Part shown: one piece after another, positions 1 through 18,222 of the stretch
How the letters are laid out: each line of letters starts with the position of its first letter
Position numbering within the stretch: the first letter of the stretch is position 1
Sequence record: NC_036595.1
Length of the DNA stretch: 18,222 bases
Direction: 5' to 3' (one strand)
The notes under the pieces: generated by a model
What the model was told of the DNA's origin: nothing
What the model saw: only the letters and a program-made list of their open reading frames with translations
Database searches by the model: none
Translations under genes and position numbers: made by a program

Positions 1-930
1 GTGAATAAGGCCGTGCTAGCTGTTCTAGCCCCCCTGCTGGCCCTGCTCCTAGCACTAGCCCCGGTAGCCTCGGCGGCTGGGCCGAGCGGTGTGGCGTACC
101 TGCCGCCCAGCGTCGCAATAGAGGGTGCAATCCAGCACAAGGCGCTAGAGGGCTACTCGATAAGCATACCCGCTAGTGACGGGACTACCGCCCAGGTTGT
201 GACCGTCGACCTCAGCCAGTACCTGCCTAGCGGGTTCGACGTTGACGGCGTTAGGCTGATAGTCGAGTCCACGGCGAGCGATAAGATAGTTGTCAAGGCG
301 CTGGATGCTAACAGTAACGTGCTCGCCCAGGCAGACGTGGTACCGCTGAGCTCCGGCTACGAGGTAACACTGCCCGCTGGCACTACACAGTTGCAGTTCG
401 AGAGCCTCTCCACCACAGTCTGGGAAGGCACTATAACGGTGATTGTGGAGTCTGCGATAGACATCGACCTAGTGTTCCAGAGCACGCAGATAACGTTGAC
501 TAACGGCTACGCCGAGGTGCCAGCCCAGGTAAAGGTGTACAACTCGCCCGCCGGGGAGCTGTTCCTGACCGACGATAGGCTAGACTTCGAGGTAAAGTTC
601 AAGGACACGAGCGACAACGACACAAGGGTAGAGATACAGGCGCACAACGACCCAGCCAACCCGGCAATCTACGACACCATAGTGGCTATATCCACCAGCG
701 CCGAGCCGGGCACATACACGATAAAAGTGACCATGTGGCTCTACAACAACGCGCTTAACGCCGAGTACGAGATAGACAGCTTCGACTTCACAGTCACCCT
801 CGAGGGAGATGGAAGCGGTACAGCGACTGTGAGTGAGCAGGCTGAGGAGTTAAGTCTAGACTGGGGCATGATAGGGCTGGGCGCCGTGGCTGCGGTAGTT
901 ATAGTGTTCCTGCTTGCTAGGGCGAGGTGA
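1..930 (+). CDS. Secreted/surface protein with signal peptide and C-terminal membrane anchor; candidate major virion envelope/spike protein
   Basis: N-terminal MNK + hydrophobic stretch + ASA-A cleavage-like site, beta-rich acidic body, C-terminal TM (WGMIGLGAVAAVVIVFLLARAR). First gene of the operon, and its stop overlaps the next start (GTGA). Confidence 0.75.
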   Translation: MNKAVLAVLAPLLALLLALAPVASAAGPSGVAYLPPSVAIEGAIQHKALEGYSISIPASDGTTAQVVTVDLSQYLPSGFDVDGVRLIVESTASDKIVVKALDANSNVLAQADVVPLSSGYEVTLPAGTTQLQFESLSTTVWEGTITVIVESAIDIDLVFQSTQITLTNGYAEVPAQVKVYNSPAGELFLTDDRLDFEVKFKDTSDNDTRVEIQAHNDPANPAIYDTIVAISTSAEPGTYTIKVTMWLYNNALNAEYEIDSFDFTVTLEGDGSGTATVSEQAEELSLDWGMIGLGAVAAVVIVFLLARAR

Positions 931-1121
931 TGGCCATGCTCCCCGTCTTAATCCTGCTCGGTATAGCTGTGCTGGCAGTAGCGCTCGGGTTCATAGACAT
1001 ACAGGCAACATTCGGCGACATTGACTGGAAGATGGTTGGCCTAGGCGCCGCCGCTGGCTTCGCCGCCCTGCTACTCATGAAACCCGGATTGGTCAAAAAG
1101 GCTGTGAACCGCATAAGATAA
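927..1121 (+). CDS. Small protein with two hydrophobic helices; candidate matrix or spindle-type capsid protein
   Basis: 64 aa, two TM segments and a basic C-tail (KKAVNRIR). Coupled to the upstream gene and followed by a T-tract. The structural role is inference. Confidence 0.65.
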   Translation: MMAMLPVLILLGIAVLAVALGFIDIQATFGDIDWKMVGLGAAAGFAALLLMKPGLVKKAVNRIR

Positions 1122-1140
1122 CCCCCTCTTTTTTCTCCCT
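1122..1140 (+). terminator. Oligo-T archaeal terminator after the first two genes
   Basis: CCCCCTCTTTTTTCTCCCT directly after the 1121 stop. Confidence 0.6.
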
Positions 1141-1208
1141 CGCGGGCCTCTCCCGCCTACACCCAGGGCGCCTAGGGCTGGGCCTGGGGGGCATGGGGGG
1201 CGGCCCCT

Positions 1209-1928
1209 ATGCCTCGACGCTTACATGTGTTGTTACTAGTTGCTATACTGGCTAGTGTAGTGTTACCCAGCGTAGCCGTAGCCTCGGCGGAAGACCCCCT
1301 ACCGCTGGAGTGGGGCGACACCGGCAAGGAGCTACCACCAGGATATAGAGTTACTGCGTTGACGCACGGCATCGCCGTAGCCATCGGCGGGCTATCTGGG
1401 TTCGCGGACGCCGTCGCGTGCGTGGGCGACTACTGCTTCGGCCTGGTGGGAGACGACGGGATTATCCCAGTACATGTGAATCTGTTTATCGCTGGCGAGA
1501 CGAGGGAGATAGACACGCTCTGGCAGGGAATGGCTGAGTATGATGCGGATTGGGCCTTCACCCTGCACTGCCCCGGGGAGAGCATAGGTGGCCTAGAGCC
1601 AGGCCCCGAAGAGGCCGTCCTCGAGGTTGAGAGTAGCCAGTACGGCATTAAGAGGTACTACCTAGTCGACCTGAGCCAGGGCGTCTCGCCGGACCTGAAG
1701 TACTTCTACGAGTCCACGCCCGGCGTGACGAGCTGGGTCGAGTTCACAGACCCTGAGAAGGTGAAGGACTGTGGGGGCGACTATCAGGGCGAGCCGCCTA
1801 GCGGCGGCGAAGGTAACAGGCCCCAGGGCGGCGGGCTGCTAGACCTGAATATGACCGTTGATTTAACGTGGCTGGCTCTAGGCCTAGTTGCGGTTGGATT
1901 TCTACTGATACTTCTAAAGAGGTGGTAG
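1209..1928 (+). CDS. Surface protein with signal peptide and C-terminal TM anchor
   Basis: MPRR + hydrophobic signal, Cys pairs, Gly/Pro linker (PPSGGEGNRPQGGG), then TM and LKRW tail. Confidence 0.75.
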   Translation: MPRRLHVLLLVAILASVVLPSVAVASAEDPLPLEWGDTGKELPPGYRVTALTHGIAVAIGGLSGFADAVACVGDYCFGLVGDDGIIPVHVNLFIAGETREIDTLWQGMAEYDADWAFTLHCPGESIGGLEPGPEEAVLEVESSQYGIKRYYLVDLSQGVSPDLKYFYESTPGVTSWVEFTDPEKVKDCGGDYQGEPPSGGEGNRPQGGGLLDLNMTVDLTWLALGLVAVGFLLILLKRW

Positions 1929-1929
1929 C

Positions 1930-2718
1930 ATGCTGAGGCCAGGCGTTGTGGCACTCCTGTTTATAGCGGCTATTGCGATAACACTCGGTATACAACCCCT
2001 GCTGGAGAGGGGTGTGCTTGAGGAAGCCTATTCGCAGGTCTTCGTCATAGTTTGCGAGGGCACGCCGGAATACAGGGAGATGTCGGCGAGCAGTTATGGG
2101 ACTGGGTGGTGGGTCAACGATAGTGGCTACGCCGTGACGGCCTACCACGTGGTGGATACTTGCGACACTATAACAGGTGTTCGGGGTGCCTGGAGCTCAC
2201 AGTTGCAGCTCATCGCCTACAACCCGGAGCTAGACGTGGCCCTACTCAAAGCCGTAAACCCACCTGACTGGGCTGAGGGGTTGCCTCTAGGCTACTCGGC
2301 CAGTATAGGGGATAAGGTGTATATAGTAGGGTATCCGCTGCAGGTGGTAGCTGAGCTTGACGGCGACCTGGCTAGGGCGAGCACGGCGCCTAGGGTGGCC
2401 GAGGCGAGCATAGCCTGGATAAGCCCAGACAGGGCTGTTATGGAGCTTGAAGGTGAGACTGACAAAGGAAACTCTGGCGGCCCAGTAGTCAGCCTAGAGT
2501 CTGGCGGCGTCGTTGGAATCATAGTCTACGCTAGAGAGGGCGCCGTCAGCACCTCGATATATGCGCTGCGTATGGACGCCCTGGCGCCGTTCTTGGACTC
2601 ATACAATGTCGAGTATGAGGTGGCGGGCCGCCCCCCGCTCCTCTTGCTGGGCCTGGGGCTCCTAGGGGCCCTGGGCCTGGCTCTAGTACTTTCGCGGGGT
2701 GTTAGGCTTGGGGCGTAA
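1930..2718 (+). CDS. Trypsin-like (S1/HtrA-type catalytic domain, no PDZ) serine protease with N- and C-terminal TM segments
   Basis: Catalytic triad motifs in order: GTGWWV..VTAYHVV (His), ELDVALLK (Asp), KGNSGGPVV (Ser), followed by GGVVGII. Confidence 0.92.
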   Translation: MLRPGVVALLFIAAIAITLGIQPLLERGVLEEAYSQVFVIVCEGTPEYREMSASSYGTGWWVNDSGYAVTAYHVVDTCDTITGVRGAWSSQLQLIAYNPELDVALLKAVNPPDWAEGLPLGYSASIGDKVYIVGYPLQVVAELDGDLARASTAPRVAEASIAWISPDRAVMELEGETDKGNSGGPVVSLESGGVVGIIVYAREGAVSTSIYALRMDALAPFLDSYNVEYEVAGRPPLLLLGLGLLGALGLALVLSRGVRLGA

Positions 2719-2920
2719 GCCTAAGTCTGACCTGGGGGTTGCATGTCTTGAGGTTGAGGCCCGTAACAGGGCCGAGCTGGCCAGGCTAATGGCAGAATCC
2801 AGGCGGCTAGCGCAGAAACTGGCTGAAATCGAGGAGATACTCCACCAGCAGGCCCTAGACCTAGCCAGGCTGACCGTTAGGCTGGTAGAGCTGGAGTCGA
2901 GGGTGAGGGCCGATGGCTGA
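2699..2920 (+). CDS. Small coiled-coil protein (start uncertain; may begin at the internal ATG near 2789)
   Basis: Heptad-like Leu pattern (LAQKLAEIEEILHQQALDLARLTVRLVELESRV). Fills the gap between flanking genes, and its stop overlaps the 2913 start. Confidence 0.55.
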   Translation: MLGLGRKPKSDLGVACLEVEARNRAELARLMAESRRLAQKLAEIEEILHQQALDLARLTVRLVELESRVRADG

Positions 2921-3377
2921 AGTCGAGATACTGGGATACGTGTTCACACAGGAGCAGCTAGAGGCGTATGCCACGCTGGTGGCCATACTGGGTGGTGCCG
3001 CGGCGACCGGGTTGTTGCTGGGCGTTATGCTAGACCTGCTGGTGCCCCGCAGGCGTAAAGAGGGTGGCGGGGACGGGGAGAGGCCGGGCGTGGAGAAGCG
3101 TGAGAAGAGTGTTGAAGAGCCGAGAATACCTGGTGTAGAGACTGCAGTTGCAGTGCACGTTGCCAGGATGGTGAAGAGCATGCTAGAGTCTGGAGAGGTA
3201 AAGATTAAACTGGTGAGGGATGATTGTGAGGGGGAGATTGTCTTCGACCTGAACACAAACGAGTTCAGATGCATAGACGAAGAGGGCAGGCTGCGGGGCC
3301 TGGGGGAGCCAGAGGCTGAGGACAGCCTAGAGGAGCTGGTGCGCGGCGGGGGTGGCAGGCGTGGCAGGCGCGGCTGA
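2913..3377 (+). CDS. Hypothetical single-pass membrane protein
   Basis: TM segment ATLVAILGGAAATGLLLGVMLDLLV followed by a charged cytoplasmic domain; operon-coupled. Confidence 0.7.
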   Translation: MAEVEILGYVFTQEQLEAYATLVAILGGAAATGLLLGVMLDLLVPRRRKEGGGDGERPGVEKREKSVEEPRIPGVETAVAVHVARMVKSMLESGEVKIKLVRDDCEGEIVFDLNTNEFRCIDEEGRLRGLGEPEAEDSLEELVRGGGGRRGRRG

Positions 3378-4314
3378 GGCGCTGGCGGTCGTGCCGGTGG
3401 GGATACTGGCGGGGCTGGCGACCTTCGCGGTGTATATAAACCGGTATGTGGGCGACTGGGGCTGGCTGACTAGCTGGGGCGACAGGCTGGCGTTCCTGCT
3501 CTGGCCCAGGCCGCCTAGGAACGTTGTGAAACTAATCCACCCCGATGGCAGGATAGACCTGATTTACAATGTGGACGCTAGGGAGAGCAAGAACTCGGTG
3601 GTGTTTGAGACGCCCTTCGGGGTGGTGAAGGTACAGCCCCCCAGGCACCTAGTGTCAGGGTTGAACCTGTACGTGCCAGGCAGGCCCTCGCCGCTCCACT
3701 TCGTTGTTGGGGCGATGGCGGGGCTGCTGGTCGTCTACCTAGTGCTGTATTACGGCTGGCTCTTGATACTGGGCATGGGCGGGTTGAGCCTCGCGGCCTT
3801 CGCAGTGCTGGGTTACGCCTACATGTGGTATCAGGCGGCGATGACGCCTAACACTATATACTACCCGCTCATCGTGACTGCCGTGGCTTCGGGCTTCATC
3901 CAGGCCGTCCCCGCCCCGGGAGAGGCGATATCGCCTAAAGAGTTTCTCAGGATGTACAACCAGGGCGTCAAGATAGTTGTAGACAAAGAGGCGAAAGAGG
4001 CGCTCGAGGAAGTGGCCAACATGTTGGGCGTTAAGGACATAAGCACCGCCGCCGAGATACTGTCGAGCGCGAGCATGTACAGCACGCTGCGGAAGACGAT
4101 AACCTCGATGGCCGCGAGGGCCGCCTCTATAAGCGAGGTGCAGAAGTCGATAAGCGTCTACACGTTCGAGGAGCTTAGGCGGGTCACACTAGGCAGGATT
4201 CTAGCTTGGGGGGTGTTCTTTGTTATAGGTGTTCTGGTGGGGTGGGCCCTCTTCGGCGGCGGGGACGTGGTCATAATGCCAGCCTCTCAGGAGCTGGGGG
4301 TGGCTGGGCCGTGA
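3352..4314 (+). CDS. Polytopic membrane protein
   Basis: Several hydrophobic segments (N-terminal, two or three central, one C-terminal); overlaps both neighbours. Start may be 3352 or 3361. Confidence 0.75.
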   Translation: MAGVAGAAEALAVVPVGILAGLATFAVYINRYVGDWGWLTSWGDRLAFLLWPRPPRNVVKLIHPDGRIDLIYNVDARESKNSVVFETPFGVVKVQPPRHLVSGLNLYVPGRPSPLHFVVGAMAGLLVVYLVLYYGWLLILGMGGLSLAAFAVLGYAYMWYQAAMTPNTIYYPLIVTAVASGFIQAVPAPGEAISPKEFLRMYNQGVKIVVDKEAKEALEEVANMLGVKDISTAAEILSSASMYSTLRKTITSMAARAASISEVQKSISVYTFEELRRVTLGRILAWGVFFVIGVLVGWALFGGGDVVIMPASQELGVAGP

Positions 4315-5393
4315 GGTGGGTTATATTTGTGTTTATAATGCTGGGTCTACTAGCCCAGCCCGTTGCTGGGCTGTCGATCAATTATGTGTTGTACAGTGCA
4401 GACTTCCAAGTGCCAGAGTCGGCTGTCGAGGCGCAGCAAGACGGGAGCGCCGTGCTGGAGCTTCAGTTCTATTTCCCCTGGGACTTTGACTCCGGGTTGT
4501 GGAAGAATAGGGTTAGTGTGGGTGGCTGGGATGGCATCGACGTTGAGAGGCGGTGGATAATAGGTAGCAACGATGTGTTGCTGGCTGTAAGGGCGTGGGG
4601 TTATGTGGATGGTAGTCACGGGGATCTGCTGACGTGTAACGGTGATGTTAGGAGTGCGGACTACACTACAGACCCGGATATAGGGGTGGAGTGCTATGTG
4701 AGCTACAGGCACCCTCTTAGCCAGGCTGGAGACGCTATATACCATATTATGATAGTTGTTACGCCATACGATGCTAGGTATTACCAGGTCGAGTACTACT
4801 TTGAAGGCCAGCTTATAGCCAAGTTCCTGAGGAGCCAGTACACGTACAACAATACAGAAGCCTGGCTGCTCAACACGTTTGACGATATAACAATGCGCAA
4901 TGCACTAGCCACTATAGGCCCGCCTATACCACTCTCGGGCGAGGCCAGGCTGGAGTGGAGTACAGCTATACCAGTCCCTGCTAAGACTGGCTACGAATAT
5001 AGGGTTACCGGCGGCGAGGTAGTAGAGGTTAGAGAGGGGCCGGGCGGGTACCAGCTAATGTATATACAGCCTAGTTTAACGGAGACTGCGAGCCCCTGGC
5101 GGGAATCATGCTATCCATACACGGTGACGCACGAGGGCTACGTGGGCGACACATGGACCACGCTAACCTGGACTAGGATGGAGTGTGAGACGATATACAC
5201 GACAATCTACACTGGGGAGATAATCCTCGAGGCTTACGAGCCCGGCAGTAACAGCCTCGAGGCTGTGCTGAGGCTGAACTTGCTACCCCAGGACGGCGCC
5301 GAGGGCGGTGGCAACAGGACACTAGCTCTAGTGGGGCTGGGGCTTATCGTTGCGGCGGTTGTAATGTTACTGCTTAGGGGTGGCAGGCGGTGA
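4311..5393 (+). CDS. Surface protein with signal peptide and C-terminal TM; possible ConA/LamG-like lectin domain
   Basis: Start reassigned from 4206 to GTG 4311 (GTGA overlap with the upstream stop), which gives a clean signal peptide MRWVIFVFIMLGLLAQPVAG. C-terminus EGGGNRT + TM + RGGRR. Confidence 0.75.
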   Translation: MRWVIFVFIMLGLLAQPVAGLSINYVLYSADFQVPESAVEAQQDGSAVLELQFYFPWDFDSGLWKNRVSVGGWDGIDVERRWIIGSNDVLLAVRAWGYVDGSHGDLLTCNGDVRSADYTTDPDIGVECYVSYRHPLSQAGDAIYHIMIVVTPYDARYYQVEYYFEGQLIAKFLRSQYTYNNTEAWLLNTFDDITMRNALATIGPPIPLSGEARLEWSTAIPVPAKTGYEYRVTGGEVVEVREGPGGYQLMYIQPSLTETASPWRESCYPYTVTHEGYVGDTWTTLTWTRMECETIYTTIYTGEIILEAYEPGSNSLEAVLRLNLLPQDGAEGGGNRTLALVGLGLIVAAVVMLLLRGGRR

Positions 5394-5584
5394 GGCATGG
5401 TGGCATACTCATTATCTTACTTATAGCTGCTGTGGTTGGGGCGAACCTGTATGTACAATTGAGCTGGGACTATGCAGATGCCCCGCCAGACGTAAAGCAA
5501 GCGCTACTGATAGGTGGCCTGGGGATGCTGGGGCTCGCCCTGCTGGGCTTCCCCCTATTGTTGAGGCGGGGCGGCAGGGTCTAG
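5390..5584 (+). CDS. Small two-TM protein
   Basis: 64 aa, two hydrophobic helices, RRGGRV tail, GTGA-coupled to the upstream gene. Confidence 0.7.
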   Translation: MRHGGILIILLIAAVVGANLYVQLSWDYADAPPDVKQALLIGGLGMLGLALLGFPLLLRRGGRV

Positions 5585-5592
5585 GCGGGGGC

Positions 5593-5661
5593 GGTACCAT
5601 TGTGGTACCAGTATGGTACTGGCCAGGGGGGACCTGGTACCAGGTGGTACCTGGCGGTACT
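5593..5661. repeat. Six GGTAC(C) copies with about 10.5-bp periodicity and nested palindromes
   Basis: GGTAC at 5593, 5604, 5615, 5636, 5646, 5656; perfect 14-bp palindrome ACCTGGTACCAGGT at 5632-5645. Confidence 0.85.
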
Positions 5662-5932
5662 GCCACTGGCGGTGTTGCTGGACGCCACAACAACAACGAT
5701 AGGCCTGTGGCTGGGCCTGGCTGAGAATGGGCCCCTGGCTTCCATGCTTCTCCCGGTCCTGGGCCCCCTGTACTGGCTGCTGGAGCTCACAGTAATACTC
5801 ATATTATACAATGTAATAAGGAGATACGCCAGACTGCCTAGCGACTGGGCCATGTTGGTCTCGGTTATTGGGCCCTGGACCGCCGGCTGGGCCAACCTCG
5901 CAATGGTAGCTAGGGTGGTGCTGGGTGGTTGA
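5600..5932 (+). CDS. Membrane protein resembling the DUF5658-type small archaeal membrane family
   Basis: Motif LLDATTTTIGLWLGLAENGPL (D-x-x-TT...G...E-N-x-P-L) with three hydrophobic helices; TTG start after GGCGGGGG. The family call is from memory of the motif. Confidence 0.6.
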   Translation: MWYQYGTGQGGPGTRWYLAVLPLAVLLDATTTTIGLWLGLAENGPLASMLLPVLGPLYWLLELTVILILYNVIRRYARLPSDWAMLVSVIGPWTAGWANLAMVARVVLGG

Positions 5933-6284
5933 CTATCCGGGCTGGCTCTACCCCGCCGCCTGGCTGGCTGCAATACTCGCCTCAGCCCTAATCCTGGCAC
6001 TGGTGTACTGGAAGACTGAGAGTATTAGAACAGGGCTGATAGTCTCACTGCTCTGGATGAAGGCCGCCGCCCTGGTGCTCTGGCTTGTGGGGCTGGATAG
6101 GCCAGTCGTCAAACTCCTGTTTATAAGGAGTGGGGATATAGCCTGGGGCCTCACGCTGACGGCGAACATGCTTGTGGTTGTGGCCCTCGCGGTGACAAAC
6201 CTTACCATCTACGCCTGGCCCGAGCTCTCCCGCGAGCTCCTGGGCAGGCGCGAGGGGCTCCCGGGCGTCCTAGGGCGGGGCTAG
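5925..6284 (+). CDS. Polytopic membrane protein, last gene of the + strand structural operon
   Basis: Three hydrophobic segments; overlaps the previous gene; followed by a T-tract and an AT-rich intergenic region. Confidence 0.7.
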   Translation: MVDYPGWLYPAAWLAAILASALILALVYWKTESIRTGLIVSLLWMKAAALVLWLVGLDRPVVKLLFIRSGDIAWGLTLTANMLVVVALAVTNLTIYAWPELSRELLGRREGLPGVLGRG

Positions 6285-6287
6285 ACC

Positions 6288-6301
6288 CACCCTTTTTATC
6301 A
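6288..6301 (+). terminator. Oligo-T terminator
   Basis: CACCCTTTTTATCA; near-identical CACCTTTTTA motifs recur near 6700 and 7635. Confidence 0.55.
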
Positions 6302-6355
6302 TTAGTATAAATAAATGGGGGCGGGGTATATACCCCTATATGGAAATACATACTT

Positions 6356-6415
6356 AGATTTATTACCTCTCGTTGCTATATGTTTAACATGGCCCGTAAA
6401 ACGGTGTGTGTAAAA
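6356..6415 (+). promoter_or_regulatory. 60-bp repeated promoter, copy 1 (TATA TTTATTA at 6359, palindrome ATGTT-T-AACAT)
   Basis: 52/60 identical to copy 2 and 51/60 to copy 3 by manual alignment; directly precedes an ORF. Confidence 0.85.
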
Positions 6416-6426
6416 GGGTGGTAGAG

Positions 6427-6669
6427 ATGGAGACTGCGAGAGTCTATTTGGCTAGGAAGCTTGAGGACTGCCCCATACCGGATGAGGATGTGGCGGTAGC
6501 CTGTTTCAGGGCTGAGGTTGACGGTAAGGAAAGTTTTGCGTACTACAATGTAAGCCCGATAAACCCGCTACATGCTGATCTAATAGTGTACGATCCCCGT
6601 AGTAAAAAGCTAGTGCTGGCCGAGGAATTACCAAACATAGAGATAGTCTATACTAATGAGGACGATTAA
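6427..6669 (+). CDS. Hypothetical small acidic protein (80 aa); candidate early/anti-defence protein
   Basis: ATG 6427 after GGGTGGTAGAG (alternative GTG 6406); own promoter and terminator. Function not recognisable. Confidence 0.65.
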   Translation: METARVYLARKLEDCPIPDEDVAVACFRAEVDGKESFAYYNVSPINPLHADLIVYDPRSKKLVLAEELPNIEIVYTNEDD

Positions 6670-6675
6670 TCTCAA

Positions 6676-6735
6676 CTTTTTTATCCACAAAACTAGAAAC
6701 ACCTTTTTATCATCTTTTACCTTCTTCTTTATTCT
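6676..6735 (+). terminator. T-rich terminator region
   Basis: Several T4-T6 tracts after the 6669 stop. Confidence 0.55.
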
Positions 6736-6793
6736 TATCTATACCCCCAGTTCCCCCTTTCAACCCCATACATGTATATACCTGCTTATGCTA

Positions 6794-6853
6794 AGATTTA
6801 TTACCTTTAGTTGCTATACGTTTAACGTGGCCTGTAAAACGGTCTACGTAAAA
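6794..6853 (+). promoter_or_regulatory. 60-bp repeated promoter, copy 2 (TATA at 6797, palindrome ACGTT-T-AACGT)
   Basis: Direct alignment to 6356-6415. Confidence 0.85.
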
Positions 6854-6869
6854 TGTGGGGTGTTGTGGT

Positions 6870-7616
6870 GTGTGGAAGAGGGTATTTAGTGCAGAGTGGC
6901 CAGACCGAGTACTAATACATAGGGACATGGTTCCCCTTGAGCCCCGCGAACTTGGAGCAACCATAATATACAAAAGGCCACCCAGTATTGAAGAGGGATG
7001 TGGAGCTAAGAGGAGATACGTGATCTATACTGACTTCTTAGTCAGGGGTGGATTCAGGACTTTTCCACCGACCCAGGAGATGCTCAAGGATTTGCTAGAG
7101 GAGAAACATTTCTATGTTGTGCCACCGTTCATCCGTGACACCATTATAACTGGTGGGCACGAGTACAGAGTGAGGTTACTACCCTACGCCTACATAGTGC
7201 AATACGTATTCGGTAGAGTGGACATCTACTCGGACGGGTGGTTTGTTTTCAAGAGACACAGTCAAAGGGAGTTCAAGGCAGCGCCAGACGGTGATTATGA
7301 CGCTGTCCTGCTGAGCATAACGGCGAGCGCGCACAGCAGGACAGTTACAGCCGAGTTAGTATTGCTGGATGACTACCCACATATAAAGGAGCACGCCGTA
7401 TGCAGGATAGACTCGGTCGAGACTGCACTGGTGCTGGTACCCAAGGGTGCTAAGCTTAGATTCATAAAGAAGACGGGACGCTACAGGGGGGCACCGGTGT
7501 ATGTCCCTATGCTATTTGACGCCAGCACATTAAAGTTCAAACGCTTCCCCGAGGTTTACAGCCTCGAGCTGGCGGAAGAAGCTCTTTCAAGTCTAGACGA
7601 CGAGGAGCTGGTCTAG
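6870..7616 (+). CDS. Hypothetical protein (about 248 aa), no recognisable family
   Basis: Long open frame; preferred start GTG 6870 with GGGGTG upstream (track start 6855); follows promoter copy 2. Confidence 0.75.
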   Translation: MWKRVFSAEWPDRVLIHRDMVPLEPRELGATIIYKRPPSIEEGCGAKRRYVIYTDFLVRGGFRTFPPTQEMLKDLLEEKHFYVVPPFIRDTIITGGHEYRVRLLPYAYIVQYVFGRVDIYSDGWFVFKRHSQREFKAAPDGDYDAVLLSITASAHSRTVTAELVLLDDYPHIKEHAVCRIDSVETALVLVPKGAKLRFIKKTGRYRGAPVYVPMLFDASTLKFKRFPEVYSLELAEEALSSLDDEELV

Positions 7617-7634
7617 GCTCGCCTAAACTCAATC

Positions 7635-7682
7635 CACCTTTTTAAAGTAAATCTTTTTCTAACCCCTCTTTTCCCTGTTTTG
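7635..7682 (+). terminator. T-rich terminator region
   Basis: CACCTTTTTAAAG...TCTTTTTCT...CTTTTCCCTGTTTT after the 7616 stop. Confidence 0.55.
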
Positions 7683-7724
7683 TTATAGCCCCAAGTATAT
7701 ACTCGTATATTCATATCTGGACAA

Positions 7725-7784
7725 AGGTTTATTAACTCTCGATGCTATATGTATAACATGGCCTGTAAAACGGTGGCCGTAAGA
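7725..7784 (+). promoter_or_regulatory. 60-bp repeated promoter, copy 3 (BRE/TATA AAAGGTTTATTA, palindrome ATGT-ATA-ACAT)
   Basis: Direct alignment to copies 1 and 2; ends at the ATG of the 7784 ORF. Confidence 0.85.
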
Positions 7785-8275
7785 TGGCATACGAGGCTGG
7801 GGCCCCCGAGGCCGCGCCCCAAGCCCCCCAGGGCGTGGTTGTTGAGGGGGCTGAGGATGGGGGGCACCCCGAGTGGATAACCCTCGTTTACCGACAGCGA
7901 CACACCTGCTCTGGTAGGAGTGGGGTTAAGGAGTTCAACGTTTTTATCAATGAGCGGACGATGGAGCAAAAGCCAGCCTGGGAACTGCTCCCAGTCCTGG
8001 ACACACAATACGGTAGCCGCTGCAGCGGGGCGGTGGAGAAGCACACATCAATAGAGAAGGTTCTCGAAAAAGCTAATGAGGGTTGGACTATAGTAAAGAA
8101 CGTGCTTTACAAGTGGCATGCTGGACGGCGGATGGTAGAGGTAACATACTACCACATCCCCAGTAGAACGACGCTAGAGCATGAGAGGGATCATGACGTC
8201 GACTACCACGATAAAGTAGTATTGCCGGCTGGGAAGCTGATGAAGGTCTACAAGGAAAGGGTAGAGGTGGTGTGA
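7784..8275 (+). CDS. Hypothetical protein (163 aa)
   Basis: ATG start after promoter copy 3; GTGA-coupled to the next gene. Confidence 0.75.
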   Translation: MAYEAGAPEAAPQAPQGVVVEGAEDGGHPEWITLVYRQRHTCSGRSGVKEFNVFINERTMEQKPAWELLPVLDTQYGSRCSGAVEKHTSIEKVLEKANEGWTIVKNVLYKWHAGRRMVEVTYYHIPSRTTLEHERDHDVDYHDKVVLPAGKLMKVYKERVEVV

Positions 8276-8712
8276 TCGTGGCTAGGGCCTGCGTTGTAAA
8301 CGTGAACAACTGGATGCCCGCTTTTTTAGAGAAGCTTAGGACAGACGGGAGAATAAAGAAGTGGGAGTGGGCGGGCGGCTCGACGATTTGCTTTGAGTTT
8401 GACGGCCATATACAAATAGACGTTACAGATATGCATGATGCGGTGCCAGACTACGTGCTACGCAACAACGCTAACTACGAGACCCTTAAAGCCATATTTA
8501 AGCAGTATGTCGTGCTTAGCATAATAAACACGCTGCGTGGCGGCGTGGTTCACGGCTTCACCGACACATGGATAGAGCTGGAGAGCACCGAGAAAACCGA
8601 GGTAGTCTGTTTTAGAGTAACTAGGCAGGAGAAGGAGAGGCTGGAGAAAGAAGCAGAGGAGAGGGGCGTCAGCCTGAGCGACTACATACGCTCCCGCGTC
8701 CTCACCGATTAA
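8272..8712 (+). CDS. Two-domain protein with a C-terminal ribbon-helix-helix (CopG/MobC-like) DNA-binding domain
   Basis: C-terminal KTEVVCFRVTRQEKERLEKEAEERGVSLSDYIRSRVL fits the RHH pattern (alternating strand, helix A, G-x-S-x-S-x-x-I-R helix B). Confidence 0.8.
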   Translation: MIVARACVVNVNNWMPAFLEKLRTDGRIKKWEWAGGSTICFEFDGHIQIDVTDMHDAVPDYVLRNNANYETLKAIFKQYVVLSIINTLRGGVVHGFTDTWIELESTEKTEVVCFRVTRQEKERLEKEAEERGVSLSDYIRSRVLTD

Positions 8713-8796
8713 TTTAAGTGAAAGTCGGAGAGTAAGCTCAGTCCGCTCCCTCAAGGCACATCCCATGAACAATTTTTAAAGTAAGAAATAAATAGG

Positions 8797-8825
8797 GTTA
8801 TGTGGTCATAAAGTTATGTGGTCAT
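8797..8825. repeat. 13-bp perfect direct repeat GTTATGTGGTCAT x2
   Basis: Copies at 8797-8809 and 8813-8825, next to an AT-rich tract at 8771-8796. Confidence 0.85.
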
Positions 8826-8901
8826 GTGGGCGTGAGAGTATGCTCGGCGAGAACATGCCTCAAACTCCCACTCCCTATACTTCTTCTAACTCAAATAATG
8901 A

Positions 8902-8945
8902 CTCTGTTAACACTTTGTTAACACTGTTAACAATTGTTAACAGAG
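8902..8945. repeat. Four phased palindromic TGTTAACA repeats bounded by an 11-bp inverted repeat; candidate origin or operator array
   Basis: TGTTAACA at 8905, 8916, 8925, 8935; CTCTGTTAACA (8902-8912) is the reverse complement of TGTTAACAGAG (8935-8945). Confidence 0.85.
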
Positions 8946-8956
8946 ATTGTGAGAGA

Positions 8957-9358
8957 ATGGTTAGAGAGAGTAGAGTTGTAGGTTTTAGAGTTAGTAGGGC
9001 GGCGTGGCTGCTTTATAATGAGGCTTTGAGCTACAGCGATAAAGAGGTGCTTAAGTATGTTGTCGAGGGTTTGATACTGGCTCTGGCTAGGGAGAGGATG
9101 GGTGGTCTCCCCTGCGGCGATATTTTGGATAAAAGGCTCTCCGCCTCAGCCATTAGGTTTACTGGCCAGGGCTTTGTTAACTTCAATGTGTCTGTCAACG
9201 TGAACGAGAATAAAAACGAGAATAGGGTGAATGTCGATCTGGCCGCTCTGGCCGAGCTTGTCGACAGGCTGTACCACATTATGAAGAGTAACCCAAGCAC
9301 GCCGCCGCTCCAGCTCAAGCTGGTAGAGGATATACGCAGGCATTTGAAGACGAACTAG
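8957..9358 (+). CDS. Hypothetical protein with a possible N-terminal RHH-like DNA-binding region (start uncertain: 8816, 8855 or 8957)
   Basis: MVRESRVVGFRVSRAAWLLYNE resembles an RHH strand-helix. The upstream in-frame extension is low-complexity and coincides with the repeat array. Confidence 0.6.
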   Translation: MVRESRVVGFRVSRAAWLLYNEALSYSDKEVLKYVVEGLILALARERMGGLPCGDILDKRLSASAIRFTGQGFVNFNVSVNVNENKNENRVNVDLAALAELVDRLYHIMKSNPSTPPLQLKLVEDIRRHLKTN

Positions 9359-9360
9359 CG

Positions 9361-9400
9361 AAAGGTTTATTAGGACTGGGGGCCTATATGGATATATGGC
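9361..9400 (+). promoter_or_regulatory. BRE/TATA promoter sharing the core of the repeated promoter
   Basis: AAAGGTTTATTA is identical to 7723-7734; ATGGC lies 30 nt after the TTTATTA start, as RTGGC does in copies 1-3. Confidence 0.65.
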
Positions 9401-9654
9401 TCTGTGAGCGTGGGAGCATGGGCAGGATTCCCGTGAGGCCTGTACTCGAGGAGTCTTTTTGGAAGTGGGCTAAGAAAAAAGCCATCGACATAGATGCGGA
9501 CGCAAGCGACATAGTGGAGCTAGGTCTAGCCATGGTTTATGTGGTGACTGAGAGGCTTAGGCGGGTGCCGCCTGAGCTCGGCAGAGAGTTGAGGACGTTG
9601 GACCCGAAGTACGCGGAGCTCGTTAGCAAGCTCATAACAGAGGCCAGGGGGTGA
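9388..9654 (+). CDS. Probable ribbon-helix-helix DNA-binding protein (possible start 9418)
   Basis: RIPVRPVLEESFWKWAKKKAIDIDADASDIVELGL fits an RHH strand-helix-helix. Confidence 0.6.
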   Translation: MDIWLCERGSMGRIPVRPVLEESFWKWAKKKAIDIDADASDIVELGLAMVYVVTERLRRVPPELGRELRTLDPKYAELVSKLITEARG

Positions 9655-9995
9655 TTAGGGTGGCCGGTGCTAGGATGGTTGCAGACGCCATAGTGCTCCT
9701 AGACCACTATATAGAGGTTCTTCTAGAGATTGAGAAGAGGCTCTGCCCAGGGACGGACGCCTGCTTCTCCCGCTACTCATCCATCCTTGCTATGGATAGA
9801 GAGAAGCGGACTGAGGCCGCCGAGAAAATTAGAGAGGCTAGAAACATCCTAGAAGAGGCCAAGCTAGCCCTGGCGAGGGAGCTCAAGCGCGAGGTTCTAA
9901 GAGAGCTGGCCGAGGAGAGGGCCCAGCAGTTAGTAGAGGCCGAGAGGCAGAGGCTGGACGGCGACGGGAAGCTTAAGCTAGCAGTAGAGGGGTGA
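9651..9995 (+). CDS. Helical/coiled-coil hypothetical protein
   Basis: E/K/R/L/A-rich heptads; GTGA-coupled. Confidence 0.7.
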   Translation: MIRVAGARMVADAIVLLDHYIEVLLEIEKRLCPGTDACFSRYSSILAMDREKRTEAAEKIREARNILEEAKLALARELKREVLRELAEERAQQLVEAERQRLDGDGKLKLAVEG

Positions 9996-10002
9996 GGTAG
10001 CG

Positions 10003-10347
10003 ATGTGTAGGCCTAGGGTTGATCTCGACGAGTTCACGCTCGACAGCATGCGCGGCATGACGGTGCTTCTCGACAGGTCGAAGACTAAGGCCATTGTCCA
10101 CGAGTCGGATGTGTACGACCATGTGAACGAGAAGGGATACGAGATGAGGTCGAGGTTTAAGATGCGGGTTGTTGATGGAAGACGGCTGATATGCCTCGAC
10201 GACGACAGGACGTGCTTCGACATGGCAACTCTCGACAAGTTCTGCGTCAACTGGCTTGAAGTCTACACAAAGCCAGAGCAGCCGCTGCTTGCTAGGATAG
10301 TGGGCACGGACTGGTTCCTGATGCTGGCACCCGAGATCATGTCATAG
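10003..10347 (+). CDS. Hypothetical protein, possibly a single PCNA/sliding-clamp-like domain
   Basis: C-terminus FDMATLDKF..LEVYTKPEQPLLARIVGTDWFLMLAPE resembles the PCNA C-terminal pattern (Y/F-x-L-x-Y-L...V-x-L...D-x-P-L-x-L...F-x-L-A-P). Confidence 0.45.
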   Translation: MCRPRVDLDEFTLDSMRGMTVLLDRSKTKAIVHESDVYDHVNEKGYEMRSRFKMRVVDGRRLICLDDDRTCFDMATLDKFCVNWLEVYTKPEQPLLARIVGTDWFLMLAPEIMS

Positions 10348-10354
10348 GTGGTGG

Positions 10355-10780
10355 GTGGTGAGGCGCGGGATAAGCCCAGTAATAGCGACCGTAATAATAG
10401 TCGCCGTTACTATTGCGGTCAGCCTGGCGGTTGCTGTATGGCTCTTTAACCTATTTGACGTGTTCAGTGAGTACTCGGTCGTCAAGATCACCACTGCATA
10501 TTTCGTGTCAACCACGGACGAGAACGGTAACACGAGATGGCACCTGATATTGATGGTCAAGAATGAGGGCAGCCAGGCGGAGACGTTGACATCGGTCCGC
10601 GTGAAAGGCGTGGTTATAGACGTGCCGGACACCGCAGAGGTGCTCCAGCCAGGCGAAACGAAATTGATACAGATACCGATGCCAGATGGCCTCACGTTCC
10701 AGCCCGGGGAGCGGGTGGCGATAGAGCTGTACACAGCCTCAGGCCTGGTGGTGCCGTTCGTCGCCGAGGTGAGGGGGTGA
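10355..10780 (+). CDS. Archaeal type IV pilin with class III signal peptide
   Basis: N-terminus (M/V)RRG|ISPVIATVIIVAVTIAVSLAVAVWL is a canonical PibD-processed pilin/archaellin N-terminal helix, followed by a beta-sandwich-like domain (..LQPGETK..FQPGERV.I.L.TASG). Confidence 0.88.
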   Translation: MVRRGISPVIATVIIVAVTIAVSLAVAVWLFNLFDVFSEYSVVKITTAYFVSTTDENGNTRWHLILMVKNEGSQAETLTSVRVKGVVIDVPDTAEVLQPGETKLIQIPMPDGLTFQPGERVAIELYTASGLVVPFVAEVRG

Positions 10781-11352
10781 CCGTGTTGGGCCTCGACGCG
10801 CGGGACCTCAAACAGAGGTACAAAAACAAATGGTCTAGGTCGAATGCTAGGGAGCAGTTCGTGCTCGCCGCCTTGCAGGCGTATCTGCCGCCTGGCTTCG
10901 AGGCCCGCTTGACGGGGCTCGGCGCTGGCTCAAGCGAGTACATCGAACACAACTACAAGAGCCTAGAGGAAGCCTTCGACATAACAGTGTATTATATGGA
11001 TAGGCCTGTGGCGTTCCTCGACGTCACGGGCGTTGTCAGCGTGTTGAACGCTAGGCGGGCGGCCTGCAACGGCAGGTGTGTGGGGAGCTGGAAGCTCAGG
11101 AAGGCGGAGAAGCACCGCGTGCTGGGCAGGGTGTGGTTCGCGTGGGTCAACGACCAGACGGCGTCGATATATTTCCTGCCTGCCGCCTGGCTGGCGCAGC
11201 ACGCCGAGGGCCCCCACGTCTCCAAATGCAGGCTGTACAGCGACGAGAGAATAGTCTACTGCGTCAGGCCGGGCTACTGGAAGAAGCTCTACAACTTCCT
11301 CAGGTGGCTCGCAGCATACGGCCCCGTAGCCGACTACCTAACACCCTTCTAG
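10777..11352 (+). CDS. Putative PD-(D/E)XK-fold nuclease
   Basis: Helix with E (NAREQFV), then FDITVYY..PVAFLDVTG (D...D-x-T variant) and a downstream Lys (SWKL). Confidence 0.5.
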   Translation: MTVLGLDARDLKQRYKNKWSRSNAREQFVLAALQAYLPPGFEARLTGLGAGSSEYIEHNYKSLEEAFDITVYYMDRPVAFLDVTGVVSVLNARRAACNGRCVGSWKLRKAEKHRVLGRVWFAWVNDQTASIYFLPAAWLAQHAEGPHVSKCRLYSDERIVYCVRPGYWKKLYNFLRWLAAYGPVADYLTPF

Positions 11353-11353
11353 G

Positions 11354-11575
11354 GTGGTTATTATGGCCGCGATGGACATCGAGGTTATCTTAACCCCGCC
11401 TAGAGGGCGGGGGATGCTGATATTCTCGTTCAAGGCGCCCCCACAGCTTATCCAGGAGTTCGACAAGGCAGCCCGCGCCGCGGGCGTGACCAGGAGCACC
11501 GCGATACGCCTGCTGATACGCCACGCCCTGGAGAACCCCGAGCTCCTGAAGAAGCTGGCCGAGAGGGGTGAGTAG
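11354..11575 (+). CDS. CopG-family ribbon-helix-helix transcriptional regulator (start may be a downstream ATG)
   Basis: LIFSFKAPPQLIQEFDKAARAAGVTRSTAIRLLIRHAL is a canonical RHH (G-V-T-R-S-x-x-I-R). Confidence 0.85.
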   Translation: MVIMAAMDIEVILTPPRGRGMLIFSFKAPPQLIQEFDKAARAAGVTRSTAIRLLIRHALENPELLKKLAERGE

Positions 11576-11577
11576 CG

Positions 11578-11949
11578 GTGGCCAGGGGGGTTGAGTATCT
11601 CCGTTATATAACGCCTATGACTCTCGACGAAGAAAGCGCCTACCAGTTGCTGTTTGCTAGGGCCATGAACCATTTAAACGGCAGGCGGTTCTTGGGGGTC
11701 AAACGGTTAGTCAGGGCCAAGCGCAGATGCGAGGGCGTGCAGTCCGTAATGGAGCCATACAGGTATTTTAGCCGTTGCGACAGGCAGGCCGAGATAGCTC
11801 TCCTGTTCCAGTACAATTACAAGTACTATGCGGTGTACCTCTGCAGGGAGTGCTATGTGAAGACGGTCGAGGCCGTGAAGAAATACCTACAGGATAGAGT
11901 GTCGAGCATAGCCGAGTCGCTCCTGGAAATGGCGGGCGACGAGGGGTGA
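11578..11949 (+). CDS. Hypothetical protein, putative Zn-binding
   Basis: Four Cys including LCRECY plus upstream RC residues; operon context. Confidence 0.6.
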   Translation: MARGVEYLRYITPMTLDEESAYQLLFARAMNHLNGRRFLGVKRLVRAKRRCEGVQSVMEPYRYFSRCDRQAEIALLFQYNYKYYAVYLCRECYVKTVEAVKKYLQDRVSSIAESLLEMAGDEG

Positions 11950-11958
11950 TTATGGCCC

Positions 11959-12285
11959 GTGCCGGGGGTGGTAATTACGCCGCTAACGGCTAGGGAGTTC
12001 CTGCTAGGGCTACTCTGGCTGGGCCCTAGAACGCCCGAGGAAATCCGGCTCGCAGCCGAGGAGTACAGTAAACATAATGTCGTGCTGTACACGCCCCAGC
12101 GGATAAACAAGGCTATCGAGCACTTCCAGGCCGCAGGCCTGGCCAGGCTTGAGAACGGCAGGCTGGTGCTGGAGAGGGAGAGGCTGCACCCCAGCCTCAG
12201 GCAGGCGGCCAAGGTGCTGGCGCAGGCCATAGACGGGGGTGATGGAGATGGCCGAGGTCGTGATAGCGTACAGCCCCCACACTAG
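11959..12285 (+). CDS. Winged helix-turn-helix DNA-binding protein (PadR/ArsR-like)
   Basis: LLGLLWLGPRTPEEI...TPQRINKAIEHFQAAGLARLENGRLVL matches helix-turn-recognition helix, GL and beta wing. Confidence 0.75.
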   Translation: MPGVVITPLTAREFLLGLLWLGPRTPEEIRLAAEEYSKHNVVLYTPQRINKAIEHFQAAGLARLENGRLVLERERLHPSLRQAAKVLAQAIDGGDGDGRGRDSVQPPH

Positions 12286-12496
12286 GCGTAGGGCCGAGGC
12301 CCTCGCCTGGTTCTTCCAGAGGCTAGGCCTCAGGGTGGTGCTCAGAGAGGATGGCGGTGAGGGGGTCAGCGTCAAGTACGGTGGTGTCTGGTGGCTGGAC
12401 CCAGACGAGGCGATACGCCACATAGTCTCGCGGGGCTGGGGTAATTTCAATCCACGTTTAAAAACATCGGTTAATGGGGGTGGACGTCCTTTATGA
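12239..12496 (+). CDS. Small hypothetical protein, possible Cys-less glutaredoxin-like fold (likely start ATG 12248)
   Basis: beta-alpha-beta pattern (VVIAYSP..AEALAWFFQRLGLRVVLRE..VSVKYGG..DPDEAI); fold call is weak. Confidence 0.55.
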   Translation: MMEMAEVVIAYSPHTRRRAEALAWFFQRLGLRVVLREDGGEGVSVKYGGVWWLDPDEAIRHIVSRGWGNFNPRLKTSVNGGGRPL

Positions 12497-13512
12497 CCCG
12501 GGTTTCCCCAGCACGGGCTGGGGCAGGCGCCGTGGTGTTCTACAGGGTCAAGCGGGTCAAGGGCAGGTACTACCTTGTCAAGGAGTGGTGGGACCCGGGG
12601 TTGAAGAAGAAGATCACCAAGTCGATAGGCCCCTGTGAATGGCTAGAGGGCCTCAGCGAAGAATACAGGGAGAGGACGCGGGGTACTAGGGGCCCCGCCC
12701 CTAGAGTGGTGCCGCGGCCGGGATTTGAACCCGGGTCACGGGCTCGAAAGGCCCGCAGTAGGCGGGGCGCCCAGCCTACCGTTTCCCCAGGCAACGGGTC
12801 CACCGTGGAGCCCTACTACAGGCGGCTATGGGAAACCTGGTGCCTGGAGAGGGGCACAAGCCCCGAGACCTGTGCCAGGTACTCGGGCTACCTGCAAAAG
12901 CCCCTGGACCCAGGCAACCGCTGGAGCGCCAAGGCCTGGAAGCTCTACTACAAGTGGCGGTGCGAGCTGGGGGACCAGACGGCCTGCGAGGACTACAAGA
13001 GGGTGAAGGTGCCGCAGGCCGGGGCGGACAAGCGGGTGCCAAGCCTAGAGGCAATACTAGACAGTATAGAGAGGGCGGGCCCCTACCGCATAGTCTACAT
13101 TATCCTGCTAGAGTCTGGGCTCAGGCTGGTAGAGGCGGTGAAGCTTATCCGCGAGTACGATAGGCTGGAGTGCACCAGGCTGGACGGCTACACCCGCTGC
13201 CTGCTGGGCTACACGCGGGGGAAGAAGAGGGCGCTCTGGGGCTACCATATCACGCCTGTAGAGCCTATGGAAGACCTGACGGACAGAAGGGTGACAAGCT
13301 ACGCAGAGAAGTACAGGCTAACCCCGCCAAAGTACATTCGAAAGTTCGTGGCCACTAAGATGGCCGAGCTAGGCGTTCCCTTCGAGGTTATAGACTTCAT
13401 ACAGGGCAGGACGCCTAGAAGCGTGTTGCTCCAGCACTACGCCCAGCTACTGGGCGTGGCGGACAGGGAATACGCCAAGTATGCTAGGTGGCTCAGGGGG
13501 TGGATGGGGTGA
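12493..13512 (+). CDS. int: SSV-type tyrosine recombinase (integrase), intact form
   Basis: N-terminal YRVKRVKGRYYLVK domain; antisense-tRNA peptide VPRPGFEPGSRARKAR; catalytic motifs ESGLRLVEA (R), KKR, KYIRKF (K-x-x-R), FIQGR and QHYA (Y). Confidence 0.95.
   Translation: MTRVSPARAGAGAVVFYRVKRVKGRYYLVKEWWDPGLKKKITKSIGPCEWLEGLSEEYRERTRGTRGPAPRVVPRPGFEPGSRARKARSRRGAQPTVSPGNGSTVEPYYRRLWETWCLERGTSPETCARYSGYLQKPLDPGNRWSAKAWKLYYKWRCELGDQTACEDYKRVKVPQAGADKRVPSLEAILDSIERAGPYRIVYIILLESGLRLVEAVKLIREYDRLECTRLDGYTRCLLGYTRGKKRALWGYHITPVEPMEDLTDRRVTSYAEKYRLTPPKYIRKFVATKMAELGVPFEVIDFIQGRTPRSVLLQHYAQLLGVADREYAKYARWLRGWMG
12707..12757 (-). other. attP core: 3' half of tRNA-Glu(TTC) including CCA, embedded in the integrase gene (not a complete tRNA)
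   Basis: Reverse complement TGCGGGCCTTTCGAGCCCGTGACCCGGGTTCAAATCCCGGCCGCGGCACCA gives anticodon stem CGGGC/GCCCG, loop CT-TTC-GA, T-arm CCGGG-TTCAAAT-CCCGG, 3' acceptor strand and CCA. No D-arm or 5' acceptor strand is present. Confidence 0.93.
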
Positions 13513-13703
13513 GGCTTGAGGTCCTGGTGCTGCAAAATCCTGACCATAAAACACTGCGTAGGCTGCTCAGGCGGCATAACGGCAGGATACTGGCTGTAGC
13601 CCTTGTCGTCGAGGTCGAGAGCAAAAAACAGGTTTCAGCTCTTGCGAGGCACTATAGGCTTAGGCCTCTCCCCGTCCCCGCCACCCTCTTTATCGAGCAC
13701 TAG
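13509..13703 (+). CDS. Small basic hypothetical protein (64 aa)
   Basis: Start reassigned to GTG 13509 (GTGA overlap with the integrase stop, GGGGG upstream); converges on the ATPase gene. Confidence 0.55.
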   Translation: MRLEVLVLQNPDHKTLRRLLRRHNGRILAVALVVEVESKKQVSALARHYRLRPLPVPATLFIEH

Positions 13704-13709
13704 CGCCTG

Positions 13710-14648
13710 CTAGCTGTTCCACCTTATTTTTATTAGCGGCTTATGTGTTCCATTCTCCCTGAGGTAGAAGTCTATCCCGTTCCCTCTCCTCACAGTCTTT
13801 ATACCTTTAACGTATGTCTCATACTGTATTGTAGGCTTCCCAGTTCCATCGTTCCATTGTTCCTCTCCAGCCCCGCCAGCATGCTCCACCCTAGCCTGCT
13901 GGGGTAGAGCCTCGAGGCTCCGCCTAGCCTCTGGCTCTGCCCTCACTAGCGATCGGTGGCGTTTAAGCACAGCAACAGCCCTGTGCACGGTCTGCCACGT
14001 GACCTCAGGGTCATTACTAGTCCACAACTTCATAGATAAGTCGTGTAGTGCCATAAGACCTGCACCCCCGACTAGGGGGCCTAGCAACCTGAAGTCGGCT
14101 GGCTCGTCTGGGTAGCTCTTGAAGAACTTGAGCACCGCCATACGCCTAAACGTGATATCCACTAGGTGGTAGACCTGCGAGGCGTGGACTGCGAGTAGGA
14201 ATCCGTTGAATCCTAGGGCCTTGAGCCTATGCCTTATCATAATGTAAGCCTGCGACTCGCTAACGTTCTCCCTGGACATTGCCCGCCTTCCATGCCCGCC
14301 CTTGGTGGCGGGGGCGTCGTCGTTGAATATGTAGAGGTACATACACCTATCTAGGTCTAGGCTTGTAGCGGCCTCTAGCAACTGCTGTATCCCGGCCTCT
14401 TTACCGTAAACATAGCATATCGAGTAGTCGTCCACGCCCTGGCCTAGGAGCGCCTGAACGGCCTCTCCCAGCTTAGCCTCGATAAAGGTGGTCTTGCCAC
14501 TACCCATCTCCCCCACTATTAGGGCGCTCCTCATATGCAGAGGAGCCCTCTCCACAAACCCAGGCGGCGGGGCCATGTAAGCTAGGATACGGCCCCTAAC
14601 CTTAGTCTCGGGGGTCTCCTGTGTCACTACCTCTTTCATTGCTACCAC
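13710..14648 (-). CDS. A32-like (FtsK/HerA superfamily) P-loop ATPase; probable genome-packaging/assembly ATPase
   Basis: Walker A GEMGSGKTT, Walker B LYIFNDD, then IRH....LLAVHASQVYHLVDITFRR, matching the RH...hhhsQ...hR signature of A32-type ATPases. Confidence 0.85.
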   Translation of the reverse strand: MVAMKEVVTQETPETKVRGRILAYMAPPPGFVERAPLHMRSALIVGEMGSGKTTFIEAKLGEAVQALLGQGVDDYSICYVYGKEAGIQQLLEAATSLDLDRCMYLYIFNDDAPATKGGHGRRAMSRENVSESQAYIMIRHRLKALGFNGFLLAVHASQVYHLVDITFRRMAVLKFFKSYPDEPADFRLLGPLVGGAGLMALHDLSMKLWTSNDPEVTWQTVHRAVAVLKRHRSLVRAEPEARRSLEALPQQARVEHAGGAGEEQWNDGTGKPTIQYETYVKGIKTVRRGNGIDFYLRENGTHKPLIKIRWNS

Positions 14649-14965
14649 TCCTCTTCCAGCCTCTGCCTCTTCACCAGCAAGCCCGCCTGCTGCAGCATCC
14701 TAGCCACACGCCTGTACACGGCCATAACCTCGTGGTAGCTCCTAGCCCTGGCCAGCTCCTGATACAGCCCATCCACCCCGCCCTTAACCACTGGGTCGGC
14801 CAGGTCGAGTAGCACCAGCACGGCGCCCCGCAGCTCAGCCAGCTTATACTCCTGCCTGGCCCTAGGGGTACGCCAGTACTCGGTGGCCAGCCTGGCTATC
14901 CTCTCCACCTGCTGGGTCAACACCCACGTGTAATCCACCCTGTCTTTTGTAACCTCGTATGTCAT
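14642..14965 (-). CDS. Helical hypothetical protein adjacent to the ATPase
   Basis: Preferred ATG 14965 immediately after the upstream stop (14967); coupled to the ATPase. Confidence 0.7.
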   Translation of the reverse strand: MTYEVTKDRVDYTWVLTQQVERIARLATEYWRTPRARQEYKLAELRGAVLVLLDLADPVVKGGVDGLYQELARARSYHEVMAVYRRVARMLQQAGLLVKRQRLEEEW

Positions 14966-14966
14966 G

Positions 14967-15302
14967 CTATTCCACCTCTCCACCCTCTTCTATAGCGCCT
15001 GGCGGCTGGCTCATCTCCTTGAGGAAGTCCTCGTCAACAGGGATCCCCTCACGGCACACCACAGCCATTAGGAGCAGCATCTTCTCGCTGGGCGGTAGGC
15101 CCCGGGGGCTGTAGGCCCACCTCAGGCCCTGCCAGGCAAAATACCCCTGGAGCCTCTCCTCAACCTCACCACAATCCCTGGCGCCGACCAGCAGGCCCGC
15201 CAGCTCCGCCGTGACCTCGTCACCGAGTATGCGCCCGAGCCTCTCGACTAGCCTGTCTATACTCCTCTTCCCCAGCCTATAGCTCTGTATATCGAAACTC
15301 AC
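14967..15302 (-). CDS. Hypothetical protein (111 aa)
   Basis: GTG start with GGGGGGTGG upstream; operon context. Confidence 0.7.
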   Translation of the reverse strand: MSFDIQSYRLGKRSIDRLVERLGRILGDEVTAELAGLLVGARDCGEVEERLQGYFAWQGLRWAYSPRGLPPSEKMLLLMAVVCREGIPVDEDFLKEMSQPPGAIEEGGEVE

Positions 15303-15376
15303 ACTAGGCCACCCCCCGCATAATGAGGGTGAAATGGGGAAAAACAGGTGTACTACTTACGGGCCCCCTTTCTTCC

Positions 15377-16153
15377 CTAGAATCCTATGATATCGTCTAG
15401 GTGCTCCAGCTCATACCTGGCTACATCGTCTAGCTCCCTAGCGACCATCTTCTCCCACTCGCTGTCCTCATACATCCTACTGATGTACTTCCACCTCTCC
15501 AAGTCTTCCTTGGCTATCTCCTCTAGCGTCTTACCCAGGGCTTCCCTAACTAGCCCCTTGGCATAGTGGTAGCCTAGAGACCAGTCCACTAGCTCTTTCC
15601 AGTCGTATTGATACGGGTCTATACCCTTCTCCTTAGCTCTGTCGTGTATTGCCTTCGCTAGTGCTAGCGCCATTATATATGTCCAGACCCTATCCTTTCC
15701 CCTCTTGTAACGCTTGGGTATCCATCTCCAGATGTCCTCTGCTAGGCTCCTAACAGCGGGGCTCCTGGCCCAGGTCTGCCTAGCCCTCTTCAGGGCCTTA
15801 GCCAGGGCCTTGGCTGTTATGGCTTTTACAGCCTTAGACTCGACCTTCTTACCGGCTCCCAGCTTCTTGGTTACCTTCTTCGCCTGGCTCTTGCTGGCCT
15901 TACTAACCTCTCGCTTTAGCCTTCTAACAACCTTTATCACGTCGTGGGTGTGTCTCCAGGGGCCCCTGCCTACCTTCTTCCCCCTGCGCCTGTCCAGGTG
16001 TGGGGTGTGCTTCGATATGTGGCTCCTAGAGCGGGCGTAGTAATGGCCCGGGCCAGTCCACGCCTTCTCGCACGCCCTCTTACTGTACCCCCTCTCCTCG
16101 CACCACTTGAGCAGTTGTTTCTTCGTCTTGAAGAAGTAGAGCTTGGTTACCAC
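15377..16153 (-). CDS. Highly basic K/R-rich protein; candidate nucleoprotein
   Basis: Very K/R/A-rich first ~140 aa (histone H1-like KKVTKKLGAGKKVESKAVKA), acidic helical C-terminus; directly downstream of the VP2-like gene. Confidence 0.7.
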   Translation of the reverse strand: MVTKLYFFKTKKQLLKWCEERGYSKRACEKAWTGPGHYYARSRSHISKHTPHLDRRRGKKVGRGPWRHTHDVIKVVRRLKREVSKASKSQAKKVTKKLGAGKKVESKAVKAITAKALAKALKRARQTWARSPAVRSLAEDIWRWIPKRYKRGKDRVWTYIMALALAKAIHDRAKEKGIDPYQYDWKELVDWSLGYHYAKGLVREALGKTLEEIAKEDLERWKYISRMYEDSEWEKMVARELDDVARYELEHLDDIIGF

Positions 16154-16159
16154 ACCGCC

Positions 16160-16402
16160 TCACCCCCCGAGCACGTATAGCTTGAACTGTATCTTACGCT
16201 TGATCCTGCGCCAGTGGCTCCCCGCCAGCCGCTTGAGGAACTCTTCGTCCTTGTAGAGCTTCCGCAGCACCCTATCGTTTATCTCGCCAGTTTTCGTAAA
16301 CGGGTCGCCGTACCTACGCTTTATAGCCTGCCTATGCTTGAGCAGCCACCTGGTTAGGCTGCCCCACCTAATCCTGCTCCAGTCTATCCTACGCCTAGCC
16401 AT
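16160..16402 (-). CDS. SSV1 VP2-like virion DNA-binding protein
   Basis: 80 aa, very basic. GSLTRWL...RYGDPFTKTGEINDRVLRK resembles the VP2 core (G..hR.L...YG..AFTKDG.I) as recalled from fusellovirus VP2. Confidence 0.7.
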   Translation of the reverse strand: MARRRIDWSRIRWGSLTRWLLKHRQAIKRRYGDPFTKTGEINDRVLRKLYKDEEFLKRLAGSHWRRIKRKIQFKLYVLGG

Positions 16403-16406
16403 AGTA

Positions 16407-17399
16407 TCACCGCCTCATAAGCATGAACAATATAGCCACTGCAACCAGGCCCAGTGGTACCAGCAGGCTGCGCAGGTTCAGCCCGCCGCCCTCTCCCGTG
16501 AGCGTTATCGTCTGGACCTCGGTAACCACCCTAGTCCCGCCTGGGCCTGTGGCTGTGTATGTTGTTGTTATCACGCTTGTGTATGTGTCCGTGTAGGTGT
16601 AGGTTGTCGTGGACGTCTCTGTCTCTGTTATCGTGAACGTTTCTGTCTGGACAGGTACAACAACAACTGCACTATCCGCCGTGGCCTGGCTAGTGAACTG
16701 GTAGTCGTTCACTAGGCCAGCTAGACCTAGGCTATAGCCCACCGAGACCGAGCCAGCACTAGGGCCCTGCCCGATGCTTGCTGCAGTACTAGCTACGCTA
16801 CAATTATATATTGTCTTTGTGGTTGTAGACGTGTAGTTTATCGTCACATCTGTGTGATTAACATACTCGAAATAGCCAGACCTGCTGCCGTCCCACGTGT
16901 GTGACCCCACACTCTCGTCCAGTAACACCGTCCCGTCTGGGAGCTTTATCACCACGTGGGTGGGATCCGAGTAACCACTACCACTATGGTTTATGCCTGT
17001 TAGGGTTAGTGTTATACTTGTTAGCGTATCGCTAGTGATGCTGAATGAGCCAGTCACCGTGTAACCACTCTGTGAAAAACTGGCTGCATCCACCCATTGC
17101 CCGAGCTCCTGGACATACGTCTCAAACTCTGTAACGCTACCCCCGAAACTGTTGGGAGTGAATTCTATAGTGAACTCGAAGACATAAAATGTTGCCGCGT
17201 TCCCAGTGCAGATTGAGCTTAGGTCGTTCGACGTTCCGACTTCAAGGTCAACAGCATACCCAAAAACATAGTCGAGAGAGGTCGGGGCTGTCGTGGGGGC
17301 TGAGACTGTAGTCTGGCCATACACCAGACCCGCAAACACCGAAACCACTAGCAATATAGCGGTAAAAATAAGGCTGTGTAAATTGTGAAATTTAGGCAT
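16407..17399 (-). CDS. Surface glycoprotein/adhesin-like protein with signal peptide, Thr-rich stalk and C-terminal TM
   Basis: Hydrophobic N-terminus; S/T-rich beta domain with four N-x-S/T sequons (NHS, NHT, NYT, NCS); TETFTITETETSTTT stalk; EGGG + TM + MRR. Confidence 0.8.
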   Translation of the reverse strand: MPKFHNLHSLIFTAILLVVSVFAGLVYGQTTVSAPTTAPTSLDYVFGYAVDLEVGTSNDLSSICTGNAATFYVFEFTIEFTPNSFGGSVTEFETYVQELGQWVDAASFSQSGYTVTGSFSITSDTLTSITLTLTGINHSGSGYSDPTHVVIKLPDGTVLLDESVGSHTWDGSRSGYFEYVNHTDVTINYTSTTTKTIYNCSVASTAASIGQGPSAGSVSVGYSLGLAGLVNDYQFTSQATADSAVVVVPVQTETFTITETETSTTTYTYTDTYTSVITTTYTATGPGGTRVVTEVQTITLTGEGGGLNLRSLLVPLGLVAVAILFMLMRR

Positions 17400-17420
17400 G
17401 CCAGGCCACCCCTGAGGGTG

Positions 17421-18077
17421 TTATGGCAAGGTTATCTTGTACACAACTGTTACAACATCGTTAGCGTTCACCGCAAACGCGTTGGCACCCAGATCATCAT
17501 ACAACATTAGAGCATCTTTAGTTGCATTACTTGAATTAATGCTTAGCCTGCTGTAAACGCCCACACCATATACTGTCCCGCTCTGTGTTGCAACTATGCT
17601 TGCCGACAATATGAACGATTTTGTAGAACTGTCAAACTGGAGCCCGCCTGTACCTACCTCTGCAAAATCATACGCCCCAGGAAGCAGATACATTGTGTAG
17701 TTGTACGTGTATGCACTATCATAGTTTATGAAAATATATGCTGGATAAAACGTCCCATCGATTCTATCGATTTTTGCTCCGGTGATATCAACCATATCTG
17801 GATAGATATTGTTAGTATCATAATATATCAAATCACCAGCGAGCAATGATGCAACAGCCACAACAAAGTTTTGCGTGGAAGGGTCGTCGGGGTCGTAGTG
17901 GATTAGCTCTCCGTTCTTGTATATGTATAGCTCGGCCTGGAGTGCCCGGGGGCCCTGCTGTAGCGTCACCTCTATGTCTTGTTGTGGGGCTAGGTGGTAG
18001 CCGCCTAGGAAGCCAGCTAGCAAGACTAGGGTAAGCATGGGTATGGCTAGGAGCCCGCGCCTGTCCATACGCGCCAC
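17421..18077 (-). CDS. N-terminally anchored protein with a tail-collar/adsorption-protein-like C-terminal beta domain
   Basis: N-terminal TM. The C-terminal GVGVY...ALMLYDDL...VNANDVVTVVYKITL pattern resembles phage tail-fibre/baseplate attachment domains (weak). Start GTG 18077 or ATG 18068. Confidence 0.65.
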   Translation of the reverse strand: MARMDRRGLLAIPMLTLVLLAGFLGGYHLAPQQDIEVTLQQGPRALQAELYIYKNGELIHYDPDDPSTQNFVVAVASLLAGDLIYYDTNNIYPDMVDITGAKIDRIDGTFYPAYIFINYDSAYTYNYTMYLLPGAYDFAEVGTGGLQFDSSTKSFILSASIVATQSGTVYGVGVYSRLSINSSNATKDALMLYDDLGANAFAVNANDVVTVVYKITLP

Positions 18078-18214
18078 CCTGCTCTACTATAGTCTATTGA
18101 GCGCCGTGTGTTTTCTCTGTACAAACCGCTGTACACTATATAGTTACCATGCTGTGCAGGCTGCTGCATAGTCAAAACCATGTTTGTATATAGACTCTAT
18201 AGTAGAGCCAGGGT
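18076..18214. promoter_or_regulatory. Inverted-repeat-bounded intergenic region; putative divergent late promoter
   Basis: ACCCTG-CTCTACTATAG--TCTAT (18076-18097) versus the reverse complement of 18190-18214, ACCCTGGCTCTACTATAGAGTCTAT; each arm ends in an outward-facing SD-like AGGGTG. Confidence 0.7.
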
Positions 18215-18222
18215 GTGGGACT

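What the first reader, a model, noticed from the sequence alone, without database searches (positions are those of the whole stretch)
1..18222. Probably a complete circular genome of an undescribed temperate crenarchaeal virus
Seen: the integrase is uninterrupted across its tRNA-derived att, the window starts exactly on a GTG, and it ends with AGGGTGTGGGACT, which mirrors the leader of the - strand operon and supplies an SD for gene 1 if the ends are joined. Established: SSV-type integrases are split on integration, so an intact one marks the episomal/virion form. Inference: the mix of SSV-type int, VP2-like protein, A32-like ATPase, protease, pilin and more than ten membrane proteins, with no recognisable Rep, does not match a family gene order I can name.
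Basis: partly seen in the sequence, partly recalled or inferred. Interest (0 to 1): 0.85.

Follow-up and report, generated by a model that had tools for sequence, protein, structure and literature searches.

The report
Aeropyrum globular virus 1, already described
The window is, base for base, the complete circular genome of Aeropyrum globular virus 1, an archaeal virus already in GenBank and described in a 2021 preprint, so it is real and complete but not new; the only new points are that it has uncatalogued relatives, some inserted in archaeal chromosomes.

Summary
The interpretation "complete circular genome of a temperate crenarchaeal virus" is right, but "undescribed" is wrong.

The window is 100% identical, colinear and with the same start as LC208019.1 / NC_036595.1, Aeropyrum globular virus 1 (AGV1). 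That record is 18,222 bp, circular, host Aeropyrum pernix. It is described in bioRxiv 10.1101/2021.04.21.440749. The finding's own refutation criterion is therefore met.

Confirmed:
- The SSV-type integrase is intact, with a 51-nt tRNA-Glu(UUC) 3' fragment inside it.
- The GTG start and the terminal AGGGTG mirror are as described, and ORF1 gets a genome-typical Shine-Dalgarno only across the 18222/1 junction.
- There is a trypsin-like protease, a pilin-like protein, 13 hydrophobic proteins and no recognisable Rep.
- The ATPase is A32-like (FtsK-HerA) at fold level only.
- "VP2-like" is not supported.

Beyond the preprint:
- AGV1 has relatives in vent-type metagenomes and MAGs, sharing about 10 colinear genes.
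- Some relatives are integrated at tRNA-Glu with the integrase split exactly at the core.
- The RefSeq "tRNA-Glu gene" is an attP fragment, not a tRNA gene.

The parts
1..18222 (.). Complete circular dsDNA genome of Aeropyrum globular virus 1 (AGV1)
   Evidence: megablast 100% identity, 100% coverage, one piece, same numbering, to LC208019.1 / NC_036595.1; the record is circular, 18222 bp
1..930 (+). ORF1_309, major virion protein: signal peptide, beta-rich ectodomain, C-terminal membrane anchor
   Evidence: N-terminal sequencing of the 28.5 kDa virion band (preprint). Hydrophobic segments at residues 4-22 and 288-306. No Pfam/PHROG family. Family of about 24 clusters at 50% identity in 1.84e9 representatives, alignment A2.
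936..6284 (+). Membrane-protein (virion/morphogenesis) operon ORF2-ORF11. Includes ORF3_233 (1227-1928), ORF4_262 membrane-anchored trypsin-like serine protease (1930-2718), ORF7_317 (3361-4314), ORF10_110 and ORF11_119.
   Evidence: Trypsin_2 E 7e-20. 10 of the 11 proteins ORF1-ORF11 have hydrophobic segments. ORF3, ORF4, ORF7, ORF10 and ORF11 are conserved and colinear in relatives.
6285..9400 (+). Low-GC (47-51%) region with long intergenic gaps and three copies of an about 85-nt promoter/operator-like repeat upstream of ORF12, ORF13 and ORF14 (6330-6415, 6768-6853, 7699-7784). Also holds ORF15_146, an RHH protein.
   Evidence: composition; direct repeat family D1; alignment with 80% mean column identity; 0 such matches in 200 shuffles; NikA-like/RHH hit
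9388..12496 (+). Accessory/DNA-binding block: ORF17_88 (missing from RefSeq), ORF18_111 (APOV1 homolog), ORF20_141 pilin-like, ORF21_191 nuclease, ORF22_70 CopG/RHH, ORF23-25
   Evidence: VirArc_Nuclease E 6e-9, Pilin_N 24.3 bits against cutoff 25.2; RHH_1 E 6e-7; phrog_9634 nuclease E 4e-67; ORF18 62% identical to APOV1 orf3-113; ORF17 homolog in L101
12493..13512 (+). ORF26_339, SSV1-type tyrosine integrase, intact
   Evidence: Phage_integr_3 E 8e-35; phrog_5127 E 2e-104; SSV1 Int structures E 3e-32; 31% identity over full length to SSV4 Int
12707..12757 (-). attP core: the 3' 51 nt of tRNA-Glu(UUC), from the anticodon stem to CCA, overlapping integrase codons about 72-89
   Evidence: Rfam tRNA hit. 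12710-12756 was the search pattern; 107 chromosomal stretches carry it exactly, and in all of them identity runs on for exactly 1 more nt (12757), plus CCA in 51 of them. Split-integrase hits end at residue 88 or begin at residues 66-72.
13509..13703 (+). ORF27_64, small basic protein conserved next to the integrase in relatives. Its 3' end holds one arm of a perfect 30-nt inverted repeat.
   Evidence: homologs at 50-67% in L120, L123, L126; inverted repeat I1
13710..14639 (-). ORF28_309, P-loop ATPase of the FtsK-HerA type, closest to A32/B204-like viral packaging ATPases at fold level
   Evidence: Walker A GEMGSGKT, Walker B YIFNDDA. AF2 mean pLDDT 85. Foldseek hits: EssC, STIV2 B204 (E 5e-5, TM to target about 0.5), and A32-like ATPases in BFVD. 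51 clusters listed, the query's own included.
14642..18068 (-). Remainder of the minus-strand operon: ORF29_107, ORF30_111, ORF31_258 (basic, APOV1 homolog), ORF32_80 (very basic), ORF33_330 and ORF34_215 (secreted or membrane-anchored)
   Evidence: ORF31 73% identical to APOV1 orf15-259. ORF29, ORF30 and ORF34 are conserved in relatives. Hydrophobic segments in ORF33/34, and 24 K+R in 80 aa for ORF32.
18069..18222 (.). Divergent control region between ORF34 and ORF1 (continues at base 1). AT-rich, with an imperfect 23/26-nt inverted repeat separated by 93 nt, and a mirrored SD at each outer end. The authors propose it as the origin.
   Evidence: sequence; inverted repeats; preprint; equivalent palindrome-bearing divergent regions in L117, L118, L120, L123

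Best explanation
The window is the complete, circular, episomal (virion-form) genome of Aeropyrum globular virus 1 (AGV1). AGV1 is a 60-nm spherical dsDNA virus of the hyperthermophilic crenarchaeon Aeropyrum pernix. It is already deposited (LC208019 / NC_036595) and described in a preprint.

Shown:
- Two divergent operons start from one palindrome-bearing control region that spans the 18222/1 junction.
- The plus-strand operon encodes the major virion protein, which is membrane-anchored, plus a run of membrane proteins and a membrane-anchored trypsin-like protease.
- The minus-strand operon encodes secreted or membrane-anchored proteins, basic proteins and a P-loop ATPase.
- The integrase gene carries, inside its own reading frame, a 51-nt copy of the 3' part of tRNA-Glu(UUC).
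- In relatives, integration at chromosomal tRNA-Glu splits the gene exactly there. A complete tRNA is left at the Int-N junction and only the 3' core at the Int-C junction.

Inferred:
- The virion contains lipid, with the major protein anchored in the membrane.
- The FtsK-HerA/A32-like ATPase loads or translocates the genome.
- The protease matures virion proteins.
- Replication relies on host machinery, because no Rep, polymerase, primase or helicase is recognisable.
- AGV1 stays episomal in its isolation host, possibly because that host lacks an exact attB.
For: - Identity: 100% over 18,222 of 18,222 bases, one aligned piece, same origin of numbering. The record is annotated as circular, host A. 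pernix.
- Preprint: virions were purified, the major virion protein was identified as ORF1_309 by N-terminal sequencing, the circle was closed by PCR/Sanger, induction used Tris-acetate, and there was no lysis.
- Circular closure from the sequence: ORF1 has the genome-typical GGTG Shine-Dalgarno only across the junction.
- Circular closure from relatives: ORF34-like and MCP-like genes are adjacent and divergent in L117, L118, L120, L123 and L126.
- Integrase.
- Split integrase at tRNA-Glu in MAGs:
  - Int-C (residues 66/72-336, 76% identity) is in L071/L123 and L080/L120.
  - Int-N (residues 1-88, 73-85% identity) is in L101, L110, L021 and L028.
  - ARAGORN finds a complete tRNA-Glu only at the Int-N junctions.
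  - Two MAGs each hold both junctions.
- ATPase fold.
- Membrane proteins: 13 of 34.
- No replication protein in Pfam or PHROGs.
Against: - Nothing contradicts the identification.
- Integration of AGV1 itself has never been seen: the authors found no attL/attR in the host draft genome. 'Temperate' therefore rests on the integrase, the attP, inducibility and integrated relatives.
- The ATPase assignment rests on moderate Foldseek scores (TM 0.35 to the query, about 0.5 to the target). RecA and AAA+ proteins appear in the same list, and sequence profiles give only the P-loop.
- The major-protein model was too poor to use (pLDDT 51), so its fold is unknown.
- Lipid content was not measured in the sections of the preprint that I read.
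Confidence: 0.97

Rival explanations
1. It is an undescribed virus.
For: No family assignment exists: NCBI lists it under unclassified archaeal viruses. Most ORFs have no family in Pfam or PHROGs.
Against: There is a 100% identical full-length match to a named GenBank/RefSeq record and a descriptive preprint.
Confidence: 0.01
2. It is a non-viral integrative plasmid or a defective excised provirus, not an autonomous virus.
For: No Rep and no recognisable capsid fold. Copy number is only 1e-3 per host genome without induction. Relatives are mostly seen as integrated elements.
Against: DNA was extracted from purified 60-nm particles. The major particle protein is encoded by ORF1. Genome copies rise in the supernatant after induction, and adding the virus fraction retards host growth. 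The MCP, protease and ATPase module is conserved in relatives.
Confidence: 0.03
3. The record is an incomplete or mis-closed assembly, so the true genome is larger or linear.
For: It was assembled from short-read Velvet contigs merged by hand. One relative is at least 31 kb. A perfect 30-nt inverted repeat sits 10.6 kb apart, and such repeats can mislead assemblers.
Against: Gaps were bridged by PCR and Sanger. The junction recreates a normal SD and a divergent promoter region. Gene order on both sides of the junction, and right around the circle, is colinear with independent relatives.
Confidence: 0.03
4. The ATPase is the replication initiator (AAA+/DnaA/Orc-like), as the preprint suggests, not a packaging motor.
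For: Weak sequence hits of the P-loop region to Orc4, FtsH and AAA Pfam families. AAA+ proteins also appear in the Foldseek list. No other replication candidate exists in the genome.
Against: All those sequence hits are below threshold and cover only the Walker A region. hhalign against the APOV1 DnaA-like protein gives 4.7% probability. The best structural matches are FtsK-like EssC/EccC and STIV/STIV2 B204, followed by A32-like packaging ATPases. The gene belongs to the conserved virion-module set rather than the variable block.
Confidence: 0.25

Closest known systems
Aeropyrum globular virus 1 (LC208019.1 / NC_036595.1; Yumiya, Fukuyama, Sako and Yoshida, bioRxiv 10.1101/2021.04.21.440749)
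   Same: Everything: 18,222/18,222 bases, same orientation and numbering.
   Different: - RefSeq omits the CDS at 9388-9654 (ORF17_88 by my numbering of the preprint's 34 ORFs).
- RefSeq calls the attP fragment a tRNA-Glu gene.
- RefSeq carries product names without support here: acyl-CoA dehydrogenase, GMP synthase, Glu-tRNA reductase, and 'trypsin-like' for a 70-aa ORF.
Fuselloviridae (e.g. SSV4, NC_009986)
   Same: SSV1-type integrase with attP inside the gene (31% identity). SSV4 uses the same tRNA-Glu core (59 nt, 96.6% identity). A shared nuclease (28%). CopG-like RHH regulators.
   Different: There are no VP1/VP3 capsid homologs and no DnaA-like B251 homolog. Only 2 of 34 genes are shared. 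The virion is spherical, not spindle-shaped. The tRNA core is read in a different frame of the integrase.
Guttaviridae, Aeropyrum pernix ovoid virus 1 (NC_028256)
   Same: Same host genus. Three shared genes: ORF18_111 (62%), ORF31_258 (73%) and the integrase C-terminal domain (31%).
   Different: There is no shared major virion protein, protease or ATPase. APOV1 has a DnaA-like protein that AGV1 lacks.
Globuloviridae (PSV NC_005872, TTSV1 NC_006556)
   Same: Spherical particle of similar appearance (preprint).
   Different: There is no detectable protein similarity: the best tblastn E-value is 0.087, and hhalign of the MCP family against PSV VP2 gives 0.2% probability. The Globuloviridae genomes are linear and 21-28 kb; AGV1 is circular with an integrase.
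A32-like / FtsK-HerA genome-packaging ATPases (STIV and STIV2 B204, PDB 4KFT/4R2H; NCLDV A32)
   Same: Walker A and B motifs, and a core ASCE fold matched by Foldseek with E 5e-5 to 1e-4 and TM to target about 0.5.
   Different: There is no sequence-profile membership. AGV1 has an extra C-terminal domain of about 100 aa. No double-jelly-roll capsid protein accompanies it, which is the usual partner of A32-like ATPases.

Membership tests
Aeropyrum globular virus 1 (species) | Near-identical full-length genome sequence | tested here: met
   100.0% identity, 100% coverage, single piece
SSV1-type integrases (archaeal tyrosine recombinases that partition on integration) | Catalytic domain homologous to SSV1 Int | tested here: met
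   Pfam PF16795 at 120.5 bits against cutoff 27. PDB 3UXU/3VCF/4DKS at E 3e-32, with the LESGxR, TRGxK, RKF and HY motifs aligned.
SSV1-type integrases (archaeal tyrosine recombinases that partition on integration) | attP lies inside the integrase ORF and matches the 3' part of a tRNA gene | tested here: met
   The 51-nt tRNA-Glu(UUC) core at 12707-12757 overlaps Int codons about 72-89
SSV1-type integrases (archaeal tyrosine recombinases that partition on integration) | The gene is split into Int-N and Int-C at the provirus ends after integration | tested here: met
   Met for close relatives (73-85% identical integrases), not for AGV1 itself. Int-N 1-88 sits next to a complete tRNA-Glu; Int-C 66/72-336 sits next to the core only. 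Both junctions occur in the same two MAGs.
Fuselloviridae | VP1/VP3-type capsid proteins and the conserved fusellovirus core genes | tested here: not met
   Only the integrase and the nuclease give tblastn hits to SSV4
Globuloviridae | Homologs of the PSV/TTSV1 structural proteins; linear genome | tested here: not met
   No hit below E 0.087. hhalign gives 0.2% probability against PSV VP2. AGV1 is circular.
Guttaviridae (Betaguttavirus, APOV1) | Shared gene complement including structural genes | tested here: not met
   3 of 34 genes are shared, and AGV1's own virion-module genes (ORF1 MCP, ORF3, protease, ORF7, ATPase) give no hit in APOV1. Which APOV1 genes are structural was not established here.
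A32-like / FtsK-HerA packaging ATPases | Walker A and Walker B on an ASCE core | tested here: met
   GxxGSGKT and hhhFNDD are invariant or near-invariant in 30 homologs
A32-like / FtsK-HerA packaging ATPases | Fold closest to FtsK/HerA/A32 rather than AAA+ or RecA | tested here: inconclusive
   The top PDB hits are EssC and B204, but RecA and AAA+ follow within one log of E-value, and TM to the query is only 0.35. The BFVD list is dominated by A32-like ATPases.
A32-like / FtsK-HerA packaging ATPases | Sequence-profile membership | tested here: not met
   Only sub-threshold generic AAA/P-loop Pfam hits. PDB profile search gives Orc4 at E 0.011.
Functional tRNA gene (as annotated in RefSeq: tRNA-Glu 12710-12785) | Complete cloverleaf with paired acceptor stem and D arm | tested here: not met
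   ARAGORN finds none. Rfam scores 30.8 bits with two acceptor mispairs and a 25-nt D region. Identity to real tRNA-Glu genes stops one base 5' of the anticodon stem.
Archaeal type IV pilin-like proteins (ORF20_141) | N-terminal class III signal peptide plus hydrophobic helix (Pfam Pilin_N) | tested here: inconclusive
   24.3 bits against gathering score 25.2, E 5.8e-5. A hydrophobic segment at residues 13-31.
   ORF31_258 hits only APOV1. ORF32_80 hits no archaeal virus other than AGV1 itself (one marginal hit, E 0.02, to an unannotated faecal phage record). Nothing in PSV/TTSV1. What remains is a compositional resemblance: small and basic.

The most novel reading that the evidence does not exclude
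AGV1 is not a singleton. It is the only cultured member of an uncatalogued, family-level lineage of viruses and proviruses of marine hydrothermal Desulfurococcales, Acidilobaceae and Pyrodictiaceae.

- The lineage is defined by a colinear core: a membrane-anchored major virion protein, ORF3, a trypsin-like protease, ORF7, ORF10/11, an FtsK-HerA-type ATPase, ORF29/30 and ORF34.
- Members do integrate at tRNA-Glu by the SSV mechanism.
- AGV1 may remain a low-copy episome in its isolation host because that host has no exact attB. The 47-nt core was found in 107 stretches of species-representative genomes (106 contigs). Two of them are from Aeropyrum sp. MAGs, and none from A. pernix or A. camini. 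The authors report that host reads did not map to the tRNA-Glu part of AGV1.
Probability: 0.6. Interest if true: 0.45.

Novelty: already known. Interest (0 to 1): 0.2.

Why it matters
For the scan, this is a true positive on "complete viral genome" and a false positive on "undescribed". One megablast against public virus records settles it.

For archaeal virology, three side results may be useful:

1. AGV1-like elements are more widespread than the single isolate suggests. They are absent from the copies of IMG/VR and INPHARED searched here.
2. Integrated relatives show the integrase type is functional. This contrasts with the non-integrated state reported for AGV1 and suggests a simple, testable reason: no exact attB in the host.
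3. An FtsK-HerA/A32-like ATPase in a pleomorphic-looking, membrane-protein-rich virus without a double-jelly-roll capsid gene bears on how such viruses load their genomes.

Tried and rejected
- Major virion protein structure from a 3-sequence alignment gave mean pLDDT 51, so it was not used for fold search.
- Pfam scan of 19 MCP-family members gave only faint beta-sandwich hints.
- ATPase by sequence against PDB and Pfam gave only the P-loop. hhalign against the APOV1 DnaA-like protein was negative.
- hhalign of the MCP family against the 612-aa protein in the equivalent position of the Pyrodictium abyssi element matched only the membrane anchor. That element is a more distant relative, sharing 4 genes.
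- The word-indexed protein search was hampered by low-complexity words. It gave 3 and then 5 hits, where the exhaustive profile search gave 29.
- IMG/VR scans with MCP and ATPase profiles returned only AGV1 itself. Two alignments were too divergent to seed a scan.
- The JGI metagenome scan gave 21 mostly short fragments and no complete relative with an intact integrase.
- GC skew as origin evidence was rejected as independent evidence. The skew turns at about 13.7 kb and 18.1 kb, exactly where gene orientation switches, so it may reflect coding strand rather than replication.
- The 30-nt perfect inverted repeat was searched in all fetched relatives with up to 6 substitutions and was absent.

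Full report
**Identity**

A megablast of the whole window against 50,697 public phage and archaeal-virus records gives two full-length hits. Both are 100.0% identical, cover 100% in one piece, and run on the same strand from record position 1 to 18222. They are LC208019.1 and its RefSeq copy NC_036595.1, "Aeropyrum globular virus 1", host Aeropyrum pernix, Japan.

The record is annotated as circular, with 33 CDS and one tRNA feature. NCBI taxonomy places it under unclassified archaeal viruses.

The virus is described in bioRxiv 10.1101/2021.04.21.440749 (Yumiya, Fukuyama, Sako, Yoshida, 2021). That preprint reports the following:
- 60-nm spherical particles, induced by Tris-acetate buffer.
- An 18,222-bp circular dsDNA genome with 34 ORFs.
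- The major 28.5-kDa virion protein identified as ORF1_309 by N-terminal sequencing.
- An SSV1-type integrase with a tRNA-Glu sequence inside it, but no integration site found in the host draft genome.
- A copy number of 1e-3 per host genome before induction and 9.5-26 after.
- Eight CRISPR protospacers.
- No lysis.

The finding's own refutation clause is met for the word "undescribed". No other paper in the searchable library mentions the virus.

**Check of the observations**

All are in the sequence.
- The integrase ORF 12493-13512 is uninterrupted at 339 aa. It matches Pfam Phage_integr_3 (E 8e-35) and the crystal structures of the SSV1 integrase catalytic domain (E 3e-32). It aligns over its full length with the SSV4 integrase (31% identity).
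- The window ends ...TAGTAGAGCCAGGGTGTGGGACT and starts GTGAATAAG.
- I scored a GGTG/GAGG-type Shine-Dalgarno between -16 and -6 of each annotated start, treating the sequence as a circle. 29 of 34 genes have one. ORF1 has GGTG at -11, supplied entirely by the last bases of the window. The first minus-strand gene, ORF34, has GGTG at -10 in the mirror-image arm.
- The two arms are the imperfect inverted repeat reported by the authors, 23 and 26 nt separated by 93 nt.
- There is no terminal direct repeat.

**The tRNA-derived att**

ARAGORN finds no tRNA in the window. Rfam's tRNA model just passes (30.8 bits against 29) at 12710-12792 on the minus strand. However, two acceptor-stem pairs are broken and the D region is 25 nt instead of 13. 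The anticodon loop CUUUCGA gives Glu(UUC).

An exact search for the 47-nt stretch 12710-12756 in one genome per prokaryotic species found 107 stretches, on 106 contigs. All are from Sulfolobales, Desulfurococcales, Acidilobaceae, Pyrodictiaceae and relatives. In every one, identity to the window continues for exactly one more base toward the 5' end of the tRNA. In 51 of them it also continues for the three bases of CCA.

The tRNA-derived segment is therefore 51 nt (12707-12757), overlapping integrase codons about 72-89. The rest of the RefSeq "tRNA-Glu" feature (12710-12785) is viral coding sequence that happens to fold weakly.

**Does this integrase type integrate?**

The authors could not find AGV1 integrated. 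I searched the 107 tRNA-Glu loci with all AGV1 proteins.
- Four loci carry an Int-N fragment (residues 1-88, 73-85% identical) ending exactly at the end of the core: L021, L028, L101 and L110.
- Two loci carry an Int-C fragment (residues 66/72 to 336, 76% identical) beginning at the core: L071 and L080.
- ARAGORN calls a complete tRNA-Glu(UUC) at all four Int-N junctions and none at the Int-C junctions. This is the geometry expected from SSV-type recombination within the core.
- The junctions pair up within assemblies. Candidatus Calypsonella navitae M2_131 holds L071 and L101. Acidilobaceae MAG T11_metabat1_scaf2bin.074 holds L080 and L110. In each case the provirus runs off contig ends between them.
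- Next to the Int-C fragments lie homologs of AGV1 ORF27. Beyond them come, in AGV1 order, the minus-strand operon, the major virion protein, ORF3, the protease and ORF7.

It also shows that close relatives of AGV1 are true temperate viruses.

**Relatives and the circle**

The major virion protein has no homolog in any deposited virus genome other than AGV1, and none in the IMG/VR copy. An exhaustive profile search of 1.84 billion representative proteins finds 29 hits at E <= 1e-3. About 24 of these are full-length proteins of 300-400 aa. All share the following features:
- a signal peptide;
- the motifs VVPLSSGY and VWxGTITVxV;
- a C-terminal membrane anchor.

Contexts were recovered for:
- two REYS20-1 metagenome contigs (31.3 kb and 10.6 kb);
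- a JGI contig (13.9 kb);
- three proviruses in NCBI assemblies: JBPNQN010000009.1, JALWEI010000029.1 and JALWPV010000028.1.

A tblastn matrix shows 8-12 AGV1 genes in each, in the same order. The shared set is ORF1, ORF3, ORF4 (protease), ORF7, ORF10/11, ORF28 (ATPase), ORF29, ORF30 and ORF34, plus ORF27 and the integrase where that end is present. The AGV1 segment 6427-12496 is not found in any of them.

In five relatives the ORF34-like and ORF1-like genes are adjacent and divergent. In the four I inspected (L117, L118, L120, L123) the gap is 140-165 nt and contains palindromes. This is independent evidence that bases 18222 and 1 are neighbours.

By contrast, only a few genes are shared with classified archaeal viruses:
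- APOV1 (Guttaviridae) shares 3 genes.
- SSV4 (Fuselloviridae) shares 2.
- PSV and TTSV1 (Globuloviridae) share none.

**Gene content claims**

- Protease: Trypsin_2 at E 7e-20, with hydrophobic segments at both ends.
- Pilin-like ORF20: just below Pfam's cutoff.
- Membrane proteins: 13 of 34 products have at least one strongly hydrophobic 19-residue segment. These include 10 of the first 11 ORFs, and ORF33 and ORF34. The authors' TMHMM count is the same.
- Replication: no Rep, polymerase, primase, helicase, MCM or Orc/Cdc6 family appears in Pfam or PHROGs for any ORF.
- "VP2-like": ORF31_258 is 73% identical to APOV1 orf15-259 and matches no other virus. The very basic ORF32_80 matches no archaeal virus other than AGV1, and its one other hit is marginal (E 0.02, an unannotated faecal phage record). 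Only a compositional resemblance to small basic DNA-binding proteins remains.

**The ATPase**

By sequence alone, ORF28_309 is only a P-loop protein.

The family has 51 clusters in the 5.8-billion-protein collection, counting the query's own. These include proteins 70-88% identical and one in the complete genome of Pyrodictium abyssi.

An AlphaFold2 model built on 30 homologs has mean pLDDT 85. Foldseek gives these matches:
- Against the PDB: the FtsK-like EssC/EccC, and the STIV and STIV2 B204 genome-packaging ATPases (E 5e-5 to 1e-4, TM to target about 0.5). RecA and AAA+ proteins follow closely.
- Against predicted viral structures, after AGV1's own entry: an uncultured archaeal virus protein (35% identity), a Nitrosopumilus spindle-shaped virus protein, and then a long run of "VV A32-like packaging ATPase" entries and adenovirus IVa2.

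The preprint's DnaA-like suggestion is not supported by a profile comparison with the APOV1 DnaA-like protein.

**How it most likely works**

Shown by the evidence above:
- A single control region spanning the junction drives two divergent operons.
- The virion module is rich in membrane proteins.
- The major protein is membrane-anchored and N-terminally processed. The authors' N-terminal sequence matched an internal position.
- The integrase/attP arrangement is of the SSV type, and relatives integrate at tRNA-Glu.

Inferred:
- The particle is lipid-containing and is released without lysis.
- The ATPase loads DNA into the forming particle.
- The protease matures structural proteins.
- Replication uses host proteins.

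The authors place the origin in the junction region on GC-skew grounds. However, the skew turns exactly where gene orientation turns, so this is not independent evidence. The low-GC block at 6.3-9.4 kb, with three 85-nt repeats, is an alternative candidate.

**Why AGV1 might not integrate in its host**

This is a hypothesis, not a result. Among the 107 exact matches to the core there are two Aeropyrum sp. MAGs, but neither A. pernix nor A. camini. The preprint also states that no host reads mapped to AGV1 "including tRNAGlu". If the isolation host lacks an exact attB, the episomal carrier state would follow. I could not fetch the A. pernix tRNA-Glu gene to test this.

**Verdict**

The window is a real and complete genome of an already known virus. 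Interest for discovery purposes is low. The side results are modest additions that a specialist could follow up: an uncatalogued AGV1-like lineage, proof of tRNA-Glu integration in relatives, the fold-level assignment of the ATPase, and several annotation corrections.

Noticed in passing
window 3056-3085 and 13663-13692: A perfect 30-nt inverted repeat (TAAAGAGGGTGGCGGGGACGGGGAGAGGCC and its complement) sits 10.6 kb apart, sharply bounded with no flanking similarity. One arm encodes KEGGGDGERP in a low-complexity linker of ORF6_154. The other is the 3' end of ORF27_64, just downstream of the ATPase stop on the other strand. Both ORFs are on the plus strand, so their mRNAs would be complementary over 30 nt. 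The chance expectation is about 1e-10. It is absent from all fetched relatives and remains unexplained.
   Followed up: partly
window 6330-6415, 6768-6853, 7699-7784: Three copies of an about 85-nt element (80% mean column identity) lie directly upstream of ORF12, ORF13 and ORF14, in the low-GC (47-51%) part of the genome. Each has a TTTATTA TATA-like box, GCTATATG, and a small hairpin CCGTAAAACGG. It is probably a repeated promoter/operator cassette. I did not see it mentioned in the sections of the preprint that I read.
   Followed up: partly
window 12710-12785 (RefSeq feature C1186_gt01): The 'tRNA-Glu' gene annotated in RefSeq is not a tRNA gene. Only the 3' 51 nt (12707-12757) are tRNA sequence, and ARAGORN rejects it. 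It is the attP core.
   Followed up: yes
window 9388-9654: This 88-aa ORF, which by my count of the preprint's 34-ORF numbering is ORF17_88, is missing from the RefSeq CDS list. It has a homolog (45% identity, E 7e-9) in the Ca. Calypsonella provirus fragment L101, so it is probably a real gene.
   Followed up: yes
window 2708-2920, 11959-12285, 12248-12496, 15377-16153: The RefSeq product names 'putative trypsin-like protein', 'acyl-coA dehydrogenase', 'GMP synthase' and 'putative Glutamyl-tRNAGlu reductase' have no Pfam support at E <= 0.01. The one exception is a sub-threshold GlutR_dimer hit (17 bits against cutoff 22.9). They look like over-read weak domain hits.
   Followed up: yes
window 12710-12756 within ORF 12493-13512, compared with L122 (SSV4) 7506-7563: AGV1 and SSV4 carry the same tRNA-Glu core inside their integrase genes but translate it in different frames: RVVPRPGFEPGSRARK in AGV1 against DLNPGHGLERPALGG in SSV4. 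The SSV4-like frame exists in AGV1 only as an overlapping non-coding ORF, 12725-13006.
   Followed up: partly
L002 + L007 (ENA REYS20-1 scaffold_1712, 31.3 kb): This larger relative (GC 63%) carries the AGV1-like virion module plus genes AGV1 lacks: an 850-aa DEAD/ERCC3-type helicase, dCTP deaminase, ThyX, thymidylate kinase and a Dam methylase. Genome size and replication or nucleotide-metabolism content therefore vary widely in this lineage.
   Followed up: partly
L125 (Pyrodictium abyssi AP028907.1, 743413-764402): A cultured Pyrodictium carries an element with homologs of the AGV1 ATPase (49%), protease domain (35%), ORF29 and ORF11, in the same divergent-operon layout. It has no detectable AGV1-type major protein, SSV-type integrase or nearby tRNA.
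   Followed up: partly
L123 7229-7669 and L126 7392-7826: Two AGV1-like elements carry a Fic-domain protein immediately upstream of the ATPase, in place of AGV1 ORF29-side genes. It is a possible host-manipulation or toxin-like cargo gene.
   Followed up: no
window 838-878: A sub-threshold Rfam hit to the C/D-box sRNA family sR60 (24.9 bits against 50, E 0.034) lies inside the ORF1 coding sequence. It is probably chance.
   Followed up: no

What the first reader, a model, noticed from the sequence alone, without database searches (positions are those of the whole stretch)
790..17399. Shared Gly-rich + GLG-TM + basic-tail C-terminal anchor on many surface proteins, co-encoded with a membrane protease
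Seen: the proteins at 1, 1209, 1930, 4311 and 16407 end with a Gly-rich linker (EGDGSG, QGGG, EGGG, EGGG in four of them), a TM helix containing GLG or LGLVAV, and an R/K tail. Established: this tripartite layout is the architecture of C-terminal sorting signals (GlyGly-CTERM/rhombosortase, PGF-CTERM/archaeosortase). Inference: it is a virus-specific virion-sorting or processing signal, possibly cleaved by the viral protease or a host sortase.
Basis: partly seen in the sequence, partly recalled or inferred. Interest (0 to 1): 0.6.

Follow-up and report, generated by a model that had tools for sequence, protein, structure and literature searches.

The report
Shared membrane anchor on virus proteins
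Seven exported proteins of an archaeal hot-spring virus, including its main coat protein and a protease, end in a near-identical membrane-spanning tail that the host's own surface proteins lack; it is most likely a retained anchor that gathers these proteins in the viral envelope, not a signal that is cut off.

Summary
The window is the complete genome of Aeropyrum globular virus 1 (AGV1). Seven proteins, not five, end in a linker, a transmembrane (TM) helix and an R/K tail. Each has Leu-Gly at TM position 6-7.

The seven tails resemble each other far more than random sets of host A. pernix anchors do (p about 5e-5), and more than their composition explains.

I found six related (pro)viruses and about 25 coat-protein clusters. 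They keep the signature [DN]-W-K-x-Phi-G-Phi-G on unrelated ectodomains, and the membrane protease is a core gene.

The sortase reading fails its tests:
- No PGF-CTERM or GlyGly-CTERM model matches.
- The Aeropyrum genomes hold no archaeosortase or rhombosortase, only a generic rhomboid.
- The motif also sits on 61-64 aa hairpin proteins, which have no cargo to release.
- In natural gene fusions the same helix is internal.

Best reading (0.55): these are retained type-I anchors, as in pleolipovirus spikes, and the shared glycine signature co-assembles envelope proteins. Cleavage by the viral protease or the host rhomboid is not excluded (about 0.17). The published 28.5 kDa coat band does not discriminate.

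The scan has not noted this motif on other DNA.

The parts
1..930 (+). ORF1, major virion protein (309 aa): signal peptide, two beta-sandwich domains, disordered linker (aa 269-287), TM helix (aa 288-307), tail RAR. The anchor module is encoded at nt 805-927.
   Evidence: Annotation. The paper reports an Edman N-terminus internal to the ORF and a 28.5 kDa band. AF2 model pLDDT 89. Coordinates.
936..1121 (+). ORF2, a 61-aa hairpin membrane protein. Its second helix carries DWKMVGLG and a basic tail (nt 1017-1118). It is fused to the coat protein in distant relatives.
   Evidence: It scores 23.0 bits with the anchor model built without AGV1 sequences.
1227..1928 (+). ORF3 (233 aa; an alternative start lies at 1209): signal peptide, lectin-like beta-sandwich ectodomain, G/P-rich linker, anchor with ALGLVAV, tail KRW (nt 1821-1925).
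   Evidence: (the anchor Gly219 is invariant in 7 homologues).
1930..2718 (+). ORF4, trypsin-like serine protease held by an N-terminal TM and a C-terminal anchor (nt 2620-2715). Catalytic motifs at H73, D102, S182. No PDZ domain.
   Evidence: Pfam Trypsin_2 72.6 bits. NCBIfam MarP/HtrA-like hits below cut-off. Topology and motifs.
4329..5393 (+). ORF8 (354 aa; an alternative start lies at 4311): signal peptide, ectodomain, EGGG, anchor with VGLGL, tail RGGRR (nt 5298-5390).
   Evidence: 10.9 bits with the non-AGV1 anchor model. Weak C-terminal similarity to ORF33.
5390..5584 (+). ORF9, a 64-aa hairpin membrane protein. Its second helix has GGLGMLGL and tail RRGGRV (nt 5489-5581).
16407..17399 (-). 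ORF33 (330 aa): signal peptide, T-rich ectodomain, EGGG, anchor with PLGLVAV, tail RR (nt 16410-16496).
   Evidence: 6.4 bits with the non-AGV1 anchor model.
3361..4314 (+). ORF7, a polytopic membrane protein of unknown family. It is a core gene of the group and lies in the same module.
5600..6284 (+). ORF10 and ORF11, small polytopic membrane proteins of unknown family. Both are core genes of the group.

Best explanation
The shared tails are stop-transfer, type-I membrane anchors that stay on the mature proteins. Shown: each protein has an N-terminal signal or anchor sequence, an exported beta-rich domain, a flexible Gly/Ser/acid-rich linker, one out-to-in helix and a short Arg/Lys(/Gly) tail. 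The helix carries a virus-family-specific signature, [DN]-W-K-x-Phi-G-Phi-G, in its outer-leaflet third. A Gly/Ala-rich stretch follows, then a Leu-rich inner half. Inferred: the proteins are inserted by the host Sec system and trimmed by signal peptidase, and they remain in the host membrane that becomes the virion envelope. The common small-residue face lets the helices of the coat protein, its hairpin partners (ORF2, ORF9), the minor surface proteins (ORF3, ORF8, ORF33) and the membrane-tethered protease pack against one another. On this reading the module works as a virion co-assembly or incorporation tag rather than a cleavage signal. The basic, often RGG-like, tails face the cytoplasm and later the virion interior. 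The protease is a co-localised envelope enzyme whose substrate is unknown.
For: The layout and motif are real and exceed chance. The motif is virus-specific. A model built only from relatives scores AGV1 ORF2 23.0, ORF1 15.3, ORF3 11.0, ORF8 10.9, ORF33 6.4 and the protease 4.5 bits. The best of 7178 host ORFs score 11.5 and 8.5 bits, and no host surface-protein anchor exceeds 5.3 bits. The 8.5-bit hit lies inside a provirus region of A. pernix K1. The signature is conserved over a diverged family: 40 of 53 proteins from six related elements and about 25 coat-protein clusters carry it, on unrelated ectodomains, and the anchor Gly is invariant in 7 ORF3 homologues. The motif sits on 61-64 aa hairpin proteins whose exoplasmic loop is only about 13 aa, so there is nothing to release. 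In natural fusions the same helix is internal and is followed by a basic loop and a further TM. These are coat+ORF2 with three TMs, and a 702-aa chain of three type-I modules ending in the protease. The AF2 model of the coat protein gives a beta ectodomain, a disordered linker at 269-287 and a helix at 288-307. Precedent: the HRPV-6 VP5 spike has a glycine-rich 19-aa linker and a C-terminal TM whose peptides are recovered from virions (PMC6381117). No sortase-type enzyme is available in the host.
Against: No direct data show intact C-termini in virions. The published coat band of 28.5 kDa is nearer the mass of an anchor-less form (27.6-28.6 kDa) than of the signal-peptide-cleaved full form (30.15 kDa), although the difference is within SDS-PAGE error for a membrane protein. 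G-x-G places the two glycines on different helix faces, so it is not a classical GxxxG packing motif. Helix association was not shown: the complex prediction for the coat tail with ORF2 gave no verdict. A lipid envelope has not been demonstrated for AGV1. Paralogous C-terminal domains with this tripartite layout are the pattern by which sorting signals were discovered (PMC3237569).
Confidence: 0.55

Rival explanations
1. Processing signal. The shared module is recognised and cut in or next to the membrane. The cutter would be the co-encoded membrane-tethered serine protease, the host rhomboid, or one of the uncharacterised core polytopic proteins (ORF7, ORF10, ORF11). Cutting would release or remodel the ectodomains during maturation.
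For: The tripartite paralogous C-terminal domain is the hallmark used to discover sorting systems, in which protease and target are often encoded by adjacent genes. The protease is a core gene next to the motif-bearing genes in all relatives where the region is available, and its close clade occurs only in coat-bearing genomes. Its domain is held at the membrane surface by both ends. Phi-x-x-G followed by x-Phi fits the loose rhomboid P4/P1/P2' preference (my recollection of the literature), and a rhomboid is present in 5 of 6 Aeropyrum genomes. The 28.5 kDa band matches a cut near G294.
Against: Hairpin proteins with no cargo carry the motif. Cutting would detach the major virion protein from the particle, and no lipid-attachment enzyme is known here. 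The motif helix is internal in the fusions. Rhomboid is ubiquitous: it is found in all 14 control genomes, so its presence is not specific. No family assignment links ORF7, ORF10 or ORF11 to any peptidase.
Confidence: 0.17
2. Plain anchors, with the motif carrying no function of its own. The similarity would reflect descent from one anchor cassette spread by duplication, fusion, fission or gene conversion, plus general biophysical needs such as a flexible hinge or insertion into the C25 diether membrane.
For: The coat anchor and the second helix of ORF2 look duplicated, and fusion and fission of neighbouring genes is frequent in the group. Anchor-coding DNA of ORF1, ORF2, ORF8 and ORF33 is more alike than codon-shuffled controls (z 3.5-5.5). 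ORF8 and ORF33 share about 63 C-terminal residues. Several orthologues lack the motif: 13 of 53 proteins, including the L128 and L220 coat proteins.
Against: The glycines persist at about 25-30% overall identity while the neighbouring TM residues drift. That pattern indicates selection on the motif itself.
Confidence: 0.2
3. A genuine archaeosortase (PGF-CTERM-like) or rhombosortase (GlyGly-CTERM) substrate set, processed by a dedicated host sorting enzyme with lipid attachment.
For: There is a tripartite layout with a Gly-containing motif, a TM helix and a basic cluster. The ArtA literature reports processing of one non-C-terminal tripartite signal (reference list of PMC7157517).
Against: No NCBIfam CTERM model matches at E<=10 and TIGR03501 finds nothing. 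PF09721 has no match in any of the six Aeropyrum genomes, and only 3 matches over cut-off (4 at E<=0.01) among 61 genomes of the family. TIGR04178 is below cut-off in K1, a second complete genome and three provirus-bearing genomes, while the archaeal controls score over cut-off. TIGR03902 reaches at most 17 bits against a cut-off of 84. Host surface proteins do not carry the motif.
Confidence: 0.03

Closest known systems
Pleolipovirus spike proteins (HRPV-1 VP4, HRPV-2/-6 VP5)
   Same: They are type-I envelope proteins of an archaeal membrane virus. They have a cleaved N-terminal signal peptide, a glycine-rich flexible linker of about 19 aa, a C-terminal TM helix and a very short tail. The anchor is retained in virions (PMC6381117).
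   Different: No sequence or fold similarity was detected: Foldseek against PDB returned only generic beta-sandwich matches. The host is a hyperthermophilic crenarchaeon. In AGV1 the same anchor signature is shared by seven proteins, including a protease and two hairpin proteins, which is not described for pleolipoviruses.
GlyGly-CTERM / rhombosortase (e.g. Vibrio cholerae VesB)
   Same: Both have a Gly-rich motif, a TM helix and a basic tail. Several proteins in one genome are homologous only in that tail. One bearer is itself a trypsin-like serine protease (PMC3237569, PMC6219818).
   Different: The TIGR03501 model does not match. No rhombosortase subfamily member is present in the host. The signature here lies inside the helix and follows D-W-K. 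It also occurs on internal helices and on hairpin proteins.
PGF-CTERM / archaeosortase A
   Same: It is an archaeal tripartite C-terminal signal on surface glycoproteins (PMC7157517).
   Different: There is no PGF motif, no model match and no archaeosortase in Aeropyrum.
HtrA/DegS/MarP-type membrane-associated trypsin-fold proteases
   Same: The Trypsin_2 domain has His/Asp/Ser motifs, faces the exoplasmic side and is tethered to the membrane.
   Different: There is no PDZ domain. Scores are far below every equivalog cut-off (60 bits against 250 for MarP). The protein is anchored at both ends, encoded by a virus, and fused to an ORF3-like domain in one relative.

Membership tests
PGF-CTERM / archaeosortase A system | PGF signature motif immediately before the hydrophobic helix, matching the curated PGF-CTERM model | tested here: not met
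   No PGF is present. NCBIfam scans of the whole proteins and of the last 45 aa return no CTERM family at E<=10.
PGF-CTERM / archaeosortase A system | Cognate archaeosortase/exosortase encoded by the organism | tested here: not met
   PF09721 has no match in any of the six Aeropyrum genomes. TIGR04178 has none over cut-off in G017, G028, G051, G016 or G008, while three control genomes score over cut-off. The virus encodes none.
PGF-CTERM / archaeosortase A system | C-terminal cleavage with lipid attachment | not testable with these tools
   This needs mass spectrometry of virion proteins.
GlyGly-CTERM / rhombosortase | Match to TIGR03501 (22-residue Gly-rich motif, TM helix, basic cluster) | tested here: not met
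   No match in the AGV1 genome at E<=10.
GlyGly-CTERM / rhombosortase | Rhombosortase subfamily protease (TIGR03902) co-occurring with the targets | tested here: not met
   The best hit is 17.3 bits against a cut-off of 84 in five Aeropyrum genomes. Only a generic rhomboid (PF01694) is present.
GlyGly-CTERM / rhombosortase | Several proteins per genome that are homologous only in the C-terminal tripartite region | tested here: met
   Seven AGV1 proteins are alike only in the tail. The same holds in the relatives.
Type-I envelope-protein anchor (architecture class, as in pleolipovirus spikes) | Cleaved N-terminal signal peptide | tested here: met
   Hydrophobic N-termini are present. The paper's Edman sequence of the ORF1 product starts inside the ORF.
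Type-I envelope-protein anchor (architecture class, as in pleolipovirus spikes) | Flexible linker, then a single C-terminal TM helix with a positive-inside tail | tested here: met
   AF2 models: ORF1 linker 269-287 has pLDDT about 50 and a helix at 288-307. ORF3 has low confidence at 202-211 and a helix at 205-232. Tails are R/K-rich.
Type-I envelope-protein anchor (architecture class, as in pleolipovirus spikes) | Anchor retained in the mature virion protein | not testable with these tools
   The only datum is the 28.5 kDa band, against 30.15 kDa calculated with the anchor and 27.6-28.6 kDa without it. This is inconclusive.
HtrA/MarP trypsin-fold serine proteases (for ORF4) | Trypsin_2 domain with a His/Asp/Ser triad | tested here: met
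   PF13365 scores 72.6 bits against a cut-off of 27.6. Motifs lie at H73, D102 and S182.
HtrA/MarP trypsin-fold serine proteases (for ORF4) | Equivalog-level score or a PDZ domain | tested here: not met
   MarP scores 60 bits against 250, and DegP/HtrA 42 bits against 416. There is no PDZ hit.

The most novel reading that the evidence does not exclude
The module is a virus-encoded C-terminal sorting or processing system. The conserved D-W-K-x-Phi-G-Phi-G helix would be the recognition element. The doubly anchored viral serine protease, one of the uncharacterised core polytopic proteins ORF7/ORF10/ORF11, or the host rhomboid would cut it to mature the virion proteins. This would be a sortase-like many-to-one system carried by a virus, in a phylum where no such system is known.
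Probability: 0.12. Interest if true: 0.8.

Novelty: new variant of a known kind. Interest (0 to 1): 0.4.

Why it matters
AGV1 was described as an orphan virus with one identified structural protein. This analysis shows that it belongs to a wider group of crenarchaeal (pro)viruses. The group has a conserved membrane module: coat protein, lectin-like protein, tethered protease and three polytopic proteins. Nearly every out-to-in helix of that module bears one signature that host proteins lack.

If the signature is an incorporation tag, it gives a simple rule for how an archaeal enveloped virus selects its envelope proteins, and a handle for targeting reporters to virions. If it is a cleavage signal, it would be a virus-borne sorting system. 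Either outcome can be tested by one virion mass-spectrometry experiment.

Tried and rejected
- The search for related loci with ORF31 in genome contigs found nothing. The coat alignment found nothing in viral contigs or metagenome contigs.
- The word search for ORF33 returned only itself.
- The genome search 'relatives' is not available for a virus record. I reached the host genus through an exact tRNA-Glu pattern instead.
- The complex prediction for the coat tail (aa 250-309) with ORF2 gave no verdict (score 0.01). It counts neither for nor against binding.
- Foldseek of the coat model against PDB gave only generic tandem beta-sandwich hits with TM about 0.2.
- Pairwise BLASTP of ORF1 against ORF2 is not significant once composition-adjusted (E 0.68). 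The relation rests on the family profile and on the fusions.
- Pfam gives no family for ORF7, ORF10, ORF11, ORF2, ORF9 or ORF34.
- The genome-wide look-up of earlier findings returned unrelated viruses.
- My first two regex and HMM scripts failed or were too strict and were rerun.
- I considered using the gel mass to decide on cleavage and rejected it, because the 5% difference is within error.


Full report
**Identity of the window.** The 18,222 bases are, at 100% identity, the complete circular genome of Aeropyrum globular virus 1 (AGV1; LC208019 / NC_036595; host Aeropyrum pernix). The only paper in the library (bioRxiv 10.1101/2021.04.21.440749) reports 60-nm spherical particles. It finds one major virion protein of about 28.5 kDa, whose Edman N-terminus lies inside ORF1_309, which implies a cleaved signal peptide. 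It also predicts TM helices in 13 ORFs. It does not mention a shared C-terminal motif.

**The observation.**
- ORF2 (936-1121, 61 aa) and ORF9 (5390-5584, 64 aa) are two-helix hairpins whose second helix has the same form. The set is therefore seven.
- Aligning the last 45 residues gives an invariant Leu-Gly. Measured from the last charged residue before the helix, the Leu sits at position 6 or 7 in all seven.

**Is it more than chance?** I fetched the whole A. pernix K1 chromosome (G017, 1,669,696 bp) and extracted ORFs that have an N-terminal hydrophobic signal, a C-terminal TM and a basic tail. This gave 88 ORFs, of which 32 are single-pass.
- The generic layout is therefore common in the host. 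Host linkers are Thr/Glu-rich and host helices are Ala-rich.
- LG at helix position 4-8 occurs in 7 of 88 host anchors against 7 of 7 in AGV1 (Fisher 3e-7, post hoc). Shuffling each AGV1 helix gives 7 of 7 in 5 of 100,000 trials.
- A motif-free test agrees. The mean pairwise local BLOSUM62 score of the seven tails is 36.8. Random sets of seven host anchors give 24.1 +/- 2.0 (5e-5 reach the observed value). AGV1 tails with shuffled cores give 25.9 +/- 1.1 (0 of 1000).

**Relatives.** The coat protein has two word-search homologues at 47-48% identity. One lies on a 31-kb metagenomic scaffold (L128) with a syntenic module.
- A profile search found 29 representatives, about 25 of them true family members.
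- Five of 325 genomes of the host's order hold a coat homologue. I fetched their surroundings (L219-L223).
- The coat protein, ORF3, the protease, ORF7, ORF10 and ORF11 are shared across these elements.
- Homologues of the protease at 42-51% identity occur only in coat-bearing genomes. Twelve further genomes hold 29-36% homologues that are also anchored by a C-terminal TM and basic tail.

**The motif in the family.** Orthologues of the coat protein, ORF2, ORF3 and the protease mostly keep a small-Phi-Gly triplet near the outer end of the helix, often preceded by D-W-K. So do proteins with unrelated ectodomains (L128 293-aa and 180-aa proteins; L223 352-aa and 181-aa proteins).
- 40 of 53 proteins carry the motif, giving 49 non-redundant instances.
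- The anchor glycine is one of only ten invariant columns among seven ORF3 homologues at 28-61% identity.
- An HMM built only from non-AGV1 instances scores AGV1 ORF2 23.0, ORF1 15.3, ORF3 11.0, ORF8 10.9, ORF33 6.4 and the protease 4.5 bits.
- Among 7178 six-frame host ORFs the best scores are 11.5 and 8.5 bits. No host surface-protein anchor exceeds 5.3 bits.
- The 8.5-bit hit is a 58-aa hairpin ORF inside a provirus region of K1 that shares an integrase, ORF18 and ORF31 with AGV1.
- The signature is therefore a property of these viruses, not of the host secretome.

**Gene fusions.** About a dozen distant coat proteins are coat+ORF2 fusions with three helices. The coat anchor is followed by a conserved cytoplasmic loop (GGKGRRG) and then the ORF2 hairpin. 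Both out-to-in helices carry the motif.
- In G181 a 702-aa ORF strings together three type-I modules. First come an ORF3-like domain, a motif helix and SGRK, followed by a signal-peptide-like helix.
- The second module has a second ectodomain, a GGG linker, a motif helix and RQR, again followed by a signal-peptide-like helix. The chain ends with the protease, a motif helix and RGGRR.
- These fusions fix the topology: ectodomains outside, basic segments inside.
- They also show the motif helix working as an ordinary internal stop-transfer segment.

**Structure.** The AF2 model of ORF1 (25-sequence alignment, pLDDT 89) gives two beta-sandwich domains (aa 29-268), a disordered linker (269-287) that starts at GDGSG, and a helix (288-307). 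ORF3 (pLDDT 83) is a single lectin/ConA-like sandwich followed by a linker and a helix. The Gly-rich segments are therefore flexible tethers. Orthologues conserve their character, not their sequence.

**Tests of the sorting-signal reading.**
- No Pfam or NCBIfam C-terminal sorting model matches whole proteins or tails at E<=10. TIGR03501 finds nothing.
- PF09721 is absent from all six Aeropyrum genomes, with only 3 matches over cut-off (4 at E<=0.01) among 61 genomes of the family.
- TIGR04178 has no hit over cut-off in K1, a second complete genome or three provirus-bearing genomes, while three control genomes do score over cut-off.
- Rhomboid is present, but it is also present in all 14 controls. 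The rhombosortase model reaches only 17 bits against 84.
- The core polytopic proteins ORF7, ORF10 and ORF11 match no peptidase family.
- Membership in the known sortase-type systems is therefore not met.
- One caveat applies. The reference list of PMC7157517 cites ArtA processing of a tripartite signal that is not C-terminal. The internal position in the fusions therefore argues against cleavage less strongly than the absence of enzymes does.

**What it most likely is.** The closest functional analogue is the pleolipovirus spike. It has a signal peptide, an ectodomain, a glycine-rich 19-aa linker and a C-terminal TM whose peptides are found in virions (PMC6381117).

I conclude, at 0.55, that the AGV1 tails are retained type-I anchors. 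I also conclude that the family-wide glycine/alanine-rich outer half of the helix serves lateral association. This would bring the coat protein, its hairpin partners, the minor surface proteins and the protease into the same membrane patch and so into the virion.

The anatomy, specificity and conservation are shown. Retention, association and the presence of an envelope are inferred.

**Rivals.**
- Processing by the viral protease, the host rhomboid or an unknown viral enzyme: 0.17.
- A motif inherited from one cassette with no function of its own: 0.20.
- A true archaeosortase or rhombosortase substrate set: 0.03.

The gel datum is ambiguous. The calculated masses are 30.15 kDa for aa 26-309 and 27.6-28.6 kDa for forms ending between L284 and G294, against 28.5 kDa observed.

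**Novelty.** The architecture class is known. What is new is a conserved, virus-specific helix signature shared by many non-homologous proteins, including a protease, across a previously unrecognised group of crenarchaeal (pro)viruses. I rate this a new variant of a known kind, with moderate interest.

Noticed in passing
window 12710-12785 (-), inside the integrase gene 12493-13512; L220:2300-3154 and L222:9164-9994: The feature annotated as tRNA-Glu is not called by ARAGORN. Only its 3' part, from the anticodon arm onward, looks tRNA-like, so it resembles an attP. In two related proviruses (genomes G016 and G008) an integrase fragment 76% identical to AGV1 residues 72-335 starts exactly at the same tRNA-Glu 3' sequence. 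AGV1-type elements therefore do integrate at tRNA-Glu, although the paper found no integration site.
   Followed up: partly
P0013-P0016, P0018, P0021, P0023-P0025, P0027, P0028, P0031; L221:3609-4631(-), L223:8982-10073(-): Distant coat proteins are natural fusions of the coat protein with the ORF2 hairpin, giving three TM helices joined by a conserved GGKGRRG cytoplasmic loop. This suggests that AGV1 ORF1 and ORF2, separated by only 5 nt, act as one membrane unit.
   Followed up: partly
L229:229-2337(+) (genome G181, contig 21): A 702-aa ORF chains three type-I modules: an ORF3-like domain, a second ectodomain and the protease. Each ends in a motif helix plus a basic segment, and each is followed by a signal-peptide-like helix with an AxA site. 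The arrangement resembles a polyprotein that signal peptidase could cut into separate envelope proteins.
   Followed up: partly
host A. pernix K1 chromosome 478,552-488,331 (loci L153-L154); small ORF at 481,703-481,879: This provirus region shares an integrase, ORF18 (62% identity) and ORF31 (73% identity) with AGV1. It encodes a 58-aa hairpin protein whose second helix has W-LGLG and a basic tail, like AGV1 ORF2 and ORF9.
   Followed up: partly
tails and loops: window 5376-5390, 5564-5581, 3340-3374; fused coat proteins: The cytoplasmic sides of the anchors repeatedly read RGGRR, RRGGR or GGKGRRG. ORF6 ends in RGGGGRRGRRG. These Arg-Gly motifs would face the virion interior and might contact the DNA. 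No nucleoprotein has been identified for this virus.
   Followed up: no
window 1227-1928 (ORF3): The predicted ectodomain is a lectin/ConA-like beta-sandwich. The best PDB matches are galectins and eqolisin peptidases, with TM 0.3-0.4 normalised by target. It is a core gene, always next to the protease and fused to it in one relative, which makes it a candidate receptor-binding or protease-partner protein.
   Followed up: partly
window 3361-4314, 5600-6284 (ORF7, ORF10, ORF11): These three polytopic membrane proteins have no family assignment and are conserved in all relatives. ORF7 keeps a C-terminal GGGD(V/I)V-like motif just after its last helix. ORF10 keeps a D-A-T-T-T...G-L...G-L-x-E motif.
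   Followed up: no
window 17421-18068 (-), ORF34: This conserved exported protein has an N-terminal hydrophobic segment but no C-terminal anchor. Its C-terminal strand ending in VVTVVYKI(T/V)(L/V)P is conserved in two relatives (L220, L223) and diverged in a third (L222). It is the one structural-module protein examined that lacks the shared tail.
   Followed up: no

Follow-up and report, generated by a model that had tools for sequence, protein, structure and literature searches.

The complete genome of Aeropyrum globular virus 1 (AGV1) is 18,222 bp long and makes up the whole of the DNA analysed here (the window). The block at 6288–8777 is, from its sequence, best explained as three tandem transcription units, consisting of ORF12, of ORF13, and of ORF14 together with ORF15. 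The features of the block are as follows.

6288..6297, + strand: oligo-T terminator-type site CACCCTTTTT, an intergenic T5 run after ORF11 at the end of the structural block
6323..6336: perfect 14-nt palindrome GGGGTATATACCCC (core GTATATAC), 33 nt upstream of the TATA element of promoter copy 1
6353..6421, + strand: putative promoter-operator copy 1 (nhmmer E 3.7e-6), with TATA element TTTATTA at 6359–6365, heptads GTTTAAC at 6382–6388, GTAAAAC at 6396–6402 and GTAAAAG at 6410–6416, a transcription start predicted near 6389, and Shine-Dalgarno sequence GGGTGG at 6416–6421 (+ strand)
6427..6669, + strand: ORF12, 80 aa, acidic (pI 4.4), soluble, a true ORFan
6677..6709, + strand: two oligo-T sites after ORF12, T6 at 6677–6682 and CACCTTTTTA at 6700–6709
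6774..6781: GTATATAC palindrome, 23 nt upstream of the TATA element of copy 2
6791..6862, + strand: putative promoter-operator copy 2 (nhmmer E 7e-3), with TATA element at 6797–6803, heptads at 6820–6826, 6834–6840 and 6848–6854, a transcription start predicted near 6827, and Shine-Dalgarno sequence GGGGTG at 6857–6862
6870..7616, + strand: ORF13, 248 aa from GTG 6870 (the GenBank start is ATG 6927)
7635..7658, + strand: two oligo-T sites after ORF13, CACCTTTTTAAAGTAA and then T5 at 7654–7658
7695..7702: GTATATAC palindrome, 33 nt upstream of the TATA element of copy 3
7722..7786, + strand: putative promoter-operator copy 3 (nhmmer E 3.2e-5), with TATA element at 7728–7734, heptads GTATAAC at 7751–7757, GTAAAAC at 7765–7771 and GTAAGAT at 7779–7785, a transcription start predicted near 7758, and Shine-Dalgarno sequence GGTGG at 7772–7776 (+ strand)
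7784..8275, + strand: ORF14, 163 aa, soluble, with two conserved cysteines
8272..8712, + strand: ORF15, 146 aa, the conserved anchor gene, with a C-terminal ribbon-helix-helix (RHH) domain; its true start is probably GTG 8278 (MARAC...)
8773..8777, + strand: oligo-T site TTTTTAAAGTAA, closing the ORF14–ORF15 operon

A promoter copy thus lies ahead of every unit, and oligo-T sites are found 3′ of ORF11, ORF12, ORF13 and ORF15. Twelve runs of five or more T residues occur on the + strand, six of them in the spacers after ORF11, ORF12 (two), ORF13 (two) and ORF15. The CACC(C)TTTTTA site which the preliminary description placed before each promoter element is present in the genome solely at 6288, 6700 and 7635, and TTTTTAAAGTAA is present after ORF13 as well as after ORF15. 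The block is also, as described there, AT-richer than its flanks, with GC windows of 0.41–0.52 against 0.55–0.64; both ORF12 (GC 0.469) and ORF13 (0.507) are AT-richer than the remaining genome. The three units had been called stand-alone cassettes. They are indeed separate, but the third does not stand alone, being a two-gene operon. The overall arrangement of terminator, repeated promoter, separate units and terminal RHH regulator is borne out by the AGV1 sequence and by the relatives discussed below. Short ORFs of 11, 20 and 40 aa, opening at a conserved ATG/GTG on the predicted start site, were rejected as genes because they are conserved neither past the repeat nor in the relatives. A scan for bacterial-type promoters and terminators was uninformative, the virus being archaeal.

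A repeat search of the genome returned one three-copy family, at 6350–6449, 6788–6887 and 7719–7818. This contains the elements of about 60 nt already noticed at 6356, 6794 and 7725, which over 60-nt frames are identical at 52/60, 51/60 and 48/60 positions (80–87%), a likeness judged by identity and chance expectation. Matches in the genome to a 30-nt degenerate core are confined to the three copies, with 0.00 expected from shuffles, and the same holds for a 16-nt core, with 0.23 expected. Each copy consists of a BRE/TATA element (TTTATTA; BRE/TATA consensus of the module AAGATTTATTA), a set of three heptads of the GTWWAAC type, placed at 14-nt intervals about the predicted start, and a GGTG Shine-Dalgarno sequence. 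The heptads would lie at about −7/−1, +8/+14 and +22/+28 relative to that start site. The heptad pair GWWWAAC-N7-GWWWAAC occurs in AGV1 only within the three copies (0.07 expected at one mismatch), GTAAAAC is found nowhere else in the 18-kb genome, and none of the other AGV1 intergenic promoter regions shares the module. The palindrome GTATATAC occurs four times in the genome, where 0.28 are expected, and three of these lie upstream of the repeats; since it includes this palindrome, the conserved module is longer than 60 bp.

Six metagenomic relatives share this architecture. They were found via the conserved RHH protein ORF15, so that the search itself accounts for part of the association between ORF15 and the promoter. 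The AGV1-like sequences derive from JGI samples 3300003981, 3300034049 and 3300006076, ENA entries ERZ23491061 and ERZ23495180, and GCA_027075365.1. An nhmmer profile made only from seven promoters of the relatives had the three AGV1 copies as its top matches in 159 kb, and recovered exactly these three in AGV1 with the E values listed above. The heptad pair is also present in contigs L022, L024, L025, L026 (three times) and L027, and was matched once among the control loci; in L023 the heptads are degenerate and visible only in the aligned promoter layout. In L026 the module directly drives the ORF15 homologue, and a divergent 71-aa ORFan in the same contig has its own leader, TTTATTA-N17-GTAAAAC-N7-GTAAAAC-GGGGTG. 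Copy 3 of AGV1 occupies the same position as the module's promoter in the relatives. In the explanation that we favour, the RHH gene ORF15 of AGV1-like viruses ancestrally had this module as its promoter.

An exact-pattern scan of IMG/VR for the core TAACNTGGCCNGTAAAACGG returned AGV1 itself only, as did a search of IMG/VR with the ORF15 profile. Nineteen matches to TAACNTGGCCNGTAAAACGG in genomes and metagenomes were discarded as bacterial chance matches lacking the flanking module, and the only three IMG/VR matches to a pattern of TATA plus two heptads were all AT-rich chance occurrences. Repeated upstream elements were also observed within contigs L025 and L030, before consecutive genes.

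The preliminary description had made its interpretation depend on gene content not being invariant across relatives, and the genes between promoter and ORF15 do differ in nearly every one, most of them being small, soluble ORFans without relation to each other. L023 is syntenic with AGV1 over the structural genes, and its ORF11–ORF15 gap is filled by a single unrelated 92-aa gene. Elsewhere the slot encodes proteins of 98 and 101 aa (L024), 142 and 142 aa (L025), 140 aa (L027) and 156 aa (L022), which are mutually unrelated except for the ORF14 family; the slot proteins of the relatives have no match in Pfam. The presence of different genes at this position suggests that 6288–8777 is an accessory, possibly anti-defence, locus. 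The exchange itself can be followed in one case. The close relatives L022 and L024 are 84–87% identical in the promoter and the first ∼50 nt of the gene, and again in ORF15, and are unrelated in between (406 versus 561 nt), which amounts to a clean cassette replacement. To its left the replaced segment is bounded by the promoter and ∼50 nt of the coding region, and to its right by the ORF15 start region. The earlier suggestion that the repeats act as recombination sites is therefore only partly supported: cassettes are replaced, but the sole mapped left breakpoint falls outside the promoter, ∼50 nt into the coding region.

The genes behind the promoter copies had been described as unrelated ORFans. 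Comparison of ORF12, ORF13 and ORF14 with each other gave no similarity at E < 1, which confirms that they are unrelated and rules out diverged paralogues. The term ORFan holds for ORF12, for which there is no homologue in 5.8e9 proteins, but not for ORF13 and ORF14, each of which has a few metagenomic homologues. None of the three matches Pfam, PHROG, NCBIfam or PADLOC, nor the known Acr, defence and anti-defence families within the scope of these collections, and ORF13 and ORF14 gave no tblastn match to 50,697 phage and archaeal-virus records. ORF13 is a member of a small family, beta-rich and unannotated, whose C-terminal end is acidic (-E-E-[IVL]-V); it has seven distant homologues, and the homology begins at residue 8. 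Its AlphaFold model is acceptable (pLDDT 78.7), and the only fold match found by Foldseek in PDB and BFVD was its own BFVD entry. Below the Foldseek threshold there were a few partial matches, to small uncharacterised rudivirus and lipothrixvirus proteins. The model of ORF14 is weak (pLDDT 64) and gave no fold match. In L022 and L025 the ORF15 homologue is immediately preceded by a homologue of ORF14, with 62% and 22% identity respectively. As it is semi-conserved beside ORF15 in three of seven elements, ORF14 may be a constant companion of ORF15 and not part of the exchangeable cargo. No transmembrane segments are present in the cargo proteins, in contrast to those of the structural block, and some of the cargo is both small and acidic.

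That the last unit ends with an RHH gene, as had been reported, is confirmed by a NikA-like Pfam match to the C-terminal domain of ORF15 (4.5e-10). The fold of the N-terminal domain (∼100 aa) is not recognised. Homologues in six contigs are 48–70% identical and stand behind unrelated upstream genes. The RHH beta-strand CFRVT is invariant in seven ORF15 homologues and the heptad core is likewise invariant. On these grounds ORF15 is a candidate autoregulator which may bind the heptads. A host factor could equally be the heptad binder, and AGV1 encodes at least one further RHH protein, the CopG-like ORF21. With a 14-bp spacing, neighbouring heptads face different sides of the helix, an atypical layout for an RHH operator.

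Taken together, we consider the block to be an autoregulated RHH regulon with a hypervariable accessory slot (probability about 0.55). In this circuit, each of the three units would be started by a paralogous promoter-operator copy and closed by oligo-T terminators. On a repressor-free genome the promoter would fire strongly. ORF15 made from the third unit would then bind the heptads as RHH dimers and block the recruitment of RNA polymerase at all three promoters, and this negative feedback would produce a burst of expression followed by shut-off. The genes under control of the module would fill the hypervariable slot between the structural module and ORF15, and the cargo would be small, soluble, often acidic and unrelated proteins, swapped in and out.

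By analogy with known systems, the slot cargo would most probably be host-interaction proteins, with anti-defence plausibly among their roles, and ORF12, ORF13 and ORF14 might be expressed early and have anti-defence activity. AGV1 multiplies although its host carries a perfectly matching CRISPR spacer (AGV1 preprint), which a new inhibitor of CRISPR or other defence among these three proteins would explain. A more specific proposal, which we put forward only tentatively, is that the module and its RHH anchor form an archaeal counterpart of acr-aca operons and PeSL cassettes, a self-regulated ‘landing pad’ at which ORFans are captured and exchanged through recombination, and that at least one of ORF12, ORF13 and ORF14 inhibits the Aeropyrum type I-A or III-B CRISPR system or another defence.

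The same DNA anatomy could also serve a carrier-state (lysogeny) switch of the SSV1 F55 type, a reading that we hold to be possible but doubtful. It differs in the timing of expression and the purpose of the cargo: ORF15 would be the maintenance repressor of three inducible early promoters, and the cargo would be induction or takeover genes, or moron-like superinfection-exclusion genes, rather than defence inhibitors. AGV1, carried by A. pernix YK1-12-2013, is temperate or in a carrier state, with an SSV-type integrase and ∼1e-3 copies per host genome, and is induced by Tris-acetate (AGV1 preprint). The units also resemble morons in having their own promoter, their own terminator, a deviant composition and a position between genes that are near-adjacent in a relative. 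However, one would normally expect such a switch to have a separate constitutive transcript for its repressor gene, like Tlys in SSV1. ORF15 lies behind a promoter that it would itself silence, for which reason Aca-type feedback fits better.

We regard it as unlikely that the repeats are simply a duplicated strong promoter without an operator. The heptads would then belong to a generic initiator and 5′ leader (an AT-rich start plus Shine-Dalgarno sequence) used by this virus group, and a convenient promoter would recently have been duplicated ahead of fast-evolving and possibly dispensable ORFs. An unrelated contig, L028, does have TTTTTATA-N17-TATAACATG ahead of an ORF13 homologue, and this arrangement implies that TATAAC at the start site may be generic. 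Against this, GTAAAAC is confined to the module, which no other AGV1 intergenic promoter region shares, and the relatives keep both the heptad sequence and its 14-nt phase whereas the 7-nt spacers vary freely. Such a pattern is characteristic of a site bound by protein and not of a generic leader.

Two further readings seem very improbable. If ORF14 and ORF15 were a toxin–antitoxin or addiction pair, with ORF15 as RHH antitoxin and autorepressor, their tight coupling (ORF14 stop 8273–8275, ORF15 start 8272 or 8278), the weak RelB-type and DUF1778-type similarity of the RHH domain, and the adjacency of their homologues in L022 and L025 would all be expected; yet ORF14 has no match to a toxin family, PADLOC or Pfam, and the ORF15 homologue stands solo behind the promoter in L026 and has unrelated upstream partners in L023, L024 and L027. 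The other, that the 3′ half of the repeat acts as RNA, for instance as a 5′-UTR element for translation or stability bound by a protein at GUAAAAC around the Shine-Dalgarno sequence, would suit the predicted transcription of heptads 2 and 3, which flank this sequence (in relatives the last heptad lies between it and the start codon), and the RNA-level action of some Aca proteins (PMC13551039), but is opposed by a leader consensus fold that reaches only −4 kcal/mol and has a single compensatory pair in three sequences, the lack of an Rfam match for the leaders and the position of heptad 1 upstream of the putative start site.

The number of characterised anti-defence proteins from archaeal viruses is small, the literature considered being that on Sulfolobales viruses. 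The regulon reading offers three short candidate proteins in an Aeropyrum virus and about eight more from its relatives, as well as a testable explanation for the replication of AGV1 despite the perfect spacer match. The conserved operator and the candidate regulator are open to simple binding and reporter assays, and ORF15 together with the heptad motif can be used as bait for accessory genes in hydrothermal metagenomes.

The background claim of the preliminary description, that archaeal viruses place anti-defence genes behind conserved promoters, agrees with PMC11065993 (Bhoobalan-Chitty et al. 2024), where a shared regulatory sequence marks such genes; that survey included neither AGV1 nor any Aeropyrum virus. 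As in those loci, promoters serve single genes, one virus-specific regulatory sequence around a BRE/TATA core is common within the genome, most of the cargo consists of small proteins that lack homologues, and a DNA-binding regulator lies under the same motif. In AGV1, by contrast, the third unit is a two-gene operon, the host belongs to the Desulfurococcales rather than the Sulfolobales, the regulator has 146 aa and a C-terminal RHH domain where Aca8 is a wHTH protein, and TATA is followed by a motif of three heptads in a 14-bp phase. The strong-promoter rule of that study was derived for Sulfolobales, not Aeropyrum; with respect to it, all three copies have A at −3, C instead of G at BRE position −6, and TTTATTA where the rule has a TTTAWATA-like TATA.

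A small conserved DNA-binding gene at the 3′ end of an operon with variable upstream genes is also the layout of acr-aca operons, although no known Acr is found at the AGV1 locus (Pfam, PHROG, NCBIfam, PADLOC). The RHH protein Aca14 represses its own and a neighbouring operon (PMC13551039), and the candidate sites in AGV1 are likewise repeated at own and neighbouring promoters and overlap the core promoter. The two are likened by RHH type and layout: ORF15 has an extra N-terminal domain of ∼100 aa, and Aca14 has inverted repeats lying over the bacterial −10 element as its sites, whereas the candidate sites of AGV1 are direct heptads spanning an archaeal start site. SSV1 is another temperate crenarchaeal virus, whose F55 is part of an RHH repressor circuit (PMC9608457). 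AGV1 too has an RHH protein, for which a short candidate site is repeated in several promoters, its own included, and these promoters head a variable gene pool. The likeness is one of RHH type and repeated sites, F55 having 55 aa, its own transcript (Tlys) and an 11-nt site.

Finally, the block may be compared with the PeSL cassettes of T4-type phages (PMC2839356, PMC4122927) and with lambdoid morons. The AGV1 signals differ in being archaeal (BRE/TATA and oligo-T without a stem-loop) and in numbering only three copies, and the left breakpoint mapped in the AGV1 group falls inside a gene. As in those systems, a repeated promoter and terminator lie between ORFans in a hyperplastic region, flanking non-core ORFs of deviant composition, and close relatives differ by replaced DNA between conserved elements.

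The sequence matches Aeropyrum globular virus 1 (AGV1; LC208019.1 / NC_036595.1) at 100% identity across its full length and represents the entire circular genome of the virus. The GenBank annotation calls ORF15 a putative RHH DNA-binding protein and lists the products of ORF12, ORF13 and ORF14 as hypothetical. A repeat search of the genome returned a single three-copy family, the promoter-operator module:

6350-6449: copy 1, ahead of ORF12
6788-6887: copy 2, ahead of ORF13
7719-7818: copy 3, ahead of the ORF14-ORF15 operon

The preliminary description had read 6285-8712 as three cassettes driven by one repeated promoter, and this structural reading is right. In its 60-nt frames the copies are identical to one another at 52/60, 51/60 and 48/60 positions, CACC(C)TTTTTA is found only at 6288, 6700 and 7635, half of the plus-strand runs of five or more T (6/12) fall in the spacers after ORF11, ORF12, ORF13 and ORF15, and the block is more AT-rich than its flanks. 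Genome scans with a 30-nt degenerate consensus and with the 16-nt core TGGCCYGTAAAACGGT gave matches at the three copies only (0.00 and 0.23 expected from shuffles), a two-heptad pattern was confined to the same copies (0.07 expected), and GTAAAAC is absent from the genome outside them. The repeat is a real, non-chance feature. Across IMG/VR, 185,579 species genomes and JGI metagenomes only AGV1 carries the exact DNA core; the remaining matches in these collections are chance occurrences in bacteria.

The sole paper on AGV1, a bioRxiv preprint (10.1101/2021.04.21.440749), mentions neither promoters nor the three-copy repeat. It reports that the virus is carried at ∼1e-3 copies per host genome and, on addition of Tris-acetate, rises to 9.5–26 copies, despite a perfectly matching CRISPR spacer in the host. 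Its authors had also pointed out the SSV-type att site, a tRNA-Glu-like segment at 12709-12767 within the integrase gene that is 91–97% identical to many Sulfolobus spindle-shaped virus integrase/att regions.

Each copy of the module has the same anatomy. A GTATATAC palindrome (four genome occurrences, 0.28 expected) precedes the TATA box by 33, 23 and 33 nt in copies 1, 2 and 3, a purine-rich stretch just precedes TTTATTA (BRE/TATA), and three heptads, GT(T/A)TAAC, GTAAAAC and GTAA(A/G)A(G/T), start sixteen nt beyond it with an exact 14-nt period. They are followed by a GGTG-type Shine-Dalgarno sequence of the kind found ahead of most AGV1 genes. The archaeal TATA centre lies ∼26 nt upstream of the transcription start, and applying this rule predicts starts near 6389, 6827 and 7758, which would place the heptads at about −7/−1, +8/+14 and +22/+28. 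At such start-region positions archaeal repressors typically block polymerase recruitment.

At 5041-5105, inside ORF8, the short blocks GGGCGGG, GTATATAC, GTTTAAC and GGAGACTGCGAG are arranged in the order seen around copy 1, and in a gap-tolerant alignment only 15 of 2000 random windows score as high or higher. This likeness could reflect past recombination or be accidental.

Archaeal RNA polymerase terminates intrinsically at oligo-T tracts without needing a hairpin, and a scan for hairpins found none. The ORF13 unit ends in the 12-mer TTTTTAAAGTAA (7639-7650), as does the ORF14-ORF15 operon (8773-8784); the sites following ORF11 and ORF12 have CACCYTTTTTATCAT in common. The terminators therefore fall into two types, a pattern that suggests copying of whole promoter-gene-terminator units.

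Protein searches found five homologues of ORF15 (48–70% identity) and one of ORF14 (62%), the source being metagenomic contigs L022 to L027. L023 (8.9 kb) is syntenic with AGV1, with homologues of ORF1, 3, 4, 6, 7, 9, 10 and 11. The slot between promoter and RHH gene holds the following:

L022: 156 aa, ORF14-like
L023: one unrelated 92-aa gene, between the ORF11 and ORF15 homologues
L024: 98 and 101 aa
L025: 142 and 142 aa, the second an ORF14 relative (22% identity)
L026: no gene; the module directly drives the ORF15 homologue
L027: 140 aa

L026 also carries a divergent 71-aa ORFan with its own module copy. The slot proteins of these relatives are soluble throughout, several being small and acidic, and have no Pfam matches. 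Invariant downstream genes had been named as one of the findings that would count against the preliminary reading; the contents differ in nearly every relative. The ORF15 homologues of L022 and L024 are 86% identical, and the two contigs align at 84% identity over the upstream region, promoter and first ∼50 nt of the gene, with alignment resuming at 87% just before ORF15. The middle stretches (406 and 561 nt) are unrelated, and hence this is a clean cassette replacement.

The module itself is conserved. The relatives' promoters share the TATA box, the start-region heptad and additional heptads at intervals of 14 (occasionally 15) nt, with freely variable spacers between. As a check independent of reading by eye, an nhmmer profile of seven promoters of relatives, excluding the AGV1 copies, was searched against 159 kb. 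The top matches were exactly the three AGV1 copies (E 3.7e-6, 3.2e-5 and 7e-3); nothing else matched in AGV1 and control loci all scored lower.

L025 also has a 39-nt repeat (58-96 and 678-716, 79% identical, GCATGTATATWAATAAATA...) ahead of both cassettes, resembling AGTATAAATAAATGGGG at 6305-6321, upstream of AGV1 copy 1. The 'putative glutamyl-tRNA reductase' gene (15377-16153, minus strand) has a homologue at L023:6679-7449 (51% identity), within the structural block between the ORF9 and ORF10 homologues; the AGV1 gene lies across the genome in the opposite orientation, a rearrangement between relatives.

Turning to the cargo, ORF12 (80 aa, pI 4.4) has zero homologues among 5.8e9 proteins. 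For ORF13, GTG 6870 (248 aa) is the probable start in place of the annotated ATG 6927 (229 aa): a Shine-Dalgarno sequence, GGGGTG, lies 7 nt ahead of it, and similarity to relatives is seen from residue 8 of the longer protein onward. Common to its seven distant homologues (E 6e-8 to 6e-4) are the motifs GCGAxH, RGGFR, HSVxSRS, CxxDS and PPYRG and an acidic -E-E-[IVL]-V C-terminus. Another integrase-bearing element, L030, encodes one of these homologues, and there too the gene follows an upstream sequence that is repeated within the contig (31 nt, 90% identical, 63-93 and 666-696). L030 also contains, at 624-641 and 779-796, a palindrome, GTTTAC-N6-GTAAAC, that recalls the AGV1 heptads. The AlphaFold model of ORF13 is beta-rich (pLDDT 78.7, pTM 0.77), and its sole match in PDB and BFVD is its own BFVD entry; ORF14 gave a weak model, likewise without structural match. 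The cargo had zero matches in PADLOC, NCBIfam, PHROGs and PDB sequences. That at least one cargo gene is anti-defence is possible but doubtful, and 'early anti-defence island' is a reasonable, unproven hypothesis.

In ORF15 only a C-terminal RHH domain is recognisable (NikA-like, 4.5e-10; PDB 2ba3), and its predicted DNA-reading strand, CFRVT, is invariant in homologues. The true start is probably GTG 8278, not the annotated GTG 8272; it gives MARAC..., matching all six homologues, with a Shine-Dalgarno sequence GAGGTG at 8264-8269.

We propose that the module was ancestrally the promoter of the RHH gene, and that in AGV1-like viruses foreign genes were inserted between the two. In AGV1, two further module copies would then have created two extra stand-alone units. 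ORF15 would bind the heptads and exert negative feedback on all three promoters, tying expression of variable cargo to one regulator. The sequences show the anatomy of the module, its conservation and the variability of the slot; ORF15 binding, repression, timing and cargo function we infer, and we put the whole model slightly above even odds, at about 55%.

Four GTTAACA boxes (8906-8942; spacings 11, 9 and 10 nt) lie immediately upstream of ORF16 (start 8957), with one further copy in the genome (minus strand, 9181). The ORF16 N-terminus, VVGFRVS, resembles the ORF15 RHH beta-strand (weak hhalign, E 0.08), and ORF16 and the boxes are possibly a second RHH-and-operator pair. Elsewhere, a perfect 30-nt inverted repeat, TAAAGAGGGTGGCGGGGACGGGGAGAGGCC, has arms 10.6 kb apart, at 3056-3085 within ORF6 and at 13663-13692 in the 3′ end of ORF 13509-13703, with non-homologous flanks; a recombination site and a duplicated protospacer-sized segment are possibilities.

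The feature resembles systems already described. In Sulfolobales viruses, virus-specific regulatory sequences mark early/anti-defence genes (PMC11065993), a study that with its supplements includes neither AGV1 nor Aeropyrum; the AGV1 locus follows the same logic. The module shows only half of the 'strong BRE' signature. The locus also matches the logic of acr-aca operons, among them that of Aca14, an RHH-type regulator that represses both its own operon and one next to it (PMC13551039); since none of the AGV1 genes is a known Acr, the locus cannot be firmly assigned to this class. The same logic is seen in the SSV1 F55 circuit (PMC9608457) and in the PeSL promoter-terminator cassettes of T4-type phages (PMC2839356).

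Follow-up and report, generated by a model that had tools for sequence, protein, structure and literature searches.

Results

The gp16 locus of AGV1 contains a unique array of four palindromes

The window that we analyzed, 18,222 bp in length, comprises the circular genome of Aeropyrum globular virus 1 (AGV1; NC_036595.1) in its entirety, and the features surrounding its gp16 gene are collected in Table 1. Exactly four copies of the palindrome TGTTAACA are found in this genome, at 8905, 8916, 8925, and 8935 (spacing 11/9/10) and thus all within 38 bp. By chance, 0.17 copies would be expected per genome, and none of 200 shuffles reached four. The hexamer GTTAAC occurs five times in the genome, in each case within the gp16 gene. 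The array, which translates as SVNTLLTLLTIVNR, is enclosed by an 11-nt inverted repeat (CTCTGTTAACA / TGTTAACAGAG), with the arms appearing in a repeat scan as 14 nt that are 93% complementary. A literature search for the 8-mer brought up nothing beyond unrelated papers on primers and constructs.

The initial annotation of this DNA had described an AT-rich tract at 8771-8796, a 13-bp direct repeat present twice, four palindromes at 11/9/10 spacing inside an inverted repeat, the words TCTAAC at 8885 and GTTAGA at 8960, and a partial fifth site. Each of these is present, with the tract being 85% A+T, the direct repeat being GTTATGTGGTCAT, and the fifth site being TGTTAACT. It had also placed a purine/pyrimidine switch at the array. 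Such a switch exists locally, with purine fractions of 0.34 in 8855-8904 and 0.69 in 8943-9000, but not at the scale of the genome, where neither GC skew nor purine skew changes sign across the region. The local contrast is absent from the closest relative (L006) and is therefore not a conserved feature.

Table 1. Features of the gp16 locus in the AGV1 genome (NC_036595.1).
Feature	Coordinates	Strand	Remarks
gp15 C-terminal ribbon-helix-helix (RHH) domain	8593..8712	+	Pfam NikA-like, E=4.5e-10
Remnant 5' end of divergent winged-helix regulator gene	8710..8757	-	antisense-frame BLASTP against the L006 gene
T-rich word TTTTTAAAGTAA	8773..8784	+	61 nt past gp15 stop; first half of AT-rich tract
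AAATAAATAGGG	8786..8797	+	second half of AT-rich tract
Tandem direct repeats GTTATGTGGTCAT	8797..8833	+	8797-8809, 8813-8825, partial third copy 8822-8833
gp16, re-read	8840..9358	+	172 residues from ATG 8840 (probable start), GTGAGAG ahead of it
Array of four TGTTAACA	8902..8945		sites 8905-8912, 8916-8923, 8925-8932, 8935-8942; bracketed CTC...GAG
Annotated gp16 start codon	8957..8959	+	RefSeq start; internal Met40 in re-read frame
Predicted DNA-reading beta-strand RVVGFRVSR, residues 45-53	8972..8998	+	Gly48 on predicted dimer two-fold axis
Partial fifth site TGTTAACT	9175..9182		encodes VN, Asn-rich segment of gp16
Conserved small gene, 88 residues	9388..9654	+	directly downstream of gp16; absent from RefSeq record

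The two halves of the AT-rich tract likely have separate roles. Given its position, TTTTTAAAGTAA is likely the oligo-T terminator of the gp14-gp15 unit; this 12-mer has a single further exact copy in the genome (0.04 expected), at 7639, 23 nt past the gp13 stop. The second half, AAATAAATAGGG, is a word found again at 6309, in another intergenic region, and is likely the TATA box of the gp16 promoter. In homologous loci, AT-rich boxes are likewise found at about -50 to -58 relative to the start codon. The array, within the coding region, lies 109-156 nt beyond the TATA-like box, and the tandem direct repeats are a candidate second operator over the predicted transcription start. At the position of these repeats (-43/-27 from the start), the homologous loci L248 and L255 have repeats of other sequence with the same 16-bp period, and L250, L251, and L257 have three CTGAAC-like words instead.

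The gp15 protein upstream ends in an RHH domain whose strand, VVCFRVTR, nearly copies VVGFRVSR of gp16 (8602-8625, 24 nt within gp15, is 79% identical to 8975-8998 within gp16), making gp15 a possible competitor or partner of gp16 at related sites. A winged-helix/MarR-like protein of 83-92 residues is encoded divergently from the gp16 homolog in L006, L248, L250-L254, L256, and L257. This regulator gene, intact in relatives, has been lost in AGV1, as judged by a remnant with 16/38 identities to the L006 gene that are confined to its first residues. The product of the small gene downstream of gp16 is 65% identical to that of L006 2100-2369 (E=3e-41), and a gene for 73-89 residues follows the gp16 homolog in most loci.

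The array is most likely translated as part of gp16

In the RefSeq record the array lies upstream of gp16. We find that it most likely sits inside the gp16 reading frame, with the true start of the gene probably being ATG 8840 rather than the annotated 8957; ATG 8816 and ATG 8855 are possible alternatives. In L006, the codon aligned to 8957 is CTA, and the start ATG aligns with 8840 and has the same GCGTGAGAG word ahead of it. No start codon is found between the array and the RHH strand in 10 of the 12 homologous loci; an ATG at the 8957 position occurs only in AGV1, and L256 has a TTG just past its array. The N-terminal extension is present in all 15 aligned family members, the frame across the arrays stays open in the homologous loci, and 7 of the 10 differences between AGV1 and L006 within 8903-8956 are silent. 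Moreover, none of 30 hexamers capable of encoding a stop occupies the stop frame, compared to 5 of 18 other hexamers (p=0.005). The re-read protein comprises an array-encoded N-terminal arm, a conserved Cys37, the RHH domain (~44-87), an Asn-rich segment, and a C-terminal helical hairpin; initiation at Met40 (8957) might additionally give a short isoform without Cys37.

The array is conserved at the DNA level in distant homologs

An exhaustive profile search returned 17 proteins and a word-indexed profile search 5, and 12 distant homologs from metagenomes, with 26-60% protein identity, were checked at the DNA level. Four GTnnAC hexamers are present at the equivalent place in 11 of the 12, at spacings of 10-11 / 8-9 / 10-11, and the twelfth (L258) has a decayed array of two hexamer copies plus one that has decayed. 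The hexamers begin 14-56 nt past the start codon in the homologs, compared to 65 nt in AGV1, and the RHH strand comes 9-12 codons after the array. Although the hexamer varies among lineages (GTTAAC in 7 of 13 loci, GTATAC in 3, GTTTAC/GTAAAC in 2, and GTTGAC/GTCAAC in 1), it is uniform across the copies of any one genome. Asymmetric hexamers are arranged as three direct copies and one inverted copy, as in L255 and L257.

Silent codon positions within the hexamers are frozen, pointing to selection on the DNA itself. Where amino acids are identical, the codon is also identical in 85-100% of cases if its third base falls in a hexamer, and in 30-48% elsewhere; Fisher tests on these silent sites gave p down to 0.002 for single pairs, which are not independent of one another. 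The array-encoded peptide turns over wholesale with each change of DNA word, from VN/LT to VY/YT. The initial annotation had set protein-level conservation of the 8855-8956 extension against conservation of the DNA repeats. Half of that opposition holds: the extension is coding, but the DNA repeats are conserved too, and more strictly than the peptide.

Outside the array, the partial fifth site may serve as an auxiliary site or may simply result from Val-Asn codons in the Asn-rich segment. A copy of the lineage's own hexamer occurs at +303 to +342 in L249, L250, and L255, and none occurs there in L006.

Searches of IMG/VR, JGI metagenomes, and GTDB genomes with gp16 and with two- and five-sequence alignments returned no related loci, and tblastn against GenBank phage and archaeal-virus records returned only AGV1 itself. 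Searching IMG/VR and GTDB genomes for any three phased GTTAAC sites yielded at least 119 and at least 120 matches, respectively; these were unrelated, mostly bacterial, and uninformative on the gp16 family.

gp16 is predicted to be a ribbon-helix-helix protein

An AlphaFold2 model of residues 40-90, built from a 14-row alignment, has a mean pLDDT of 91 and a strand-helix-helix layout, in which helices 14-22 and 26-48 come after an extended segment. The same layout is seen in the full-length model. When two copies of residues 34-112 were modeled together, the homodimer had a median score of 0.70, compared to 0.00 for the best of three controls, with at least 94% of contacts agreeing between runs and a partner pLDDT of at least 78. 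The predicted contacts (48-48, 47-49, 46-50, and 45-51) describe an antiparallel ribbon centered on residue 48. The same mark was reached by 20 of 30 solved same-chain pairs and 1 of 23 solved single chains, counts that are only a rough calibration because our own alignment was used.

We then aligned the domain model to 48,161 representative chains with VIA-align. About 14 of the best 50 matches are RHH proteins, including CopA_SO, YiiF, TacA, ParR, PutA, NikR, KacA, and omega, with plasmid ParB RHH structures also among the matches; 42-48 of 51 residues are aligned, at Z of only 3.1-3.9 and with unrelated helical proteins interleaved. Foldseek found nothing with the domain, and the full-length model matched only generic helical hairpins in Foldseek and VIA-align. 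At the sequence level, neither gp16 nor 14 homologs had a Pfam RHH match, and a PDB profile search with gp16 had no match. An hhalign comparison of gp16 with gp15 aligned the strand only (20 columns, probability 12%), and one with gp21, a bona fide CopG-like protein, aligned nothing. The nearest named protein-atlas clusters of gp16 are all RHH families, although at ~0.80 they are a lead only. The models thus suggest that gp16 is an RHH protein of an undescribed family.

An analogy to CdrL-CdrS was considered and dropped: CdrL_M was matched by 1 of 15 family members (P0007), at 23.3 bits versus a cut-off of 27, and CdrL is reported as confined to Halobacteria (PMC7439475).

Residue 48 co-varies with the hexamer

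The residue predicted to lie at the center of the ribbon follows the DNA word: residue 48 is Gly in all seven GTTAAC loci and Cys or Ser in all six others. L257, which has GTTGAC and the strand sequence VSFK, is nested in a GTTAAC clade with support of 96/88 and 98/96, and therefore represents an independent switch of residue 48 and hexamer. The rule draws on 13 loci, among which two or more independent changes have occurred, in a tree whose deep branches are unresolved.

A putative self-operator within the gp16 gene

We rate as slightly better than even the chance that the four phased TGTTAACA sites are a self-operator in gp16's own gene, bound by four gp16 dimers. Binding of the array by gp16 is what we infer from the strict linkage of array and gp16-like gene in 13 loci and from the behavior of residue 48, and repression would be its outcome. 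The initial annotation had offered, as one of two options, an operator for the adjacent RHH-like gene. The presence of the array in 11 of 12 homologous loci and its co-variation with a predicted DNA-reading residue lend support to that option, and the tie to the RHH-like gene stands, but the array would be an operator inside the coding region and not merely adjacent to or upstream of it. RHH regulators of archaeal viruses bind repeat or inverted-repeat sites and repress their own promoters, sometimes by spreading from sites ~80 nt away (PMC5569661).

In such a mechanism, one RHH dimer would occupy each 8-bp palindrome and, with palindrome centers about one helical turn apart, the four dimers would be aligned on one face of the DNA. 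The array starts ~85 nt past the predicted transcription start, such that the bound complex could block RNA polymerase. Alternatively, the array could nucleate spreading back to the promoter, where the tandem repeats lie over the start site. By either route gp16 would regulate its own abundance, and probably that of the downstream gene products too. Because the array lies within the reading frame, it must be both bound and translated; this double duty would explain the uneven 11/9/10 spacing, which comes to one turn on average and yet never places a GTTAAC in the frame in which TAA would be read.

Some observations sit less easily with a self-operator. A site 85-125 nt downstream of the predicted start is unusual for an archaeal repressor, and the three-direct-plus-one-inverted orientation of asymmetric hexamers is not predicted by a simple symmetric model. 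The motif is found nowhere else in AGV1; as a regulator, gp16 would be confined to its own transcription unit.

The bacterial proteins CopG/RepA (pMV158), Arc, Mnt, and MetJ are small RHH dimers that bind short (pseudo)palindromes; several dimers bind cooperatively, turn after turn along one DNA face, and repress their own operons. The gp16 model resembles these CopG-type autorepressors in placing RHH dimers on short (pseudo)palindromes, with both fold and dimer being predicted for gp16. However, CopG-type operators overlap the promoter and lie outside the coding sequence, whereas the gp16 array is translated within the regulator. The gp16 family also differs in its length of 160-200 residues, conserved Cys pair, Asn-rich segment, C-terminal helical hairpin, and lack of an RHH Pfam match. 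Also comparable are the archaeal-virus RHH proteins SvtR (SIRV1), AvtR (AFV6), and F55 (SSV1). These bind imperfect inverted or tandem repeats and repress transcription from their own promoters, which they can do by spreading from high-affinity sites at a distance, and F55 holds the temperate virus SSV1 in a carrier state (PMC5569661). We detected no sequence relationship between these proteins and gp16. They bind within promoter regions, and the cited review describes for them neither a phased array of four copies nor sites inside a gene (PMC5569661).

Replication, other binders, and partition are less probable explanations

The other option in the initial annotation was a replication origin at this locus. 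In phage lambda, the origin comprises four dyad-symmetric repeats within gene O that code for part of their own binding protein, and among lambdoid phages the repeat sequence and the DNA-binding part of O differ together. The lambda repeats are 18-19 bp at ~20-bp spacing and are followed by an AT-rich stretch in gene O, and O is not an RHH protein. By analogy, gp16 could bind the array as an origin inside its own gene and recruit host replication factors. The array shares with lambdoid origins four phased in-gene repeats of lineage-specific sequence with matching protein changes, and, as a single cis site should be, its motif is confined to one place in the genome. AGV1 has no recognizable initiator (AGV1 paper; Pfam) and no host-type origin boxes (AGV1 paper). 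However, the extremes of the cumulative GC skew, a minimum at ~801 (near 1-800) and a maximum at 13,664, lie where genes change orientation, and no inflection occurs at 8.7-9.0 kb, where the slope is positive on both sides. Because skew follows gene orientation in an 18-kb genome, this evidence is weak either way. In addition, the AT-rich tract lies 109 nt upstream of the array and consists of words that also occur at other gene boundaries. The AGV1 array thus differs from the lambda origin in having no adjacent AT-rich stretch or skew signal, and such a stretch beside the arrays is not conserved, the flanks being coding and, in L006, L252, and L253, G+C-rich. Pfam searches found no ATPase, helicase, primase, or HUH domain in gp16, none of the loci examined has a replication gene alongside the module, and the module resembles a divergent two-regulator switch. 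An origin at the array is therefore unlikely in our judgment. If there is one, AGV1 and related crenarchaeal elements, which have neither host-type origin boxes nor a recognizable initiator, would start replication via a previously unknown RHH-type initiator.

A self-operator presumes that gp16 is the binder, and we also considered an operator bound by another factor, whether gp15, the small downstream protein, or a host protein. The gp15 strand resembles that of gp16, and the module also encodes the 73-89-residue protein and, in relatives, the winged-helix protein. But gp15 is absent from every related locus that retains the array, and in AGV1 the array is perfect despite the loss of the winged-helix gene. 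The array sequence tracks residue 48 of the gp16-like protein, and at that position gp15 has Cys, which in the gp16 family goes with non-GTTAAC motifs. We give a different binder little chance, marginally less than an origin.

RHH proteins such as omega (pSM19035), ParG, and ParR bind arrays of 7-10-bp repeats, direct or inverted, that lie upstream of promoters and are accompanied by partition NTPases. The array could likewise be a centromere-like partition site, with gp16 as the RHH centromere binder that keeps an unintegrated episome in dividing cells. The repeat orientations of omega, ParG, and ParR match the arrays of L255 and L257, centromere binders of this class use arrays of short repeats in mixed orientation, and ParR and plasmid ParB RHH structures are among the gp16 fold matches. 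Unlike in those systems, no partition NTPase adjoins the gp16 gene in AGV1 or any relative; the sole P-loop protein, gp32, is encoded 5 kb away on the opposite strand. AGV1 was reported as an unintegrated, unstable episome, but one that is diluted during growth, the opposite of active partition (AGV1 paper). Partition is accordingly an improbable role for the array.

More improbable still is a hairpin in RNA or single-stranded DNA, with sites 1+4 and 2+3 pairing, that would control translation, the stability of the mRNA, or some transaction of the DNA. At 37 C such a hairpin is predicted to have -21.5 kcal/mol, much lower than shuffled sequences; its outer flanks co-vary (CTC/GAG in AGV1, CCC/GGG in L006), and in asymmetric motifs copy 4 is the reverse complement of copy 1. 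But any palindrome array folds on paper. At 90 C, in the range at which the host grows, predicted free energies fall between 0 and -2.2 kcal/mol across all 12 loci, and the inner pair in L255, sites 2 and 3, is mismatched at two central positions. Finally, that the array is a peptide repeat or a chance cluster with no function as DNA is hardly credible: although the region is translated with a conserved-looking VN/LT pattern, its copies lie in different reading frames and give different peptides (VN versus LLT), the silent sites of the hexamers are frozen, and chance would supply only the 0.17 copies noted above.

Discussion

Our analysis calls for two changes to the AGV1 annotation, a gp16 start moved from 8957 to about 8840 and the addition of the conserved gene at 9388-9654, which is missing from RefSeq. 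In relatives, the module forms a divergent winged-helix/RHH gene pair. The gp16 family may offer a natural specificity table, in which four site variants are paired with residue changes at the predicted ribbon axis. If gp16 binds the array, the same DNA would also be translated into the N-terminal arm of its presumed binder, so that one short sequence would carry two codes, and the spacing of the array appears tuned to the helical repeat and the reading frame together. AGV1 has no known replication or lysogeny control, and the gp16 module is among its few candidate control elements.

Four phased palindromes in the AGV1 genome

The sequence is identical (100%) to the complete circular genome of AGV1, Aeropyrum globular virus 1 (LC208019 / NC_036595). 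The preprint describing this virus counted 34 ORFs, placed the replication origin between ORF34 and ORF1 with GC skew as the sole basis, found no host-type origin boxes, and noted ribbon-helix-helix (RHH) domains in ORF15 and ORF22; it is silent on the repeats of 8713-9000 (10.1101/2021.04.21.440749). The RefSeq record contains 33 CDSs. Neither the preprint nor a review of regulators from archaeal viruses (PMC5569661) describes a comparable element.

The four copies of TGTTAACA are the only ones in the genome, compared with 0.17 expected from shuffles, and four copies were reached in 0/200 shuffles. The GTTAAC hexamer occurs five times genome-wide, always within one gene. Together with their extensions, the outer sites form an 11-nt inverted repeat. 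Our analysis confirmed the sequence features that the initial annotation had observed, namely the phased palindromes, inverted repeat, 13-bp direct repeat, AT-rich tract, TCTAAC/GTTAGA pair and partial site at 9175. The purine/pyrimidine switch that it also described is real locally, with a pyrimidine-rich left flank and a purine-rich right flank of only ~50 nt each, but is not kept in L006, the closest of the metagenomic loci encoding gp16 homologues. Across the AGV1 genome, hexamer palindromes are used unevenly: TGTACA is found 12 times (3.4 expected from base composition) and TATATA 14 times (2.1 expected), and CAGCTG, TCCGGA, TCGCGA, CGTACG, AGATCT, TGATCA and AATATT are absent.

Features of the AGV1 array region and hexamer types among the compared loci
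Feature	Position	Strand	Remarks
Array palindrome TGTTAACA, four copies	8905, 8916, 8925, 8935		spacing 11/9/10
A+T tract	8771-8796		85% A+T
13-bp direct repeat	8797-8809, 8813-8825
Small conserved gene, 88 residues	9388-9654	+	absent from RefSeq; 65% identity to the gene after the L006 gp16 homologue
GTTAAC			AGV1 and six other loci
GTATAC			three loci
GTTTAC, with one GTAAAC			L255
GTTGAC, with one GTCAAC			L257

The array lies inside the gp16 coding region

The array had been placed upstream of the adjacent RHH-like gene, gp16, a position that did not hold up: the gp16 frame is open from 8816, the N-terminal extension is conserved, and the array falls inside the coding region. When 1.8 billion representative proteins were searched exhaustively with a profile, 17 matched, all 151-204 residues long except the truncated RefSeq gp16 (133 residues) and one 390-residue multi-stretch match, and the segment equivalent to AGV1 8903-8956 was present in 15/15 aligned sequences. 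In L006 (58% identity), a CTA codon aligns with the RefSeq start at 8957, and the start ATG aligns with AGV1 ATG 8840, both behind the same GCGTGAGAG word; 7/10 differences between the two across 8903-8956 are silent. In 10/12 loci the stretch from the array to the predicted DNA-reading strand lacks ATG, GTG and TTG codons, so the array must be translated to yield the protein. A nearly invariant cysteine, Cys37, is also encoded upstream of the annotated start. We conclude that RefSeq probably places the start 39 codons too far downstream.

The hexamers are conserved as DNA

Comparing homologue DNA from 12 loci, we found four GTnnAC hexamers in 11, located 14-56 nt after the start codon, spaced 10-11 / 8-9 / 10-11, and followed 9-12 codons later by the RHH strand; in L258, the remaining locus, two copies persist alongside a third that has decayed. 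The hexamer varies by lineage but is constant among the copies in any one genome. The peptide tracks the DNA, with GTTAAC read in two frames as VN and LLT, and GTATAC as VY and LYT. Where amino acids are identical and the third base falls in a hexamer, codons are identical in 85-100% of pairwise comparisons, as against 30-48% elsewhere in the gene (non-independent pairs in both cases). By these comparisons, the conserved feature is the DNA word and not the peptide.

Translation also appears to constrain the array. One reading frame of GTTAAC and of GTTGAC includes a stop codon, and 0/30 such stop-capable hexamers occupy that frame, compared with 5/18 sites that pose no stop problem (Fisher p=0.005). 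One of these five, GTTATC at L248 531-536, is the sole imperfect copy in any GTTAAC array, at a position where a perfect GTTAAC would read TAA in frame. Since frame usage reflects both constraints, the uneven 11/9/10 spacing seems to balance one helical turn against an open frame.

Residue 48 of gp16 covaries with the hexamer

Sequence searches of Pfam and PDB gave no match for any family member. A model of residues 40-90 had a strand-helix-helix layout (pLDDT 91), and ~14 of its best 50 matches among 48,161 PDB representatives were RHH proteins spanning the whole domain, with Z scores of only 3.1-3.9. For residues 34-112, homodimer prediction gave a median score of 0.70 over three runs, versus 0.00 for the best of three controls, with at least 94% contact agreement between runs and partner pLDDT of at least 78; the dimer mark was reached by 20/30 proteins whose solved structures are one-chain pairs and by 1/23 with solved single-chain structures, counts that apply only approximately since we used our own alignment. 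By the predicted contacts 48-48, 47-49 and 46-50, the ribbon is antiparallel and its two-fold axis passes through Gly48, a residue that would sit above the middle of a palindromic site.

Residue 48 is Gly in 7/7 GTTAAC loci and Cys or Ser in 6/6 others. L257, which has GTTGAC, Ser48 and Lys50, nests with good support among GTTAAC members of a tree unresolved at depth, so there have been at least two independent switches. Chiefly from this covariation on the predicted two-fold axis, we infer that the gp16 product reads its own array.

Cys37, contributed by the family-wide N-terminal extension, and a second conserved cysteine, Cys92 of an LPCE motif, both fall within the predicted dimer interface and could form a disulfide or a metal/redox site. 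Farther along, an Asn-rich alternating segment (FNxNxN ... AEA ... xNxNx; gp16 residues 112-133, 9173-9238) is conserved in all homologues, and a C-terminal Asn is invariant; the segment, modelled at low confidence, may mediate higher-order assembly. Its Val-Asn codons supply extra copies of the lineage hexamer in AGV1, L249, L250 and L255.

Promoter elements and neighbouring genes

Both halves of the AT-rich tract are found again at other gene boundaries: TTTTTAAAGTAA after the gp13 stop (7639) as well as the gp15 stop (8773), and AAATAAATRGGG at 6309 as well as 8786. An oligo-T terminator and a TATA box fit them better than does an unwinding element. The tandem repeats lying between this putative TATA box and the start codon would overlie the predicted transcription start and are candidates for a second operator. 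Relatives have counterparts at the same position, repeating every 16 bp in L248 and L255 and taking the form of three CTGAAC-like words in L250, L251 and L257; their sequence is lineage-specific. L006 has an extra GTTAAC at 1494, just upstream of a TATA-like box in an 86-bp divergent intergenic region, which may serve as an auxiliary site near the promoter; in AGV1, only a degenerate look-alike is present (8768-8779).

In relatives, the gp16 homologue is paired with a divergently oriented winged-helix/MarR-like gene of 83-92 residues. All that is left in AGV1 is an antisense stretch of ~16 codons (8710-8757, minus strand) resembling its first codons, and the gene seems to have been replaced by the gp14-gp15 unit through recombination. 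The RHH strands of gp15 and gp16 (8602-8625 and 8975-8998; VVCFRVTR and VVGFRVSR) share 79% DNA identity, which points to a recent common origin of the two domains. The axis residue of gp15 is Cys, a residue that accompanies GTATAC-type sites in the gp16 family. GTATATAC occurs four times (5060, 6326, 6774, 7695; 0.28 expected), two of these copies (6326 and 7695) lying in intergenic regions that resemble promoters, upstream of apparently early cassettes, and is a possible gp15 target, offered only as a lead. The N-terminus of the 9388-9654 product is also strand-helix-helix-like in appearance.

More probably an operator than an origin

The initial annotation had left open whether the region was an origin or an autoregulatory operator. 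In phage lambda the origin lies within gene O, which encodes the protein that binds it, and the two covary; this arrangement resembles the pattern seen here, but we consider such an origin improbable in AGV1. Cumulative GC and purine skews, proposed as a check, rise steadily through 8.7-9.0 kb without an inflection, and their extremes lie near 1-800 and ~13,650, at switches of gene orientation. In addition, no recognisable replication gene was found in AGV1 or beside the module in other loci, and the flanks of relatives' arrays are coding and often G+C-rich. None of this supports an origin, although skew has little power as a test when the genome is only 18 kb. A hairpin reading is improbable: the array folds strongly at 37 C, as for any array of palindromes, but at 90 C the predicted free energy is 0 to -2.2 kcal/mol at every locus, and in L255 the inner sites fail to pair.

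The operator half of the earlier proposal fares better, as the array is conserved and covaries with residue 48, and an operator is the reading that we favour. Judged from sequence comparison, it is a conserved, translated, lineage-specific four-site element in the 5' end of an RHH-like gene, and most likely the binding site of the gp16-like protein that it helps encode.

Follow-up and report, generated by a model that had tools for sequence, protein, structure and literature searches.

gp18 of Aeropyrum globular virus 1 founds a small virus-specific protein family with a weak structural likeness to DNA sliding clamps

We identified gp18 of Aeropyrum globular virus 1 (AGV1) as the founder of a small, virus-specific protein family with six members, whose predicted shape is, weakly, closest to that of DNA sliding clamps. 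The protein is probably not a PCNA family member; at 114 residues it falls short of the size of a clamp, and encircling DNA would call for basic helices, which it lacks. In our preferred reading, to which we assign a probability of about one in two, gp18 is a mini-domain specific to these viruses that binds protein, forms no ring and has its role in the DNA-handling/regulatory block of the genome. AGV1 and its relatives, small crenarchaeal viruses, have no recognisable replication protein. gp18 offers a testable lead, based on weak structural evidence, on how a Rep-less archaeal virus might make contact with the host replisome.

The window, that is the whole stretch of 18,222 bp analysed here, is the complete AGV1 genome (100% identity over its full length by megablast; records LC208019 and NC_036595), which is circular and belongs to a virus of Aeropyrum pernix. 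RefSeq annotates positions 10003–10347 on the plus strand as C1186_gp18 (YP_009449423), a hypothetical protein. The bioRxiv report on AGV1 lists 34 ORFs, 10 of them with database matches, describes the gene content as mostly unique, and notes that ORF18_111 is common to AGV1 and APOV1 (10.1101/2021.04.21.440749). ORF18_111 is gp17, the gene upstream of gp18 (9660–9995), and gp18 itself corresponds by size to ORF19_114, which that report does not discuss. According to the RefSeq annotation the structural block, which carries the genes for the major virion protein and for the protease, occupies positions 1–6284; gp18 is located outside it, in the regulatory/DNA block. The features discussed below are the following.

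10003..10347, plus strand: gp18 coding sequence (open reading frame and translation, annotation, relatives P0002–P0006, AlphaFold2 pLDDT 91.8)
9991..9998, plus strand: Shine-Dalgarno-like box GGTGAGGT, 5–12 nt upstream of the ATG, read from the sequence
10192..10215, plus strand: codons for Cys64 to Cys71 (C-L-D-D-D-R-T-C), with invariant C64, T70 and C71; strands 60–64 and 70–73
10282..10332, plus strand: codons for the C-terminal beta-hairpin, residues 94–110 (PLLARIVGTDWFLMLAP), with invariant P94, A97, W104 and P110

The reading frame runs from the ATG at 10003 to the TAG at 10347 and comprises 114 codons, so that its product is indeed roughly as large as a single clamp domain, as the first-pass annotation of this sequence had stated. 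The Shine-Dalgarno-like box, a putative ribosome-binding site, overlaps the TGA stop codon of gp17 (9993–9995), which indicates operon-internal translation. A type IV pilin gene (Pfam Pilin_N) begins only 8 nt past the gp18 stop codon, and the two observations together place gp18 inside a tightly packed plus-strand operon.

An exhaustive phmmer search recovered four relatives of 113–123 aa (E 4e-19 to 2e-8), to which a profile search contributed one more. All five lie on contigs of hot-environment metagenomes that were assembled within a single project (ENA REYS20-1 samples). gp18 is a real gene, because these relatives are 34–38% identical to it and all indels in the six-sequence alignment are in frame. 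Fourteen alignment columns are invariant (M1, D7, F11, L22, S26, G45, C64, T70, C71, Y88, P94, A97, W104 and P110). A word-index protein search with gp18 returned only gp18 itself, no match was found for it in Pfam, PHROGs, NCBIfam or PDB sequences, and none of the other family members matched NCBIfam or PHROGs. Two candidate Pfam identities for gp18, DNA_pol_alpha_N (E 0.026) and CttA_N, were weak and far below the cut-offs. Across 351 Thermoprotei genomes the family profile gave one spurious match containing stop codons and no integrated copy was seen, and a pattern search of IMG/VR with P0001 and P0003 as queries gave no homologue.

In an all-against-all comparison, gp18 was the only protein common to AGV1 and all five contigs. 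Two of these contigs are AGV1-like and are the first relatives of this virus. One (ENA ERZ23495365 scaffold_3771, 16.5 kb; contig L002) has in common with AGV1 a trypsin-like protease, the gene before the protease, and homologues of 17421–18068 and 16407–17399. The other (ERZ23495249 scaffold_10773, 8.2 kb; contig L003) shares the VirArc nuclease and a homologue of 14967–15302. Recognisable genes beside the gp18 homologues encode RHH proteins, a nuclease, and an STIV_B116-like protein. The latter (PF08960, E 1e-9) is located at 592–996 of contig L004, directly after the gp18 homologue, and belongs to a family that is widespread among crenarchaeal viruses.

AlphaFold2, run on the six-sequence alignment, predicted a confident fold for gp18 (pLDDT 91.8, pTM 0.85), and all five models scored about 91. 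The order of elements is bbb-a-(b)bbb-a-bbb(b). The model starts with a short helix (8–10), strands 11–16, 19–24 and 29–33, helix 34–44 and a short strand (47–48), and continues with strands 53–57, 60–64 and 70–73, helix 74–79, strands 82–89, 95–99 and 104–108, and a short strand (111–112). The BFVD model of gp18 agrees with it (TM 0.98); the ESM Atlas model is poor and of low confidence. Plant PB1-like clusters returned by an ESM Atlas feature search (0.90) do not rise above chance, according to the guidance given with that tool, and were discarded. An origin of three bbb-alpha units by duplication was likewise not supported, as hhalign between the three thirds of gp18 scored no higher than shuffles and thus revealed no internal repeat. 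Net charge across the family ranges from -3 to 0 in helix A and from -3 to +3 in helix B, and neither helix contains a conserved Lys or Arg, which argues against a DNA-lining role; five of the six members are slightly acidic overall. Cys64 and Cys71 are positioned at the two ends of the predicted beta5/beta6 hairpin, and the model makes them a candidate disulfide that would staple it. Such a bond would suit hyperthermophilic crenarchaea and the viruses that infect them.

The idea of a half-size PCNA came from the first-pass annotation, which likened a C-terminus of the form P-L-L-A-R...F-L-M-L-A-P to that of PCNA. The translation does end in this manner (...QPLLARIVGTDWFLMLAPEIMS, that is PLLARI...WFLMLAP). 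The host genus Aeropyrum has three PCNA paralogues, with the C-termini ...GGGRLTFYVSPRIE, ...GGRITYLLAPSTA and ...GERMDLYIAPSL. The tail of many crenarchaeal PCNAs can be written as (E/D)KPLxLxF...G..xxYLLAP and that of the gp18 family as (E/D)KPLLARIxGxxWYLLLAP. Residues 94–110 of gp18 resemble the betaH2-betaI2 hairpin and LAP motif of PCNA, although not to statistical significance. The motif PL...(Y/F)xL(A/S)P is literally present in the gp18 family, with its four invariant residues as listed above, and a regular expression for the family tail, written post hoc, matched 0 of 930 background ORFs.

Profile comparisons gave a different result. We used a set of 35 crenarchaeal PCNAs: two Aeropyrum MAGs contributed three genes each, and 29 came from other Thermoprotei. 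Aligned with this set by hhalign, the gp18 family obtained a probability of 0.2%, and neither whole-length nor piecewise scores exceeded those of 100 column-shuffled controls. With an HMM of the PCNA C-terminus, the tails of the six members took ranks from 18th to 127th among 736, within background, and an HMM of the N-terminus found no match in the family. No PCNA family was reported by Pfam hmmscan for any of the six members at E<=10, and the family profile found no clamp among PDB sequences. The likeness of the tail to PCNA is therefore literally real in Aeropyrum and other crenarchaea but not above chance in unbiased profile tests, and the proposed relationship to PCNA_C was not borne out at the profile level. 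On this evidence homology of gp18 to PCNA is neither shown nor excluded.

A Foldseek search of the PDB with the gp18 model gave nothing significant (best E 0.06, TM 0.30), and beta clamps and PCNAs predominate in its list. In two exhaustive structure searches, made with two models, clamps were the only fold at the top and took up the first 17 to 20 places among 48,161 chains. These alignments always span two consecutive domains, for example gp18 5–112 on PCNA 18–255 and gp18 9–112 on beta clamp 158–374, rather than the one domain expected of a half PCNA, and on this ground we set aside the reading of gp18 as a single clamp domain. The element order leads to the same answer. A canonical clamp domain is built from a pair of beta-alpha-beta-beta-beta motifs with pseudo-twofold symmetry, whereas gp18 has three meanders and two helices. 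It also has about 114 residues compared with about 250 per PCNA subunit, and its helices are short and not basic, in contrast to the basic helices that line the channel of clamps. Sequence homology to sliding clamps, a group that comprises PCNA (PCNA_N, PF00705, and PCNA_C, PF02747), the bacterial beta clamp, 9-1-1, T4 gp45 and herpesvirus UL44, is not detectable. Consequently, the suggestion of a DNA-clamp fold holds to the extent that clamps head the structure lists, but not in element order or strength of match.

The alignment to human PCNA stops at gp18 112 and PCNA 255. Provided that no gap interrupts the final residues, A109-P110 of gp18 (within A109-P110-E-I112) would fall on A252-P253 of human PCNA (within A252-P253-K-I255). 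The pocket of PCNA that receives partner peptides includes P234 and A252-P253. In clamps, the C-terminal domain contributes its final strand as the partner of strand D in the N-terminal domain, and it is here that the PIP-box pocket is formed. By analogy, the first and last meanders of gp18 may mimic this sheet common to both domains, and the helix-meander between them may pack alongside. Among predicted structures, the best global shape matches are viral proteins of about 145–190 aa from ESM Atlas and BFVD (for example A0A8S5PCE0, A0A8S5NA78 and A0A8B0LND0), with TM by query of 0.46–0.61 between structures that are predictions on both sides. These proteins are longer than gp18, lack annotation and have no detectable sequence similarity to it.

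We propose that gp18 is a soluble, slightly acidic protein of 114 residues and the signature gene of AGV1-like viruses of hyperthermophilic crenarchaea. Its chain would fold as a single compact domain in which three beta-meanders are combined with two short, non-basic helices, and the Cys64-Cys71 disulfide probably staples it. The nearest architecture appears to be the site where two clamp domains share one beta-sheet, the region of PCNA's partner-peptide pocket. gp18 most likely acts through protein-protein contact, with the conserved hydrophobic C-terminal hairpin as the putative binding surface, and may be an accessory factor of the viral DNA-handling/regulatory block, which includes a nuclease, RHH regulators and B116-like DNA binders.

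Three other explanations have to be weighed against this protein-binding mini-domain. That the reading frame is non-functional or the AlphaFold2 model hallucinated is very improbable. The alignment is shallow at six sequences, the ESM model is of low confidence, and ESMFold2 left gp18 unfolded in a complex prediction; however, homologues of such divergence with 14 invariant positions and in-frame indels, a Shine-Dalgarno-like box, tight operon packing, and pLDDT of about 91 in all five models speak against an artefact. It is possible, although we doubt it, that the clamp likeness is incidental and that gp18 is an unrelated alpha/beta protein, small and acidic, that acts outside replication, for instance in anti-defence or DNA mimicry, in the virion or in its assembly. 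An enrichment of clamps as strong as that in the two structure searches is unlikely to arise by accident, and the gene is placed with the regulatory/DNA genes rather than in the structural block. In addition, AGV1 is reported to have a single major virion protein, ORF1 (10.1101/2021.04.21.440749).

The remaining explanation is that gp18 is truly a PCNA-derived reduced clamp, which would form its own ring, cap or poison the host PCNA1-2-3 heterotrimer, or retain the PIP-box pocket and serve as a decoy for replication and repair proteins of the host. We consider this unlikely. In its favour are the clamps as sole fold atop both exhaustive searches, the matching ends of the human PCNA alignment (as deduced from the ends of the aligned ranges), the invariant P94 and A109-P110 where PCNA has its pocket residues P234 and A252-P253, the (E/D)KPL...YLLAP wording common to both tails, the three PCNA paralogues in the host genus, and the location of the gene among DNA-handling genes. 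Thus the clamp-like architecture and the tail of the "half-size PCNA" stand, but sequence, single-domain topology, match strength and the expected basic helices do not, and a ring that encircles DNA is itself improbable with helices that are not basic. In an elaborated form, to which we give equally little credence, the family would be a miniaturised PCNA-derived inter-domain junction that kept the pocket and lost the ring edges and the DNA-lining helices, and that captures PIP-box proteins or caps host PCNA, redirecting the host replisome to an initiator-less genome. A complex prediction of gp18 with the Swiss-Prot sequences PCNA1/2/3_AERPE scored 0.00 with gp18 itself unfolded (ESMFold2, pLDDT < 50), and is evidence neither way.

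There is precedent for a small protein of an archaeal mobile element aimed at the host clamp, a role like that of gp18 in the decoy or cap reading. PDB entry 5da7, "monomeric PCNA bound to a small protein inhibitor", presumably contains the inhibitor TIP from a Thermococcus mobile element. The 5da7 entry among the structure matches of gp18 is the PCNA chain and not TIP, so that TIP is likened to gp18 by role alone. With solely clamps as its structural neighbours, gp18 is a cheap candidate for contact with the three-subunit host PCNA or its client proteins. Should such binding be demonstrated, gp18 would represent a novel type of clamp mimic. Otherwise it remains the most useful marker gene for the poorly sampled group of AGV1-like viruses and defines a compact thermostable fold with no close match among solved structures.

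Several observations were made on other parts of the AGV1 genome. The nuclease at 10777–11352 (PF12187) matches phrog_9634 very strongly (4e-67), and gp17 (9651–9995) matches phrog_30177 just as clearly (2e-63). No loci related to gp17 were found in the genome contigs searched. The two PHROG matches agree with the sharing of the nuclease gene with SSV2 and of gp17 with APOV1 described in the AGV1 report (10.1101/2021.04.21.440749). An 88-aa ORF on the plus strand at 9388–9654, in the gap between gp16 and gp17, is absent from the RefSeq annotation. It has a relative at 4685–4948 of contig L003 (40% identity over 40 residues, E 7e-7) and is therefore probably a real gene.

The annotated "tRNA-Glu" at 12710–12785 on the minus strand is located inside the integrase gene (12493–13512), was not called by ARAGORN, and looks like a tRNA of which just the 3' part is present. 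A portion of 41 nt (12711–12751) has exact copies in 109 crenarchaeal genome contigs, two Aeropyrum MAGs among them. This stretch looks like the attachment site expected of SSV-type integration; no integrated AGV1 copy was found in the published work (10.1101/2021.04.21.440749). Finally, three RefSeq product names are given to what appear to be small viral ORFs and look over-annotated: "acyl-coA dehydrogenase" (108 aa, 11959–12285), "GMP synthase" (82 aa, 12248–12496) and "putative Glutamyl-tRNAGlu reductase" (258 aa, 15377–16153).

Follow-up and report, generated by a model that had tools for sequence, protein, structure and literature searches.

Aeropyrum globular virus 1 carries a type IV pilin gene without pilus assembly genes

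The window analyzed here, a stretch of DNA of 18,222 bases, was found to be identical in sequence to the circular genome of Aeropyrum globular virus 1 (AGV1; LC208019 / NC_036595), which it covers in full. One of its genes, ORF20_141 (10355–10780, plus strand), encodes a protein that was confirmed as a genuine archaeal type IV pilin by its class III signal, its homology over the full length and the lollipop fold of its structural model. Since AGV1 has a complete pilin gene without pilus-building machinery, the machinery of the host is probably borrowed. The explanation that we favor, and consider moderately likely, is that ORF20_141 is a functional pilin of the PilA family (Aap-like), which is kept under selection and uses the host PibD and a host ATPase/TadC pair, as in the haloarchaeal provirus SNJ2.

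AGV1 is a virus of Aeropyrum pernix and has been described in one preprint (10.1101/2021.04.21.440749). According to this preprint, the virions are spherical and about 60 nm in size, and the genome, whose gene content was called 'mostly unique', comprises 34 ORFs, 13 of them with transmembrane motifs. [quoted passage not shown] The sole major virion protein was identified as ORF1_309 by N-terminal sequencing; SDS-PAGE of purified virions resulted in a single major band (ORF1), and surface structures were not seen on the virions. The preprint mentions neither pili nor ORF20_141 in the virions (10.1101/2021.04.21.440749).

The sequence-only reading, from which this analysis started, had taken the pilin gene as undescribed, which turned out to be incorrect. 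Its product is annotated in GenBank as 'flagellin-like protein' (BBC20945.1), and the preprint names it 'pillin (ORF 20_141)', gives Thermogladius calderae as the organism of its best hit and adds no further comment (10.1101/2021.04.21.440749). The gene is therefore known but uninterpreted. Beyond this bare mention, the literature search gave no account of a pilin encoded by a Thermoproteota virus, and of the texts searched only the paper on SNJ2 uses 'viral pilin' or variants of this phrase. Several other product names in the GenBank record look shifted or spurious. The name 'Putative trypsin-like protein' is attached to 2708–2920, yet the Trypsin_2 domain is located in 1930–2718, and for 'Acyl-coA dehydrogenase', 'GMP synthase' and 'Glutamyl-tRNAGlu reductase' (regions 11959–12496 and 15377–16153) Pfam support above the cut-off was absent.

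The pre-pilin gene was delimited consistently by the ORF list, GenBank, the TIGR02537 match, its homologues and an AlphaFold2 (AF2) model. It starts with GTG and encodes 141 amino acids with the N-terminus MVRRG/ISPVIATVIIVAVTIAVSLAVAVWLF (the slash marks the predicted cleavage position), which is a short basic leader with a Gly at position −1 followed by an uncharged hydrophobic stretch. This class III signal leader (10355–10369) was read from the sequence, and PibD would be expected to cleave it after Gly5. A lysine or arginine at position −2 and a glycine at position −1 are common to all six pilins found on mobile elements in this study (RRG/ISP, RRG/VSS or RKG/ISP). The N-terminal hydrophobic segment comprises residues 6–38 (10370–10468; DSSP helix 8–38) according to the AF2 helix and the alignment, and is predicted to act as membrane anchor before assembly and as filament core afterwards. 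Residues 39–141 (10469–10777) form a globular beta-sandwich domain of seven strands, as determined from AF2, DSSP, Foldseek and the alignments. In an alignment of 30 homologues the core helix was nearly invariant and the head variable, as would be anticipated for a pilin that assembles and not for a protein that is just anchored in the membrane; S7, A11, V13, I15, A17, A25 and W29 were conserved in all sequences.

For the assignment to a protein family, ORF20_141 was compared with several model collections. The NCBIfam model TIGR02537 (archaellin/type IV pilin N-terminal domain) matched with 30.2 bits at a cut-off of 20, and Pfam Pilin_N (PF07790) with 24.3 bits (E 5.8e-5), 0.9 bit under its cut-off of 25.2. 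A family for the AGV1 pilin was absent from PHROGs. A total of 365 proteins matched ORF20_141 at E ≤ 1e-3; the best 120 of these align for the most part with over 90% of the length of the AGV1 protein, have about 29–46% identity and are pilins of Desulfurococcales, Thermofilaceae, Methanomethylicia and their relatives. The AlphaFold2 model, based on the alignment of 30 homologues, reached a mean pLDDT of 89.4 and consists of a helix (8–38) and a seven-strand beta-sandwich. All top Foldseek matches of this model are filament subunits, namely those of Sulfolobus acidocaldarius Aap (8q30; E 2.3e-7), Pyrobaculum arsenaticum (6w8u; E 7.1e-7), S. solfataricus (6w8x) and S. islandicus (6nav). A sequence profile of the pilin searched against the PDB matched 8q30 (E 8.1e-14) and 8fk7 (E 8.1e-12) over nearly the whole length, and SNJ2 PilA2 (8gi2) with an E-value of 2e-4. 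The exact ORF, the TIGR02537 score above the cut-off and the AF2 fold are consistent with the canonical class III signal and the pilin domain that the sequence-only reading had proposed for 10355–10780.

Two other assignments were rejected. The NCBIfam UpsA model (NF046073) aligns with residues 3–127 of ORF20_141 (E 3.6e-10), but its 40.1 bits are below the required 130, so that the protein is not an equivalog of UpsA of the Sulfolobales, and AGV1 is without the Ups operon context. An archaellin was dismissed on the basis of the Pfam archaellin domain, which was absent at E ≤ 0.1, and of the length of 141 aa compared to about 200 aa or more in archaellins; archaellum subunits also rank below pili in the Foldseek search (5tfy on rank 7, 9eq7 on rank 31). 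The pilins of the Sulfolobales Aap type and of P. arsenaticum (8q30, 6w8x, 6nav, 6w8u) are similar to the AGV1 protein in their length of about 130–145 aa and in the lollipop fold. They differ in being chromosomal and share 20–22% identity with it, and their filaments have been proven by cryo-EM, whereas for the AGV1 protein a filament is deduced from these similarities.

Genes for pilus assembly were searched among the other AGV1 ORFs. Peptidase_A24 (PF01478), T2SSE (PF00437) and T2SSF (PF00482) domains were not found in Pfam scans of 30 AGV1 ORFs; the four ORFs that were left out encode 61–80 aa and are too small for a peptidase, T2SSE or T2SSF protein. The P-loop ATPase ORF28 (13710–14639, minus strand) gave only weak matches of the AAA/FtsH type and was rejected as secretion ATPase. 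That the pilin is present without a viral prepilin peptidase, secretion ATPase or TadC-like protein, as had been noted from the sequence, therefore holds for all 30 scanned ORFs. A crude FlaFind-like pattern, which results in 0.01 matches per shuffled genome, picked ORF1 and ORF34 of AGV1 in addition to the pilin. ORF1 was rejected as class III protein due to its Sec-type AxA signal, and ORF34 (RRG/LLAIPML) due to the glycine, which is not kept in its homologues. ORF20_141 is the sole supported class III protein in AGV1.

The pilin gene is part of a tightly packed array on the plus strand (9388–13703; the genes overlap or are at most 11 nt apart), which contains small regulators, the pilin, a nuclease and an RHH gene and ends with the integrase. 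A TTTATTA box is located at about 9366, upstream of the ATG at 9388. Between the stop codon of ORF19 (TAG, 10345–10347) and the pilin start, a Shine-Dalgarno-like run, GGTGGTGG, was identified (10347–10354, plus strand), and an A/T-rich box was not found in the sequence directly upstream of the pilin start. The presence of this run without an A/T-rich box suggests that the pilin gene is internal to an operon, and the array 9388–13703 is probably co-transcribed. The GTG start codon of the following gene (10777–11352, plus strand) overlaps the pilin stop codon (GTGA). This gene, which had been read as a nuclease beside the pilin, indeed matches the PD-(D/E)XK-type viral/archaeal nucleases (VirArc_Nuclease, PF12187, 36.3 bits; phrog_9634, E 3.7e-67).

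Further features were observed in and around this array. An unannotated ORF of 88 aa (9388–9654, plus strand) has a homologue at 2612–2905 of the AGV1-like locus L048 described below (38% identity, E 2e-9) and is probably a real gene that was missed in the annotation of LC208019. Four copies of the palindrome-containing sequence TGTTAACA, for which 0.17 are expected per genome, were found at 8905–8942 with distances of 9–11 nt. A TTTTTAAA box (about 8773) and the direct repeat TTATGTGGTCAT, present twice, precede them, and ORF16 follows; judged by its sequence, the region 8770–8945 resembles a promoter that contains operators of an RHH/HTH regulator. A tRNA-like stretch on the minus strand (12710–12792) inside the integrase gene is the presumed attachment site; it reached 30.8 bits with the Rfam tRNA model (cut-off 29), and no tRNA was called by ARAGORN. 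The sequence 12709–12767 shares 91–97% identity with the integrase/att regions of Sulfolobus spindle-shaped viruses.

For the identification of related pilins, one genome per species was scanned, resulting in 72 pilin loci, none of which is from Aeropyrum. The closest relative of ORF20_141 (L002) has 43% identity and is also 141 aa long; the 4.4-kb contig that encodes it is made up of small HTH and RHH genes and has the appearance of a further mobile element. When all AGV1 proteins were compared with the 72 loci, three loci were found to be AGV1-like elements. In an Acidilobaceae MAG (L016/L079; L079 = JALWEI010000029.1:72695-93444), a provirus colinear with AGV1 could be identified. Its proteins share 76% identity with the C-terminal part of the AGV1 integrase, 34% with the capsid protein, 47% with the protease, 43% with the pilin and 51% with the nuclease, and homologues of ORF3, ORF7, ORF11, ORF27, ORF29/30 and ORF34 are also present. 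Locus L048 contains homologues of ORF16, of the ORF at 9388–9654, of the pilin and of the nuclease as well as an integrase fragment, and L024, a close relative of L079, likewise carries pilin and nuclease. In L016/L079, L048 and L024, the pilin is followed by the nuclease at a distance of 0.3–0.7 kb.

A different arrangement was found on a 2.7-kb contig (L077), which encodes homologues of ORF34, ORF3 and the capsid protein; here the pilin gene follows the capsid gene after 36 nt and is itself followed by the ORF3 homologue after 6 nt. In AGV1 the pilin lies outside the structural block, since the capsid gene is ORF1 (1–930). The earlier description of the gene as being outside the structural operons is thus correct for AGV1, but it does not apply as a rule for the lineage, as the L077 pilin directly follows the capsid gene. 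A search with a capsid profile gave eight other capsid homologues, that of L077 itself and seven on seven further AGV1-like contigs, and in all of these seven the capsid gene is without a pilin as neighbor. Of about ten capsid-anchored contigs in total, eight show the gene after the capsid, which is a pilin only in L077. The contigs found via the capsid (L116–L124) end before the pilin region of AGV1. As a separate observation, the capsid protein of L077 (984–2090) is fused to a homologue of the small AGV1 membrane protein ORF2 (936–1121), and the two probably act together in the envelope.

The pilin recurs in at least four distinct AGV1-like genomes including AGV1, and its position is not fixed. 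It is kept in every AGV1-like genome in which the region is visible (AGV1, L079/L016, L024, L048 and L077), a conservation that carries an ascertainment bias because the pilin-bearing relatives were found via a pilin search. Between the pilins of L079 and L024 (78% identity) dN/dS was 0.22, as low as or lower than that of neighboring genes, which indicates that the gene is under purifying selection in AGV1-like viruses.

The AGV1-like lineage (L079, L116, L118, L120–L124, L077, L048 and L024) was found in MAGs of hydrothermal Acidilobaceae-type archaea and in metagenomes, with a common order of the genes for capsid, ORF34, protease, ORF7, ATPase and others. Scans of IMG/VR with profiles of the pilin, ORF34 and the capsid protein returned AGV1 itself only. 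In the IMG/VR contigs, 55 stretches fit the core patterns [AG]ISPVIAT or VIIVAVTI, and a full-length check was passed by AGV1 only; pilin-like proteins that differ in the head may be present on other viral contigs. One metagenome scan, anchored on the viral protease, resulted in generic trypsin-like proteases with at most 41% identity and in no relatives of AGV1.

Phylogenetic trees were built from 183 and 37 pilins, among them the six mobile-element copies. These copies were found in three well-supported pairs (AGV1 with L002, L016 with L024, and L048 with L077). Four of the six are placed inside a supported cellular clade (95/84) of Acidilobaceae, Pyrodictiaceae and unclassified vent Desulfurococcales. 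The AGV1 and L002 pilins are on a long branch, the position of which is not fixed in the tree. The tree needs three changes for the six copies; a single origin of all six was neither supported nor rejected by the AU test (p = 0.105).

The nearest cellular relatives are pilins of Acidilobaceae, Desulfurococcales and Pyrodictiaceae MAGs (L031, L053, L062, L076 and others) with about 30–49% identity to the viral copies. In this clade, the cellular pilin gene is typically located directly downstream of the genes for a T2SSE ATPase and a T2SSF protein, which was confirmed with Pfam for L031, L053 and L062. The pilins of these operons and four viral copies have the helix-end motif GW(L/I)MGLWGxFG..E(S/Q)L in common. 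Unlike the viral pilins, those of the MAG operons directly follow their own ATPase and TadC genes, are mostly longer with a variable loop, and none of them is encoded by a mobile element. The six pilins of mobile elements are all compact (126–141 aa compared to a median of 155) and without the variable loop of most cellular homologues. The AGV1 and L002 pilins have in addition lost G32, G35 and E41, which are nearly invariant in the cellular homologues, and polymerization could be altered or lost through these changes. Glycosylation sequons and Ser/Thr content showed no clear difference between viral and cellular pilins. Apart from the pilins, the pilus ATPase of L031 (4422–7430, Acidilobaceae MAG, 1002 aa) was found to be split by an intein with a LAGLIDADG domain, and an intein is also present in several metagenomic homologues of about 750–880 aa.

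For A. pernix K1 and A. camini, a prepilin peptidase (arCOG02298 in K1), an archaellum locus, an ATPase-TadC-pilin locus (arCOG03872) and a stand-alone pilin (arCOG03871) are listed (Makarova 2016, Tables S3/S4). In K1 the pilins arCOG03871 and arCOG03872 are located at 659992–660504 and 465795–466223, respectively. A second ATPase-TadC pair without an adjacent pilin is given in full for A. camini (Table S4) and is supported for K1 by the count in Table S3, so that K1 has two non-archaellum ATPase/TadC pairs of clade 4 (Makarova 2016, Tables S3/S4). In the native host, whose draft genome was located with the accession range from the preprint (10.1101/2021.04.21.440749), contig BDMD01000071.1 contains the gene of a T2SSE ATPase (580 aa) followed by that of a T2SSF protein (618 aa). 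The pair is flanked by an OsmC gene and GatE, and a pilin-like ORF was not found within 10 kb on either side of it.

The TadC protein of this pair shares 44–47% identity with the TadC proteins of the pilin-linked loci L053, L031, L044, L076, L060 and L062, compared to 26–36% with those of all other pilin loci. The ATPase follows the same pattern (53–55% and 40–51%, respectively). The host thus owns the type of machine that is usual for such pilins, and the machines of the MAG operons are orthologous to it, without a pilin beside its own copy. Peptidase, ATPase and platform are present in the host, and the viral pilin may be compatible with them; PilA-family pilins have been argued to be compatible with most ATPase-TadC pairs (Makarova 2016). 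The compatibility with the host pilins and machines is assumed here, because an Aeropyrum pilin was not recovered as a relative in the genome scan.

According to the favored explanation, a pre-pilin with a leader of five residues would be made and inserted into the cell membrane, and a host class III signal peptidase of the PibD/FlaK family would trim it after Gly5. A host T2SSE ATPase/TadC platform would polymerize the pilin, resulting in virus-specified or mixed pili on the carrier cells. The likeliest machine would be the host pair of 580 and 618 aa, which is without an adjacent pilin and orthologous to the machines linked to the closest cellular pilins. The outcome would be a surface conversion of the carrier cells, which may adhere or aggregate in new ways, present a different set of virus receptors, or do both.

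The same processing and assembly steps are part of a second explanation, receptor replacement, which differs only in the selected benefit: the viral pilin would enter host pili beside the host pilins or instead of them, pilus-binding competitor viruses or AGV1 itself would then fail to adsorb, and superinfection exclusion would be selected. Type IV pili are described as receptors of crenarchaeal viruses (SSV9/SIRV; PMC7217056), and so are those of P. arsenaticum. Prophages of Pseudomonas express a minor pilin similar to FimU, which enters the pilus and blocks tip-binding phages (Sztanko et al., PMC12952977). This P-FimU of the F10-like phages of P. aeruginosa is a model for exclusion, in that a virus-encoded component replaces that of the host in a host-built pilus; it is unlike the AGV1 pilin a bacterial minor tip pilin without sequence relation, for which the defence has been demonstrated. 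The possibility has also been raised for archaeal viral pilins by the SNJ2 authors (PMC12426801), and the surface of the pilus would be altered by the mobile-element pilins, all six of which lack the variable surface loop of the cellular homologues. In the sole archaeal case that has been tested, however, the viral pili created a receptor for another virus and removed none (PMC12426801), and the AGV1 pilin sequence contains no specific sign of a role as cap or in jamming. Receptor replacement is possible, but rather unlikely. The sequence-only reading had suggested that the pilin enters the host pili and masks or jams the receptor there. Entry is plausible, given a real pilin, the assembly genes of the host and the precedent of SNJ2 (PMC12426801), whereas specific masking or jamming was not supported, since the protein resembles major filament-forming pilins and not a cap, tip or minor pilin.

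With still lower probability, the processed pilin could be a minor virion component, held by its hydrophobic helix in the membrane that gives rise to the enveloped particle and involved, for example, in attachment or in the organization of the envelope instead of in cell pili. This role is kept alive by L077, where the pilin gene directly follows the capsid gene inside the structural block, and it is in line with the retention of the pilin in every AGV1-like genome with a visible region and with the many other membrane-anchored proteins of AGV1. It is at odds with the single major band (ORF1) in SDS-PAGE and the virions without surface structures (10.1101/2021.04.21.440749). Copies with only about 40% identity also share a near-exact core helix and PibD site, which a simple anchor would not need. 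L077 is moreover the only one of the eight capsid contigs showing the next gene in which this gene is a pilin, and in AGV1, L079, L024 and L048 the pilin is found with regulatory and replication genes.

A more specific proposal, which we regard as speculative and about as improbable as a virion role, is that AGV1-like viruses carry the pilin as a hallmark gene for their own transmission. It would supply the missing subunit to a host machine without a pilin at its locus, and the resulting virus-specified pili would gather cells or decorate the particle, by which a virus in an unstable carrier state of low copy number would keep re-infecting neighboring cells. A functionless passenger, i.e. a host pilin gene captured by chance and unused by the virus, would agree with the repeated capture of host pilins by archaeal viruses (SNJ2-like proviruses, PMC12426801) and with the variable position of the gene, but is very improbable given the intact ORF and signal peptide in six divergent copies, the low dN/dS, the confident fold prediction and a composition without anomaly (GC 0.53–0.54 compared to 0.558 for the genome).

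The favored explanation, a functional pilin that is assembled by the host, corresponds to what has been described for SNJ2, a provirus of the Pleolipoviridae in the haloarchaeon Natrinema sp. J7. SNJ2 encodes two type IV pilins, PilA1 and PilA2, and neither PilB nor PilC (Xiang et al., 2025, PMC12426801). The dominant pili of the cell consist of these pilins, which are assembled by PilB/PilC pairs of the host. SNJ2 itself can do without them; a second virus uses them as its receptor, and biofilm formation and motility are promoted by them (PMC12426801). Pilins were found in 16 of 51 SNJ2-like proviruses (PMC12426801).

SNJ2 and AGV1 are similar in that pilins with a class III signal are carried by a temperate virus without genes for the assembly ATPase, the platform and the peptidase. 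The SNJ2 pilins make use of the host machinery, have homologues in related proviruses and are related to pilins of the host lineage. The two systems differ in the host, which is a haloarchaeon (Euryarchaeota) for SNJ2 and a hyperthermophilic member of the Thermoproteota for AGV1, and in the tandem pair of pilin genes of SNJ2 compared to the single gene of AGV1. The sequence relation between their pilins is only remote (profile E 2e-4 to 8gi2), and the SNJ2 pilins are close to those of their own host, whereas for AGV1 no Aeropyrum relative was among the 72 genome loci. Filaments, receptor role and biofilm effect have been demonstrated for SNJ2, whereas for the AGV1 pilin they would be putative.

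A virus-encoded pilin that borrows host machinery is already established for SNJ2 (PMC12426801). AGV1 is therefore a new example, not a new kind of system. What is new here is the recurrence of the pilin in the AGV1-like lineage, the purifying selection on it and the matching host machine without a linked pilin. The analysis also flags that viruses and proviruses similar to AGV1 form a small, previously unrecognized lineage in hydrothermal archaea of the Acidilobaceae type. If the favored explanation is true, virus-encoded pili would be extended from haloarchaea to the hyperthermophilic Thermoproteota, which suggests that borrowing of the host pilus machine may be recurrent in temperate, enveloped archaeal viruses. 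The viral pilin, matched to a host ATPase-TadC pair without a linked pilin, would provide a route to what viral pili do, be it adhesion, cell-cell contact, a change of receptors or exclusion.
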